In this document: positions 1 to 64,000 of the stretch, in pieces
Numbering within the stretch: position 1 is the stretch's first letter
Layout: every line of letters begins with the position of its first letter
Source of the DNA: Bilabrum cf. latius
Lineage: Eukaryota
Assembly: GCA_965178125.1 (NCBI GenBank)
Contig: OZ237741.1
Coordinates: 1,240,001-1,304,000, forward strand
Direction: 5' to 3'
Length of the DNA stretch: 64,000 nt
Made by a program: the position numbers and the translations under genes
The notes under the pieces: model-generated
Told to the model about the DNA's origin: nothing
The model's database searches: none
The model's input: the letters and a program-made list of their open reading frames with translations, nothing else

Positions 1-1233
1 GCGTCTGCGTGCGCAGCTTTGGCTGCTGCTACTGGTGCTGTTGGTGCTGCTGCAGCTGATGCCGACGTGTCACTTTCCTCACATTCAGGCATTTTGTCGT
101 GCATCTGTCCGTTCTCCTCCTTGACATCCCCCTTGCCGCTCCCGTTGGCTGCACCCCCTGTCTTGCTACTGCCTGCATCCCCGACCTTGCCCCCCCTCTC
201 CCTTTCTCTCTACCCAACCTCTAGTATCACTCCACTGTGGCCCGTGACAGCATCAAGCTGCCTCTGCAGCCTCGCCACCTCGTGCAGTGCACCCACCAGC
301 TGGGCCTGCGCGGCCTCCGCCTCTCCCCTAGCCGATTGTACCAGCCTTTCCTGTCTCCGCCTCGCCTTTTCACTGGCCTGCGCGTTGCTTTCCCACGCCT
401 CTGTGGCAGCCAGGAGCAGCCGCAGGGTCTGCATGCGCCACGCTTCCTGCCTGTGCCTGTCGCCCATCGCTGTCGCTGCATAGTGTAAGATGCAGGAGTA
501 ACCACTAGGCTTGAGAAAGTACCGAGATAAGCAGGAGTAAACTACAAAAGACAAAGAGGCCATACATACGCGAAAAAGGCAAACACAGATCACATGGTGG
601 TTGCAGGCAGAACACGCGCGGGGCATCAAAGGCCTACCAGTGCCAGTGGTACTGCGCATCATGATCCAGTGGCCTGGTCTCACCGATGGTCTCCCTCGAG
701 AGCTGCATGCACAGAGCGCGGACACCCTGGGTCCACTGCATGGCACGGTCGTGCATCGCTGTGCTTCCCGAGCCAGCCGACGATTGCGAGGCTCTGGAGA
801 CAGCTGAGTAGCTGGGATGGGCTGGAGCTCCAGCTGGTGGGAGCTACGGTGGCACGGGTGGCGTGCTGCCAGTGGCAGTGCCGCCAACTTGCGGCTGCTG
901 GACCTCTTTACGGTATCGTCTGCCTGCCTGCCCCATTCCAAGCATTGGATTCACGTGCAACTTTTCCATTCTACCCGCCTGCGGACTTGAGGACCTTGAG
1001 GCCGAGTGGCTGGGTCCTGGAGATGGCAAGTTGCTTGGTGGGGCGGACGATGCTACAAAGTCGCCCGAAGCACGCCTGCGGCGATTGAGTGGCCTATCAA
1101 TCTTCATGTTGGGACGATCCGCACCAAGGTGTGCCGCTTCCATAGCCCTAGTCCTAGCAGTCCTCTCGTGAGTCTTCCGAGCACGCAAAGCACCCGTCTA
1201 CACATCTGATTTTCCTCTCGAATGCTGCATCAT
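1..1233 (-). CDS. Hypothetical low-complexity/coiled-coil protein, 3' end runs off the window
   Basis: ATG at 1233. The frame is open through TAG at 1198 and 844. A phase-1 intron (donor GTGAGA at 683 or GTATGT at 569, acceptor TGCAG at 476) joins a coiled-coil-like frame (EKARRRQERLVQSARGEAEAAQAQL) that reads through TAG 210 to the window edge. Confidence 0.55.
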
Positions 1234-1420
1234 TCTTGTTAGCCGACGCTATAGTGAGTGAAGAGATGTATCACTGGGGGTTTCCATCAAAAGAAATTCT
1301 GCGTAGCACAGGTAGGGGCTAAGATTTTCGCATTTGCTGATGTTATATAACCGCACGCAACCATATACCTGCGAAATACGGATTCACATCTCATCACAAA
1401 GCTGTCAACCTTATTGCCTA
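1234..1420. promoter_or_regulatory. Short bidirectional promoter region
   Basis: 187-bp AT-richer gap between divergent ATGs at 1233(-) and 1421(+). Confidence 0.45.
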
Positions 1421-1849
1421 ATGGCATCCATACTTCGCAGAATAGCTTCACGGTGTCCTAGACAGCCACTAAAGGTAACCCGGTGGTCATGCCGCTGCAT
1501 CACCACATAGACGCCAGGTGAGCTGCATCTACCTGGAGTTGCAGCGAACGGGGACTACTTATCTGTGACAGTCCGAGTAAAGCCACGCTCGTCTTGTTCT
1601 AGAGTTTCAATAAATGATGCGCTTGGAGTTATTGATATTTGTGTAAAAGAGGAACCCGTGCGGAACAGGGCCAATGATGCCGTGATGAAAGCAGTTGCTC
1701 GTCTGTGCGGCGTGCCAAAGGAGGACGTTGTCTTGATGAGGGGAGCATCGTGTAGGATCAAAACTTTTCGTGTAAATCAGGATCCTGATCGGTGTATCAA
1801 GAAGATCGCCAGCAAGCTGAAGGGAAGAGACAGCCTTTCTAGAATTTGA
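1421..1849 (+). CDS. DUF167/YggU (UPF0235)-like protein with Arg-rich transit-peptide-like leader
   Basis: Unspliced frame from ATG 1421 through TAG 1508 gives LSVTVRVKPRSS...IDICVKEEPVRNRANDAVMKAVARLCGVPKEDVVLMRGASCRIKTF, matching the YggU pattern (V.VKP...PP..G.AN..L...LA..L.VPKS.V.I..G..SR.K). Stop TGA 1847-1849. Confidence 0.7.
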
Positions 1850-2572
1850 GCAGCAAACCGTGCACCGCAAACTTGGGTTCGTATCGCAGCCAACGACATC
1901 AAATTGAATCAGCTTTTGCAGCATGACGACAAGCTTTGGGTGGTAAGACTTGATTGGAGGGGTGTTTTTTCTGCCTTCGCGTGGTCTTCATCCCCAAATG
2001 CATGAACCAAGCAAGCGAGAGCGTACCCCTTCCTGATCGCACAGGTGCGCAAGAGGGAACATGTTAAGCCAGGTAAGGGAGGGGCGTACGTATAGCTAGA
2101 GCTGCAGTCCCTGCGCGGCGACACGAAGACGAACCAGCGGGTCCGCTCCACGGAGACTCTCTCCACGGTCGAGTACGACCAGCGAGCCACATATACGGTC
2201 CTGTACCAAGAGGACCCGGGGGGCGGCATGGACCCCGTCGTGGTGCTCATGCACGAGGAGACCTTCGAGCAGGTGGAGGTGCCCGGGTCCCTGTTTGGAG
2301 GGGACGGTGCGCACCGTTTCGCGCACGACGGGATGCCTGTGATCCTTGGTACGCACGAGGGCGAGGTGGTGCACGTGGACATGCCCAAGATTGGAGAGTA
2401 CGAGGTGGATTTTGCCCCCGAGGTGAGGTCAGACACGAGGGATAAGCAGCCCACCAGGCAGGTCCGGCTGTAGAACGGTGTGACGATTGCCAGGGTCCCG
2501 GCTCACGTGGTGAAGGGAGACAGGGTGCGGATCCACATCGAGGAGAGGAGGTTCGTGGAAAAAGTCAAGTGA
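1421..2572 (+). CDS. efp: Elongation factor P (bacterial/alphaproteobacterial type), probably mitochondrion-targeted; predicted exons 1421-1517, 1854-1942, 2045-2572
   Basis: Spliced product reads RIAANDIKLNQLLQHDDKLWV|VRKREHVKPGKGGAYV[TAG]LELQSL...EETFEQVEV...RQVRL[TAG]NGVTIARVPAHVVKGDRVRIHIEERRFVEKVK-TGA, which carries the EF-P PGKG loop and C-terminal OB-fold motifs. Intron 1943-2044 is GTAAGA..CACAG. The first exon/intron (AG|GTGAGC 1518 to CAG 1853) is inferred. The N-terminus is Arg-rich and lacks acidic residues. Confidence 0.85.
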
Positions 2573-2630
2573 AGGACGGGAGATCTAGAATCTAGAATCG
2601 AATGGTACCAGCGAATGTTAGTGGACTCCT

Positions 2631-2748
2631 TGGAGGAGAGCAGGGAGGCGACAGGTGCAGTGGTCTCTGTGTGTGCCGGGGCAATCCAGTGGAGGAGAGC
2701 AGGGAGGCGACAGGTGCAGTGGTCTCTGTGTGTGCCGGGGGAATCCAG
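2631..2748 (+). repeat. Two tandem 59-bp copies downstream of the EF-P stop
   Basis: TGGAGGAGAGCAGGGAGGCGACAGGTGCAGTGGTCTCTGTGTGTGCCGGGG(C/G)AATCCAG at 2631 and 2690, one mismatch. Confidence 0.95.
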
Positions 2749-3330
2749 CTGCCCCCATCTCGGCACTCATTAATGCACGCCCCCGTATGCCTCACCCGTA
2801 AATGGTCGCGCACTGCATCAGAAGCTTTCGCTCTGGTGTATACCTTGCTGAGTCTGTGGCCGTACCGTGGGGCTTGTGGCGTTGGATGGGACGAACGAAC
2901 GAACATGGCCGGTGTGAGCCTGGATCGGCAGGAGTGGACCACGGGTATCCAATGTATAGCAGGACGGTATGGCTCGTTTCAACCAGCCATGCAACTCGCT
3001 TCCAGCAAGCGAATCGCTGGCTGCCAGCCGGTGGGTGTGTATGCTCGGCTGGAATCGAAGCACATTGCTCGCAAACCAGCCATAATAGGTTGGCATCGTT
3101 GGTTTCATGACTAAAGGTCCGCAGCTCTGCTCGTCGTTGGCATTCCTAGGGGCAGGCCGCCTGATGCAGGCCGTGACCACTCCACCGCGGGCCGAAAAAA
3201 GCCGGAAGAGCGTAGCTCGTTGCGTCAACACTCCAAGAAAACAAGTACTCGGCCCTCCGAAGGCAAATCAACTGTTGTAGGCCAATAATTACGCTTCTAT
3301 TGTGGGAAGAATTAGAATTTCGCACTTACC

Positions 3331-6300
3331 ATGCGACGTGACAGACTGCTGAAGAGGAGTAGAGCCAGAAGCGCTGGGCGTGCAATGGCAGAATCCCGGT
3401 CCCCTCGCGGAATCGCTGCATCTTTGAGGAAGCCAGACGCCAAGAGCGACCGCCTCCACGATGTTGACCATCTCCATAGCATTGTCTTGTATTTGCAAGA
3501 AAGTAAACGTGATTTGGAGGAGCAGCTTCGCAAGAGCAACGAGAGAGGCGACGCAGCTGAGACACGCGCCAGCGAAGCTGATGCAAAGCGGGAAGCCATT
3601 GAAGAGCGCTTGTAGTCGTCTCAAGCCCGCGAGTTGTCTCTGAAAGCGGAAATGCAGGTTAGTTGGGTAATGGAGCAACGTGCGTGCGCTGCAAGGTGTC
3701 AAACGGCAACACAGCTTGACACGCGCACTGTTTGCTATTTAAGGCGCACTATCAATCTTTGTTCGCAGGAGTTACGTTCTGTGCATGATAAAACGTTGTT
3801 CGAGCTGCACCGATAGCTAGGACAGTTGTAGACTGAGCGAGATGAGCTTGCATCGCGATATGAACAAGCAAGTTCATCACAGTCACAGAAAGCCACTACC
3901 ACAGCGCAGTAAGGAGTCCATTGGGCATCGATCTTATTTTACCACCACTCGATTTCAGCGAAGGGGCGCCGCATGTGCCTCTACCTTTCCGTATTCCGCA
4001 GGTTGGAGCAGGAGCGCAAGGTTCTGCTGGCATACGCAGCCGACTTAGAGGAGCAGATTGACGCTTCGCAGCAGAACCAGGTTCAATATGAGCGAAACAC
4101 TGGGGTTTTGCGCATGATGCAGGTGCTGCTGAAGCAGCATCAGGCCGCGGGCAGGGCGGCTCTAAACCGGTGGCGCAGCTTTGCCCTCCATGGTCAGGCC
4201 GGTGACGCATCGCAGCGGGCGCAGCAGGAGCTCGCCAATGCGCAACGCGAGTTGGAATCGAGTAGAAGGAATCTAATTGCTTCCTAGGCTCGCATTTAGT
4301 CGCTGGAAAAGCGCCTGCAGGACGCGAGAGCCCAGCTTGCAGACGCTGACCTCCGTGCAGGACGAGCAGAAGCAGACGCGAGTTCAACAAGACACCGCAT
4401 GCAGGAGGCGGTGTTGACGGCGAGCCGCATGAAGCAAACGCTACGAAATGCAAGCGAGCTTGCCCAGTCTCTGTCTCCCAAGGCAGCAGCGATGTCCGCC
4501 TCTGTGCGACTGGACGCACCCGCCAGCGGTCGCACACCTCTGGTTCGCTCTAGGCTCTCTGCATCGTCCAGCAGCACAGGCAGCGCTTCTAATGCTGATT
4601 TAGAGATGATTGCAGGCGGTACAACCCGAAGTTTGGCGGCGGCGCTGGGCAGGGACGGTGCTGGCGACGATTCAGAGAATGTCCGCGTGGCTGCCGGCCA
4701 GAGTGATCCCGCTCCAACCGCACGCGTAACTGCGCCGTCTCCAACACGATGGGCCGGCGGCGGGTCCGCGCTGGCCGTGCGTTCCAATGGAGAAGCAGCG
4801 CGCTCGCCTGTGGGGGGAGGCCGTGCATTTTCTCCCGCCGCTACGCCAGTGCCCGCAACCAACCATGCACACGACGCCACTGCCGGTGAGCCCATCAGCC
4901 TCGAAGCTGTCGCCACAAGCCTGGCAGAATCCCTCAGCGGAGAGCAAGCGAGGGCAGAAGCGGCGCGAATCGCGCTGCAGGATGCCCGCACCCTCGCTGA
5001 AGAGGCACAGCGCGAGGCACGGCGCTGGAGAGACGCGCACGACCGCAAGGAGATGGCGCTTGCCCGCAGCGAGGCGTCCTTCGAGAAATCGTCGGACGCG
5101 CAGACCTCTCTCCTGCGAGTGCTTGCTGTCCTAAGGGACACGCTGCCCCAGGGGCGCGCCGAGATCGACTCGGCGATTCAGGCCGCGGCGGTGGTGGCCA
5201 AAGACGTGGCAGAGGCAGAGGCGGAGAGGGACGATACGGCAGGCGCCGCTGGGGCGACCGGGAGCACGAGCACCGACGGCAAGGGGAAGTCCTCCGAACC
5301 AGAGCCCCCCAAATCCGGCCTGCAGCTGCTCGAGGAGCTGGCCCGAGGTGCCACGAAGGTGCAGCAGGTCAGGTCCACCCACGGCGCGCGCATGGCGGCC
5401 GAGCTGCGGCACAGGCTTACAGAGTGCCGCGAGGATCTGGCCGCGGCGAGGGAGGCGGAGGATCGCGTGGTCAAGGCCAGGGGGTCGATCCAGGCCGCGC
5501 TCCAGCGGGCGCAGGACCGCGCGGATGCATCGGACCGCCGCGCCCGCCGGCTGGAGGAGGAGGCGGAGGGGCTGCGCGTGCGGTCCCAGGGGCTCGAGGA
5601 AGAGCTACAGGCGAGGGAGGACGCGCTGCGCTTGCTTGAGGAGCGCGCTGAGGAGGCAGACAGGAACGTGCAGGCGCTGCAGCAGGCCGCGAGGGCAAGG
5701 TCTCTGCAGGAGGGCGCGGCCGAGTCGAGGGCAGACAGGCTGGAGGCGGAGCTTGTGGCCGAGCGGGCCATGCGAGGCGCGGGGTCCGACGGTGCATCGC
5801 GAGAAGGCGGGGCTGCGGCGGGGTCGGATGATGCGCGAGTCCATGCAGCGGTGCAGTCGGCGGCCGTGGCGCGCGCAGAGCTGGACGAGCTGCGCGCGAA
5901 ATCAGCCCTGCTAGAGCAGCAGGCGCGATCGGCCGAGCGGGAGAGAGATCAGGCTTAGTCCAGGCTGAAGTCGGTTCGGTCCGAACTGGAGGAGGCGAGG
6001 CGCCAGGGGCAAGAGCGCCTGGAGGCGGTCCGTGGAGACCTCGCGGATGCGGAGGCAAAGGCAGACGAGGCCAAGGCCGTGGCGGCGGGTGCTCGGCACT
6101 CGCTGCAGGTGGAGAGGCGGGCTCGGGTATCCGCCGAGGAGGAGGCGGAGGGTGCCATGCAGCAGGCTAGAGAGGAAGTGGCGCTGGAGATGGAGACCCG
6201 CGCGGAGGAAGCCGAGCTGCGGGCCAAGCAGGCGGAGCGAAGGGCGAGCCAGGCCCAGGACAAGGCCCATGCACTGAAGGAGCAGCTGTCGAACGCCAAA

Positions 6301-9300
6301 AAAGAGGTGGATGACGTGGTGCAGGCGCTGGAGGAGGAGGTGCAGGACGCTGCAGGGGAACGGGACGAAGCCATCGAGCAAGTTAAGCAAGCAGACGAGG
6401 CCAGGGACGAAGCTGTGCGAGAGGCGCGGCAAGCAGAAGAGCTGCTGGCACAGGCTCGCAAGGAGTTGGAGCAGCAGGCACTGGTTCGCGGTGAGGCCGA
6501 GGACTCTTTAAAGAGGGCCAAGAAGGAGCTCAATGATGCGCAGGCGCAGCTGCAGGCCAAGCGCACCGAGGCCGAGGAGCTGTCGAGCACCGCCAAAGAG
6601 CTCAGGGCCGCGGTGGAGGCAGCCGAGGCGCGGGCCGTGGCAGCTGGCCGCGAGGTGGAAGAGCTTCAGGAACGCGCGGCAAGGCTCGATACCGAAGCTA
6701 AGAGCAGCCGCAAGGAGCTCGAGTCCGAGCACGAGGCTCTGGAAGCGGCCCGCGCTCAGCTGCAAGAGGCCAAGGACGATGCCGGCGCGACCCGCAGCGT
6801 GTGCGATGAGGCTGTGGCGGAGCAGCACAGGCTCGAGGAGGTGGTTTTCTAGCTGAAGGAGCAGGTAGAGGCGCTGCAGAAGCAGGTCAAGGACCAGAGC
6901 GAGGCGGCCTTGCAGGAAGCAGATGCGGCGCAGAGCGGCAAGGCTTCGAGTCCTTTGGGCGGCGCTGCCCTGCAGGATGCGGAGGAACGGCTGGAGGCGG
7001 CTCGAGAGCAGCTGGACACAGCCAGACAAGCAGCGAGAGAGGCCGAGGACCGGGCGCAGCAGGCCACTTCGAGGGCCACCGACCTGCAGGCACAGCTATT
7101 CGCGAGATCCTCCGAGGTGGAGGACCTGAAGCAGCGCCTGCAGACAGAGCAGGAGGACAGGGCCGCCACGGTGGTGGCTGCTGCCAGCGCGCGCGCCGCC
7201 GAGCAGGAGAGTCGGGAGGCGATCGACAGGGCGGAGCAGGCCCTCCGCTCCGAGCTGCGGAGGAGAGCAGAAGCGATGCAGCGGCTGGGGAGGCAGCACA
7301 CCGCAGACGTCTGGCTCGCGCCGCAGCCGATGCCGGGACCCGCAGCTGGTGGTGAAAGCAGCGGCGACCGAGACGCTCCCAGCAGCAGCGGAAGGGACGG
7401 CATCGAGCTGTCGGACGCCGCGCCGCACGAAGACCCGAAGCAAGACGATGCCGCTGCTCGCAGTCGTGCGGAGGCTGATTCCGAAGAGCAGCGACTGCTG
7501 CAAGCAGCTCGGCTCATGGCAGACGCTCAGTCCGGCCCCGCCGCGGCCTCGCACGCCGCCGTGGTCGGCTTCCTCACCACTACCATCCAGACTGGCACCA
7601 AAGACCTGGCCGAGGCACGACAGGCTGGCGCGCGCCTGCAGCGGACCGAGCTCGATCTCCGCCGCCGAGTGCAGTTCCTGGAGACGAGGCAGACCGAGCT
7701 GCAGGCGCACCTCGCCATGGCGATGAAGGAGGTGAGTCAGCTCCAGGGAACAGTGGGGGACTGGAAGGCGCGTGCGGGCAGGGTGGCGGTCGCGATGCTG
7801 CCCGCGGCGCGCGCAGCGGCTCAGGCGGCCGAGGGCATGGCCGAGCGGGCGGTCGCGCTCTCCTCTCCGAGGTCGCAGGGGAGCCAGGCCAGCAGCAGCG
7901 GCGATGGTATGGGCGGCCCGCACACCCCCGATCGATCGGGCAGGCACCCCGGGTCCGACTTGTCGGGTGCGTCCCCGCGGGCCCGTCGCATGGCGGCACA
8001 CGCGCAGGAGGTGCGGTACTGCGTGCAGCAGATGTCGCGCTGGGCGCAGCAGTCAAAGGTGGAGGTATCGGCGGCGGTGTCCTCGGGAGATGAGGCGATG
8101 CTGCAGCTCGACCGCACGGAGCTTGAGGGCACGCCCGGCCTGCTGCTGGCAGAGTCCCGGGGTCGCGCCAGGCACGCCCAAGACGCGTTGGAGCTGTGCG
8201 AGGTCACGGTGCGGGCCATGCAGGACGAGCTGTCGCTGGCGAGAGCCGAGGTCACAAGGCTGACGGAGGACGCGGTGGCCCGGGCCAACCAGGCCAACGA
8301 GCTCCACGCGAGGCTGCGGGATGCGGAGGGTGCCTCCGAGGCGCAAAGGCTGCTGGCGGTGGGTCTGCGGGGACACGCGCAGACCCTCCGGTCGCTGGTG
8401 CCGGAACGAGTGCGGCCGCACCTGCCCCCCAGCCCCCAGCTGCGGCCGCTGGCTGCTTCCCACGCCGAGGCTCTAGAGCAGGCCAGGGAACAAGACAGAG
8501 ATGCGGAGTGCGATGGGCCGGATGACCTGGGCGGAGAAGGGGCCGATGGCAGCCGCAGCACAGCTGCGAGTGGGCGTCAAGCCGGGGGCGAGGGCGAGGG
8601 GGAGGGGGAGGAGGAGGAGGGGGCCACCTTGAGCACTGAGAATTTCTAGCGACCGAGCCATGGGCAGCGCGCGGCAAAGCAGCTGAGCGGTGCATGGGCA
8701 TCTGTGCTGGCCCCTGCGGCAGGCGCGGATGCCTCCCCATCGGCCCCTAGTGCAGCCGCTGACCGGGAGAGCCTGGGCACACCCGCCTCCAACAGCTCTA
8801 CGCCGAGTCGGGCCGCTCCGATTGTGCCCGACGCGATCGACGGCGTGCAGGCTGAGGATCGGGGTCACGGGGCGCAGGAGGAGGACGAGGACGGGGAGTA
8901 GGAGGAAATTCTGGAGCTGGGCCAAGAGCTGGCCCGAAGGATGGGCCCCGAGTAGAGTCACCATGAGGCGGCGAGCGACCGAGGAAGCCGAGCGTTGCCC
9001 GCCTATGGATCCCCTGAATCAGGAATCGCCTACTCACAGCAGCAGCAGCAGCAGCAGCAGCGTGGTGACGAGGACGAGACCGCGCACAATAGGCCAGTCG
9101 TGGCCAGCACGCCTGGCAGGACGCCACGACTCGAATCCCCCGCTGATACGCCGCAATCAGCCATCGTGACAGAGCCAGTGCTAGGCCCGGTTCCACCAGC
9201 CGGTAGGGCAGGGACCGGGACGGGGACAGAGGCTGCGGCCATCGGTCACCAGGACGACGACGTCTCAAGCGGTGACTAGCGGATAATTGATCATGGTGTG

Positions 9301-10221
9301 CGCGCAAGGCTGCCCCTTGCACGCGATTCAACGGACACATGGAGCTCTGACAGTACGACAGATTCAATTTCCGCCCCCGGGGTCAACTCGGGGTCGGGAT
9401 CGGGATCAGGGTCAGGATCGGGGCCCACCCCTGGCTCCACTGGGCAGGAGTCCCCTCCCGAGGCTCCCGTGCGGGTGGCTCTGCCGGCGCTGGATACCGC
9501 GAGCGGTTCTGGTTCTGGTTCTGGCTCTAGTTCTGGCTTCAGCAACAGAGGGTCGGGCTCTGGGCATGGCCGGGCATCGTTATTGTCGACAGCCACTGCA
9601 GCAGCGCCGGAGCCTCGCAGCATCCTGAGAGGCTCCCCTAGCTTCATCGCCTAGCGGCAGCAGCAGATAGGCAAGCAGGGGCTCGGCCAGACGCTGCAGT
9701 CTCCACGGAGCCAAGACGGCAAGGAGCACGAGTGGCCAGATGATTCTGAATATGGGGCTGCCAGCGGCTCGGTGGGGGCTGCGCGGCGGCGGGTGAAGTT
9801 CGACGCTGCTGTGCTCCATGCGGCACAGGACAAGGAGCGGACGGAGACAGAGCTCAATTTCATTAGGATCGAGCGGGAGCAGGAGGAGCAAGAGGAGGGG
9901 GCGCGAGCTGGGCAAGAGCAGTACCGAGGGAAAGGCCAATGGCAAGGGCATGGAAACCACGACTCGGACGCGGAGGGCATCAGCGGGGAGGGGCTGGTGG
10001 AGCTGCTGCAGGGGCTCGACACCGAGGCGGTGCAGCAGCTGCAGGAAGCCGTGCGGGGCAGCGCCGGATCCGGGGATGGTGGAGAGGGGGCGAGTGGCGT
10101 GGATGTGGAGCAGCTGCTCGAGCGAGTGTACGCTTCCATTCGGAGTGCGGGTGGCTCGGGCGAGCGGGAGGAGGGGGAGGGCCTGTTACAGGGCCAGGCC
10201 AAGGCCGAGGGTCCTGGGTGA
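3331..10221 (+). CDS. Giant (~2200 aa) coiled-coil protein; predicted introns 3658-3768 and 3909-4001
   Basis: All E/A/R/Q-rich ORF pieces from 3331 to 10221 lie in one frame. They are separated only by TAG (3613, 3814, 3829, 4285, 4297, 5956, 6850, 8647, 8899, 8953, 9277, 9652). Exon 4002-10221 has no TAA/TGA until the terminal TGA. Start may be 3331 or 3385. Confidence 0.85.
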
Positions 10222-10410
10222 GGGCTGGGCAGGTTAGCTGCTGCGCCTGCCGTGTGATTGTTGTTAATGGATAACTGTTTATCGAGTTGATAGCTGGTTC
10301 GTGGCATCCCAGGCTGTAGTTTGGCCCATGCGTTCCGATGTAAAGCTAGCCGCCGAACCATCTCGAAGTCAAGCTGCCGGGGGGGGGGCGCTCACTGCAC
10401 AATCGCAGAA

Positions 10411-11673
10411 ATGCAATTGTCGCATTGGATGAACAAGAATACACATGGATTAATTGCCACTGCCCTTGTCTCAACTTTGGCGTTCGAATTCACCCCCGTC
10501 CATGGTGCCGCCGCAGCTCCGTGCAGAGACCGGTTCTTGGAGCCATTCTTGAACTCTAGCATATGGAACACGGCAATCGGGAGTGCAGCCCAGTACGTAC
10601 CTGCTGGTCTATTCCCAAATGCCAGTGAGGCTCCGAACTCCTTTCACAACGACCAGGATTTCATCGTTCGAGCTACCAGCGATGATCCTCTGTCTGACTG
10701 GATTAGCCAGGGCGATTGGGGCCCGGACCAAAAGTGTGCCATCCAAGGGAAGGGAGACATTGTTGCGCGCATTCCACTGCCGTACGCTTGGACGTCTGCC
10801 TCCGACTGCGACGGGCCACCCAACAACTCGTCGAGCAACTGCAGGTCCAAGGCAGACCAGATGAATAACAACGCGATGGCTTTGCTCCTGCCTGACAACA
10901 AGACACTTGTTCAGATGCAACCGGCCTACAGGTGTGGCTTTGGCAGCCCACTCCTGGCGCGGTGGGGCAACGCGACCGACGGCTGTCCCTAGAGATTTCC
11001 TAACGTCACGAGCATCTTCGGCGATGGCACGTACGGGGCACACGGCGGGTCTGGCCTGTCCAGCATGGGCGGATCTATCCGCCTCGGGGAGCTGCTTCCC
11101 ACCGCCGGCCCCATCTAGCACGCCCTCAAGCTGGAGCTGAACAACAAGTGGTACTACGGGGGGTCTCAGCTGAACCCCCCTACACCGTACAACGGGGCCC
11201 GCACCCAGTACGTGTGGCCGGCCACGGGAAGTAACGCGGGCTACCCCGGATCGGCCTACACGGGTACCAATAGGTACGTCGCCCCCGGGGCGCTGCTGGC
11301 CATCCCGCCCGCGCTGGCGCCTGGGGTCAAGACCAGCACGGTGGTGGGGGCCAAGATCAAGCAGGCTCTCGTGGACTACGGGGGCTACATCGTGGACGGC
11401 TCCGGGCCCCAGCAGCTGCCGCCCAGCAGACAAACGGCCGCCGTGTGCATGGACGCGCTTGTGAATGCCGAGATGAGGAGGGCTTTTGGGTATGCGATGA
11501 CGTACCCTGCCGGGGTGTCGGCGGGGGATGCTCCTGGAGCGGGCAAGGAGCTGTACGAGGACCTGCTGGCCATCTATAGGGCTTTGCATGCGGTCGTGAA
11601 CAATGCCCCGGGGTCGGTGGGGGGTGGAGGTACCCCCCGTGTCCCCACCAAGGGGCCCATCTGCGGGGAGTGA
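10411..11673 (+). CDS. Intronless secreted protein resembling a bacterial uncharacterised family
   Basis: Signal-peptide-like N-terminus. Motifs RDRFLEPFLNSSIWNTAIG, GAHGGSGLSSMGGSIRLGELLP..GPI[TAG]HALKLEL, VWPA, GALLAIPP and ALVDYGGYIVD. In-frame TAG at 10990 and 11116, TGA stop. Start 10411 or 10429. Confidence 0.75.
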
Positions 11674-11802
11674 TTCCATTGCGTTCGGTAGGCTAGCCTT
11701 GCTCGAGCTTGCCTTGCATGCGCCGAGTTGCTAGTCAGACTTTTATATTGCAGTTTTAATGTAATGTTCTAAAACTACTGTGATTACAATTTCGATTAAA
11801 GT

Positions 11803-12682
11803 TTAGTTGCCTGCACCCCCGCCAGTGGCCATGTCCTCTTCGTCCTCCTCGCTCTCGCTCCCAGAGCTGTCCCCCTCTTCCTCTTCCCCTTCCTCGTCCT
11901 CCATTGCGGCCTCCATGCCCTCCGCGAGGACCTCGAACTCCTCGCTCTCGCGCTCCCACATCGCAAGCATGCTCAACCTAAAGTAGGCCATGGGCTTGGC
12001 AAAGTGCTTCAGCAGGTGGGACTGCTCCGACGACAGCAAGTCGCCCTTCTCGCACACGATAAAGTCCCTCGTCAGGCGCACCTTGCCGTGGTCCAGCTCC
12101 ACGGGCATGCCGAGGGCCCGCAGCTGCTCTGCCATCGTGAACGGCAGATCAAGCAGACCCGCCTTCACCTCAAAACTTTCGGTTGCCTTCGAGCCGTACC
12201 TAGCGTAATCCAATGTCTTGAATGCCTTGAAGAATGACAGCACCTCGTCTCTCGGCTTGTTGGTGAAAAGCAAACCGACCTATCCTGCCAAGGCCTGCGA
12301 CACCTTGTCCAGCCCCGGTCGGTAGGCGGTCTCCGAGTCGCGCCCAAGTGCTACCTGCATCACTTTGTTCTTGCCGAGGAAGAATCGGCTGTCAGACCAT
12401 TTCTCCCGCAGCTCCTTGAGGGGGGCGCCCCGCATGTTTTCGTATGAAAATATAAATACGCGGTCGTAGGCATCCACACTCTGCTACAAACTGTCAACTA
12501 GACCAGCCTTCCGCTTCATTCCTGCCTTTTTCACCGAGGTCAGGGCGGCTGCGGCAAGTGCAAGTGGGGAGAACACAACATTTAGAGCTATTACGGTGTC
12601 ATTTGAGGATTGGTGGGACTCTAGTTCGACCATTACACCTGCAACAAATCTTACGGCCTCTAGATCGCTTTGACTTTGGCAT
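11803..12682 (-). CDS. MRT4: Ribosome assembly factor Mrt4 (uL10/P0 paralogue); intron 12549-12654
   Basis: MPKSKRSRG|PALTSVKKAG...SL[TAG]QSVDAY...RFFLGKNKVMQVALGR...LAG[TAG]VGLLFTN...DYAR.G...QLRALGMP...VCEKGDLLSSEQ, then an acidic tail and TAA stop. TAG at 12484 and 12280. Confidence 0.95.
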
Positions 12683-12827
12683 ATTCTGCTTTGCTTTAGG
12701 TTTGCAGAGCCTTTCTCTTGCACTTGCTGTTTGGCGCACAGAGAAGGTTCCTTCGGGGGTTCGTTGCACCGGCGAGCATCGAAAGATGCGATCATTATTG
12801 CAGTCTCATCCCAGTCTTTTGCTTACT
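12683..12827. promoter_or_regulatory. Bidirectional promoter between MRT4 and the ACOT9-like gene
   Basis: 145 bp between divergent ATGs at 12682(-) and 12828(+). Confidence 0.5.
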
Positions 12828-14657
12828 ATGAATCGAATGATACATAGAACTATGCGGTTAAATTTGTTGTGCCGGCGTTTCTGCTCGAGTTCCGCCGGCA
12901 ATTTCGAAAACGAGGCGGTACGCAGTAACCGTGCACAGAGACTGTTCATGCGTCGTGCACGGTAGAGGCCCTAGGACGGCATGGAGGTATGGGGAGTATA
13001 GAATCGAAAACGAGTTTTAAAGTAGGAATAGGCATCAAAACAGATCAGTGACTCTTTATTAGGGCCAAAGTCTCCGAGGGATAGCATGGTCTCCTTGGTT
13101 CTGCCCTTCGGATCCGACATGGAATTGCGCGAGCAATACAAGAACGTATGGGGCCAAGTACGCGTAGGAAAGCTCCTTGAAGATATTGATGCTCTGGCTG
13201 GCAATGTGGCTTACACGCACTGCGACGACGCGGATCCTACCACGCCTCCGCTCACCCTGGTGACGGCTGCTGTGGACCGCATCGACCTCGTGCGCGCCAT
13301 CCCGCCAGACACGGACCTGAGGCTCCGAGGCTGCGTCACGCACGTGGGTCGCTCTTCCATGAACATAGACATTGACCTGACAACGTGCCCCGAGGCAGAC
13401 GCCAGGCGGGCGCGCCTCGCCGCTGGCTCCCACCCTGGGGAAGATTCGGAATCAGATGCCGAGGAGCGGGCAAGGAGGAGCAAGCAGGGGTTCGAGCACT
13501 TGCTCGAGGACATGTCCGGGAAACATGACGGCCTCGGAACGCCCTCGTCACACCAGTCCGCGCACGCCTCGCTGCCGCAGACTGGCGGCGGCAGCGCGGT
13601 TGGGACTCCCGGTGGTGAGAGCGCGAGTGGTGGTCCTTGCGCTGGTCAAACCGGCCTCTCTAGCGATGCGACTGGGGTCACAGACATACCCCGCCTGCTG
13701 GCCCGCACCTCCTTCACCTTCGTCGCCAGGGACAAGGACAACAACTCAGCGGAGGTGCCCCGCCTCTAGGCCGCGGGCCCAGGGGCTCGCAGGGAGCAAG
13801 AGGCGGGGTGGATGGCGGAGGGGGAGGCCAGGGCGACCAAGAGGAAAGAGGCCAGGTCAAAGTCGCTGCTGGTCTCCAGTCCCACGGCCCAGGAACTCGA
13901 GCTGCTGCACGGACTGTACCTCAAGTACTCGAGGCCGCACCAGCAGGCGGGGGCAGTGGGGCAGGCTCCTAGGGAGGTGTCAGCTGATGGTTGCGAGGCT
14001 GGCGGGGCGGGTGCACGCCAGGGGCTGTACCAAGACGACAGAGGGAACTAGTGGTTGTTCTCCGACTCGACCGAGCTCCGATCGGTACAGGTGACGATGC
14101 CCCAGGACCGCAACATCCACGGCAAGGTGTTCGGGGGGTACCTCATGCGCAAGGCCCACGAGCTGGCCTGGAGCGCGGCCTACTCCTATGCCGGCCAGCA
14201 GCCTTTCTTTGTCTCCATGAGCGACGTTAGCTTCCACGTGCCCGTGGAGATCGGGCACTTGCTCCATTTCTCGGCCAGAGTGGAGCACTCGCTGGGCGAT
14301 CTCCACGGGCACGTGGAAGCTAACGAGCCTCACAGGACCTGCACGGTGAGCGTGTCCACCACCACGCACGACCCCGGAGCTGCGGGGGAGCCTCGCAAGC
14401 TGAGCAACGTGTACCACTTTACGTTTCGATTCGACCGCCCCCCCGCCCGCGTGGTCCCCCGGTCCTACTCGGACGCCATGGGCTGGCTGGCCGCCCACCG
14501 CCTGAGGCAGGAGGGCATCGAGATCATGGGGGGAGGCACGGGGACCAAGGGAAGCGTGGAAGTGGGAGTCGGTGGACCTGGGGGTGCGGCAGGTAGTACT
14601 GATGGGGACGAGGGGTGGCACGTGGAGGGGGAGGCGGCGCACTTGCCCCGATTTTGA
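12828..14657 (+). CDS. ACOT9: Acyl-CoA thioesterase 9-like, double hot-dog fold, mitochondrial-type leader
   Basis: LREQYKNVWGQVRVGKLLEDIDALAGNVAY, LVTAAVDRI, VGRSSM, FTFVAR, PQDRNIHGKVFGGYLMRKAHELAW, PVEIGHLLHF and VVPRSYSDAM. One frame with TAG at 12963, 12972, 12999, 13023, 13029, 13767 and 14049; TGA stop. Confidence 0.9.
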
Positions 14658-14995
14658 CGCTCGCTGCTCGTTGCAGCTGTGCTTAGCCTAGGTGCTGCTG
14701 CTGCTGCCAGCGTGCCTCTGATTGGGAGGGGGGGCAGCTGCAGGAACAGCTCGTTAATTTAGTGTTGATGAACAGGGATGCATGAAAGTGGTGCATCGGG
14801 CGCTTGCAGCGCAATTATGCTCGAACTGAATCATGTGCCGTTCAGTCACTGGCAACCACCCAGCCCCACCGGTCCCCCAATGGTCCCCGCCGAATTCTAG
14901 TCACAGCATAGCAAGACATAAGCAACACTTTGCGTCCTGTCCGACTCTACTGATGACCAGCGAGGTCGAGCCCCTTGCCTACCGAAGCTGTATAC

Positions 14996-15386
14996 TCAGC
15001 CCTCGATGGTGCGCCTCAAACGAGCGATGTTAGCGCGCACGGTGGTTCCGGCGGCGGTAGCCATGGTGTAGGCGCCACCAACAATCTTCTTCGAGCAAGC
15101 GGAGCAGCTCCAGATGCCAGTGGAATGGCGCTTCATGGTGTCCTTGCCGCAGAAGGGGCACTGGTACTTGGCGTGCTGGGAGATCTCGATCTTCTTGAGG
15201 ATCTTTCGCAGCGACGCACCATAGCGCGTGCCGTACTTTCCTACAATTCCTACCTTCTTGGTACGGCGGGCCTGCGCAACGGTCGAGAGGCGGGATGGGA
15301 AGCAAACTTGCTAGGCATGCTCCACAGCAAGACGGCCTAGAGCTCCATCGGATGGTAGTCCGGTATTCAACTCCATATCTCACCAT
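14996..15386 (-). CDS. RPL37A: 60S ribosomal protein L37a (eL43); intron 15272-15383 directly after the ATG
   Basis: [69 protein letters not shown]...-TGA, 92 aa. Confidence 0.98.
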
Positions 15387-15894
15387 TTTTAGATATGTAC
15401 TTGATCTAACTGCGAAGTGAGAACGAAACAATGCAAATCAAGCCGAAGGGTGCCGGCAAACGGCGGGAGCGACTTGGCGTGCACGCTGTGGAGCCACCTC
15501 CTAGCTCTCCAAACCAGACACGCTGGTGCTAGTCGGAACAAGCCGATAGATAATCAAGTATAATAAACAACAGCGAAGTTATAGCATCGATGGGGCACGA
15601 ACTCACGCACACCACTTCTGGAACGGTCCTCTGGTCAATGGTTGGTGTTTGATCCGATCTTCTCCGAACGAACGTTCACCGTGATTGTAATTATGTTAAA
15701 ATGGCCGAATTTAGACAGAAACCTCCTTGCTTTGACTACTTTACAGTGCTGCTGTGTCAATTGGGGCACCCGGATCTTCTCTGGTCGCAGTGCACATGTA
15801 GAAGCATCCATACGGGCGCACCACAATCAATGCATCTTCGGCACTTAAACATTCCACGTTTAGCGAAGTTGAACCGTACGGTTTAGCACGAGTA

Positions 15895-18800
15895 TTAATG
15901 TTGAGTGTGGCCAGCCTGATGCTTAGCAGCCCGGTACCACCACCGCCATATTTCAAATCCGGGTGCTAGGTCGATCCAGGCGCCTTCCGCCGGCTCAGGC
16001 TACGACTGGTGTACGTGCCACGATGCCGTCCAAAGTGTGCCCTTGTCTCCTGCATCCGCGCCCTTCGTATGAAGCAGATCTCCCCATGATGGCACTGGAC
16101 TTCCTACTCGAATGCCCATGCGCCCTTCTGCGGCGCACTCTGATCGAATACACGCGGCCCAGCGGCTCACCAGCAGTGCATATGTGGGGGCAAGCAGCTG
16201 CTCCAATGACTCGGGGAGACTGACAGTATTACTTCTGCACCGGGTCCCTCGAGACGACCGCCGGAGCGCGGCAGAGACGCCAGCCGCACCCGTCCAGCCT
16301 AGCCCGGCCAGATCCTGTGCCCTCCCCCCCGAGCCATTGCCATTGCCAGCGGGGGGTTCCTCCCCATCCTCGGGCTGGCAGTGGCCATCATGATCGCCGC
16401 ATGCGGCACGGCACTCGATCTCTGCGACCGCCTGTTCCCGCTGCAGTGCAATGCGCCACTCAGCCGGGCCCCATCCCAAACCCGACCCCTCCGCTGACCC
16501 ATCCCCTGTGCCCTCCCCATCATCCCCCCGCCCATGACGCGCGGGCGCGGGCACGGGCGAGCGCGAGGGCGAGGGCGGGACCCACCCCCGCGCGCTCGTC
16601 CTCGCGTCATTCTAGTGTGTGAGGGACACACCCAGGAGGGCGCAGGGCCAGGAGGTCGCAACCCGCCGACCGGCTCTAGGCACGCCCACTCCGATGCTGG
16701 CGCACGCCTGCCCCAGCCATGACCGAGCCGGTGGCGCGACCATGACCATACCAGCCGTACCACCCCCATCCTATGTGTCTCCTGGGCTCGCGGTCCCGCG
16801 TGCAAGCACCCCGGCCTCGTGCGCGAGCTGCCTCAGCCCGGCCCCAAGCGCGTCCACGCACCACGCGGAAGCCCCGCCGGTTGCAGCCACACCCGCCGAG
16901 CCCAGCACCCTGGGCCTGTCCACCTGCAGCAGAAGCGGGGGGCTGCTAGATCTATCGCCGCTGACATCATGATGGTGACCCGCGCAGCCGCTCCCGATCG
17001 CTGCCAGCACCACCCTGCGAGCCGCATCCAGCGGCTCCACAACCTCCTGCTTGGCTGCTTGCAGCGCTGCAGTGGGCTGCAGTCCAACGGCCGGTGCACA
17101 CGCGCCCAGCCCCAGCGAAGAAGGAACCACCACGATCGCTTGCAGCTGCAGTGTCACCTGGTCTGGCGAAGGGCTCAGTCCCCCGGCAACCAGACTGGCA
17201 AAAGCTGCTTCCAATGCTCCCTGCTGCTGCTGCTGCTGCTGCTGCAGTCTGCCTACCTGCAAGCCTGCAGCCCCGCCCGCACCACCACTGGAGGTCCTGC
17301 CCCCCGTGTCCCCACCAAGGGGTACCCACCTGATACGGCCGCTCCCCGGTGCATTGCTCACGCCAGCGGAGGCCAGAGCTCTCCTGAGGGCAGTCGGCAG
17401 CACTGAACCCGATGCATGCGGCTTGCTCTTCTCTGCAGCATCGCTGCTCGCCGCCGACGCACCCACGGGCAGCGTCCCCGCACCAGAGTCCTCCTGCCCG
17501 ACCTGTGCCGAGCCCAAGCCATCGTCATCCAGCGCGTCATACTCGTCCATCCCAAGCATCAAGCCTGGCCCTGGCCCAGGCAACTGCTCCGCTCCCTTGC
17601 TCGCCTCGTTCTGCTAACTGCTGCTCCTACTAGCAGGGGCAGTCCCTGAACCTGACGCGGTGCCGGGACCAGCGACGTCCCGAGAGCACACGAGCACCCG
17701 TAATCGGCCCGTGCGGTCTCCGGCCAGCAGACCCGCGCACGCGCTTGCGGCAGGGGCCCCGCCTCCAATCACCACGGCGATGCCAGCCACCGCTCCTTCC
17801 TCTCCTGGCCCCCGCCCTCGCTGTACCCCCACGTCCTTGCCCCTGCCACCATGCCGCAGCCTAGATGTAACGGTCACACTGCGGAAGGTGCGGCGAGCGC
17901 TCCCCATGCAGGTCTGCCACAGGCGCAGGCAGATCCACACCATGAGACCGCCAGCGACGAACGCGGCCAGAGCCAAAGGCGCAGCTGAGACAAGCCCTTG
18001 GCTGTCGCCAGGTAGCTTTAACCAGCCCTTGCTGTGGGGAACATTATCCCCGAGAGAGGCGCCCTGGCTGCCATTACCCGCCTCCTAGCAGGCCTGCATG
18101 CCGGGTCCGGGTTCTGCTCGCATGGCCACTCTCACCAATTGGTCGATACTCTCTTGGGCCGGAAGCATGTGTTGCTCTGCCAGACTATCCAAGCTAGCAA
18201 AGTTGCTGTCATCGTCAGATCGATCGACAGGAGAGGCAAATACCGCCGACTAGTTCCCTGCGGTGTCGCGCTCAGCTTTGGAAACCAAATCCGCATGCTC
18301 CTCCCCTTCGCTGTCTAGCTCCTCCAAGGCATGCCCCCCCACTTCGCTGTCTTGCTCCTCCAAGGCATGCTCCTCCCCTTCGCTGTCTTGCTCCTCCAAG
18401 GCATGCTCCTCCCCTTCGCTGTCTAGCTCCTCCAAGGCATGCTCCTCCCCTTCGCTGTCTAGCTCCTCCAAGGCATGCTCCCCCCCTTCGCTGTCTTGCT
18501 CCTCCAAGGCATGCTCCTCCCCTTCGCTGTCTTGCTCCTCCAAGGCATGCTCCTCCCCTTCGCTGTCTTGCTCCTCCAAGGCATGCTCCTCCCCTTCGCT
18601 GTCTTGCTCCTCCAAGGCATGCTCCTCCCCTTCGCTGTCTTGCTCCTCCAAGGCATGCTCCTCCCCTTCGCTGTCTTGCTCCTCCAAGGCATGCTCCTCC
18701 CCTTCGCTGTCTTGCTCCTCCAAGGCATGCTCCTCCCCTTCGCTGTCTTGCTCCTCCAAGGCATGCTCCTCCCCTTCGCTGTCTTGCTCCTCCAAGGTAT

Positions 18801-19485
18801 GCTCCTCCCCATCGCCCTCATGCTGTTCTTGTGTCCGCTCCTCCCCCTCGCTCGGATCCACTGGCACCCCCTCTGCGTGCTGCTCTTGTGCCCGCTCCTC
18901 CCCCTCGCTCGGATCCACTGGCACCCCCTCTGCGTGCTGCTCTCCACCAGAGGTACTCTGCTCGGCATCGCTGCTCACTCTATCAATACCGTCCATTAAA
19001 GTTCCACCGTTGGGGGCATTCTCGTCTATTCCGAACTGATCCTCAACCACTAGACTATCTACCCCGTTCTCTGCTCCTGGTAGTTGCCCTAGCTTGCCCG
19101 ATGTGTCGTGCTCTTTCGGCTGGTCTTCGCGTACCAAAGTGACTCGACGCGGCGTCCTTCCCCACTCTTTGACCTGATCTAGAGATACCTTGCGATCAAC
19201 GTCGACTAGCGGAGGCTGCACATTGGTCGAATCTGCCACAGAGGAGCTGACGGCTCCGCGAGAGGCTTGCTGCAGCGGGGGTTCTTTTTCTGCAAATTGT
19301 TCCTCTGCTGCGGCTGGTATTGGCTTAGTCCCAGTCTAAGGTGGTGGCTCCTTAAGAATTTGCTGCTCCTTGAGATCTCTCTTTCGTTTCGCCTCCTACG
19401 CTCTCACCAAGTGGCGCTGCCGAATCGCTTCGTTTCGAAGCTGAGCTACCCTTCTAGCCGCAGCTCTAGCGTTTCTACGTGGCAT
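15895..19485 (-). CDS. Hypothetical ~1200-aa protein with an acidic tandem-repeat region and one predicted transmembrane helix
   Basis: Single frame from ATG 19485 to TAA 15895, broken only by TAG (19396, 19336, 18250, 18085, 17614, 16771, 16612, 16000). Hydrophobic segment LALAAFVAGGLMVWICLRLW near 17920-17976. Confidence 0.75.
18293..18950 (-). repeat. Coding 36-bp tandem repeat x14 (EEHALEEQDSEG) plus a 60-bp duplication (EQHAEGVPVDPSEGEER[A/T]Q)
   Basis: Unit GCATGCTCCTCCCCTTCGCTGTCTTGCTCCTCCAAG repeated 18293-~18810; two 60-bp copies at ~18825-18945. Confidence 0.95.
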
Positions 19486-19622
19486 ACACAACCAAACTGT
19501 TAGACAGAATATGGCATCCAAGGCTGCATTGATTGTCAAATGGGCATGGATGGGTCTTTTGTTTCTCGGAATTCGGAACCAGAAACATCACCAAGACTGT
19601 CATTCATTATCGCTCAGATAGA

Positions 19623-21875
19623 ATGCAGGACACATTGGTATTGGCAGGGACTGTTGTGTTGATTATTCCCTTCCTCGTCATGCTAATCCCAACCCTGGTG
19701 TTCCGAGCCATAAGCGAGATTCAAAAAGTGTTGCAGCCAAAGCCATGGATCGGCTTCCTGCACCCGTATTGGTATGAATTAGACGACGCCTAGCTCTCAC
19801 TCTGCAGTTTCTCTTACCACATGTATTTTATTGCAACCGCTCTGCGTCCGTGACCTCGCAGTGAAAAGGGAGGTGGAGGCGAACGCGTTTTATGGCTAGG
19901 TGTTGATGCATTAGCAAGAGACTTGATAGCGCGTGCAGGAGAGGATGGAAAAGCTACCGCAAATATCTGCGTTTATTGTGGAGCCTAGGATAAGTCTGCT
20001 TCGTAGATCGTGGATGCTGCTAAAGAGCGCTTCGGAGTAAAGCTTTCCGAGGTCAACGTGGTAGGATTCGACGGCAAGGAAGTTTCTCCAACGTCGGGAA
20101 AGAGCGGCGCAGCTAGCGTGACCTTGCGATTTGTTTTCGTATCAACTCGCACGTTGCTGGAGGCGAGCTGGTACCCATACTTCACCATGATCGGGCAGTC
20201 GGTGGGATCGGCTGTGGTCGCCGCGGAGTGCCTGCTGAGGCTGCCCCCTGCGGTGTTTGTGGACACCACGGGCTGCGCCTTCACGTTTCCCGTCGCATAC
20301 CTTCTCGGCGGCTCTACTGTGGCAGCGTACGTGCACTACCCCACCATCACCCGAGACATGACCCGCGCCGTGCAGCAGCGCCGGCCCGGGCACAACAACT
20401 CCCAGCTGGTCTCTGCCAGTGAGAGGGTTACGGCTCTCAAAGTGGCGTACTACAGGGCATTCGCAGCTGCCTATGCAGCCACGGGAGCCTTCTCCACGGC
20501 CCTCATGGCCAACAGCAGCTGGACCATGGGTCACCTGCAGGAGGCGTGGGGCAGAGGGTGCGCCAGCCTCGTGTACCCCCCTTGCAGCGCCGAACACCTG
20601 GCTGCTCTCCCTCTAGAGGGCCCGCCGTCCTACGCAGCGATCGATAGCCCCAAACCGGAACCAGTGGCACAGACGGGCAAGCAGAAGCACGGCCCGCCTG
20701 CGGAACCTAGCAGTCGCTGGCGGCGCCGCGCAGTCCTGTCGATCGGCCAGTTCCGCCCGGAGAAAGACCACTCCCGCCAGCTGAGGGCCTTCGCCGCTAT
20801 GCTGGAGGAATACGGGCAGGAGGACTGGGCGCGGGAGGCCACGCTGGAGCTGGTGGGCGGGTGCAGGGGAGCAGAGGACGAGGCCAGGGTACAGCGGCTG
20901 CGGGAGGAGGCGGCCGAGTTGGGGATCGGGCAGAGGGTGAGATTCCACGTGAACGCGCCGCAGGCCCTGCTAGTGCAGCTGCTGGGGGAGTGCAGGGCCG
21001 GGATCCATACAATGTGGAACGAGCACTTTGGCATCGGTGTGGTGGAGATGCAGGCGGCGGGCTGCGTCCCTGTGGCGCACAACTCAGGAGGGCCCCGCGC
21101 GGACATCGTCAGGCGACTGTGTGACGAGTGCGATGGGGAGGCGGGCGGCGGGCTGGGCACCCCCACGGGGCTGCTGGCGGCGCTGCCGACCGAGTTTGCG
21201 GACGCGATGGCTGCTGTCCTGCGGCCGTCGGACGGAGACGAGAATGTGGTGGTGGAGGTGCGGGCGGGCAAAGAGGCCGTCAGCAAGCTCCTGGCTCGGT
21301 CGAAGCCTGCCCACGGCACTGCGACCGGCACTGGTACTGTCACTGGTAGCAGGGATGATGCGGCCGCTCCTCGCGACCCGGGAGCACCGCTCGCTGTCGA
21401 CTACCACGACGCGGGTGCCCTGCGTGCGTCGCTGAGGGTGCGCACAGCACCTTCATCTTCATCTTCATCGTCTTCACCTTCTTCTTCTTCTTCATCATCG
21501 TCAGCCAAGGCCAGCAACAGCGGGGCATCCCCCCAGGGAGGCGATGAGTCGAGTGGAGCCACCGACAGACCCTTGCTCTTGCACAGCGGAGCCACCCTCC
21601 GACAGATCGCCGAGGCGGGCCGGCAGCAGGCCTTTCAGTTCACGGACAGCGCCTTCGAGGGCGGGTTCGTGAGGGCGCTGGTGCCTGCGCTGAGGGCAGC
21701 TCGCATCCCGCAGTGGGAGGCGAGCGCGGTGCACGGTGACGTCATCCAGAGCGGGTCACCAAGGCCGGGTCGCAGGGCCGCGAGCATGGGCAGTGGCGGC
21801 AGCAGCCCGGCGGTGCGGGGCAGGGCAGGGAGCAGGATCGGGGCGGGAAGGGTTGGGCGGGCGAAAGAGGACTGA
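19623..21875 (+). CDS. ALG11: ALG11 alpha-1,2-mannosyltransferase (GT4); intron 19772-19861
   Basis: N-terminal TM helix; GFLHPYC|EKGGGGERVLW, YPYFTMIGQS, FVDTTGCAFT, YVHYPTI, ANSSWT, SIGQFRPEKDH, HTMWNEHFGIGVVEMQAAG and HNSGGPRADIV. TAG at 19986 and 20004; TGA stop. Confidence 0.96.
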
Positions 21876-22367
21876 ATTGCGGTTTGGCTTGGCTTGGTGG
21901 TGAGACGATGCCTGCCTTAAGGTGCAAGGCATTGCAGAGCGTATGCTTGATAGGACACGCCATTTCATTGCATCTACCACACATTCAGATCAGGAAGCCG
22001 GCCTCGGTTAGCCGATGCTGCGTTCGGTCCAATCCCTCGCACCGATGCACGCGCAGTCCATCTCTCGCCCCATTCATTGCACGCTGCCGTGCATCGATCG
22101 ACCCAGATCCAGATCGCCGTCGCCGCACCCGCCCGTTCCTGGGAGGGTGCAGACACGCCTGCCTGCCATCGCTCGCTCGCGCATGCGAGAACAGGAGGCA
22201 GTCTAGCAGCAGCGATCGGTTTACATCCATGCCTCAGCACAGCGAGCAGGGGTGCAGGAGAGAGGGACTTGGGCGCGCGATCGGGTCGGTGCCAAGGAAC
22301 AACGGGCCCCGCGCCTCGCGCTCACACCGCCAGTCCCACCCAATCCCACTCGTCACACCGCTAACCC

Positions 22368-23680
22368 TCACGGGAACTCAAAGAGCACCCAGTTGTAGCC
22401 CCCCTTCCCCTTGAGGCTCCGGATGGCGTCCCCGCACTTGATCTTGCCGGCAGCGCCCCCGCCCGCCTTGAGGTCCTCCCCGAAGTAGTCAGCCGTTGCG
22501 TCCGCCTCTGCCATGAGCGCCTTCATGAAGTTCTCCACGCTGTAGGGGTTCTTGTCGTCGTCCGCGTCGTCGCCATCCACGACCGCGGACCTCCTCACCT
22601 TGTCCACCACGTGGGCCAGGTCGCACTCGTCCTTGGAGGTAGCGTTGATCACGCACGAGTAGGGCTCCAGCAGCTTCTGCGCCTGCTTCGTGGCGGCAAC
22701 GGCTAGACCGCGCTTGACGGCGGGCACCTTTTCTCCTGACCAGTGGACGCAGACCCACTTGACGCGCCTGAGCTTGCCCGTCCCGAAGCCCATGCGCACG
22801 AGGCCCACCACGACCTCATCGTCCTTGAGCCAGTTGGACATCTCGGGGAGGGAGACGCTGCCCGCGTTGAAGAAGTCCAAAGAGCCCTTCTTGCTCGGCT
22901 TGAAGAGCGCCCAGTTGAACATGCCGCTCTTCTCCTTGACGCTCTTGAGGGCCTCGTCCGCCTTGATGTCGCCTAGCTCGGCGGCGGTCTTCCTGGACGC
23001 AGCGCGGGTGGCGATCGTCGCGTGACCGCCCCCGGCGGCGCCGCCAGCGTCGATCATTGCCTGGTAGTCTTCCGTGATCTTCTTGATGGAAAACTTGCCC
23101 ATATCGTCCACCTTCATAGACTTGGACAGCGTTTCAAGCACGTTGGCGACGCTGGCCTCCTCCTTTGTCATAAGGGTGATCTCGCCCTGCAATTCGCCGC
23201 ACGCTTCCTTCACAGCTGCTTTCTTTGTCAGCAGCTTCCCCTTCTTGACAGGGGATGCCTTCTCGCCGTTTACCTGCAGTGCACGTATCATGCTTTATCA
23301 ACCAAGAAACGCCGGGTGCACGGAAGGGCACAGGGTTGGGGCATAGTGAAGGCTCGGGAAATGCCATGAGCTTACCGTCACGAATACAATACGCGTTCGA
23401 GCAAAACTGCCGTGTCCTAGCCTGACTTTGAGCATGCCAAATTGAACAGTTTCTTCGTTCACAAAGGTCTGCATCTCTTTCACGCCACCTGCGTGGATGC
23501 ATCGAACGCAGTAAGAGGAAAGCAGTACAACCGAGCTGCACTATCAATATATTGTTTTTCAGCACGAGCAAAGTTCTCACCAGATCCCGCAGACACCACC
23601 TTCATTCCTTTGGGAATCTTAATCTTGCCTCCACCTCCCGCCTTCGATCCACTGCCTGATGATCCAGCGACAGCAGCCAT
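22368..23680 (-). CDS. Coactosin-like tandem ADF-H actin-binding protein; introns 23489-23580 and 23274-23375
   Basis: Two ADF-H-like units: VVSAGSG|GVKEM...VQFGMLKV...RTRIVFVT|VNGEKASPVKKG and NWALF...NAGSVSLPEM...VGLVRM...RVKWVCVHWSGEKVPAVKRG. TGA stop; no in-frame TAG. Confidence 0.85.
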
Positions 23681-24076
23681 GTTCAGCAAAACCGAATTAA
23701 AATGCAACCGCTCACAAGCCTTCTAAGGCACTCGTGTGTTGTAATTTACTTGCGAAGCGCCTCGAATGAATTGATGAAGCGCCGATGCAGTGCGTTACAG
23801 TGCGCTGCACCCTCGGGGCCGGCAGGGACTGATGACGAACGACTGAAAATGCAGTGTTGAACACAGGCGTGGCAGCCATAGGGAGATAAGCATGATTTGC
23901 TGCACGCCACGCCGCAGATGAAGCCACCACGATAACCTGCATTCTGTCCCGTCACCCCCAAGCACTAATGCTAGTCGCCTAGACGACACCCCGCGATACT
24001 ACTGCCGGGCCGGTGACGCAAACAACCCCCTGCTACACAGCAACAATCGCACCGCATGAGCGGGGCCTTAGGCGCG

Positions 24077-27000
24077 TTATGGCGATTCCTGCCTGGCCCG
24101 CTTGGCCGCGGGTTCCTGCAGCTCCCCCCTGGTGCCCCCACCGCCTGCCACAGCCAACCCTGCCTCCGAGTCGGGCGGTCTCCCTGCACCTTCCCCTTCA
24201 ACTCCACCCTGCTGCTTCTGTTCGCCACCGTGCTGCTGCTGCTGCTGCTTGCTCTCACTTTGCTGTGCGGCCGCCCCTGCACCACCAACCCCCCTGGCTC
24301 GCTTGGACCCAACGGATGCCGCGGTCGACGCACTCGTCACACTGCGGCCCATGTAGCTCTCCCCACTCACCATGCGAGACATGCCGTCCCTCACGCTTGC
24401 TGCAAACCCAGTGGCCCCGCGCACGCTCGTCGGAGTCACTGAGTCGGAGAGCGCCTGGCCGGAGACGAAGCCCCGCCTCCCGGCTCTCCCAGCCCGACTG
24501 CCGCCTGCAGCCGCTGCCGAGGCAGACGTAGACGATGGCCCTCCCTCTCCCTCTCCCTCTCCTGCCAGACTCCCGCCTGTCGTGCTGGCGGCAGGCATTC
24601 CCGACACGGGCGTTTCACCGAAGGAGCTGCCCCCATCGATCTGCGAGCCCATGCCGGGTGTAAACACAAAGGCGCCGCCGGGCCCGCGCCCGCCCGCCAG
24701 CCCGTCATTCGAGTATGTTCGGGCTGCTGTTGGCACTATCGGGTTCCCATAGCTGTCAGTTTTGGTCTCTGTCTTGAGCTGGGGAATGCCCAGCGCTCCC
24801 CTCCCCCTCCCCCTCGCCCTTGCCCCGGCTCGAGACCCCGACCCCGCGCTCGAGCTGCCCCCTGCCGAGCTGGCATTGCCCACCTCTGAGCTGCTTGAGG
24901 ATGACGACAGGCCGGTTGCACTCGTCAGGGAGCCTGAGATCTGGGAACCGGGGCCAGGGGCGGGTGGTATCGCCACGGCCTGCCCATGCCCATGCCCTTG
25001 GCCGTGGCCTAATCTGCTACCATTCCCATTCACGTTGCCATTCCCATTGCCATTGCCATTGCCATTGCCATGGCTGCCGCCGAGCACGGCACTGGGCGGC
25101 ATGGCACTCAGCTGAGAGAGACTTACGACAGCTGCGTCGTGCGGGTCTGTAGTCTCTGCCATCGAGGATGACGAGGCGGAAGACGATGAGGAGGGTGCTA
25201 AACCCGTGGGGGGAAACACTCGCCTGGATGACTACACGGCCCCCGGCTGCACGGGGGTCACGCCCCCCGACTGTCCCCCCATCGGAGTCAGGCCCATGTC
25301 ACCCGCATCCTCTGTGTCCGCCCCGCTTGTTGTTCCCTGGCCCGACGTGGCCACGGCGGGCGGTCGCATCGCAGACAGAGCGTCTCCGCTGCCGCTTCGA
25401 AAGAACAGCCCAGGCCCAGACCCAGACCCAGACCCCGGTTCCCCGCCCGCTCGATCGGCATCAGGCGTGATCACGCCACTTTGCGCAGACCCACTGATAC
25501 CATGACCGCCCGCCCCCACGCTCAGGCCCCACTGAGAGGACACATGCCCAGCAGGCGCGCCCGAGGAGGAGGAGCCGAGACCGCCAGAGGGACCAAGCGC
25601 CTCCCCCATCGACGGAGACTGTATCGACGCATTAGACGCGAAGCGACTCAGCCCCGGGCGTGGCCTCAGCCCAGTATCGTCTTCAGGCACCATGCTTAGC
25701 GATGCGCTGCTCATCACGCCGCCAAACCCAGCCGTGGCTGCGGCTCGCATGCCCGCCCCATGGCCCAGCCCCTGATGGCTGCTCCCGCTGGAGCCTTCTG
25801 CGTGGATGCCGCTAGACACGGAGTTCTGCGAATGTTCTTCCGCGCGCAGACCCAGGCTGTCCCCTTCTAGCGCGCCCCTAGATGCCCCCCCGCTCCCTCC
25901 CCCACCCCCACCCAGGCTACCGAACGTGAAGGACCCGTTGCTGAGCACGGGCCCCCTGGCCTGCTGCATGAGAGCCACAGAGGCATCGTACTCGGTTTGA
26001 TTTCCGGCTCCGGATTCGTTGCCCCCCTGCAGGGATGGGTGCGTGGCTCCGGCACTGCTGTCCGTTCCGAAGGCGCCTGCCCCTGCCCCTCCGGATGCGA
26101 CCAGCTCGTCTTGGGATGGCATGGACAGGAGGGCGGGTCCCCCTGTTCCCTGTGATATTGTTCCCTAGGAGCGTGCTTGCGACTTGGATGTCCTACTTGC
26201 CGTCTTGCCTGCCTCGTCACCTGTGTCCTGCTTCCTGCCCCTGCCCCGGCCCCGGCCCCGGCCCCGGCCCCGGCCCCTGCTGCCACTGCCACTGCCAGCC
26301 GCCTCGGGGCCCCCAGAGGCCTTACTTCTCCCCCTGCCTCGGCCCCTGCCTCGGCCTCGGCCTCCGCCGCCTGTGGGTTCGGCCACACCCGCATATTTCT
26401 CCAAGAAATCCGCGACCTGCCTCCTGTGAGAGGTGATCTGCTCATGGGTGGCCCTGTCCTGCCACTCCTAAGCTGACCCGGTGGACAGGCCCTCCACGCC
26501 CTCGGTCAGTCGGATCAGCTCGGTGGCCCCCTCCTTGTCTAGGCCCTTGTTCCGCTGCACCGTGCGGATGGCGCTGTAGTATCGATTCCGGATGAAGGCG
26601 GTGGACCGGTTCGTCTGCAGCAGGGTGGCGATCTTTCTCCACGACGTGCCGTGCTGCTTCACCAAAGCGAACATCCTGAGCTCCTCGCGGTAGTGCCATG
26701 TGCTCTTGTCCAGGTCTGGACGTAAAAAATACTGCCAGCGTTCCCTTGCCTGCTTTGGTGTGAAGGAGATTCGGGAGCAAAGTACTGCCCAGTCCTCCTG
26801 CGACATGCTACCAATGTTGTCGCCTTTCGCCGCCAGTGCATCCTTGAGCAACTGGTCATCCTGCGAGATACCGGCGCGGAAGCATGAAAGGTTTATTATA
26901 CTGATAAATTCAGATTGGAAGACAAGGCCGTGCAGCACGCTATGTCGGTCGCTGGCGACGCAACAAGGTGGGACAAGGGCATCAGATCGGAATCTCCGAC

Positions 27001-27252
27001 ATCAGTGCGACATATCAGCGGAAACGTAGCACCAATGGTGTCTTGTACGTTCAATGAACTATACTATCGCTTCGCGTGAGGGGCTCCATTCATCGAATCC
27101 GACGTTCAGCACCGATTCGAGTATATTGCAATCCCTTTCGACCTCATGTGGCCCAAAATATCAGTGAATACGTAGCCCAGACAAGGTATGAATGTGCTGC
27201 TATGGCTCACCTGCTCAGACCAACGCTGCTTCTTGCTATGCTCGTCAGACAT
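24077..27252 (-). CDS. Two-repeat MYB transcription factor with long low-complexity C-terminus; intron 26861-27210
   Basis: MSDEHSKKQRWSEQ|DDQLLK...W..L...FTPKQARERWQYFLRPDLDKSTWHYREE...QHGTSWRKIATLLQTNRSTAFIRNRYYS, followed by GR-repeat tracts. TAG at 26468, 26165 and 25232; TAA stop. Confidence 0.9.
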
Positions 27253-27531
27253 TGGTGGTAGCCTGAATCGGTTTCGTCAATCGACTGCCGAGTTTTGGTA
27301 CTTGCGGCGACAAAACACAGCTTCCCGAAGAATTGTGTAATATTAGTACGGCTATCCTGGTAGATCAATCGTATTTTTGCCTGATTTTCCCTAGGATGAA
27401 GACAAATAGCTCAAATTGCTTCCGGACAACGCGAATGGGTCGGCCCGTGATTGCCAGCTGCAACTGCGAACAAAAATCGGATTCGCGACTATATCAGCTC
27501 GCAACAAACTTGATTTGCGAAATCGAGCAAA

Positions 27532-28337
27532 ATGCAGCCTTAGCAGCAGGGTACAGTTTCTGGCATGTCACTGGTAGATGCAAACAGCCCGATAAGATAT
27601 CTGGGTCAAGTAACTCTCGACGGATCTGACAGCGATAGCCATGTTGGGGATGTGAGAAGGGACTCGGGGCAGGCTGCCACACATGTGCTATTCTAGTGCA
27701 ACCATCGCGCCTGCAGTCATTTTACTGCCACCTTCCATCGCAGTTTGTCATGCTTGTGGTCGACAGCATGCTTGGCCTCCCATCAGGCTTGGAGAGTAAA
27801 GCTTCCCTTGAATCGCGGACCGGGAGCCGAGCAGGCGATGCCGCTCCAGCTTGCAGCGTAGTTGATGTGGCCAATAGCGTGCGGGCGTAGTTGCGAGAAT
27901 TTATCGGGAGTGGGGCCGCACCAACTGAATTCGGGTCTCGATTGCAAAAACTTGGGGTCGACAAATCCGCTGCTCGAGCAGCCGCGGATGCAGTGGCCTC
28001 TCGCCACGCCGATCTTGTGCGCGCCGGGCGAGACGCAGTCTCAGGCATTCGAGGAGAGCGCCTCGTAGACTTTGATTGGAGCGCGAGGATACAGCTTGCA
28101 TCGTCCTAGGTGTCCCAGCTGGACCGGCCATCGGTGCAGCTCTCGCTCACCACAGAGAGCACCGCGGGCGTGGACGGCGCCGGCCGCCCTCGTCACACTG
28201 AGATGTTGGAGCTGTCCCGGACTGACCTCGAGGCAGTGCTGCGACGAATGGATGATGCCGCAAAGGCACTGCGGGGTGTGGACGGGGCAGGTGTGGGCGG
28301 GGCCGTGTCAGCTGCTGGAGGGGGTTCTAGTTCGTGA
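27532..28337 (+). CDS. COMM-domain protein (COMMD8-like); intron 27652-27743
   Basis: C-terminal RLVDFDWSARIQLASS[TAG]VSQLDRPSVQLSL...MLELSRTDLEAVLRRMD is a COMM domain. TAG at 27541 (CAG CCT TAG CAG CAG), 27888 and 28107; TGA stop. Confidence 0.8.
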
Positions 28338-28428
28338 ATGAATCATCCTCACGCAGCTGCGCAAAATGAGATTATTTAATTCGAATTGACGGCTGGTGAT
28401 TCGTTGCGCAGTCGTTTCTTATCGATTT

Positions 28429-31400
28429 TTAAGTGCTCGTGTGGCTGCCCCCCGCTCCCTCTGCCCCTGCACCAGCGCCTGTATCACCAGCCCCAGCTGC
28501 CTCTTGCTAGAAGTATCCCGGGGGGTAGTATGACCCATCTGGGCCATAGTATCCCCCTATTGTGGGGTCGTACACCCAGCCACCCTCATGCCCCTGCCAC
28601 TGTGCCTAGCCGTGGCCCGAGCCCGCGTCGTACCCCCCACCTGCAGTCACCACTCCACCGTACTGCGAGCCGTCTCCCCATCCCGATGCAGACCCATCAT
28701 CATAGCCTGATGCAGATCCACCCCCCCACCCCGATGCAGACCCATCACCGCCTTGCCACTAAGACAAACCGGTGCCACCATACCCGAACCCCTCGTACCC
28801 ATATCCATATCCACCGCCATCGCCAGCCGTTGCCCCCTGTCCGTACCCACCCGCGCCCACATCATGGTAGTACTGCTGCCCCTGCCAATCCTCTCCTGCA
28901 TACCCTTGCACACCTCCCGCGCTAGCATGCCCACCAGCCCCTCCTTGTTCACTCTTGCCAGCTCCCTTGCCGCCCGCGCCCCAGGCCTTGTGGGGCAGCA
29001 GCGCGAAGGGGGTCCAGACGCAGCCCTCTGGTGGGGAACAATCCGGCTCACCCCCACCCCCACCCCCACCCCCACCCCCATCGCCCTCACCCTCGATGCT
29101 GTCCCCTTGATGGGCGAGATCCAACCCTGCACCCCAGCCCTCCATGCCCGCAAGCGCGGCGGGAGACTGCGCAGCCGAGTCCCACAGCACCAGCACCCGA
29201 GCGGCTGCAGAGTGCAGGTCTACCCAGCGGCTGCCCCCACGAGCAAACAGCAGCTTGAATTTCCTCCTGAGGGGCACCCACCGCTGCACCCGCGCGGCCC
29301 TGAGCCCCACTCCCCCCTTGTTCCCCCGCAGCTGCAGCTGCAGCCGCACCGTGCTGCCCACCAGCGAGCGCTCCAGCGCCCAGTCAGTGGGGGCTGCCGC
29401 CAGCACCTGTCTGCTGGGCGACCACCACGACGCCACTCGTAGCCCGGAGGGGTCCATCTCCGCAGGGGCCCAGTCGTCCTCGGACCCGCACTCGGACGCG
29501 GAGTCCCTGCCTTCCGCCTGCAGCTTCTTCGCCTCGCGCTGCTAGCGCGCCCTTCGCTGGGCCTGCTTGGCCCGCTCGTCCGCCTCCTCTCGCATCTTCT
29601 GCGCCAGGAGCATCACGGCGGCTTCTCTCCAGTCAGGGGTGCGGTACCCCTTCCAAAGCCTCTGGATCTAACGGGCGCTCCTGATCTCTAGCTCGATCTG
29701 CGCCCGTCTGCGCTGGGCCAGCAGCCGGCCCAGGTACCCCCTCCAGCAGCACTGCGCCCTCACCGCGGCGAGATTCTGGCGGGCCCGAAGGAGTGGATAG
29801 CCCACCAGACGCATCCACTGCGCCCGCCTGCGCCCCAGGTGCCCCCTCCAAACACGCTGCAACGTACATGCGAGCGCCAGCACCACCCGCCCGAAGGCGA
29901 TGGCACCGGCACGCAGCTGATGAGCCTCCCTGCGCGCCACCACCGCCCGCCACTGCCTCTGCAGCACCAGCGCCGCTTCCTCTCGGTCCTTTTTCCTCCT
30001 CTCCCGCTCCCACCGCAGGGCCGCCACCTTGCGCCTCGCCAGCCTCACCCTCAGAGCGCACTGCAGGGGCAGCACCGCAACCCCCGCGGCCTCCTGCAGC
30101 CTGGCCCGCCTCAGCAGCACGACAGCCTCCCTAACCTCTGGATGCTCCAGCCGAGCCCTCCGCCCCCGCAGCCAGGCTTTCAGTGGATCTAGCCTCGCCC
30201 CCGCCGCCTCCTCCACCGCCCGCCTCGCCGCCCGCCTGGCATCATGCCTCCTCCTCAACCACCCCCGCGCAGTGACCTGGATGAAGAGGCAGGCCCGCTG
30301 CATCCTCCGCCGCTCCACCTCGTCAGCCACGTAGTGTCGCCAGTCCCGGTCCCTCGCCGCCCGTGCCGCAGCCCTCGAGAGCTGCCTGAGGGCTCGCTTC
30401 CTGCGGAGGAGCGTGGACATGCTGCGGGCGATGTAGCAGCGGCCCGCGCACTGGATGGCCAGTGCCGCCGCATCCCGGAGGTACAGGGCAGACCGCGCCA
30501 GCCTGAGCCTGGGCATCTGCCTAGTGGGCTCGATCCCGTGCCATGCCTCGCTCAGCTTGGTCTCGCCCCTCGGCAACCCCCTCACGACCGCGGACAGGCC
30601 CTTGGCGCTGATCAGAGAGTCCCCGTCGCACCTCAGCTGCTGCAACATGGGGCATTCCCTGGCCAAAAAGAAGATGCCTTTCTCTGTCACTGAGTAGCAC
30701 GACGCCACGTCGACGGCCTGCAGCTCCTTGCACCCCCGAGAGAGGTACCAGAGCGACCTGTCCGTGATCAGGGGCAGCCGGGCCGCTGTCACGCTCCTCA
30801 GCCGCCTGCACATGGTTCCCATAGCTCTGAATGCTTCGTCCGACAGCCTGTCGCAGGAATCGACGTCCACGACCTGCAGCTGGCGGCACCCCTTGGTGAG
30901 GGCGAGGATCCCTTCGTCGGTGATCGCGCCGCAATGCGATACATCTAGGAATCGCAGCTGCTTGCAACCCTCTGCCAGGTGTCCCAGAGCTCTGTCTCGG
31001 ACGTAAGGTGTCCTCGATGCGCGGATGGAGAGCAAAGCCTTGCAGCCAGCGCCCATGGACGGACCCACGGACCCGGAGACCCACCCGAATAGGTCGTCCC
31101 CCAGGCCGGGACACCTGCTCACATCCAGGGCGGTGAGGGTGCGGCTGGCAGCCTTGGTCACGCTCGCGAGACAATCCTCCACCACCTCGGGGCAATCGCT
31201 GAGATCAACCGAGGTGAGCCCAAAGTACCTCGCCGGCAGCACGCGGCACGTGACCCACCCCGCCTGGCTGCGGCTGAGGTCCAGCACTTGCACAGACCGA
31301 GCCACGCTCAGAGAGAGTGCCCTGAGAGCCACGTCCGAGGGCCTCTTCCACCCACACAGCCGCACCTCCCTCACGCTCGCCCCCGATTCCTCCAGGGAGC

Positions 31401-31956
31401 GGCCCATCTCCCACAGCACCTTCTCGTCCAGGGGGGACGAGGCGGCTTCACGGCTCAGGTCTAGCACGCCGTCTGCGAAACTCTTTGATAGTGCCGCGTC
31501 TGCTTGTCGGCGCAGCTTTCCGGCCGCGAACGGATTCCTTGGCTCGAATCCCATGGCCACGTCCAGATCGGTCACCAGCGGCGAGCGGAAGGTCGGGTCC
31601 ATCGTGGCGTACAGGGACGGTGCGGGGGTGTCGTCCCCGCTTCTCCAGCCTTTGCCACGAGTAGTCTCACGAATGATTTGCTTGAAATCTGCGCTCGTGG
31701 CTCCTCCCTCTGGCAATCGCCCACTCCGCTGCAGCTCGACCAACGACAGCGGGCCTCGGCCTGCGTGGGTGCCGTCCTCCCGAGTTCGATCTGCAGCATG
31801 GTCTACATCGTTGAAGTATACTCTCTGGCTCTGTCCAGTCGCCGCTGTTGATGTCGGTGGCTGCGAGGGCTCGTATTCTTGTGATTGAACGGATTCATCG
31901 TGCGTTTGATCGTCGGTCGCGCGATAGTCGCCTCCGTGGTCCTTCGTCTCCTCCAT
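28429..31956 (-). CDS. Protein with FBXL-type cysteine-containing LRRs, multiple IQ motifs and a Gly/Tyr-rich tail
   Basis: LRRs such as CKQLRFLDVSHCGAITDEGI; IQ motifs such as AIQCAGRCYIAR, LQRVWRGHLGRRRA and AR[TAG]IQRLWKGYR. TAG at 29668, 29542, 28759, 28606 and 28507; TAA stop 28429-28431. Confidence 0.85.
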
Positions 31957-32123
31957 ATTTCAATTGGTGTGTACTGTTTACTAGCTCATGGCGGATGCCC
32001 GAGGTGTGGGCGCCTTATCTGCAACAGCAACCAGAAATCAACTGGCAACTTGAAGCTTGCAACCGCCGGCGGCGGCAGCTGCGAAAATCCGAGAATAGCG
32101 CACTCTGCCTCAATCTTGGTGCC

Positions 32124-35100
32124 ATGGAATCTACATTTCGCTAGCAGGTGCGAGCTTTGCTAGTTGGGCGGGTCGTCCCTGGTCGTCATGCAGCGCCCTT
32201 GCTGGCCCAAGCAGGGGTAAAAAAGGAGAATCTCAGAGCTGCATGGCAGCTCATTGATACTGCAAAAGCTGGGCAGCTGTCGCCAAGGGACTCGATCCTC
32301 CTCCTTAAGTTGATATCACTATCACAAATGGGCTTTGAGCCAACCCAGGGATTGGTTCATGGCCTCGCGGATCGCCAGGTGCCGCCACCTCGCTTTCCTG
32401 CGGGGAGCTCATTGGCTGTCGATGCTGCTTCGACGCTAGTACCGTCACCACCAGTGCTACCAAGCCTACCTTCCACTGTGCATGGGGTCGCTTCGGCTGG
32501 TAGTACCGCCGTCGGTCCTCGTGCCCAAGCGATCCAATCGAGCTCGCCAGCAGCCGATACAGCGGAAGACGACTTTGGCGACTTTGAAACTGCCGACGAG
32601 GCGACGCAACCGTCTAGCGCTGTGGTTGATTCGCAGGGTGGCGAAGCTAGTGCGTCTGGCGACGGTGACCCTGATGATTTCCAGGCATTCGAGTCGTCCA
32701 GCCCGTCCTTGGGCTAGACGAAGTCAGTGCCAGACGGAATGGTGACATCCTAGCAAGACACGCGACTTGGGGCAGCACAGAACGCCTCCACCGCACCCTC
32801 TCCAACTGCCGCTCTCAACCCCTTTGACATCTACGGCTCAGATGACGACGATAACGAGCAGCAGCAAGAGCGCGGCGAGCGGGGGCCCGAGCCCTCTCAG
32901 GCTGCGACTATGGCGTCCATGCTGCGAGCCGGGGGCACGCAGGATCCGTTCGCAACCATGCTGAACGACAACCCTGTCGGGGGTTCGACACCCATAGTAG
33001 GTGACCAGAGCGCTGCAGGCAGTGGACTCGGAGCAGTGCCGGTGGGCGCTGCAGGCAGTGGACTCGGAGCAGTGCCGGTGGGCGCTGCAGGCAGTGGACT
33101 CGGAGCAGTGCCGGTGGGCGCTGCAGGCAGTGGACTCGGAGCAGTGCCGGTGGGCGCTGCAGGCAGTGGACTCGGAGCAGTGCCGGTGGGCGCTGCAGGC
33201 AGTGGACTCGGAGCAGTGCCGGTGGGCGCTGCAGGCCCCAGTCTGCCAGTGGCAAGCTCTGCGCTGCCACCCACGGCGACATCACTCCAGGGGGTTATGG
33301 GGCTGTCTAGCACTAGCGTGACGAGTGAACTACAGGGGCTTGGTGCAAGAGCTGGCTCACTGAATCCAGGATTGCCCGACAGCTTGGGTGCCTCTGGCTC
33401 GCCGCAGTCGTCGACGCCTACCTAGAGATCGCCAAAGACAAAGGTCAGTACAGATGCCGTAAATGCCGGTGATACAGGCGAAAGAGGGGTGCTAAGCTCA
33501 GGTGGGGGCGACGAGGATGAGGACGAGGACTGGGGCGACTTTGATGCTGCAGACGACGGGGTGGCGGCAGCATCAGCACCTGCACCTGCACCTGCACCTG
33601 CACCTGCACCTGCGCCTGCACCTGCACCTGCACCTGCGCCTGCACCTGCACCTGCACCTGCACTACCATTGGCGCCATCCATGGACGCATTTGCAGACCT
33701 GCTCGGTCCAGAGGCAAATGCACCTGCCCCGCTGCCCACGCTCGCCCCGTTGGCACCCTTGGCTCCAGATCCAGCCGATCAATCGCCCATTGATCATCCG
33801 ACCGACGATGTTCAATCGGAACAAGAAAAACCAGGCATTTCGGGGGCCAATGGTGATCCATCGGGCGGCGGTGCGGCCTAGAACAGCGACGCTGGCTCGA
33901 GCGACGACGGCGAGGACTGGGCTGATTTCGAGGATGCAGAGGGCGGGGAGGCAGCGGAGCCGACCGATGCAGGCGACATGGACGGTGAATTAAAGCCAAA
34001 AATCGGCGGTAATTCGCACGCGATGCCAAGCGCTGCCGAGCAGCAGGCCGCGCGGGGGAGAGATCAAGCAGATGATATCAAACAGGCGGAGGAGGCCAAG
34101 CAGGAGGAACATGACAGGCGGGTAGCGATCTTGGCCCTTCCCCTGATAGAGCCAGGCAAGCTGCTGCCTCCGTCGGCCAGAAACGGCGGTGGAAGTGGCG
34201 GGTCTCGCGCTCAGCAGGAGAGTCTGCAATTTGCAGAGCTGGAACGCATCGTGAGAGGGGCACGGCCAGAGGACGAGATGTCCGTGGTATCAGCCCTGAG
34301 CGCCATCGGCGGGGGGAGGGAGCGAGCGGGCCATGACTGCGAGTGGCTGGAACAGTTGCTGGATGGGATCGATGCCAGTGGTGTGCTAGCCGACGCGAGC
34401 GATCGAGACAACCCCTAGGAGCGACTGAGCTCACAGCAGATGGAGAAGGTCCTCGGGGAGGCCCGCAGGTTAGACGAGGTGCTGACCAGACACCTGCTGC
34501 TGCTGGACATGGTCCCCAGGCAAGAGGCCACGAGGCAGCTGAGGAGGGAAGAGACGCGGAGGGTGGAAGCGCTGTGCCAGCAGGTGTCGGAGATGGAGCG
34601 CAGGGCAAAGGACCTGCTTGAAGAGGTCGCTGCCTTTGAGACAGGGCCGGTCGAGGAGGCAGAGTCGAGCGGTCCTGCAGCCGGCGGAGCTGCAGGCGGC
34701 CTCGGTGCTCCTGCCCCTCTCCAGCACAAGTCCGTGTCCGCTGTGCTACGACAACAGGCGGCCCAGCTGCCAGGGCTGCCCTCGCCTTTCAGCTCGGTGG
34801 ACTCGGACGGAACTCCCGTCGGTGGCGCAGATTCGCCTAGCAGCATGGGCTTGGGCGGGGCAGAGGACGCAGCCCAGACTGCAGGAATCGAACAGCCTCC
34901 TGGGAACGACGGCAGCAGCAGCGGCGGCCCCATCAGCGATGAGGACGATGCCGATTTCGCAGATTTTGAGGTGTCTGGACAGGCGGAGCAAACGACCACT
35001 GACCGTGCAGATGCTGGAGCGGTTGGTGGGACCCTCGATCCAGATGCAAACGTGGCCCAGACAGGAGAGGAAGACGAAGACTTTGCCGATTTCGAGGAAG

Positions 35101-37091
35101 CGGGAGGCGAGCCCCCTACAGGAGCAGCGGGCGAAGAGGAGCGTACTGAGCAAGACAGTGCCGCGGGTGTGTAGAATGGAGGAAGCGGTCCGCGCATTGG
35201 GCCTGCTTCTGATCGCTAGGAAGCTGTGCCCAGTCCGAATGAAGCTCCAAAGGAGGAGGCTCCGTGGGTCCAGGCTGTGAGAGCAGCTATCGGAGAGAAG
35301 TGCGACAGGCTGCAAGAAGCCATGGTGGCACTGGCTCGACTGGAAAGCGAGCACAAAGTTCCAGTGCCAGAGCTAGACATCGAGCAGCTCCAAGTTGTGA
35401 GCCCTTGCGTGCAAAGCGGTGGCGCAGGCACCGCGCTTACTGCTGCTCTGAGGCTGGGAGCCGAGGAGCCTTCGGAGGAGTACAGACTGGCTCGTGAGGT
35501 AGCTTTGGGGCAGGTGCCGGCGGAAGCTGTCCGGGACAGGGTGAGGCAGATTGCGCGCCGATCGATGGCTCGATTCCAGGGGGGCGTCGAAGGCGAAGAT
35601 GGCGGCGAGGAGGAGGTCACCTCGCTCGAGGACGCGGTGGAGACCCTGGATGCTGTGCTGAGCTCCAGTCTTGATGCTTCCCTTGCAGATGCTGATGCAG
35701 CGGGCTGTGCTGCAGCGCTCAAGACTGGATGCTGGTTCATCCAACAGGCGGAATTCGCCGCAGAGACCGCTGTGCTCCTGGACGCTCGATCCGAGGAGGT
35801 TGCCAGGCAGAGACTCGCGTCCATCGGCCTGGAGCCATCTGCAGCATTGGCCAGCGAGTCAACACAGAGCCCATCCGATCCTGAAGGAGCTGGTTCTGAT
35901 GCAGCTAGGGATGCCGCAGCACCGCCGAAAAGCCAGCCCGACATGATGGATGCCTTTGCCGGGCTCTTGCAGGACGGTGGTGATGATACTGAAACGGCGG
36001 GTGCCTCGGAGAGCAAGACAGGGGATGGAGCGGGGACTCACGAGGGCAAGGAGGGCAGCATCGTGCATGAGGTGCCAGGAGGGGCAGGAGCTGATGCAGA
36101 GCACGGCACAAATACTGGCGGGGATCACGGCCTGCTGGGCAGCCTTGCCGTGTGGATTACGTGGCTGGAGCGCACAGGTGCGGCATCCAAAGCAATCTTG
36201 CAGCTGCTCGGCAGGGTGCACAGCGGTGAACCAGCGGCAATTGCGCTTCTAACTCTGGCATCATCGAGCGAGCAAGTGTCCCACGCAATAGCAGCCGTGT
36301 GCTGCCGGGGCTGCCTAGCCGCTAGGATGCTCCAGGCCTTGTTGGGCAGCGGCGTGGCGACAACTTCCAGCAGTCCCGGAGCATCGGGCGGGCTGGCCAT
36401 CGAGCCGCATGCGAGATGCCCAAAGGACGTATCCGACAGGGTGGATAGGTTCCTCGGTTAGGCGCAAGAGGCACTTGCGATACCTGCCGTTGCGGCCGGG
36501 GTGGCGGTACCGGTTGTAGAGCGGGTGCACTAGCAACTCGTTACAGGCCACGACAACGCTGATGGGGACTAGACCAGCCACCATGTCAGCCTGGCGTCGC
36601 TCCTTGCAGGGGCTGGATCCAACCCTGAAGCCGGCATGGTGGGGTCGAGACGATTGGCGTCGATCGTGCTTCCGTGGTTGAGACAGGTTGTACAGGACTT
36701 GCAGGGGCTCGCACGACCAGGAGCAAGCGATGTGGGGCCAGCGATGAATACTGGTGTAAGGGGCGGCCTGCACAGGTGTGCCCTCACGCTGTAGCCTGCT
36801 GAGGTGTCACGTCGTGGCGCGGCCCACCACGATCGGACCGCGGGATTGGTAGCAGACGCTGTGGATGCCATGCAGCCTGCCGACTTGCTGTCATCACTGG
36901 ACCAGGGAGCCGCGTTTTCGTTGCAAGCAGCGGTAGCGTTGGGGGTATATCCTGCAGCGCTATCGTCTGCAAACGCAACCACTCGGGAGGCGCTGCATCA
37001 GCCAGCCCTGTGGGGGCAGCTGCTGTGCGAGAGGCAGGCTATCACGAAGTACGCGCTGCAGGAGGCGGTCATCCTCCAGCACCGTGTTTGA
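32124..37091 (+). CDS. EH-domain protein with repeated (D/E)(F/W)(G/A)DF gamma-adaptin-ear motifs (synergin-gamma-like), ~1655 aa, single exon
   Basis: N-terminal EH-like segment (LRAAWQLIDTAKAGQLS), motifs DDFGDFE, DWGDFD, DWADFE and DFADFE x2, and an NPF. One frame with 12 TAGs (32142, 32715, 32751, 33423, 33879, 34416, 35172, 35217, 36459, 36531, 36570, 36792); TGA stop. Confidence 0.8.
33010..33236 (+). repeat. Coding 36-bp perfect tandem repeat x6 (AAGSGLGAVPVG)
   Basis: GCGCTGCAGGCAGTGGACTCGGAGCAGTGCCGGTGG repeated six times plus a partial copy. Confidence 0.95.
33576..33662 (+). repeat. (GCACCT)n hexamer microsatellite encoding (Ala-Pro)n
   Basis: About 14 copies of GCACCT/GCGCCT. 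Confidence 0.95.
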
Positions 37092-37150
37092 TAGTATAAG
37101 TGCATTCCGCAAAGTAAATAATCACTATGTTGCGCGGTCCAAAACATTTG

Positions 37151-40100
37151 TTAACCGACCCGGCGAAATCGTGCGAACTTTCGTTAGGTTCGGTCGCGAA
37201 ATTTCGTAAGGTTCGCTTTTGACTTTAGAAATCTGCTGTTCTGTTGCGTATTTGATTACAATTAAACTGTAGTACATATATTTGTATAGTTATGCATCTA
37301 TCAAAGAAGTACTAGGTCCGCATATAGTACAGATGATGAGATCTGAGGTGCCCAAAATATTGCCTCCTCGGTCCAGCTGATGCTCGATCGCGTGCGGGTC
37401 GTCATCTGCAGTCTCGGCGAAGAACTATGATATCTGTACACAAGATGCTTCCCTTCCCCTAATTAAATTGCAATTATATACATAAGATACTTAATCATTG
37501 ATTACACTGCATTATAGTTCCAATACTGCATTTAAGTAGTATCTACAACGCCTCCTTCCGGCGGCCCCTGATTCTGCTGGGCCTATCTTTATGTACTGAA
37601 TACAAAAATGCGTCCGCCGATTTTCATTCCATACACTACCCACGTATACCACATATTATGATTTATATACTGTATCCTTTAAAAGCTCTGCGTGATTATG
37701 GTTTTGCAGAAATCGTCAATAGTGTGGTCTTTGGGCAGGGTGGCCTAGCCGATCTACGAATATAATGTTCAGGCCCACAAAAGAATAGTGCAAATCTTTC
37801 AGCTTCCCGCTAACCCTAATATTAAATACTTATATGGTAAATATACGATTTGGATATTCAAAGTATAATTTACGTTAAAATGTGCAGCGGTATCAAGAGA
37901 ACTACCTCGTGCGCTAAGATCTGTAAATCTTTGTTTCACTGACCACATTAGATCCAGTCAGATTTTTTATTACCAAATTCTGATATTTGTTCTATATACA
38001 TTGCCAATTAATTCAAGAGATTGGCGCAGAAAGCGTCAATTACTCTAGTAAGTGCAATTTTTGGTGGTCCAGTCGAGCCGTACTCGTGACAACTGCCTGG
38101 GGCTATGCATCGCAGTCTTCACCAACGAGTGTCCCTAGTAGCACCATCACCTTACAAGATCATTTATAATAGATGTACATCTAGTAGACACGAGTCATGA
38201 CTTCAAATATTATGTTTGTATTGAATTATGTGACGAAGCTCCGACCTGCACAAATGGTGCTCAAAAAGCAGCTCTAGGTATACAGAAGGACTTTTGAGAC
38301 TGATAATCGCCCATGTATATTTTTAATGATAGTATATAGGGTATACTAGGACCAAACCGAAATAAATGGTCGTGATTATGCCAAACTGCAAGATTTTGAG
38401 CCGAAGCCTCAACCGGCGTGGAGCAATTGCATCCTAATAGCTATCCTAAATCGAGTCAATTATCCTTCGTAAGCTACAGACTAGTGTATATATTCATATT
38501 CTATTGATATAGGAAGTTTGCCTTGAATTGACATCGGTTTGATTGTCTGCAGTGTTGAATGTGCAATTTCCGTGACCACTCTGCAGCAAGGAAGCCTAGC
38601 CCATGCAATAATAATAAAGTGGTACTTCAGGGCGCTAACCAACTTCATTTAACATTCATGTATTAGTTGGTGGGCCCAAAGTATGGTTTACGTCGAATAC
38701 GAACGATATGTTCACGTCAACAACAATGCATCGAGTATGTGTCCAACGCGACACAGACAAGACTGCTTAGGGCTCATCTGCATGATCCACAGTGATGATA
38801 TGAACAAAGTAATGCTTGAATAAGGACAATATAGTAGTTATTATTATTGTTAAACCATTGTATACCCTTTCGATACAACGAACGAGTCTATGTCGAACGT
38901 GCACTACCGCGGGTGCGCCACGACCTCGAAATCCTGCTCAACTCCACGCAGCATCTACTTGATCTTTCCCTACCTACGAGTAGCATAAGGTAATACCATC
39001 CATGCAATTGATTATTTATTAGCCATTTAATCCATGTAGGGCACCGTATTGTTAGATTCGTTACTATTCGAGATATAATCGATATGATTTGGAGGCACCT
39101 CCGAGTCTCGCTCAGCATCAAACTAGAATCTGCTATACAGCTGCAAGTCTGTGCTTCAAGGCATGACTTATGCTACAAATGTTAGTCCCATTACAGTAAC
39201 AAGCATATATTAATAGTAGTCGTGCTTACTTTGGGATTAAATCAGCCATGAACAAGCTACTGAAGGACTCCCAACTTAGGCACCGGTTCGACTTGCTCGG
39301 AAACCCGATCAAGTCAGAGCAACAGTTGTGCTTCCTTACACTACAAAAAGCCGTGTACGCTTGAAGTTACTGCATTTAACACGTAGATAATAAGGTATAA
39401 CATGTATTCTGGCAAGTTAACTTTTTGTTTAGGCTTTACATGGCAAGCATGGTATGCTGAAGGCTGGTGCGTCGTCGACTCTGTCAGCCTCCAACCGAAA
39501 CTTGTCCTGACTTCTACGCTCCATTCTAGCCTTCAAGAATAAAAATTGACTAATGCGTTACAACCATCTGTATAATATCCACATATTTAGCAATGCGCTA
39601 AGATAATACCGTTCTCTTTTGTTTATTTTGCTTGATTCTGCCAGGTTGTCACTACACAATCGGCAAGTAGCTAGGTAGGGGTCAGTTGACTGGAGTTTAT
39701 AATCCATCCTCGCCAGTTTTGTGGCCATAAAATAATGTATATTGGAGTATATGGCGTGATTGTAGTGCGCATTCATTGAAAAATTATGTATAGCTTGAGC
39801 CATGCTGCGTTCATGTCAAGAGCGTGATTCGGCCAATTTAAAGTCAAATCATAACCAGCGCATAATTTGATGTAGCCATAAAATAGAGGCACGTCAAGTT
39901 GAATTATAGTTGCCACAACTGCGAATAATACATTAAGATTACGGGTTGATCAATTTGATTTATGCTGGCTACTAAGGAGAATGCTATAGACGCGCAGCCT
40001 CGGACACCAGTGCCACGCGAACCTGGTCAGAGCGCATGTATTGGCAGATTTAAATGCAATATTGCAGTCCCCGGCAGTTAAGCTACATTTTACATCAACA

Positions 40101-40575
40101 TTCACATGTTTGAGCTTGCATTTGACTTCAATTTCTTCGTATCTGCTTACCAGGGGCTGGTTCTGTTGAAGTCTGGCTAGCGCCCAACTCGCAGACCAAA
40201 ATTTCATAGACAGCATTTCTCGACGTTGGTGTAGAACTGGCCGGACGCTAATTTATATTTTATTATTATATCAATAAATAATGTATTGGTTGTATTATTA
40301 TTACAATTACATATCCATGGAGTAAGAATATGAGCTTCCAAAAAACCGTGTCGCGATCAGAGCAAAATTATTGAGGCCCCATGTAATTCATCAATGAAGC
40401 CACCTACCGAATGCACAGCCGGCTATTACGTAGTTAATGAAGTTGATTTACTATTTCAACTATCAAAAGTAAAATTGGCATTCGTTATGCCTTTGAATTT
40501 TGACACGATTCGGAGGGGTACCAACCGATGAAATCCCGGAACTGCCGAAAGTTGGGTTTTCGCCGGGTCGGTTAA
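37151..40575. mobile_element. Decayed piggyBac-like DNA transposon (3417 bp between TTAA target-site duplications)
   Basis: TTAA (37151-37154) + CCGACCCGGCGAAA (37155-37168) ... TTTCGCCGGGTCGG (40558-40571) + TTAA (40572-40575): perfect 14-bp TIRs with CC/GG ends. AACTTTCG occurs subterminally at both ends. The interior is sharply AT-rich with no long ORF. It sits between two convergent genes. Confidence 0.85.
38600..40120 (+). pseudogene. Possible piggyBac transposase relic
   Basis: Fragments in the expected order: PKYGL (38676-38690), GTV (~39040), KNKN[TGA]LMR...NA (39535-39597, W-to-NA spacing as in KW.{14}NA) and Cys/His-containing pieces near 40035-40120. Many stops and frameshifts. 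Confidence 0.4.
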
Positions 40576-40620
40576 GAAAAATCAGGGTAATACCCACAAG
40601 AAGCAACCCCGTGGCCCTCC

Positions 40621-43600
40621 TCATGCCTTGCTAGTCCATGACACTGCCTTGCCTTCCAGCAGCACAACAGGGCCGCTCGGACTGCTGCCATGTACGCCAA
40701 GCGTGTCCAGCCTAAGCCCCTACGTCTCGTAGGCCCCTCCAGCCACGGTCATGCGCACCGTGTACTGCACCCCGCCGGGCACCACCACCCCCTCGACCCT
40801 CCCCGCTGCATCGGGGATGTACCAAGGAAGCGAGAACGGCGCGTCCACCTGCGGATGGAACTGCATGGATCCTTTGCCCGCACGTAGGTCGACCAGCTGC
40901 CCCGAGAGAGCAAGCGGGGTCCTCCAGGAAGACATAAAGTACCCGTAGTGGCTCGTGATGTACGGGTACCCAGAGGCCGGCGTGTAGGGCCCTCCCAGCA
41001 GGCCTGCCACGTTCCACTCGTCCCGCAGGTCCCGCCACCTGCCCATGCTCTTGAGCGGCTGCGCCAGTGCCTCCTCCACGCTCACATTGGCCGGGTGCCC
41101 GGTGGTCTCCTTGAGGGTCTGGTTCAGCCGCATCATGAGGCTGGCCCAGTTGGGGCTGCCCATCTGCCACACCTGGCCATCCCGAGATGACGGCTGCTTG
41201 GGGTCCGGGTCTCGGCCCGTCATGATCACGAGTCCGTGCGGTCCATCGTTGCGCTCTTGCTCGGTGAGCAGATGCTCCACGGCCTTGGAGGGGTCTGCCA
41301 GCAGGTCAGAGAATCCAAGGTCCTCGCCGCACGTCATGCCGAAGAATGTGTCTGCCATCACAGACTTGTTGTTCCCGTAGTAAGCGGCGTAGTGCCCGAA
41401 ATCAAAGCCCTTGTCTGGGGCCGCGCCCACCCACAGCATCTGGTCCAGCCCGGTCTGGGCCTTGGCCTTGGCTGCTGTGCACGCTGCCGCCAGGTCGGAG
41501 CCACCGACCTGTTCGGCCAGCAGAACGCACGCGTCCATGGCCATGAGATGGAAGGCCGTGCTATACGTGGAGATGGGGTATCCGTTGAGTCCCAGGATGT
41601 CGTAGGTGGTCTGCAGCTTGTAGGGCTGGTAGCCCCACTGGGTCGAGTTGCTGATGGACATGTGCCACTCGGCAGCCCGCTTGCAGTAAGGGTACAGCTC
41701 CTCCGTCAGCGCGGTGTCGTTGGCCCACAGCAGGAACTCGGACACGTACAGAAGGTAAGCGCTGCTCACATCGGACATGACCCGCCCGCATGGGGTGTCA
41801 TACTCCGGCACGCCGCGCATGCACCCGCACCCCAGCTGCTCTTGCACCATGCCATCGCCTCCCTGTCCCGCGCCCCATGCCCTGAGGTTGGATTTCACCA
41901 CATCGGAAAAGAAGGCCGTGTACGGGATGTGCCGCTCCTGGTTGTTGTGCACAGAGTCAACATTCACGCAGTCCATGGCCTCGAACTGGCGCCACTGCCT
42001 GTCCGCGAACCACTGCAAGGACCTCGTGTGGCTCAGCGAGTTCACCAGCATGTCGGCGATGGGCAGGGGCAGGCTGCTCGCGCCCAGAAAGGCATCGTGG
42101 GTGCCCTTGATCTTGCTCAACGTCACCGCGCGGGCGCCCAGCATCGAGGCGGCGGCGGCGTGGGCCGTGGGATACATGGCAGCGTACGCGTTGCCCACGG
42201 GCTTACCCAGCCAGGTCTAGTTCGGGAAGGACCATGCCAGCACCACGTCAACGGTCACGTTGGTGCCTGCAGGGGCGGCAAAAGGCACCGCGACTGCAGC
42301 CACGGGATCGCCCTCCCCCACGGCTCCCTGCATCCCCGCCCCGGCCGACGTTGAGCTCCACAGATCCCCGAGCGTCGATCCGGTGGCTATCGCGCCGGCA
42401 TCGCATGCCTGTCCCTGCGACTCGAAGCACAGCCCGATCTCGCCACGGGTGGGCCCCGGGGCCTGCCTCGAGTGCAGCAGGCAGCATATTCCATCCTGGT
42501 CTTGCGCCAGCCAGCTGCCCTTGACCCCGGAGAAGGAGCCCTGCTCGAAGGCGTTCTCGGGCACGTCCGGGTGCAGCGTGCAGGGCCCGCCCGACGGCAT
42601 GGTCCACGAAGCGCAGGAGGCGCTGCCCTGGCACTGCGCGAGGCAATCGCGGGGTGTGCCGGCGCCGACACGCACGGATCTTGAGCCATAGCTGCTGCCA
42701 CCGCCGCTGCTGCTGCCTCTGGCCATATCGTCTTCCAGCGGGATGGACAGAGACACGAAGAACCTCCCAACCACGTCCTTGGACCCGGGCCCGTCGTTCT
42801 GGATCCCCGCGCTCAGCACAACGGCCGGTCGGGAGCTCGCGTTGACGTCCCCTGGCTGCCAGGAGCTGTATCCGAACAGGGAGGCGCCCTGCAGCCCCGC
42901 CGCCCCCACCCGGGGGTCGTCCACGTCCAGCCGGGCCACGGGGTGCGCGCCCCTGTAGCTGATCTGGGCCGCGGGCTGGATGGCGTCCCGGCTGGCTGGA
43001 TCGTGCACGTGCGTGGCAAAGGGCAGCTTGGTGTCGGTGAGGGGCCCCACCCCCCCATCTGCAGCCCCTGCACTCGCCCGCGGGAGAGAGAGGCCCGAGG
43101 CGGAGGCTTGTTCCACGACGATCCCCGCCATGGTGGAGTTGAGCCAGGCGTACTTGGCTGCCCCCGCCGGGCTCTGGTTCACCACGGTCCAGTCACGGAA
43201 GGAGCCGTCTGCCCTCAGCTCTACGTTGCCCGTCGACAGACCGCCCAGCGGCACGGCGGATCGCATGCCCGTGGGGGGGGTGGCCCCGTGGCCCGCCGAT
43301 GGCTTGTCGATCGTGCCGCTCGACACGATGGGGTTGGCCTTCGGGTTGGGCTGCGTGCTCTTCAGATAGCAGCACGGCTGTCCGTTGATGCAGTCCTTGA
43401 ATGCAGAGGGTGCATGGGCCGCCCACACGAACGCCACGCACGGCCCGTCCTCGCAGCACATGGCCTGGCAGGCCTCGGTCGATGGCACATGCGGCGCGGT
43501 CTTGTAGTCTCCGCCCGGGAGGTCGGTGCCGTTGCTCACCGCAGAGGGGTTACAGACTGCCATAGATGCCGTTTGTGTTCCTGCCGGCGCAGTCGCAGGA

Positions 43601-44085
43601 TCAGGATTCGCGCCTGACAGGTGGCAGCAAGTGCTGGTTGTGCAATCGCCTACCGGGGACGCCGCAAATTCTTCGAACGTCCACGACTGGCACCGCGGCG
43701 AGTCGGCACAGCATCTAGATGAGCATGTGGCAGCATCCGTGGCCGGGGCAGCGGCGTAGTCTTGTCCGAGCCTCGACTTGCCGGTTCTAATGCCGTCTGG
43801 CTCTGAGCAGATCGGCTCCATTGACGAGTTCGCAGGGCTCCGGGCATCCATGAATAAGTACTCGCAAGAGCCTTCCGCTGCCCATGCGTAGTTTGCCTTT
43901 CGCACGCGGTCCGGCTCAAGGTATCCGCACGGCGTCGTTCCATAATAGAAGTTGTCGGTAGCGAGCACAGGGTCGACGGGGCTCTCGAATGTAAGCTCCC
44001 ACAGCCCATCGCTCGGGAGTTGCCAGCCATGTGCATTGGCAGTAATGAATGTGCAAATCGCTGACAAGCAAACGGGGAGATGCAT
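40621..44085 (-). CDS. Secreted GH116 (GBA2/glucosylceramidase-like) glycoside hydrolase with PAN/apple-like Cys-rich modules
   Basis: Signal peptide; C..CC....C..W/F modules; GMRSAVPLGGLSTGNVELRADGSFRDW, WRQFEAMDC, LQTTYDIL, VMADTFFG and SHYGYFMSSW. TAG at 42217 and 40720; TGA stop 40621-40623. Confidence 0.85.
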
Positions 44086-45173
44086 GGTTCGGCCCGATTA
44101 CGGGTTGCGTTATGATCCGTCCAGGCACTGTGCGACGGCTGGCGTGAAAATCTGGTTTTAAGCTTGTACCGTAGAGTTTAGGTTTGGCCATGGGCCTATC
44201 AAGCCGGGCCATGGCTTTACGCTTCAGCGGCTGCCTCCTGCCGCACGCCCCGTGGCAGTGCCCATCTGCCCCGTGCTGGAGACGACTCATCTGGCTCAAG
44301 ATGGAGAGCCATGCGCCCTGGCACAGCGGTATCATCAGCAGAGGCTGGAATGTGCTGGCTGGTCATGCCTGGACTCCTGGGGCCCTCGATAGGCCTAGTG
44401 CCGAAGATGTATGGCACTGGAATGCTGTCTTACATCAGGCTGCATGGCAACCATCGGGACTGCCAGTGCCACTGGCATCATGATCGACTTGTGTGTTGGC
44501 ATCATGCATCGTGCATCGGGCATCGCGAAGGAACCAGGGTAGTCGGACGGCTGCTACTACCAACCATTGGTATGCGCAACGCACCGCAAGTGGCCACCAC
44601 ACACTGGCGGTGCACTGGCGGTGGCATGCGGCTCAGCGGCGACTCGGACTCGGAGCTGCCACTCACGCAAACGCTCCCGGACATTCTTGCTGCCATGGCC
44701 AAAGGATCGCACTTGTCAGACAATCCATCAACAACAGCTTTACAATATGCTGAGAGAGGACGGTACGTCTGACTCCTGCTCCTTGGATGGGTTGGGCGGC
44801 CCCCCCCGCTAGCGGCAGCGGGGGACTACGCAGTCCTCACTCAGTGGATGTGCTTGACCGCGTTCCGTTGCAAAGCTGTGGGCCACGTGAGAGGCGGCGA
44901 TGGTCGCGCGTCCGGGACCGCACTGCCACAGCATAGCTGGTGGTCTGACACACTCTACTGACTTGACGAAATGTATCTGCTTTGTGCCCCCGGTCCCTCC
45001 CCCCCCCCATGGCCTACAGGTACACAAGTAGGCTTTGGGTGCGAAATTGGAAACTGGACATGGCTCCCTATCCGATTCCAAACCGGATTCGACCACGGCT
45101 CTTGAATGTAACGTGTACAAAATGGATATGGGAAGCCAGCGAATGAGACGGCAAAACATGGGCCGAAATAGAT

Positions 45174-46061
45174 ATGATTCTAGATAAATTGTTGTACCTG
45201 TACATTTTAATCGGATATGCAGCCGCCATGCGACCATCAGGGCAGGCATTCAGGCAGCTGTCGATGCGGGGTAGTGCTGCTGATTGGTCACGGTTCACGT
45301 CCAGGCATGCATCGCGCATTGAGCATCTGGAGGGAGGGGAATGCAGCGGAATTACTGCAAAGGTATGCAACCCCTGTCCAGCTGGCGAGAATAACAATTG
45401 CGAGGACGTTGGCAAGCAGTGCCAACGGTCGCTATGCAACCCGCTGTGTCTCGGCGATGCCCTCTTCTCGTGCGAAATAGTCGGAAAGAAAGGATTTCAA
45501 GTAAATTCTGCGGAATCTGCGGCCCTTTGCGCCCAAATTCGCGGTTGGGCCTGCAGCGAGAAGTTCGACTGCTGCAAAGCGGCCGAGAAGGAGCCCGAGC
45601 TGGAGGAGCCTGGTCCATCTGTCGATGATCCCCTGACGTCCTGGGTCGTCAACTAGGCAGGAAAGGGAGCCACACAATCTGCCTGGCCTACTTTGATGGC
45701 CCGGCCCCCGCTGCCAATCGGGCAGTGCACGCGTGACCGTCTCGACAAGTCGGCGAGCGAGCGAACGTGCACCGAGTGCCAGGCCCGCCTCGAGGCCCGC
45801 ATGCGGCTGAACGAGGACGGCTGCAAGGCCTTCATGCCGCCGGGGGCAGACCCCGCGGAGGAGAGCAGCGGCGCAGCCCTTGCTCTCATGCACGAGCGGT
45901 GCATGGCGATGGTGACTGAGCTGGGTGGCAAGGTGGGGCAGGTGCTGTCGGAGGCCAACAAATGGCTGTGCGGGTGCGCTGGGTGCTGCGAGGGCAAGGG
46001 GGCCAAGGAGGACGCCCCTGATTTCGGGGAGTGTCCTTTCCCCGTGTTTGGGATCACTTGA
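45174..46061 (+). CDS. Secreted cysteine-rich hypothetical protein (~295 aa)
   Basis: Signal peptide MILDKLLYLYILIGYAAA and many Cys. Two ORF halves are joined by TAG 45654; TGA stop. Confidence 0.75.
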
Positions 46062-46298
46062 TTTGACGTGCCGTCATGGTGCTTGCGGTTGTGCGAGAAG
46101 TAATTAGCAAGCAATGAATGGTCCATGCTCCTGTGACCCGACGAAGACTGCAAAAAGTGTAACACTGCGTGCGTGATAATCATGATGCGAGCGGGCGTGC
46201 CTTGACCGAGCCTCGCTCTCGAACGCGAGAAAGACAACGCACGCGCCACCAAAATCCGGATATTGCAACCAGAACCCCCGCCCCACACCAGGCCTAGA

Positions 46299-48957
46299 TC
46301 AGGCGTGCAGCTGCACGGTGGCAGTGGCGAGGTCAGTCACCGAGGTGCCCCCGACCCTCACCGTGTACTCCCCCTCGTACACCTTGTACTGCATGTCCAC
46401 GCCGTGGAAGGCGATGTGGTCCACCCTCACGGGGACCTGCACCTTGGCTGTGCTCTTGGCCGGCACGGTCACCCGCTGGAAGCCCCAGAGCCGCTTCCAG
46501 AACCTCACGATGGGGATGCCGATTGGATCCACGCCGAACACCTCCACCACCTCGGTCACGTCTGCCCCGTTGCTGTTGCTCAGCTCGATCTCCACGGTCA
46601 GCGCCGTGCTGAACCCGAGAGGACCCTCGGAGGACTGCACCGCGGCGCTGACAGCAGTCTGGTTCACGGCGATCGAAAGCGACTTGGGATCGTACGTCAC
46701 GCCGCCCTGCACATACCCGCTGATGCCATCCCCGAAGTGGAACAGAGGGTCCGCCGGCGAGTTCACGTAGTTGTCATACCGCCTGCCGTCTGGGTCCTGC
46801 ACGCTGCCCCTCGTGTTGGCCAGCCACTTGCCCTTGACCTGCTGCAGCCATGGGGAGGACCCGCTCCAGATCTGACCCACCGACCGGGGCCAGCTCTGGG
46901 CGAGTCGCCCGCTGGGCGCCGCCTCTCCCAGCAGCAGGTCCGCGATGCCGTTGCCGCCTTGTTCCCCGGGGCGAAAGCCCACTAGGATGGCGTCGATCCG
47001 ATCCAGGACGGCGTTCTGGGGCCCCCCAAAGGTGAGGGGGCGGCCGTTGACGGTCACCAGCACGATGGGGGTGGAGGTCTGGTTGGCCACCGCCTCGAGG
47101 AGCGGCAGCTGCGAGCCGGCGAGGTCAAGGGTGTCCCTGTCGCCCCACTCGCCGCACGACTTCTGACTGTCTCCCAGCACAGCCACCACCACGTCAGCTG
47201 CGGCGGCCGCCTGCACGGCAGCTGCGATCATGGACACGTCGTCGGTATCGATGTCTGCGCCCTGGCTGTAGGTCACCTGCACGCCCCCCTTGCCGACTGC
47301 GGGGCTGGACAGTAGGCCCTCGTGCACCGTGACGATGTCAACGAAGGAGCTCAGCTGCGTGTACGAGCCCACCATGTCGCTCTTGGCCGTGCACTGGAAG
47401 GGTGTGCTCTCGTTGGAGCAGCCACCGTTGGGGCCGATGACCGCGATGCTCTTGACGGAGCCAACGGAGGAGGACTCGCCCAGGTGAGTTGCCCGCCTGC
47501 CGCCGGGGATGTCCAATGGCAGCAGCTTGTTCTGGTTCTTCACGAGCACCACACCCTCCTGTGCCGCCTTCCTGGCAAGTTCCTTGTGCGCGGGGTCGTT
47601 GAGGGTGGGCAACAGGTCGGGGCTCTGCTGAGGCGTGTCGAACAGGCCGGCGGAGAACTTGTGCGCGAGCACACGGGCAGCCGCCCTGTCCACGTCCTCC
47701 TCCTGGATGAGGCCTTCCTGCAGCGCCTGGGGGAGTGCGTTGAAAGACCATTGGTCCGGGTCACTGCCGCACATGAGGTCCTGGTCCAAGCCCGCCTTGA
47801 GGGCGATGGCGGCGCGGTGGGATTGGTTGGCGGCCAGCCGGTAGTCCTCGAGGGCCCCGATGTCGTTGCAGTCCGAGGCCGTGTAACCGTCCCCAAACGC
47901 GAGCGTTCCCCTGAACTGGTCGTTGATGAGGCTGCCGTCAGCGTGCGCGGGGGTCTGCTGCACGGTGTTGTGGGAGGGCATGGCGGCCCTGCCCCCCACG
48001 TGGCCAAAGGCGCGCCACGGCTTGAGGAACACGTCCTGGAGCGTGCGGTTGCTCACGTCCACGGAATTAGCGTTGAGTCCGCCGGCCGCCCCACCGTAGG
48101 CCGCAAAGTGCTTGCCCAATGCCGCCGTGCTGTTGGGTCCGAGGTACTCGCCTGGCATGGCCCCGCCCTGCATGCCCCGCGTGTACGAGGCGCCCAGCTC
48201 GTACGTCAGCGTAGGGTTCTGGCTGAAGCCCTCCTGCTGCCTGCCGAAGCGGCTGTCCAGGAATAGGTTGATCACCGGACCAAAGAGCGTGTCTGCGAGC
48301 GGAGGGCGAGGGACCGTCTGAGATGCGGTGGGTGGATGGCGCGATGCACTGTCGCAGCGGGGCGTCAAGCGACTGTCCGGTGTATGGCCGTAGTCGCAAG
48401 TAACTCACCGGCTCCAAGAGCTCTGCCTGCCATGGCATCGGCTTTGGCAATCTCCGCGACTAGTTGGGGATCCCAGGTAGCGCCAAGCGTGACAAGCTCG
48501 GGGTAAATCGTGCCGCCATGGCCTCCCGAATGGAGCCCCTCGTTTGAGAACGAAATAGGAATATTGAGCCGACTATTCGAGATAAAGTACTGCTGCAGCT
48601 CATTGCGTGTCGCTAAGTTCTGCTCTGGCGGCATCGTATCCTGTGTGAAACGCTGCGTCGACAGGCTCCCGAAGCTTGTGTTGGCGTAGTTTTTCTTTGT
48701 GGCATCAATGCTGCCGTAGACATGGAACGTCTATCGAATTTTTTCCAACGTGGTCATCTGCGATGACAATTAAAGCATAGCTGTCAGGCGGAGTCTTGAG
48801 TGACGCGCCCGAAGTGCGAGGTGCAACCGCTCGCAAGCCTCACTTTTCCCAACAAATCCTTGACTCGCTGCGCGATTGGGGCCTTGGGATCCTTATACAT
48901 CTCATGTGAGTGTACGCAAGACACCAAGCCGGCTAGTAAGGCCAGGGCACCTTTCAT
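46299..48957 (-). CDS. Secreted GH3 beta-glucosidase/xylosidase with fibronectin-III-like C-terminus; introns 48758-48843 and 48293-48408
   Basis: YKDPKAPIAQRVKDLLGK|MTTLEKIR[TAG]TF, RLNIP...EGLH, GATWDP, RFGRQQEGFSQNP, KHFAAYG, SDCNDI (nucleophile), VVLVKN, GEWGDRDTLDL, PSGRL and PLFHFGDG. TGA stop. Confidence 0.95.
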
Positions 48958-48999
48958 GGCGGCGAGATAGTGGCCCCGTCGGTTCGCGATCTTTCCCTG

Positions 49000-49260
49000 C
49001 GTCAAAGTTTCCGGTTTTGTCTCACCGCCGCTCGCTGCCGAGCGAGCCCCGGCGAGACTCGTGATTCTAGTCCCTGCCGAGTCGCATCGAGTCTCGACGA
49101 TGGATAATTTTTCAGAGTTTTGTCGAGACTCGGTGGGGCGCTCAGCTTCGAGACTCGTCGGGGCTCAGCCAGCGGCGAGCCCCAACGAGACTCGGAGCGG
49201 GCCCGCCCCGGGCGAGCCTCGACGATGCTCGTCGGGGGTCGAGCTATGTCGAATCTCGGC
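49000..49260. repeat. Cluster of palindromic CGAG[A/T/C]CTCG 9-mers (left)
   Basis: Exact matches at 49053, 49088, 49124, 49149, 49186 and 49213; CGTCAAAGTT at 49000-49009. Confidence 0.75.
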
Positions 49261-51096
49261 CCCGGGGGCTCAAATTTGTATTCTAGGGGGAAACGCACGG
49301 GTTAAGGGACAGTTTGCAATTTATTTGTGCTGCAAGCGGGTGTGGCGCACCCGTCGATCCCATGCTGTACCTGTGCAGACGTTGGTCGGCGGTGCCCGCC
49401 CCAGCGGCTCACACGCAAATTACGCATATCGGCTCACAACTCAGAGTTCTCCTCGATAGACTCGCTCTGCCGCGGGGATGCTTCCATGGTCGCGTCTTGA
49501 TCGTCCTCATTGTCCTCATCGCTGCCCTCAACACCGGCCGCATCTGTTGAAAGGTGGTGGTCGACGAGTCGGATACAGCGGCGATGCAAGGGGACACCAG
49601 TCCAAATTGCCAGTTACAGAGCCTGGCATGGTGGTTAGAGGTGGCGCGGTGATTGAAAGTGCTGCTGCCGCCGCCAGCGGGGCGGGAGGCGCAGCCTTGC
49701 CCGAGCTTGTCACCGGCGCCAACGTGAAGCGGGTGGAACCGATGGAGCTGCATCCGGAGTAGCTCGGAGGGATTTTCACCATGGGATCTTCCTGTGAGAT
49801 GTTGCCTGTCAGGAGCATCGAATTTCCATACCGCACCGGCCTACTTTCCACCAAGCACCTCGCCGAGATGCCCTTCGGAGAGACACTACTACTAGTAGTA
49901 GCTTGAGGGTACCGCTGTCGCCACCTTGCTTGATGCTGACTGCCCGGGGCGCAAATAATGTTTGGGTTGGTGCGCGCAGTTTGAATATCTCCAGGGGCCG
50001 CTGTGGGCCTCAGAGGAGCGCAGGCTAACTGCGCGGACTTAGTTGCGAGCACTTTGATGGATCGGATCAGGATGTATAATTTCGAGTGTCGCGTCCTCAC
50101 ACGTAACACCCGTTCAAAACACGACGCGCGACCGGATGCATATGAAAATGCCAGGATAGAGGGAATATCTCATTGGTACAGACTGTCTTTGAGATAAAAG
50201 GGCCCAATTCGCCAGTGAATCCGCTACCAATGGTAAGTCTGCGTGAGATGCAAGTCTGCCTTGCAAGTGCGCTGCTATGGGTCAAGACTGCCGTAATCAT
50301 AACTGCAAGTCAGAGAAATCATTTAATTGCAGGTATATAGTTTGATGTGTGGAGGGGGGTGTAGGTAAACAGCTACACGCACTGAGATAATAGTGAGTGA
50401 GCACAATGCTGCCACGCAACGAGGCTGCCCACCGGGCGGCATCGGGAGCTGTACAAGTAGAGATAGCGAGTTTGATGCGACGATGAGCTGCGTTGATGGT
50501 TGATTGTAGTCTCACCTTCACTTCATCGCATCGCAGGTCATCCTATCGAGCTGGGGTGCCACAGTCGAGCGGCTCTGACGACATGCTGCAGGTCGGGTAA
50601 GTGCAACTGGGCCCTGTCGTGCGCCGAATGTTGCGCACACTGCGCAGTCCTAGGCACCATTTCAATTCGTATATGGACAATGTTCGTATGTGCTCCTCTT
50701 GTTTCTGTTCCTGACTTTTCAGCGCAGACACGTGTAGCATCCCCAAATGTGCCTGGCACTGGAGACGTGAGAGAGAGTTTCATGTCGAAATTTCGTACCT
50801 AAAGCGCCCCAAAGGTATTGAAAATTGTTCTAAGGCAAGTAATCATGTAGATTTTATGATGAATCTCCGCAGACAGGGCATACAAGCTGCCAGGAAGGGC
50901 AATCAAGATGCAGCTACGCCGCACTGGCCCGTGAGCGCTGCTTTGCTCGACCGTATCGGAGTTTCGATAAAAGAGGGAACTGCACTAGTTGCGTAATAAC
51001 AATGTTTAATTTCATTTGTGTTATTCCGTAGTGCGCAGGCGAGGGAATGCGTCGTGCCAGGAGGCCATACAAGTCGTTCTGCAAGACGCTCTTGCT

Positions 51097-52165
51097 CGCC
51101 CACGAGCAGGAGAGGCCGGGTAGGGGAGAGGGGCAGGAGCTCCACCGGCGGCACTGAGGGCCGAGCCGAGCCGCCCACGAGCAGGAGAGGCCGGGTAGGG
51201 GAGGTGGGCACAAGCTCCACTTTCGGCACTGGGGGCCGAGCCGAGCCGCCCAGAGCCGCCTACGAGCAGGAGAGGCCGGGTAGGGGAGAGGGGCACAAGC
51301 TCCACCGGCGGCACTGAGGGCCGAGCCGAGCCGCCCACGAGCAGGAGAGGCCGGGTAGGGGAGAGGGGCACAAGCTCCGCCTTCGGCACTGAGGGCCGAG
51401 CCGAGCCGCCCACGAGCAGGAGAGGCCGGGTAGGGGAGAGGGGCACAAGCTCCACCTGCGGCACTGAGGGCCGAGCCGAGCCGCCCACGAGCAGGAGAGG
51501 CCGGGTAGGGGAGAGGGGAGAGGCCGGGTAGGGGAGAGGGGCACAAGCTCCACTTTCGGCACTGAGGGCCGAGCCGAGCCGCCCACGAGCAGGAGAGGCC
51601 GGGTAGGGGAGAGGGGCACAAGCTCCACTTTCGGCACTGAGGGCCGAGCCGAGCCGCCCACGAGCAGGAGAGGCCGGGTAGGGGAGAGGGGAGAGGCCGG
51701 GTAGGGGAGAGGGGCACAAGCTCCACCTGCGGCACCGAGGGCCGAGCCGAGCCGCCCACGAGCAGGAGAGGCCGGGTAGGGGAGGTGGGCACAAGCTCCA
51801 CCTTCGGCGCTGAGGGCCGAGCCGAGCCGCCCACGAGCAGGAGAGGCCGGGTAGGGGAGAGGGGAGAGGCCGGGTAGGGGAGAGGGGCACAAGCTCCACC
51901 TGCGGCACTGAGGGCCGAGCCGAGCCGCCCACGAGCAGGAGAGGCCGGGTAGGGGAGAGGGGCACAAGCTCCACTTTCGGCACCGAGGGCCGAGCCGAGC
52001 CGCCCACGAGCAGGAGAGGCCGGGTAGGGGAGAGGGGCACAAGCTCCACCTTCGGCACTGAGGGCCGAGCCGAGCCGCCCACGAGCAGGAGAGGCCGGGT
52101 AGGGGAGAGGGGCACAAGCTCCACCTGCGGCATTGAGGGCCGAGCCGAGCCGTCCACGAGCAGGA
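51097..52165 (+). repeat. G-rich 75-bp minisatellite (13 full units plus a partial) with higher-order 173-bp structure
   Basis: Anchor ACGAGCAGGA recurs with spacings 75,85,75,75,75,98,75,98,75,98,75,75,75. The 98-bp units carry an extra 23-bp GGAGAGGCCGGGTAGGGGAGAGG. Confidence 0.97.
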
Positions 52166-52399
52166 TAGGACATGGGAATGAGAGCAGTTGCGAGAGCTCG
52201 AGCTCCAAGTGAGGTGGCGGCTTCGAACCTCGAGGTCACATAGGGTGCGGGGTGTGGGGCACCCAAGCACTGGGACCCCCTACGACCTAGAGTTGCAGCT
52301 GCAGTGAGCAAGCAAACGTTTCATATCAATTAGAACCTACCAATCAATCGTATGGACCGATCGAAGCGGTCGTTCCGCCGGCTCTGATCTGGGCCGACA

Positions 52400-52615
52400 A
52401 ACGAGTCTCGAGCCCACTCGGAGCGGCTGCGAGCGCCCCTGAGCCTCGACCGCCGCACCAGCCCGGCGAGCCTCGATGGCACTCGATGCATCGAGACTCG
52501 ACGGCGCTCGAAGGCATCGAGGGCGGTAGATTCTCGATCAACGGCCGGTTCGTCGAGGACTCGAGGGGTCTCGCCGGGGGCGAGCCTCGTCCGGAGTCGC
52601 GCGCGAACTTTGACG
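52400..52615. repeat. Cluster of palindromic CGAG[A/T/C]CTCG 9-mers (right)
   Basis: Exact matches at 52402, 52467, 52492 and 52581, with near matches at 52440 and 52554. AACTTTGACG at 52606-52615 is the reverse complement of 49000-49009. Confidence 0.7.
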
Positions 52616-53091
52616 TGGCGGCGCCGGCGGCGCCACGCAATCCAGGGCGAGATTTAGCGGCAGATGTGAGGCAAGACAACAGCAGATAGAGGGAGTAAAG
52701 CCCAACTGTCTCATTACATGAGCCAGCCATCGGACGATACTGGCATCGAGTCGCTTTCGCATGGGCTTTGCACTTGCAAATAATCGCATCTGGCTCGCGC
52801 ACATGGCACCAGCTGGCCCTACAGGGTATTTTTTTCGCAGCCCGTCGCTGTCCATCACGTGCAGCCAGTACCGTCCAAGGTCCACCGGGCAGGCACTAGC
52901 CACATCAGCCTTACCAAAGTGCCGGTTCCGGCATGATGATCCGGGTAGATCCGGAGTGAGGGTGCTCGCAATGGGGTGAGGCTGCTGGAGACCACGTGAC
53001 AAATGCTTGGACGGTGGCTGGGCCACATCCTGTGTGGACCGAGGACAAGAGTCTTTCCAAATAGCTTTCGAAGCGGTTGCCGCTACTGTCA

Positions 53092-53319
53092 AGAGCTCCC
53101 AGCTCAAGAGGCTTCGAGGGGGACACGGACAGCCCACCGCCCACAGCGCCAGACGAACCCAGGGATGACATGCCGGGCACCGCCCGACGCCCGCTGTCCG
53201 CAGAGCTGCCCGCCACACCGATCCCGATCCCGCCCAGGCCCAGCCCAGGCACCCCGTCCCTGGCCGTGTCGGGGTTGGTGGACTCTGTGGCCCTGCTGCG
53301 GGCCGACTCGCAGCCGCTC
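53092..53319 (+). repeat. 228-bp direct duplicate of 56176-56403 (internal coding segment of the phosphatase gene)
   Basis: Identical except for one T/C difference (GGACTCT versus GGACTCC). Confidence 0.95.
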
Positions 53320-53497
53320 CATCTTGGACGGACAGGCCAGCCCCACTCATCCGTGCCATCAAGCAGCAGGCAGGTCCAGCCCGAGTCATCCATGCCTCCT
53401 GTGCTATGCATAGGATTCGGGCGTCCGGGGCGCTGTGGCCTGTGGCCTGCATGTCTCGTCATCTGTATGCTGCACGAGCGGTATCGGCTAGGCCACA

Positions 53498-55057
53498 TCA
53501 CTTGTGGACCGATGACATGTGTTTGTTGAGATTGCTTGCCTCCCCGAAGCGCTTGCCGCACACAATGCACTCGTGCTTGCGCTCCCCATGGTGCACAGTG
53601 CTCATGTGCGTCCTGAGATTGCCTGCTGCCCCGAAGCGCTTGCCGCACACGATGCACTCGTGCTTGCGCTCCCCCAGGTGCACAGTGCTCATGTGCGTCT
53701 TGAGATTGCCCGCCTGACCGAAGCGCTTGCCGCACTCGATGCACTCGTGCTTGCGCTCCCCCAGGTGCACAGTGCTCATGTGCGTCTTGAGACTGCTCGC
53801 CTCCCCGAAGCGCTTGCCGCACACAATGCACTCGTGCTTGCGCTCCCCCAGATGCACAGTGCCCATGTGCTTCTTGAGACTGCCTGCCACCCCGAAGCGC
53901 TTGCCGCACACGCTGCACTCGTGCTTGCGCTCCCCCAGGTGCACAGTGCTCATGTGCCTCCTGAGACTGCCTGCCACCCCGAAGCGCTTGCCGCACACGC
54001 TGCACTCGTGCTTGCGCTCCCCATGGTGCACAGTGCTCATGTGCGTCCGGAGATGGCCTGCCAGCCCGAAGCGCTTGCCGCACACAATGCACTCGTGATT
54101 GCGCTCCCCACGGTGCACAGTGCTCATGTGCGTCCTGAGATGGCCTGCCACCCCGAAGCGCTTGCCGCACACGATGCACTCGTGATTGCGCTCCCCCAGG
54201 TGCACAGTGCCCATGTGCTTCCTGAGACTGCCTGCTGCTCCGAAGCGCTTGCCGCACACGCTGCACTCGTGATTGCGCTCCCCCAGATGCACAGTGCTCA
54301 TGTGCATCTTGAGACTGCCTGCCGCCCCGAAGCTCTGGCCGCACACGCTGCATTCGTGCTTGCGCTCCCCATGGTGCACAGTGCTCATGTGCCTCTTGAG
54401 ATGGCCCGCCACCCCGAAGCGCTTGCCGCACACGCTGCACTCGTGCTTGCGCTCCCCCAGATGCACAGTGCTCATGTGCGTCCGGAGATTGCTTGCCTCC
54501 CCGAAGCGCTTGCCGCACACGCTGCACTCGTGATTGCGCTCTCCTCGGTGCACCACAGACACATGCTGATGAAGCGCCCGTGCACTCGACAGCACCTTAC
54601 CACACACCTCGCATCCATGTCCCCTACTCCTACTGCCAGCCATCGATGCTCCCACCCTCCTTCTCTTGCTGCCCGAGGCAGGCTACGGACAGTCTGCCAC
54701 AGCTCCAGCATCCATGGGTTGCTTCGATGTGGCACGTGCCCGCTTCTGCCCCACGATACCTCTGCAGCTACTTGTGCCGACTGATTCGAATGCCGATGAA
54801 GATGACCCTCCGGCAGCCGAAGCTGATCCTGCCAGTGCGCTTGACGATGCTGACTCGATCGATTGGCAAGTGCCTTGCCCGCCCATGGATCCCAGCACTC
54901 TGCTTCCTGCGCTCGGGCCTGAAGCAGAACAGCCATCGTCAGCAGTCGTCACGGATACAGCAAGGTCATCTTCCTGACGATCCTCCTCCTCGCTATCGCT
55001 GCTGTCGCTGACCAGGTCAATCACGTCATCAGGGCCTGGTCTTGCCACGGATGACAT
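53498..55057 (-). CDS. C2H2 zinc-finger protein with 13 tandem fingers (29-aa/87-bp units)
   Basis: MSSVARPGPDDVIDLVSDSSDSEEED..., TAG 54683 read through, then repeated HEC.VCGKRFG.A..L..HMSTVH.GERK. TGA stop. Confidence 0.92.
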
Positions 55058-55409
55058 CGCTCTCTCCACCACGCAGGATCGTCAATGGAAGTCCAGGACA
55101 ACCTCCAAGCAAGCTGGAGGGCACTGATGGAGGAATCGGGAGAAAAAGCAGAGAAAGCAATGAGCAACAGTCTGATGGCCTGGTGTCAGCAGCTCGGCAC
55201 CCCTGACAGTATCCGCAGCTCAGTCACCGCAGTGTGATGCTCCACGATGCACGCCCAACCGGCTCAGGAAGACCCAAGGGAGCGCAACGAAGTGTTTCTG
55301 ACGAGTTGGAATCGATGCGGTGCTTTGGTTCCGCTGACCAAAGGCGCCGCGCAGTGCCGAAAATTGCAATGGAACGCAGTCATCCACCCACACGCACCCT
55401 ACTCCCCAG

Positions 55410-58400
55410 TCAGAATCCCTTCTCGAACCAAACCTCAAACTCGTCGTCATCCTCTGCCTCCCCCGCCGAAATCACGCTCGTCTCCAACGGCCCCTCGCCC
55501 GCCAGCGCCTCCACCTCGTCCGCCCCTGCCCCTGCCCCCGCCCCTGCCCCCGCCCCGGCATGCTACAGCGCAGCCAGCAGCGCCCGCCTGCCCACCGCCT
55601 GCACCCCTCCGCCGTCTCCTGCCCCTGCCCCTGCCCCTGCGACGCCCCCCACCGCCCCGCCCTCCAGCTCCCCCTCGGGCTGGCACACCCACACCTTCCA
55701 CCGCCACCGCCCCCCCTCTCCCTCTCCCTCTCCCTCTCCCCCCTAGGCATCCTCACCCTCCTCCCGCACCACGGCCCCCGTCACCAGGCACATGCTCTCC
55801 CCGCCCCCTGCCTCGGGGCACAGGTCCTCCCAGTCGTAGTTGGACAGGATCTCGGCGCACAGGCCCTGGCCACCACCCGTCCCATCGCTCGCACTGGCCC
55901 GCACTGCCACCAGCAACGGACGCCTGCACAGTGCACCAGCCGCACCACCGTCCCATCCAGCACCAGCACCAGCACCAGCACCAGCACCGTCCTCTCCGAA
56001 GGCCATCGCAGCCCCCGACACGTGCTCCTGCTCTTGTTCCCTGGGCGCCATCGGCGGCTCCTCGCTGCCCTCCTCCACCTCCATCCCCGCTCCTACCTCC
56101 CCATCCACGAAGCCACCCCCCGTGCGGTCCACTCCCAGCCCCATCCCCAGCCCCAGCCCTGACCCGCTCCTGCCCAGAGCTCCCAGCTCAAGAGGCTTCG
56201 AGGGGGACACGGACAGCCCACCGCCCACAGCGCCAGACGAACCCAGGGATGACATGCCGGGCACCGCCCGACGCCCGCTGTCCGCAGAGCTGCCCGCCAC
56301 ACCGATCCCGATCCCGCCCAGGCCCAGCCCAGGCACCCCGTCCCTGGCCGTGTCGGGGTTGGTGGACTCCGTGGCCCTGCTGCGGGCCGACTCGCAGCCG
56401 CTCTCGCTGGCAGAGACAGAGACCGAGGTTGGTGTGGGTGACTTCATCACCAGTGGCACAACTACAGGGACTGCACCTGCACCTGCGTGCGATGCACCTG
56501 TCCCTGGCCTGGATCCCCTGGAGGTCCGTCTGGTTGACCCCTAGGTGGGGGCAGGGCCCCCGGTGCTCCTCCCGGGGGTGCTGGGGACAGAGGCCTCCGA
56601 CCTCGAGGTGCTGGGCTGAGAGGCAGAGGCAGAGGTGGAAGAGGATGAGGGAACAAGGGACACGCACCGCTCAAGGACCGCTGCAGGGCGGTACAGTCGA
56701 GGGCCCGAGGGCGGGGTGCCGTGGGACACCAGCCCGGGGTCTTCCTCTGGCCCAAGGCTACGGAGCTGCACGGGACCCAGGGCAGGCGAGCGAGGGGCAT
56801 GGGCACCAGCTGCCTCGAGGGAGAGGGAGACAGCGGACCGCTGCTGCTGCTGCTGCTGCTGCTCGCCCCCTGTTTCCTCGGACGCCTCGAATCCCTCTGG
56901 CCCCAGCAGGCCGGCTCGCTCCACGGCCGCCCAGAGCCCCTGCAACGCCATGCCCAGCACCTGCACCCCGGCGCGGTGGCGGGTCGACACGCCCTCGGGT
57001 GCCTGCCAGGCCACTTGCAGGCTGGGCAGGCTCGCTGGCTCCGGAGCAGGGGCACGCGCAGTGCCAGATCCCCATGTATTCTCTACTCCTCTCCCATTGT
57101 GCCCGGGCTGCGCCTCCTCCTCCCCCTCTCGCTCCTGTCGCGCTGCTGCGGCTCCAAAGAGACTCGACACCTTGTCCTTTGCCTCCCCAATCCCATCCCC
57201 ATCCCCTTCACCGTCTCTGATCGCCTAGCCACTCCCAGCAGAGGCCCCTGACCCGCCCATAGCCGTGCCCCCGCTGGTGCTCCCGCCGCTGAGGGGGGGC
57301 GGCACTGCGACAGGCACGATTGAGTCCGTGGATCCTCCCGGGACATCGATCTCGTCCAGGGCTCCCTGCCCCTCGAGCTCTCGGGCCAGGTGGTGCATGT
57401 CGCCATCCTCCCCCTCCCCCTCCTCGCCGCTTCGATTGCTCTCCTTGGAGTACTTTGAGGAGGAGTCCGGGGAGAACCGGAGGGACTGCCCGATGCGGCC
57501 CCTGGCCTGCGAACCTGTCCTCGACTTGGGAGTAGACTCAAGGGCGCCCGGGAGCTGGGCGGGGTACGCGTCGCTGTCGTTGGGCAACAAGTCCGTGGGA
57601 CCTACCCTGCTGATGGGGTTGGACAGAGAGGACGAGGACTGGTGCTCCGTGAGGGCGTTGCTGCCCCTGCCCATGCCCCTGCCACTGGCCCCCTCGGTAC
57701 CTGCGCTCGTGCTCCTGGCAAGAGCACCTGCGCCAAGTTCACCCCCTTCCCCGCTCTGTTTCTCCCTGGAAGATGCGAGGTCCAGCGCGTGCCCCCACCC
57801 GGGCTATGCCAGCCTCTCCCACGCCCCCATGTCCCTCCTCGCCGCCCTCTCGATCTCAGCCGCCTCCTCCGCATCTCTCACGCTCTCGGGTAGGACCAGC
57901 CAGGCTTGTGCCGGGAGGAAGGCAGCGCCCTCCATGGCGTGCTCAAGGGGATGGGAGCCATCCTCTAGATCGCCCGCGGCCCCATCTCCTTGCAGCAGTG
58001 GTGCCACCTGCACCCCGCCTGCGCTAGACCTCCGTCCACCGCTCGCGGGAGAAGAATCCCACTTGCTGTTGGCCACATCACGCGGAGAGGGCAGCAACAG
58101 CAGCAACGCTCGGGGTGCAGGGGGCCCCTTGGCCCCACCCACCGCCGCGTCCTTGCAGAAATCGGACCCGGGGGCCCGCAGGTCCGCCGGCAGGTGCATC
58201 GCCAGCCGCGCCTTGCCTCCGCCGCTGCTCATCGGCCGACTCCGCCGGCGTCGGCTGCTGCCCCCACTACTGCCCCCGCCCCCGCCCCTGCTCTTTGTTG
58301 GTGAAGAGCCCGGTGTGCTGCCCCCAGGTGCATTGTGGCCCCCTGTGATGGAGGGGTGCGCCGGGAGGCAGTGCCTCGACTCTCCGTACCGCAGCAAAGA

Positions 58401-60357
58401 GGCACTGTAGTAGGGCCTGGAGACGGACCCGTGGGGGCCGGGGGACAACACCGTGCTGGGCCATGCACCCTCGCTCCTCGGTGTCTGCGTCAGGGCAGGC
58501 ACTCGGGCCGGCGTGCGATCGGAGGGAGAGGTGGCCGTGCCTCCCGCCACCACCGCGCCTCTGGGAGTCGTCACTTCCCCGGTACTGGGCCCGGCCAGTG
58601 ATGCTGATGCTGATGCTGCGTCGAGGGCCACGCTGGCCGGATCATGAGTACTCCTCACACCTGGTGCGGCCGTCGACGGCATGGTGACGCCTGATCCATC
58701 GGCTCTGCTAGCACCAGCCGCGGCCGCACAAGCCCCTCCGTGTCCCCCGTGTCCCGGCCCCACGCTTGCACGCAGCCTCCCCCCCGCATCTCTCATCACC
58801 GAGGCGGGCACGCGACTGGCACCCAGCAGCACCTCGGGTCCCATGGGACCCGCGAGCCCCTGCAGCTCCAGGCTGCCCCCCGCCGCAGGCCAGTGCCCCG
58901 AGCAGAGCGGCCTCCATGCCCGGCGGAAATACCCAAACACGAGGCCGCAGGCAGGGATACGGCCGGGGTACGCAGCCTCGAATGCGCCGAGTCCACTGAA
59001 GTGCGAGTTCGCTCTGTGTTCTTGATCAGCAGCATCATCGGCACCGGCGCCGTCACCAGAACGAGCACCAGGACCAGAGCTGCCGCTGCTCGCTCGACCT
59101 GCCGCCCTCCTCCCGCTGGCTCTGGCCCTGCCGGGCACGGGGCCCATGGCACGCAGTCGGCTCTCCCAATCTAGCAGCTGCCCAAAGAAAGCGGGATTCG
59201 GAGACACGATCCCACGGGAGTCCCGGATGAGCTGGAGGGCGTCCCTGGCCCCCATGCCCCTGATCCACATGGCCGAGGCAACAGCGATGGCGCCGCTGCG
59301 GGAGACGCCCTGGTGGCAGTGCACCAGGGCGCGGCTGGGGAGAGAAATAGTGCCCGCGCGGGTGCCGTCCCGGCTGGCTTCGGACGGACGCCGCCTGCCA
59401 CTGCCGGCGGCGGCGGTCGCTGCGGCGGAGCAAGCGAGCAGCTGCACGGCAGCCGGCAGCAGGCTAGCGACTTCCTGGCTCGGGCTATCTTGCAGCCACA
59501 GAGTCAGGTAGGGAAGTTGGAGACTAGAATTCTTATCCTTTTGTCCAGGTGAACTGCCAATCGTGGCCTGACCCGTCGCCTACGTATCCGCTGCGAAGGG
59601 GCACTGGCAAACCTGCGGAGCGCAGTTGATCACTGCTCCCACACTTGCCTGGCGAACGAAGTCAGGGTTCACGGTAGGCTGCTAGCCGGACACGCACAAA
59701 TGTGGTAAGACTGGCGTGATTTCCCCCCCAAATCGCAGGATGCGCTGCTCGCGAGCACGTTGTTCGGTGATCAGAATACCGTCGGCGTCGGCTTCTCCTA
59801 CCCGCGAGGTGAGAGCGTTCTAGCCAGGGTCCCAAGAGGCATCGTGACTTCTCGACGTGCCTTTGTCCGCCCCGAGACCCAGGCGATTCTTTGCCGCATC
59901 AATGGGCAAGACTGGCAGAACAGGTCCTTTCCGGCGCGTTTCATGAGTCATGCCGTCCGCTCTTGTCGGCATTTGCTCCGCATAGGACGATGCGGATGGT
60001 TCTATGGACTACCCTAGCTCCAAGTCTATGCCGTGAGACCTCTCTGGCGCCTCACTATTCGCGAGCTCAGGCAGCCTCGGAGCAGCTCCCGACTTGGTCG
60101 CCGCCGCCTGTGGTGCCGGTGCTTGCGCACCGCTTGACCCCCCAGTGGACGATTCTGTACTACCAATAGATTCATTCTGCAAGACATAATTCCATTCGAA
60201 GCTCGGTATAGCAAAAGGTGCGACACGTATGACAACAGTAGGGCAAACACAAGTAGCCAGCCGTTGAAGTGCTCGCAAGGTTCACTTCTAGCTGTCTCAC
60301 CGATTCGTTTTCCTCTGAGCCCCCACAATCAAATAGCGAAGCAATCCAGCTTCCCAT
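55410..60357 (-). CDS. Dual-specificity protein phosphatase (MKP-like) with long low-complexity tail; intron 60177-60300
   Basis: ITPVLPHLCVSG, VINCA, YLTLWLQDSPSQ, VHCHQGVSRS (CX5R) and SPNPAFFGQL. N-terminal MGSWIASLFDC. One frame with TAG at 60009, 59820, 59682, 59580, 57804, 57225, 56541, 55743 and 55563; TGA stop. Confidence 0.88.
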
Positions 60358-60677
60358 CGCAAGGATAAAGAGGTGGGTTTATCGTTTGTGTGGCTCACTA
60401 GGGCCGTACTACAGTGGCTACGCCGCTGCCATTTCCACGATCCGGATAGCCAGTGGCCGGTTGTAACCTCTCTCCGACGCACAACGAACCAAATACACGG
60501 ACGACCCACCAATTAGGTCCAGACCCTGGCTTTCTCCAGGCACTCGTAGGCTGCGCAGTCCGCCGCCGCACCGGTCCGGAACCCCGACGACCACAGGATG
60601 CAGGGCGCCACCTGCAGAAATCAAGCCTATGGTTTCAGGTCATAGTGGAAGACGCACCAATCACCTGCCAACTCAAA

Positions 60678-61818
60678 TCAGCCCACGCCAAGCGGCGCGT
60701 GGTCTAGCAGCACCACCACCGCGGTCAAGTCGTCGTGGGGCGCCCCCCGCGCCTTCCAAGCCTCCGCCGCCGCAGCGCACACTGCCTGCGCCGCCGCCGC
60801 GGCAAGCCTCTGTTTCTGCCTCACCCTTGCCTGCAGCACATCGCTAGACAGCAGCCGCTCCCTCAGGTCCGCGGCCCCGCTCACGGGCGTAGTCACCCTG
60901 GCCAGCGCGCTCCGGGCCGCAGCCCTGGCCTTGCGTGCAGCACCCCTTCTCCTGCCTCTGCCAGGCCTGCCCTTCAAGTTGCTGGCGGTGCCCCCCGCCT
61001 TCGTTTCGCCCCAGTGCATCTGCTTCATGCCCCCCCCACGAGCCGACGTGCCCGAAGGTGCTTGTCTGCGCCCAGCCCCAGCCATCACCCCCGCCCCCGC
61101 CCCCGCCCCCGCCCCCTTCCTTCCCGCCATCCCGAGCAACCCCCCCTCGATGCCGCCGCCTGCCGCCCCCAGGCTCGAAACGCCGCTGCGCCGCTGGCCA
61201 GCCACGCTCCGACGCACCACCCTCCCTTCCTCGTCCAAGCCCAGGTCCAGCTGCCCAGTGCCCTCCTCCTCCTTCCCCTCCAGCTCCGATCGGTGCTTCT
61301 CCTCCGCGGTCATCCCATGCCTCAGGGCCCGGAGGGTGGCAGTGCTCAGCGAGTGCAACAGAGACGAGGCAGTCGCGCTGCCGTGCAGTGCACCCGACCG
61401 CAGGCTGGCAGCAGAGGCGGAGCCGCGGAGGGTGCTCGCCCCATCTCCCCGCGTTTCCCCGTGTGTTCCCCCGTGCTTGGCCCGGGCGCGCTCCGCCCCC
61501 ACCGCCACTGCCGCTTTGAAGGCCACTTCGCCCTCATCCTCCCGCACCCTCCCTCCCCCCGCACCCGCCACGGGCTCTGCATCCGCAAAGGCAAGCAGAC
61601 GGAGCTCCTTCACGCCTCCATCCGTGCTTGCCACTGAGCCATTAGACCCGGCGGCCACCATACCTAGGGCCCCGACTGCACCCGCAGGGGCTGTTGAAGT
61701 GGAGGCCGGCGTCGCTCGCAGCGTGGGCTCAATCGCCAGCGGCACCTCGGCTGGCCTCGACCCCGCCCCCCTGGCGAAAGCGGCGTGCTTCCGGCGAGTC
61801 CTGCCGTATGATGCACCA

Positions 61819-61855
<37 letters not shown>

Positions 61856-64000
61856 CCAATCCCCTGCCCTCGTCACCTTGAGCCCCGCCCCTGTCGCTGC
61901 CCCGAGCCGAAGCGCCGCCAGTGTCCGCCTGCTTGCCCGCAGATCCGCCGTCCAGTGCAGCCGCGATGGCCTGCCCCGCCACTGCCACCGCCTGCGCCGA
62001 GGAAATGGCGCCGAACACGCCGTCAGTAGCGAGCAGCAGGAACGTGTCCGCGCGAGCGATGTGACGAGTGACGCACTCCGCGTGCGGAACCACCCCCACT
62101 AGCTTGCCTTGCCCGAACCCCAGGCCACGGGATAGGGCCAGGCCGGGGCCCAGCTCACCGGGAGCTCCAGAGAACACGCGGGGCACCAGCCCGCGGGTGC
62201 CATCGTCGAACCGCATGCACTCCACCCGCCCCCCCGCCGCCACCAGCCGCTTGCGCTCGTCTGGCCTGCCCGGGCGATGGTCCAGCGTCAGCGGGGTTGC
62301 CACTACGGAACCTCCCCGGCGCCGCGCAGCCTCCTCCTCGAACCTCCGCGCCCTCTCCAGCGCTGCCTCGAATCGTTGAAGCACAGCCTCCCGGGCGACC
62401 GACCTCTGCACGCGCAGCTGGTGCCTCGCGGAGAGGTCTGGTACCAGGGCACCGCTTGTTCCCTGGGCCTCTTCAACCCCACCGGGTGCAGGCGCGGCCC
62501 CCGCCGCCCCCCGCAGCATCTGCACCACCTGCTCCACCCCAGCGGCGGTGACCCCACCCTCCCCTCCGCCGACACCCCCCCCCCCATGGCCCGTCCCAGG
62601 CCGACTCAGGGGCCTGCCATCCTCGTCGTGGTACCGCAGTGACCGAGCCACGGCAGGCGGCACCGCGGGAAACTCGGGGAAACTCACGCTGCCCTCTGTC
62701 CGCCTACCCCACCCATCTGATGCTGCGCCCCCTTGACCGTGCCTGCCACCGCCACCCGTTGACGACGGGCGCGAGCTGATGGCAGCCTCTCCAAGCACGG
62801 TCATGGCCGTCTCGCCCAGCAGCTTCTGCGGCTCCACGCCCAGCCCTGTCGATCGACCCACCCCCGACAGGCCGGTGGACCCTCTGGAGCTCCCCGATGG
62901 ATCGACGGTACCGCCAGCACCTGCATGCAATGCACCCGCACCCACACCCCGCCCCTGCATCTTCCTCCTCCTCGCAGCGTCCATGCCCCCCTGCATGCGC
63001 CTGAGCAGGCCCGCGGGAAGTGTGGCCGCAAGATCCAGGGGCCTCTGCCCGGCCAGTGCAGCCAGCGTGTCAGCGGTCCGCGCCGCGCTGCGCGCCCTTG
63101 CCACCGATGAGCTGAAGGCAGGCGCGAGGGAGGCATCCCCCCGCGCCCCCGCCACGCACCTGCACGAGCCCACGTGCGCCACCACGACGGTGTGGCCCCT
63201 GACCAGCAGAAGACAGGCCGACGCCCCCGACATGGAGAGAACAGCGGGGCCCAGCTGCTCGAGCAGCTGCTCATCCACGCGCTCGAACGCCCGCCGCATC
63301 GTCTGCCGGCACCGCTCGCTCCACTGGGCCAGGGCTTTGGCTTGTTCCCTGAGGATCCGCTTCTTCTCGGCCGCGCTCGTGTCATGGCTGGCCTGCCGGA
63401 TGCGGGCCGCGCTCGCCTCCTCGGTCCCTACCTAATCTGGGTCTGTGCTGCCTCCAGTGGCAGTGGCAGTGGCAGAGCCGGTGCCGGGCTTGGCCCCCTG
63501 CTGCTGGCCCGCGGGAGCACCTTCCCGCTGGCCGACGGGGCCACCCGGATTCGTCCCCCCGCCGCTGGATCCGCCCCTGGATTTCAAAATGGCCCGCAGC
63601 GCGCCCTCGTTCGCCTGCCTCGAGCCCGGCTTGACGAGCCTCGCGGAGCTGGAGGACGACGTCGCTGGGCGAGAGCTCGCCGCTGAGCCGGAGGCTGCCT
63701 TATTCGGTTTCTTTTTCAGCCGTCGTTTCTTTCGGCGCTTGCATACACGCAGAAGTGGATCTTTTGTCATTATATCTGCCAATGCAGTCGGCAGCAGCTG
63801 GGCTACACGGCCAGCCACGGCACCGCCCTCCGGCCCGTGCCCATCGATCACGGCCGCCAGCAGCTGACCCGCCGCACCAAGAAAATTCTCGATCACAAGC
63901 ACCCTATCGGACGAGGGTTCACCCCCGAGGAAGCTTGGTTCTCGCAGTGCGCCTGGCACCGAGGCGCACGACCAAGGCAGGCGAGGTGCGCGATTCCTCG
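60678..64000 (-). CDS. PP2C/PPM-family phosphatase with large insertions, 5' end outside the window
   Basis: IDGHGPEG, SGASACLLLV, AHVGSCRCV, LTLDHRP...ERKRL..AGGRV, GLALSRGLG, FLLLATDGVF and DDLTAVVV. TAG at 63432; TGA stop. Confidence 0.9.

Follow-up and report, generated by a model that had tools for sequence, protein, structure and literature searches.

UAG very probably read as glutamine, with UAA and UGA kept as stops, in GC-rich nuclear DNA of a likely relative of Cafeteria

The window, by which we mean the whole 64 kb stretch of DNA that was analysed, is rich in GC (62%) and poor in introns, and codons ending in A are rare in it (CAA/CAG = 0.247). Conservative modelling yielded 18 definable genes with 18 gene ends (Table 1). 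The spliced frame of the MRT4 gene starts with MPKSKR, the usual MRT4 start, and the exon at 14996..15270, named by eye from its translation without a search, presumably encodes a ribosomal protein resembling eL43/L37a.

Table 1. Genes and other features of the window, with in-frame TAG codons (start coordinates where so marked) and terminators.
Feature	Position	Strand	Basis	In-frame TAG	Stop	Remarks
DUF167/YggU-domain gene end	1511..1849	+	Pfam PF02594	0	TGA	
EF-P homologue	2006..2572	+	Pfam EFP_N, EFP, Elong-fact-P_C	2093, 2471	TGA	last exon or whole ORF
Coiled-coil protein	4002..10221	+		4285, 4297, 5956, 6850, 8647, 8899, 8953, 9277, 9652	TGA	~2072 codons
Gene without Pfam family	10411..11673	+		10990, 11116	TGA	missing from syntenic L001
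MRT4 exon 2	11803..12546	-	Pfam Ribosomal_L10, RL10P_insert	12486, 12282 (starts)	TAA (11803-11805)	
MRT4 intron	12549..12654	-	GT..AG on minus strand; X7 joint 12548 to 12655 (CT..AC on plus strand)			106 nt
Acyl-CoA thioesterase (4HBT)	12927..14657	+	Pfam, alignment A4	12963, 12972, 12999, 13023, 13029, 13767, 14049	TGA	
Presumed eL43/L37a-like ribosomal protein, exon 2	14996..15270	-		none	TGA	intron 15271-15382
Repeat-rich protein	15895..19494	-		19398, 19338, 18252, 18087, 17616, 16773, 16614, 16002 (starts)	TAA	
ALG11 mannosyltransferase	19854..21875	+	Pfam ALG11_N, alignment A2, tree	19986, 20004	TGA	
Cofilin/ADF-domain protein	22368..23294	-		none	TGA	
Myb-domain protein	24077..26850	-		26470, 26167, 25234 (starts)	TAA	
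LRR + IQ protein	28429..31959	-		29670, 29544, 28761, 28608, 28509 (starts)	TAA	
1655-codon protein	32124..37091	+		12: 32142, 32715, 32751, 33423, 33879, 34416, 35172, 35217, 36459, 36531, 36570, 36792	TGA	
PAN + GH116 glycosidase	40621..44088	-		42219, 40722 (starts)	TGA	
GH3 glycosidase	46299..48757	-		48731-48733 (exon 2)	TGA	exons 46299-48300 and 48398-48757, limits approximate
C2H2 zinc-finger array	53498..55060	-		54685 (start)	TGA	
Dual-specificity phosphatase-domain protein	55410..60281	-		9: 60011, 59822, 59684, 59582, 57806, 57227, 56543, 55745, 55565	TGA	
PP2C phosphatase	60678..63998	-		63434 (start)	TGA	5' end beyond window

The 14,829 codons of these models contain 66 TAG, no TAA and no TGA in frame, the two zeros being partly built in because TAA and TGA delimited the open reading frames. 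At least one in-frame TAG occurs in 14 of the 18 genes, conserved ones included; the initial annotation had put the number at about 75 in nearly all genes, and the pattern stands, with a lower count under conservative models. Its individual positions hold: both EF-P sites (2093, 2471), nine TAGs in 4002-10221, among them 9652, which adjoins a glutamine run as claimed, twelve in 32124-37091, and the GH3 codon 48731-48733. Over the same stretches the two off-frames together hold 166 TAG, 56 TAA and 440 TGA, a density from which about 83 TAG and about 248 TAA plus TGA would be expected in frame without avoidance. The models end at TGA in 14 cases and at TAA in four, and none requires TAG as its terminator; the earlier count was 16 TGA and four TAA ends (20 in all). 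Reading TAG as sense gives seven open reading frames of at least 1000 amino acids, against two with TGA as sense and none under the standard code; at a threshold of at least 500 amino acids the order is 30 (TGA sense), 22 (TAG sense) and 10 (standard code), and because TGA as sense lengthens frames too, length alone is no proof in GC-rich DNA.

Contigs from four sequencing runs, belonging to four studies, match the window with no differing letter. Two of the runs, X5 and X7, are taken to be RNA because of their splice joints and a poly(A) end, the run records themselves giving RNA only as a guess. The X7 contigs 11811-12548 (MRT4) and 12811-14273 (thioesterase) keep two and seven TAGs, respectively, without a single other letter, and the X7 splice joints 12548/12655 and 15270/15383 are bounded by GT..AG on the gene strand, which reads CT..AC on the plus strand. 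From X5, contigs cover 4002-8487 and 8630-10137 of the coiled-coil gene and 12808-14278 of the thioesterase gene, again with no other letter, and a further contig (10404-11767) spans the gene at 10411..11673; the X5 contigs are transcript-shaped, a loose poly-T end places a poly(A) site near 14815, and both runs are ungapped at the TAG sites. Depth is greatest, over the stretch compared, at the eL43/L37a-like locus (1716 in X5, 339 in X7). TAG is therefore kept in the spliced X7 contigs rather than lost from the message, a loss that the initial annotation had named as grounds for dropping its reading.

Two metagenome contigs, L001 and L002, are syntenic with the window and carry 37 TAG, no TAA and no TGA in frame over 3,113 codons; the ortholog of the coiled-coil gene alone (L001, 4965-11690, minus strand) has 30 TAGs. 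Divergence between the window and L001 amounts to pN 0.11-0.40 and pS 0.71-0.77. The genes are real, with assignable Pfam families, and under purifying selection, and the UAG change is older than the split between the two lineages, synonymous sites in L001 being saturated. UAG makes up about 9% of glutamine codons in the window and about 23% in L001. The possibility that TAG is not translated as such, whether through mistakes of sequencing or assembly, decay of the genes into pseudogenes, U-to-C editing of the RNA or very small introns that keep the frame, has a practically negligible probability: nothing was found in its favour, and it is opposed by the agreement of contigs from four studies' runs with the window, by the retention of ungapped TAG in spliced contigs (if X5 and X7 are RNA), by selection on the genes and by the same use of TAG in an independent relative.

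If UAA were also a glutamine codon, as in codes of the NCBI table 6 type, its absence from 64 kb could reflect mere rarity, given a 62% GC content and the scarcity of A-ending codons, and UAR codons are usually reassigned as a pair (PMC5304391, PMC11687900). Scaled by the window CAA/CAG ratio of 0.247, however, this reading predicts about 16 in-frame TAAs in the window; for L001 the expected number is 15.8, and neither sequence has a single one. All four TAA gene ends are followed by more in-frame TAA 2-19 codons downstream and by sequence that looks non-coding, GC content drops to 0.45-0.52 after three of them (0.61 after the Myb gene), and related MRT4 proteins end where the window has its MRT4 TAA. 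That both UAR codons mean glutamine is accordingly very unlikely, and the conclusion that UAA still terminates is supported over the 64 kb and 18 gene ends covered. So is the same conclusion for UGA, which is absent in frame against 440 occurrences in the two off-frames and closes 14 of the 18 genes.

Condylostoma and Blastocrithidia have context-dependent codes, in which a codon may be stop or sense. A similar ambiguity of UAG, glutamine within genes and terminator near some 3' ends, would escape our DNA-based models, which read through any TAG acting as a stop, and several genes do have a TAG 32-50 codons ahead of their TGA or TAA (GH116 at 40722, the repeat-rich frame orf15895 at 16002, the dual-specificity phosphatase gene at 55565). 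Against this stand the TGA or TAA found at all 18 ends, with TAG needed at none (many genes ending at TAG being another finding that was to count against the initial reading), and the L001 coiled-coil gene, in which a TAG lies about 70 codons ahead of the terminator and the sequence beyond it is still conserved with the window. We regard such ambiguity as unlikely.

Orthologous sites indicate what UAG encodes. Where flanking identity is at least 66%, the partner of TAG is CAG or CAA in 10 of 10 cases, and glutamine makes up 3.9% of residues there; leucine, serine or any other non-glutamine partner occurs at none of the ten. L001 and L002 differ at one of 6,349 bases, and this difference is a CAG/TAG exchange in the essential MRT4 gene. 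The conserved EF-P glutamine claimed for TAG 2093 is borne out, 31 of the 34 residues in that column being Q (35 rows, one gap); the same does not hold at 2471, where the column reads D 11, E 10, T 5, S 3, A 2, H 1 and C 1, with no Q. In MRT4 (alignment A1), P0002 has Q at both window TAG sites, and P0001 and P0003 have Q at the one site that lies within their sequence; outside the closest relatives, the first site is R in 14 of 18. The thioesterase protein P0387 has Q at 12972 and 12999. Both ALG11 columns (19986 and 20004, alignment A2) are variable. For GH3, whose TAG had been placed at the conserved Q of an EKxxQ motif, PDB alignments begin at exon residue 40, and the 49 N-terminal amino acids used as a query matched nothing. 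Once the closest relatives are set aside, the majority of TAG columns either vary, and so carry no information, or lean towards a residue other than Q.

Some sites bear on whether UAG might instead specify Glu, Lys, Ser, Leu or Tyr. Among near-identical relatives, the thioesterase protein P0385, at 95% identity, carries E at site 13767 and K at site 14049, and P0235 (97% identical) has D at the EF-P site 2471, so that of five TAG sites visible in relatives at 95-97% identity two are Q and three are E, K or D; such non-Q cases are inflated because protein calls made under the standard code hide shared TAGs and leave only pairs in which the codon differs. Moreover, a single base change leads from TAG to an E or K codon, and both residues often replace Q where a site is unconstrained. 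UAG has become Ser, Leu or Glu in other lineages (PMC11687900). The absence of any non-glutamine partner in conserved context, the CAG/TAG polymorphism as the sole L001/L002 difference and the EF-P column at 2093 nonetheless make another residue extremely unlikely. The initial proposal that TAG is glutamine while TAA and TGA remain stops is upheld by these ortholog pairs and polymorphism together with the EF-P column and the P0387 sites, and TAG columns are mostly Gln in close relatives, not mostly another residue.

The host was described at the outset as stramenopile-like, and two genes agree. In a maximum-likelihood tree of ALG11, built from 22 rows picked from top hits, the window groups with (P0117, (P0118, Cafeteria roenbergensis)) at support 99/96, and P0387 clusters with Cafeteria roenbergensis proteins at 90% identity. 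Judged from these two sequences, the host is most likely a stramenopile that has the bicosoecid Cafeteria, a marine flagellate, as a relative.

Both UAR codons encode glutamine (NCBI table 6) in many ciliates, ulvophytes, Hexamita, Streblomastix and Amoeboaphelidium protococcarum. The window resembles these codes in the capture of a stop for glutamine and in the interchangeability of TAG and CAG, but TAA is not sense in it (0 against ~16 expected; four TAA ends). UAG alone means leucine in the rhizarian exLh and one ciliate lineage, and serine in Scotinosphaera. There, too, a nuclear UAG is uncoupled from UAA; the amino acid, however, is another one, since Leu or Ser is the partner at 0 of 10 conserved ortholog sites in the window. 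A code in which UAG means glutamine while UAA and UGA stay stops (NCBI table 15 type) is a rare kind of change, already known in other lineages: PMC11687900 names Iotanema spirale (Fornicata), Protocruzia tuzeti and two phyllopharyngean ciliate lineages, which share the code of the window and the same expected CUA-tRNA mechanism. The window differs from them in belonging to a probable Cafeteria-related stramenopile with 62% GC, few introns and TGA as the main stop. Code 15, with TAG as glutamine, is also used by crAss-like phages (PMC9523058), where it serves to recode late genes in bacteria, whereas the window comes from the nucleus of a cellular organism that has spliceosomal introns.

As nuclear DNA from a eukaryote rich in GC and poor in introns, likely related to Cafeteria, the window very probably uses UAG as an ordinary glutamine codon and UAA and UGA as stops. 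UAG would be decoded by a tRNA-Gln with anticodon CUA, one base from the CUG isoacceptor that is expected to dominate in a CAG-rich genome, and eRF1 would lack recognition of UAG; UAA would have been left out of the reassignment because a CUA anticodon cannot read it, a rationale that follows the discussion in PMC11687900. Neither the window nor L001/L002 yielded a tRNA gene, and no eRF1 gene lies in the window. The change would be genome-wide and of independent origin. We lean slightly towards an old, clade-wide UAG-to-Gln change in a lineage of Cafeteria-related stramenopiles to which at least the window and L001, themselves deeply diverged, would belong. If so, GC pressure and a glutamine codon pool dominated by CAG may have allowed a copy of tRNA-Gln(CUG) to change its anticodon to CUA and take over UAG without UAA. 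The literature searches turned up no stramenopile case of this code. Among stramenopiles it would then be the first change of a nuclear code. The host organism appears in runs of several studies and may therefore be culturable, which could make it a system for studying how eRF1 drops UAG yet keeps UAA.

The 64-kb window has a G+C content of 62% and carries genes of eukaryotic nuclear type with few introns; Pfam scans of its frames, with TAG read as a residue, identified the products collected in the table, and several long low-complexity or coiled-coil proteins are also encoded. Conservative gene models, from which doubtful ORFs were left out, comprise 18 genes in 19 coding segments (14,829 codons) and contain 66 in-frame TAG codons, with at least one in 14 of the 18 genes, but no in-frame TAA or TGA, a zero that is partly built in because TAA and TGA delimited the ORFs. 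The two off-frames of the same coding stretches hold 166 TAG, 56 TAA and 440 TGA triplets, from which approximately 83 TAG and 248 TAA plus TGA would be expected in frame without avoidance. Thus, TAG is tolerated near its background density, and TAA and TGA are wholly excluded. The initial annotation described the same pattern with slightly higher figures (about 75 TAG and 20 gene ends, against 66 and 18), as it included doubtful ORFs; its two long exons, 4002-10221 and 32124-37091, do contain 9 and 12 TAG, respectively, and neither TAA nor TGA. Reading TAG as sense yields seven ORFs of at least 1000 amino acids, compared with two for TGA and none for the standard code; ORF length alone is weak proof in this composition, since ORFs grow longer under a TGA-sense reading as well. 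ARAGORN detected no tRNA genes in the window or in L001 and L002, two metagenome contigs of a relative, and no Rfam families were found in the window.

Features of the window, with positions and strand where assigned
Feature	Position	Strand	Basis
DUF167 protein			Pfam
EF-P homologue	2006-2572		Pfam
MRT4		minus	Pfam
4HBT acyl-CoA thioesterase			Pfam
ALG11			Pfam
cofilin/ADF-domain protein			Pfam
Myb protein			Pfam
LRR+IQ protein			Pfam
PAN+GH116 glycosidase			Pfam
GH3 glycosidase			Pfam
C2H2 zinc-finger array			Pfam
dual-specificity phosphatase			Pfam
PP2C			Pfam
gene without Pfam family	10411-11673		
presumed eL43/L37a gene	14815-15400	minus	translation
two overlapping frames	27514-28341	plus	
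AT-richer island	36000-40600		
complex tandem array	51097-52169		

The relative's contigs, L001 (11.7 kb) and L002 (6.3 kb), were found by scanning metagenome contigs with MRT4 and are syntenic with window positions 5000-15300, with 67-86% identity of coding DNA. The L001 orthologs of the thioesterase, MRT4 and the coiled-coil gene contain 37 TAG, 0 TAA and 0 TGA in frame in 3,113 codons. Between the window and L001, pS is 0.71-0.77 (saturated) and pN is 0.11-0.40: the excess of pS over pN indicates purifying selection on the TAG-bearing genes in each lineage, and the synonymous saturation an ancient split between the two. The gene without a Pfam family that lies between the coiled-coil gene and MRT4 in the window is missing from L001, where these two neighbours are about 200 bp apart (L001 4757-4965), a single-gene gain or loss. 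AT-rich MRT4 homologues (26-43% GC) at four further metagenome loci (L010, L011, L016 and L020) have both TAA and TAG in frame inside the tblastn matches; they appear to come from ciliate-like organisms that have other stop-codon reassignments and no relation to the window.

Both TAA and TGA appear at gene ends (14 TGA and 4 TAA among the 18 that are definable), in keeping with the earlier proposal that they are still stops. Given a CAA/CAG ratio of 0.247, a TAA with the same meaning as TAG should occur in frame about 16 times in the window and 15.8 times in L001; it is seen in neither. Three further observations do not depend on how the ORFs were delimited. No TAA interrupts the 1,713 columns over which the coiled-coil orthologs can be aligned, in ORFs of about 2,100 and 2,240 codons. 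Each of the four TAA gene ends is followed by more in-frame TAA after 2-19 codons, three of the four have lower downstream GC (0.45-0.52), and the TAA of MRT4 coincides with the ends of the relatives' proteins. UAG may additionally act as a terminator at some gene ends, but none of the genes in the window requires this.

To identify the residue encoded by UAG, three ortholog pairs of the window and L001 were aligned with TAG masked as X, and sites were kept where the six neighbours on each side were at least 66% identical. At 10 of 10 such sites, a TAG in either species lies opposite CAG or CAA, although glutamine accounts for just 3.9% of residues in such conserved contexts; serine and leucine, which were considered as alternative meanings, are the partner at none of the ten and were dropped. 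L001 and L002 differ at 1 base in 6,349, which changes CAG-TAG into TAG-TAG in MRT4; the same dipeptide is TAG-CAG in the window and QQ in a third relative, P0002. In an EF-P family alignment of 35 rows chosen from the best 150 of 823 matches, Q makes up 31 of the 34 residues in the column of TAG 2093, which bears out the earlier description of this site as a conserved glutamine. L001, P0386 and P0387 all have Q opposite the window's thioesterase TAGs 12972 and 12999; P0387 falls into a cluster at 90% identity that includes proteins of Cafeteria roenbergensis. The TAG of the GH3 gene may be, as first proposed, the conserved Q of the 'EKxxQ' motif; PDB alignments stop short of it. Together, the ten ortholog sites, the CAG/TAG change, the EF-P column and the two thioesterase sites support the initial reading of UAG as glutamine.

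Results at other TAG sites run counter to this. The column of EF-P TAG 2471 contains D, E, T and S, Q being absent, and D is also the residue of the 97%-identical fragment P0235; in the thioesterase fragment P0385 (95% identical), E stands opposite TAG 13767 and K opposite TAG 14049; 14 of 18 more distant rows have R at the first MRT4 TAG site; and both ALG11 TAGs fall in variable columns. We read these results as glutamine at what are probably weakly constrained polar sites. PDB alignments of EF-P, with R/V and E opposite its two TAGs, are uninformative, as they involve distant bacterial sequences. The codons GAG (E) and AAG (K) are one base from TAG, and both residues readily exchange with Q. 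These database proteins were predicted with the standard code and hide every site at which the relative also has TAG, so that the pairs that can be seen always involve two different codons. The end of P0385 lies immediately ahead of two adjacent Gln of the window, which would fit a TAG at that point in the relative's gene; P0001, P0235, P0244 and P0385 all look like fragments from standard-code gene calling. Gene callers that use the standard code cut short most genes in this organism and in related ones, and translation table 15 is therefore needed for the clade's assemblies and metagenome bins.

The TAG codons are also present in contigs of sequencing runs and in RNA; their absence from reads or mRNA had been named as a possible refutation. 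Contigs from four public runs of four studies, aligned to window positions 3900-18200, show 0 differing letters. In run X7, joints from 12548 to 12655 and from 15270 to 15383 skip 106 nt and 112 nt; both are CT..AC on the plus strand, i.e. GT..AG on the minus-strand genes, and removal of the first of these two introns leaves MRT4 with its usual MPKSKR start. Contigs of run X5 are transcript-shaped (e.g. 10404-11767, around the gene without a Pfam family), and a loose poly-T end at 14815 marks where a minus-strand gene of very high coverage carries its poly(A) tail. From these joints and this poly(A) end we infer that both runs are RNA, spliced in the case of X7; the run records are silent. Joints with only 20-22 letters on one side at low-complexity sequence (e.g. 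11624/11874 and 8897/9876) were set aside as artefacts. The X7 contigs 11811-12548 and 12811-14273 run gapless and free of differences over the two TAGs of MRT4 and the seven of the thioesterase, which excludes assembly error, complete U-to-C editing and in-frame micro-introns for these genes.

The minus-strand gene ending at the poly(A) site, which we take from its translation to encode ribosomal protein eL43/L37a, has by far the deepest contigs of 3900-18200 (1716 in X5, 339-404 in X7); it contains the 112-nt intron and no TAG. TAG is likewise absent from the cofilin and DUF167 genes, a hint that this rare codon may be shunned in highly expressed genes. A minor, frame-preserving variant of the coiled-coil gene, in which one base at 6620 is omitted and a T is added behind 6623, occurs in X7 (26.5 of 64.5 depth) and X5 (2.4 of 87.1).

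The source of the window is, as a best guess from two genes, a bicosoecid-related stramenopile. A maximum-likelihood tree of ALG11, limited in sampling to 22 rows picked from the best 120 matches, groups the window with two other sequences and Cafeteria roenbergensis (support 99/96), and the best non-trivial matches of the thioesterase include P0387, which clusters with Cafeteria proteins; both agree with the stramenopile-like character noticed at first. An aphelid was also considered, as UAR is reported to encode glutamine in Amoeboaphelidium (PMC5304391, PMC6299283), and was dropped, since TAA still terminates in this genome and the two genes indicate an affinity to Cafeteria. The Cafeteria genome paper reports approximately 70% GC and mentions a non-standard code for the mitochondrion only (10.1101/751586).

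The code of the window is of the NCBI table 15 type, as in Iotanema spirale, Protocruzia tuzeti and two phyllopharyngean ciliate lineages. Nuclear code changes are rare, and decoupling of UAG from UAA is rarer still. 

Reassignment of UAG alone to glutamine is reported for these same lineages in PMC11687900, together with UAG as leucine in one rhizarian and one ciliate and as serine in Scotinosphaera. No nuclear UAG reassignment in a stramenopile, bicosoecid or heterotrophic flagellate was found in full-text searches of a literature collection with few subscription journals, and an earlier report may exist. The window represents an already known code variant in what appears to be a new lineage, common to at least two deeply diverged members and apparently independent of other UAG-only reassignments. 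It most probably arose when one tRNA-Gln(CUG) copy, from the isoacceptor that reads the prevailing CAG codon, had its anticodon changed to CUA: as C34 pairs with G only, such a tRNA would read UAG and not UAA, an argument made in the discussion of PMC11687900. The eRF1 would have lost recognition of UAG and kept that of UAA and UGA. As a further case, this GC-rich, free-living stramenopile would provide a data point outside ciliates on the capture of UAG without UAA, on the way in which eRF1 specificity splits between UAG and UAA, and on a possible influence of base composition on the choice of the stop codon that is lost.

The EF-P homologue, here encoded in a eukaryotic nuclear genome, is of the subfamily in which a conserved Q follows the PGKGGA motif. 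Long N-terminal extensions on several of the homologues nearest to it (alignment A3) suggest organellar targeting, and the N-terminus of the window protein may lie in an upstream exon. The two overlapping plus-strand frames are candidate exons of a small gene; TAG 27541, noted initially for its proximity to CAG, stands beside two CAG codons in the first, and the second (27630-28337) is, by eye, presumably COMM-domain-like. The AT-richer island, between the 32124-37091 gene and GH116 (GC 0.466 in 36001-40000, about 0.62 elsewhere), has no convincing ORF, its single ORF of at least 110 amino acids being low in GC3. The tandem array consists of units of 75, 98, 173 and 248 bp with 77-100% matches. 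Each of its strands has several open frames, and those of the plus strand contain TAG in many repeat units.

Follow-up and report, generated by a model that had tools for sequence, protein, structure and literature searches.

One start codon and one 32-residue leader may serve two mitochondrial proteins: elongation factor P (EF-P) and a DUF167/YggU protein with its coding region inside an intron of the same gene. The arriving EF-P would have taken over the promoter, the start codon and the presequence of a resident gene, which survived. We rate the chances of this reading as just short of even. One part of it is observed: in contigs of three public sequencing runs from two studies, splicing links the leader exon with the exons of EF-P and skips the nested DUF167 open reading frame (ORF), and the EF-P isoform (leader plus EF-P) is well supported. 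Whether the gene is a dual-product one, in which splicing gives leader plus EF-P and retention of intron 1 would give an inferred leader plus DUF167, is an evenly balanced question.

Contigs of four public runs, X1 and X2 (study P1), X3 (study P2) and X4, were compared with positions 1100-3000 of the window, i.e. the whole 64,000-nt stretch of DNA that was analysed. The features of the locus are listed below in window coordinates.

1409..1420, + strand: minimal 5′ untranslated region (UTR); contigs start at 1409 (X1), 1410 (X2) and 1415 (X3), with no loose end, and X4 extends further
1421..1517, + strand: exon 1; 32 leader codons and the first base of codon 33, with one TAG (glutamine) at codon 30
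1518..1889, + strand: intron 1; 372 nt, GT..AG, frame-preserving, absent from the EF-P message
1517..1849, + strand: DUF167/YggU ORF; 110 codons plus TGA (1847-1849), an in-frame continuation of exon 1
1850..1889, + strand: last 40 nt of intron 1, from the DUF167 stop to the acceptor; EF-P frame open
1890..1942, + strand: exon 2; 53 nt that encode the N-terminal strand(s) of the KOW domain in EF-P, contig pieces at 1887-1941 in X1-X3
1943..2044, + strand: intron 2; 102 nt, GT..AG, within the KOW domain, raw contig joint 1941>2044 (cut +1) in X1-X3
2045..2572, + strand: exon 3; the rest of EF-P, comprising the KOW loop with PGKG, the OB domain and the C-terminal domain, with TGA at 2570-2572 and two TAG (glutamine)
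2573..2748, + strand: 3′ UTR; contig pieces reach 2660, breaking at a repeat

The window derives from a eukaryotic nuclear genome and is rich in G+C, mostly at 0.52-0.70. The neighbouring genes in it are ordinary eukaryotic ones: ALG11, an L10P/Mrt4-like protein, PP2C, GH3, GH116 and Myb. The genetic code is non-standard, in that the long frames of the window often hold in-frame TAG, and occasionally TAA, and end at TGA. At residue 67 of the spliced EF-P, a TAG codon aligns with glutamine in all six of the relatives that cover that column. The locus is a single nuclear gene of a host that reads TAG as glutamine; TAA is probably read as glutamine as well.

With TAG read in this way, the frame that opens at ATG 1421 runs unbroken to the TGA at 1847-1849 and would encode a product of 142 aa. 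A Pfam search with that product placed DUF167 at residues 47-118, with an E value of 1.6e-17. The score against PF02594 was 64.8 bits, versus a cut-off of 30.9 (E value 8.1e-18), and the match extended over profile positions 2-75 of 76 without any major gap, 72 residues being aligned to 74 profile positions. Conserved columns were taken from an alignment of 67 sequences, all 67 of which match PF02594. The nested ORF keeps each of the seven: A52, G76 and K82, which are invariant, and P23, P47, N53 and R80, which are nearly so. Across six random splits the ORF surpassed 25-30 of 33 held-out relatives, placing it above their median, in a comparison biased by the selection of those relatives for their likeness to the ORF. 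The AlphaFold (AF2) model of the domain has a pLDDT of 92.4 and a pTM of 0.83. Its best Foldseek match is UPF0235 protein PF1765 (9vyq_A; E value 8.1e-8, TMt 0.83); YggU (1n91) is matched as well (E value 1.3e-6), and 30 of 30 matches in the ESM Atlas are DUF167. Within intron 1, the DUF167 frame contains one TGA, its own stop, and the other two frames contain six and five. Judged from its sequence, the ORF looks like an intact, working-looking member of its family.

The nested ORF depends on the leader for its start codon. Only two in-frame Met codons are present in it, both deep in the domain, and none is situated at the N-terminus of the domain. It could be translated only from ATG 1421, in a message in which intron 1 is retained. 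No contig retaining intron 1 is listed in X1, X2 or X3; contigs drop rare variants, so this result means only that the retained form is not abundant in those runs. The production of leader plus DUF167 by intron retention stays plausible, because the ORF is intact and family-typical, follows the leader without a break in the same frame, and lacks its own start. A message of this kind would stop 93 nt upstream of the 1942|2045 junction and would have a long 3′ part. In many eukaryotes, messages that stop ahead of a junction and carry a long 3′ part are degraded.

The principal competing explanation is that the gene has a single product. Only leader plus EF-P would be made, and the DUF167 ORF would be an untranslated, undecayed remnant of the gene whose promoter and leader EF-P took. 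We regard this as a substantial possibility, although one clearly below an even chance. The contigs of the three runs show the spliced form only, a retained message would be a likely target for decay, and open frames persist longer with TGA as the sole stop. A gene call corresponding to the leader-plus-DUF167 ORF was also absent from a collection of 5.8 billion proteins. The G+C content at third codon positions (GC3) bears on both readings. That of the ORF is 0.455, which is noncoding-like, versus 0.817 for EF-P exon 3, and 0 of 384 coding windows of 110 codons each have so low a value (minimum 0.509), these windows deriving from the seven long ORFs that passed a period-3 filter among approximately 37 ORFs of at least 400 codons. 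Drift sufficient to lower GC3 to a noncoding level should, however, have harmed the protein too, and no sign of decay is apparent in it: internal TGA codons number 0, versus 5-6 in the other frames, and the uninterrupted Pfam match, the full set of conserved residues, the above-median score and the confidently predicted fold all stand against a remnant. The combination of a low GC3 with an undamaged protein would point to long constraint at the level of the protein, in an isoform that is weakly expressed, or to a need for intron-likeness, rather than to recent death.

The library records of the runs carry no RNA label, and X1-X3 were taken as RNA from the joints in their contigs. X1, X2 and X3 each have one contig with the joints 1517|1890 and 1942|2045, both with GT..AG ends and with no other letters, and each of these contigs crosses both joints unbroken. 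In the raw contigs, the joint for intron 1 appears as 1514>1887, skipping 372 nt (cut +3). The joined contigs of X1-X3 were read as mRNA. It is very unlikely that the joined form is instead DNA, derived from a processed copy without introns that organisms A and B would carry. No run is recorded as RNA, and X1 is marked 'probably DNA', but the GT..AG ends on both skipped parts argue against a DNA copy, as do three further results. The fraction of sampled words that were present was 0.41-0.50 in X1, X2 and X3, versus 0.98 in four DNA-like runs. The contigs of X1-X3 start within 7 nt of one another, just upstream of the ATG. Finally, X4, which is DNA-like, covers the stretch in unspliced form and lacks the joined form. 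The contig starts also provide a weak hint that transcription begins just upstream of the ATG, giving a very short 5′ UTR. Positions 1304-1408 are uncovered in X1-X3, with no contig across them, and this gap was not counted as evidence.

These data permit the original prediction for the locus, which was made from the sequence, to be refined. The donor proposed there for intron 1, AG|GTGAGC at 1518, is the one used in the contigs of all three runs. The acceptor with which it was paired, the CAG at 1851-1853, is unused; the contigs use the AG at 1888-1889, 36 nt downstream. As predicted, the intron is a multiple of three in length and contains DUF167 together with its stop, but it measures 372 nt rather than 336 nt. 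EF-P had been placed a few codons past the DUF167 TGA, and it does indeed lie in the same frame without an ATG of its own, but 12-13 codons that had been counted as part of EF-P are intronic. The second intron, at 1943-2044 in the KOW domain, was missing from that model. The proposal that splicing would yield leader plus EF-P is supported by one contig in each of the three runs (two studies).

The spliced frame (1421-1517, 1890-1942 and 2045-2572) comprises 678 nt and encodes 225 aa; it has a single stop, and TAG occurs in it three times. The product starts with the 32-residue basic leader and passes directly into a full-length EF-P of the bacterial type, since exon 1 meets exon 2 at what is residue 4-5 in the bacterial protein. 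Pfam matches above the cut-offs were obtained for EFP_N (profile positions 22-58 in exon 3), EFP and Elong-fact-P_C, in the frame that is shared with the DUF167 ORF. A profile built from the listed EF-P relatives aligned over positions 2-186 of 186, with exon 2 included, and scored 140 bits. The lysine of the PGKG loop, residue 61 of the spliced product, aligns with lysine in all six of the relatives that cover the column. PMC8550323 ascribes a role in EF-P to the conserved basic residue that the KOW loop carries at its tip (K34 in E. coli; PGKG).

The same frame and contigs bear on two further arrangements. A DUF167-EF-P fusion, formed through a short TGA-removing intron (e.g. 1794-1853), through UGA readthrough or through recoding, would be compatible with the common frame of the two domains and with the 40 open nucleotides past the TGA, and it is nonetheless most improbable. 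The contigs join 1517 to 1890, omitting all of DUF167, with no other joint listed, and the TGA that closes EF-P comes exactly after the last position of the family profile, 186 of 186. Of 423 candidates obtained when EF-P relatives of more than 305 aa were sought, none was significant, which is weak evidence. The 1794-1853 intron, which the original prediction had offered as an alternative, is thus unsupported by the contig joints; UGA readthrough, offered alongside it, is likewise unsupported, as the contigs skip DUF167 and no long fused relatives were found. Two independent genes, DUF167 having its own message and EF-P being transcribed from a start inside 1520-1889, are no more probable than a fusion, since beyond the general possibility of internal promoters they must contend with an exon 1 that is joined to the EF-P exons in three of three runs, an EF-P without an in-frame ATG before its middle, and the lack of loose ends suggestive of a spliced leader. 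From 1850 onward, no in-frame ATG of EF-P's own occurs until the Met of '...GGGMDP...', which is far inside EF-P, and no loose contig ends hinting at a spliced leader were seen at the locus in X1-X3. An EF-P start inside 1520-1850, the observation that had been named in advance as contradicting a shared leader, is not supported, exon 1 being joined in all three runs.

The leader contains seven basic residues (R+K), no acidic residues (D+E) and seven Ser/Thr among its 32 positions. Its N-terminus is amphipathic, with a hydrophobic moment that peaks at 0.83 for residues 4-14. These crude measures fit a presequence-like, mitochondrial leader, as had been suggested from the sequence, and a plastid transit peptide is also possible. 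It is very likely that the predicted leader-plus-EF-P product is imported into an organelle, and the organelle receiving it is most likely the mitochondrion.

EF-P relatives numbered 342 at an E value of 1e-3 or lower. Two of them are close: P0002, a sequence of 114 aa with 97 % identity, and P0001, with 69 % identity, on a contig of 1892 bp. The bacterial-looking relatives listed (P0005 onward) have identities of 26-37 %. Organism names were attached to some of the 120 EF-P matches listed, and these comprised nine alphaproteobacterial (Bartonella, Jiella and Consotaella), one acidobacterial and two actinobacterial entries; none of the organism-named matches among the 120 listed was cyanobacterial. 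The presence of alphaproteobacterial names, and the absence of cyanobacterial ones, weakly suggests a mitochondrial rather than a plastid ancestry for EF-P. A metagenome scan starting from P0001 found at least 14 EF-P loci, all of them distant (22-33 %) and bacterial-looking. As a separate observation, the relatives P0003 and P0004 (39-40 % identity) look eukaryotic, because P0003 contains, directly behind the PGKG loop, an insert that resembles a translated intron. Leader-bearing EF-P genes with introns may, accordingly, be commoner among protists.

Relatives of the DUF167 ORF are more remote. A search of 1.84 billion representative sequences gave 343 at an E value of 1e-3 or lower, the best being only 50 % identical, and none in that set reached 1e-10. 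A word-based homologue search with leader plus DUF167 gave 37 candidates, none at an E value of 0.001 or lower. A genome scan starting from the closest DUF167 relative, P0121, yielded four loci, all bacterial, one of which (L015) is an ordinary bacterial DUF167 gene. The two sets of loci were also inspected for the possibility that the arrangement is the relic of an operon, with DUF167 beside efp in bacteria. DUF167 was found at 0 of 14 EF-P loci and EF-P at 0 of 4 DUF167 loci within the flanks available, a small sample with uneven flanks that lends no support to an operon relic.

The origin of the shared leader may be considered in the light of where the EF-P homology begins. The alignment to the EF-P profile starts at the Ile codon 1883-1885 (profile position 2), which is inside the end of intron 1, and almost the whole original EF-P frame is therefore situated approximately 30 nt past the DUF167 stop. 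This placement points to the arrival of EF-P as an entire coding region downstream of an already resident leader-plus-DUF167 gene. The ancestral gene would have been a single exon encoding leader plus DUF167, and a complete EF-P coding region would have been inserted approximately 30 nt past its stop. EF-P would have gained expression and targeting by means of a donor at the boundary between leader and domain and an acceptor at its own N-terminus. In the present gene, the three-exon main message encodes the 225-aa EF-P, which would relieve the stalling of organellar ribosomes, relief of stalling at polyproline being the activity that characterizes bacterial-type EF-P. If intron 1 were left unspliced, the same ATG would give the 142-aa leader plus DUF167. 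Two unrelated bacterial-type proteins would, in this manner, have a promoter, a start codon and a targeting leader in common.

If both products are made, the locus illustrates presequence capture in a compact, natural form: a gene of bacterial ancestry gains nuclear expression and targeting by splicing onto its neighbour's leader, and that neighbour persists within the intron so created. The locus would also point to an organellar role for the DUF167 family. The DUF167/YggU/UPF0235 proteins, which include E. coli YggU, P. furiosus PF1765 and human C15orf40, resemble the nested ORF in their Pfam match, conserved residues and predicted fold; they differ from it in that the ORF has an N-terminal leader in common with another protein and is located in an intron. 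Human C15orf40 appears in a list of conserved mitochondrial proteins (PMC5814406), which makes a leader-bearing DUF167 protein sensible.

Genes in which two proteins share a leader are of a known but rare kind. At the cholinergic locus, the VAChT coding region is nested in the first intron of ChAT and the promoter is shared; unlike the locus described here, that one has no common coding leader, and its products are functionally linked. The only documented shared-leader cases found in the literature were grass rps14/sdh2 and the Plasmodium genes for stromal processing peptidase (SPP) and ALAD, and no closer case emerged when the literature was searched for intron retention combined with a shared transit peptide. 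According to the account in PMC1543663 (citing Kubo 1999 PNAS and Figueroa 1999 Plant J), rps14 of rice, maize and wheat lies in an intron of sdh2 (SDHB), with one promoter, one targeting peptide and alternative splicing. As described there, the arrangement is similar in that a bacterial-type organellar protein is found inside an intron of the gene for another organellar protein. It differs in that both grass isoforms are reported as experimentally shown, whereas only the EF-P isoform has been seen here, and in that rps14 is reached by a splice, whereas the nested DUF167 ORF is contiguous with exon 1 and so requires non-splicing rather than a splice. The partners are also different, being DUF167 and EF-P in the present case. 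In Plasmodium, leader exons are common to ALAD and SPP (PMC6381282, citing van Dooren 2002). As summarized in that source, two unrelated proteins share exons for an N-terminal organelle-targeting domain, as is proposed here; the leaders described are bipartite apicoplast ones, and the genes are adjacent with alternative downstream exons, rather than one domain lying wholly in the first intron of the other.

EF-P in mitochondria is barely documented. Plasmodium PF3D7_0913400 has been proposed as a mitochondrial EF-P and is said to lack the C-terminal OB domain (PMC8550323). On that account, a eukaryotic, organelle-directed copy of EF-P is proposed in both cases, and the window EF-P differs in keeping all three domains. 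It resembles bacterial EF-P in its KOW-like N domain, the basic residue of the PGKG loop and the OB domain, at identities of only 26-37 %, and its function here is a predicted one. No paper naming both DUF167 and 'elongation factor P' was found in the literature search. The locus provides transcript-level backing for a complete, leader-bearing EF-P in a eukaryote.

Several minor features were also observed. A 59-nt tandem duplication is present in the EF-P 3′ UTR (2631-2689 and 2690-2748, 98 % identity), and the contigs of all four runs break there. Elsewhere in the window, an open frame of 2102 codons at 3913-10221 (+ strand), which has no Pfam match at an E value of 1e-5 or lower, is rich in Ala, Glu, Arg and Gln, is coiled-coil-like and contains nine TAG codons. 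A long open frame at 15760-19587 (- strand), with no Pfam match, contains approximately 18 tandem units, which are acidic, 12 residues in length and EEHALEEQDSEG-like. The G+C content of the window drops to 0.41 at 38001-40000.
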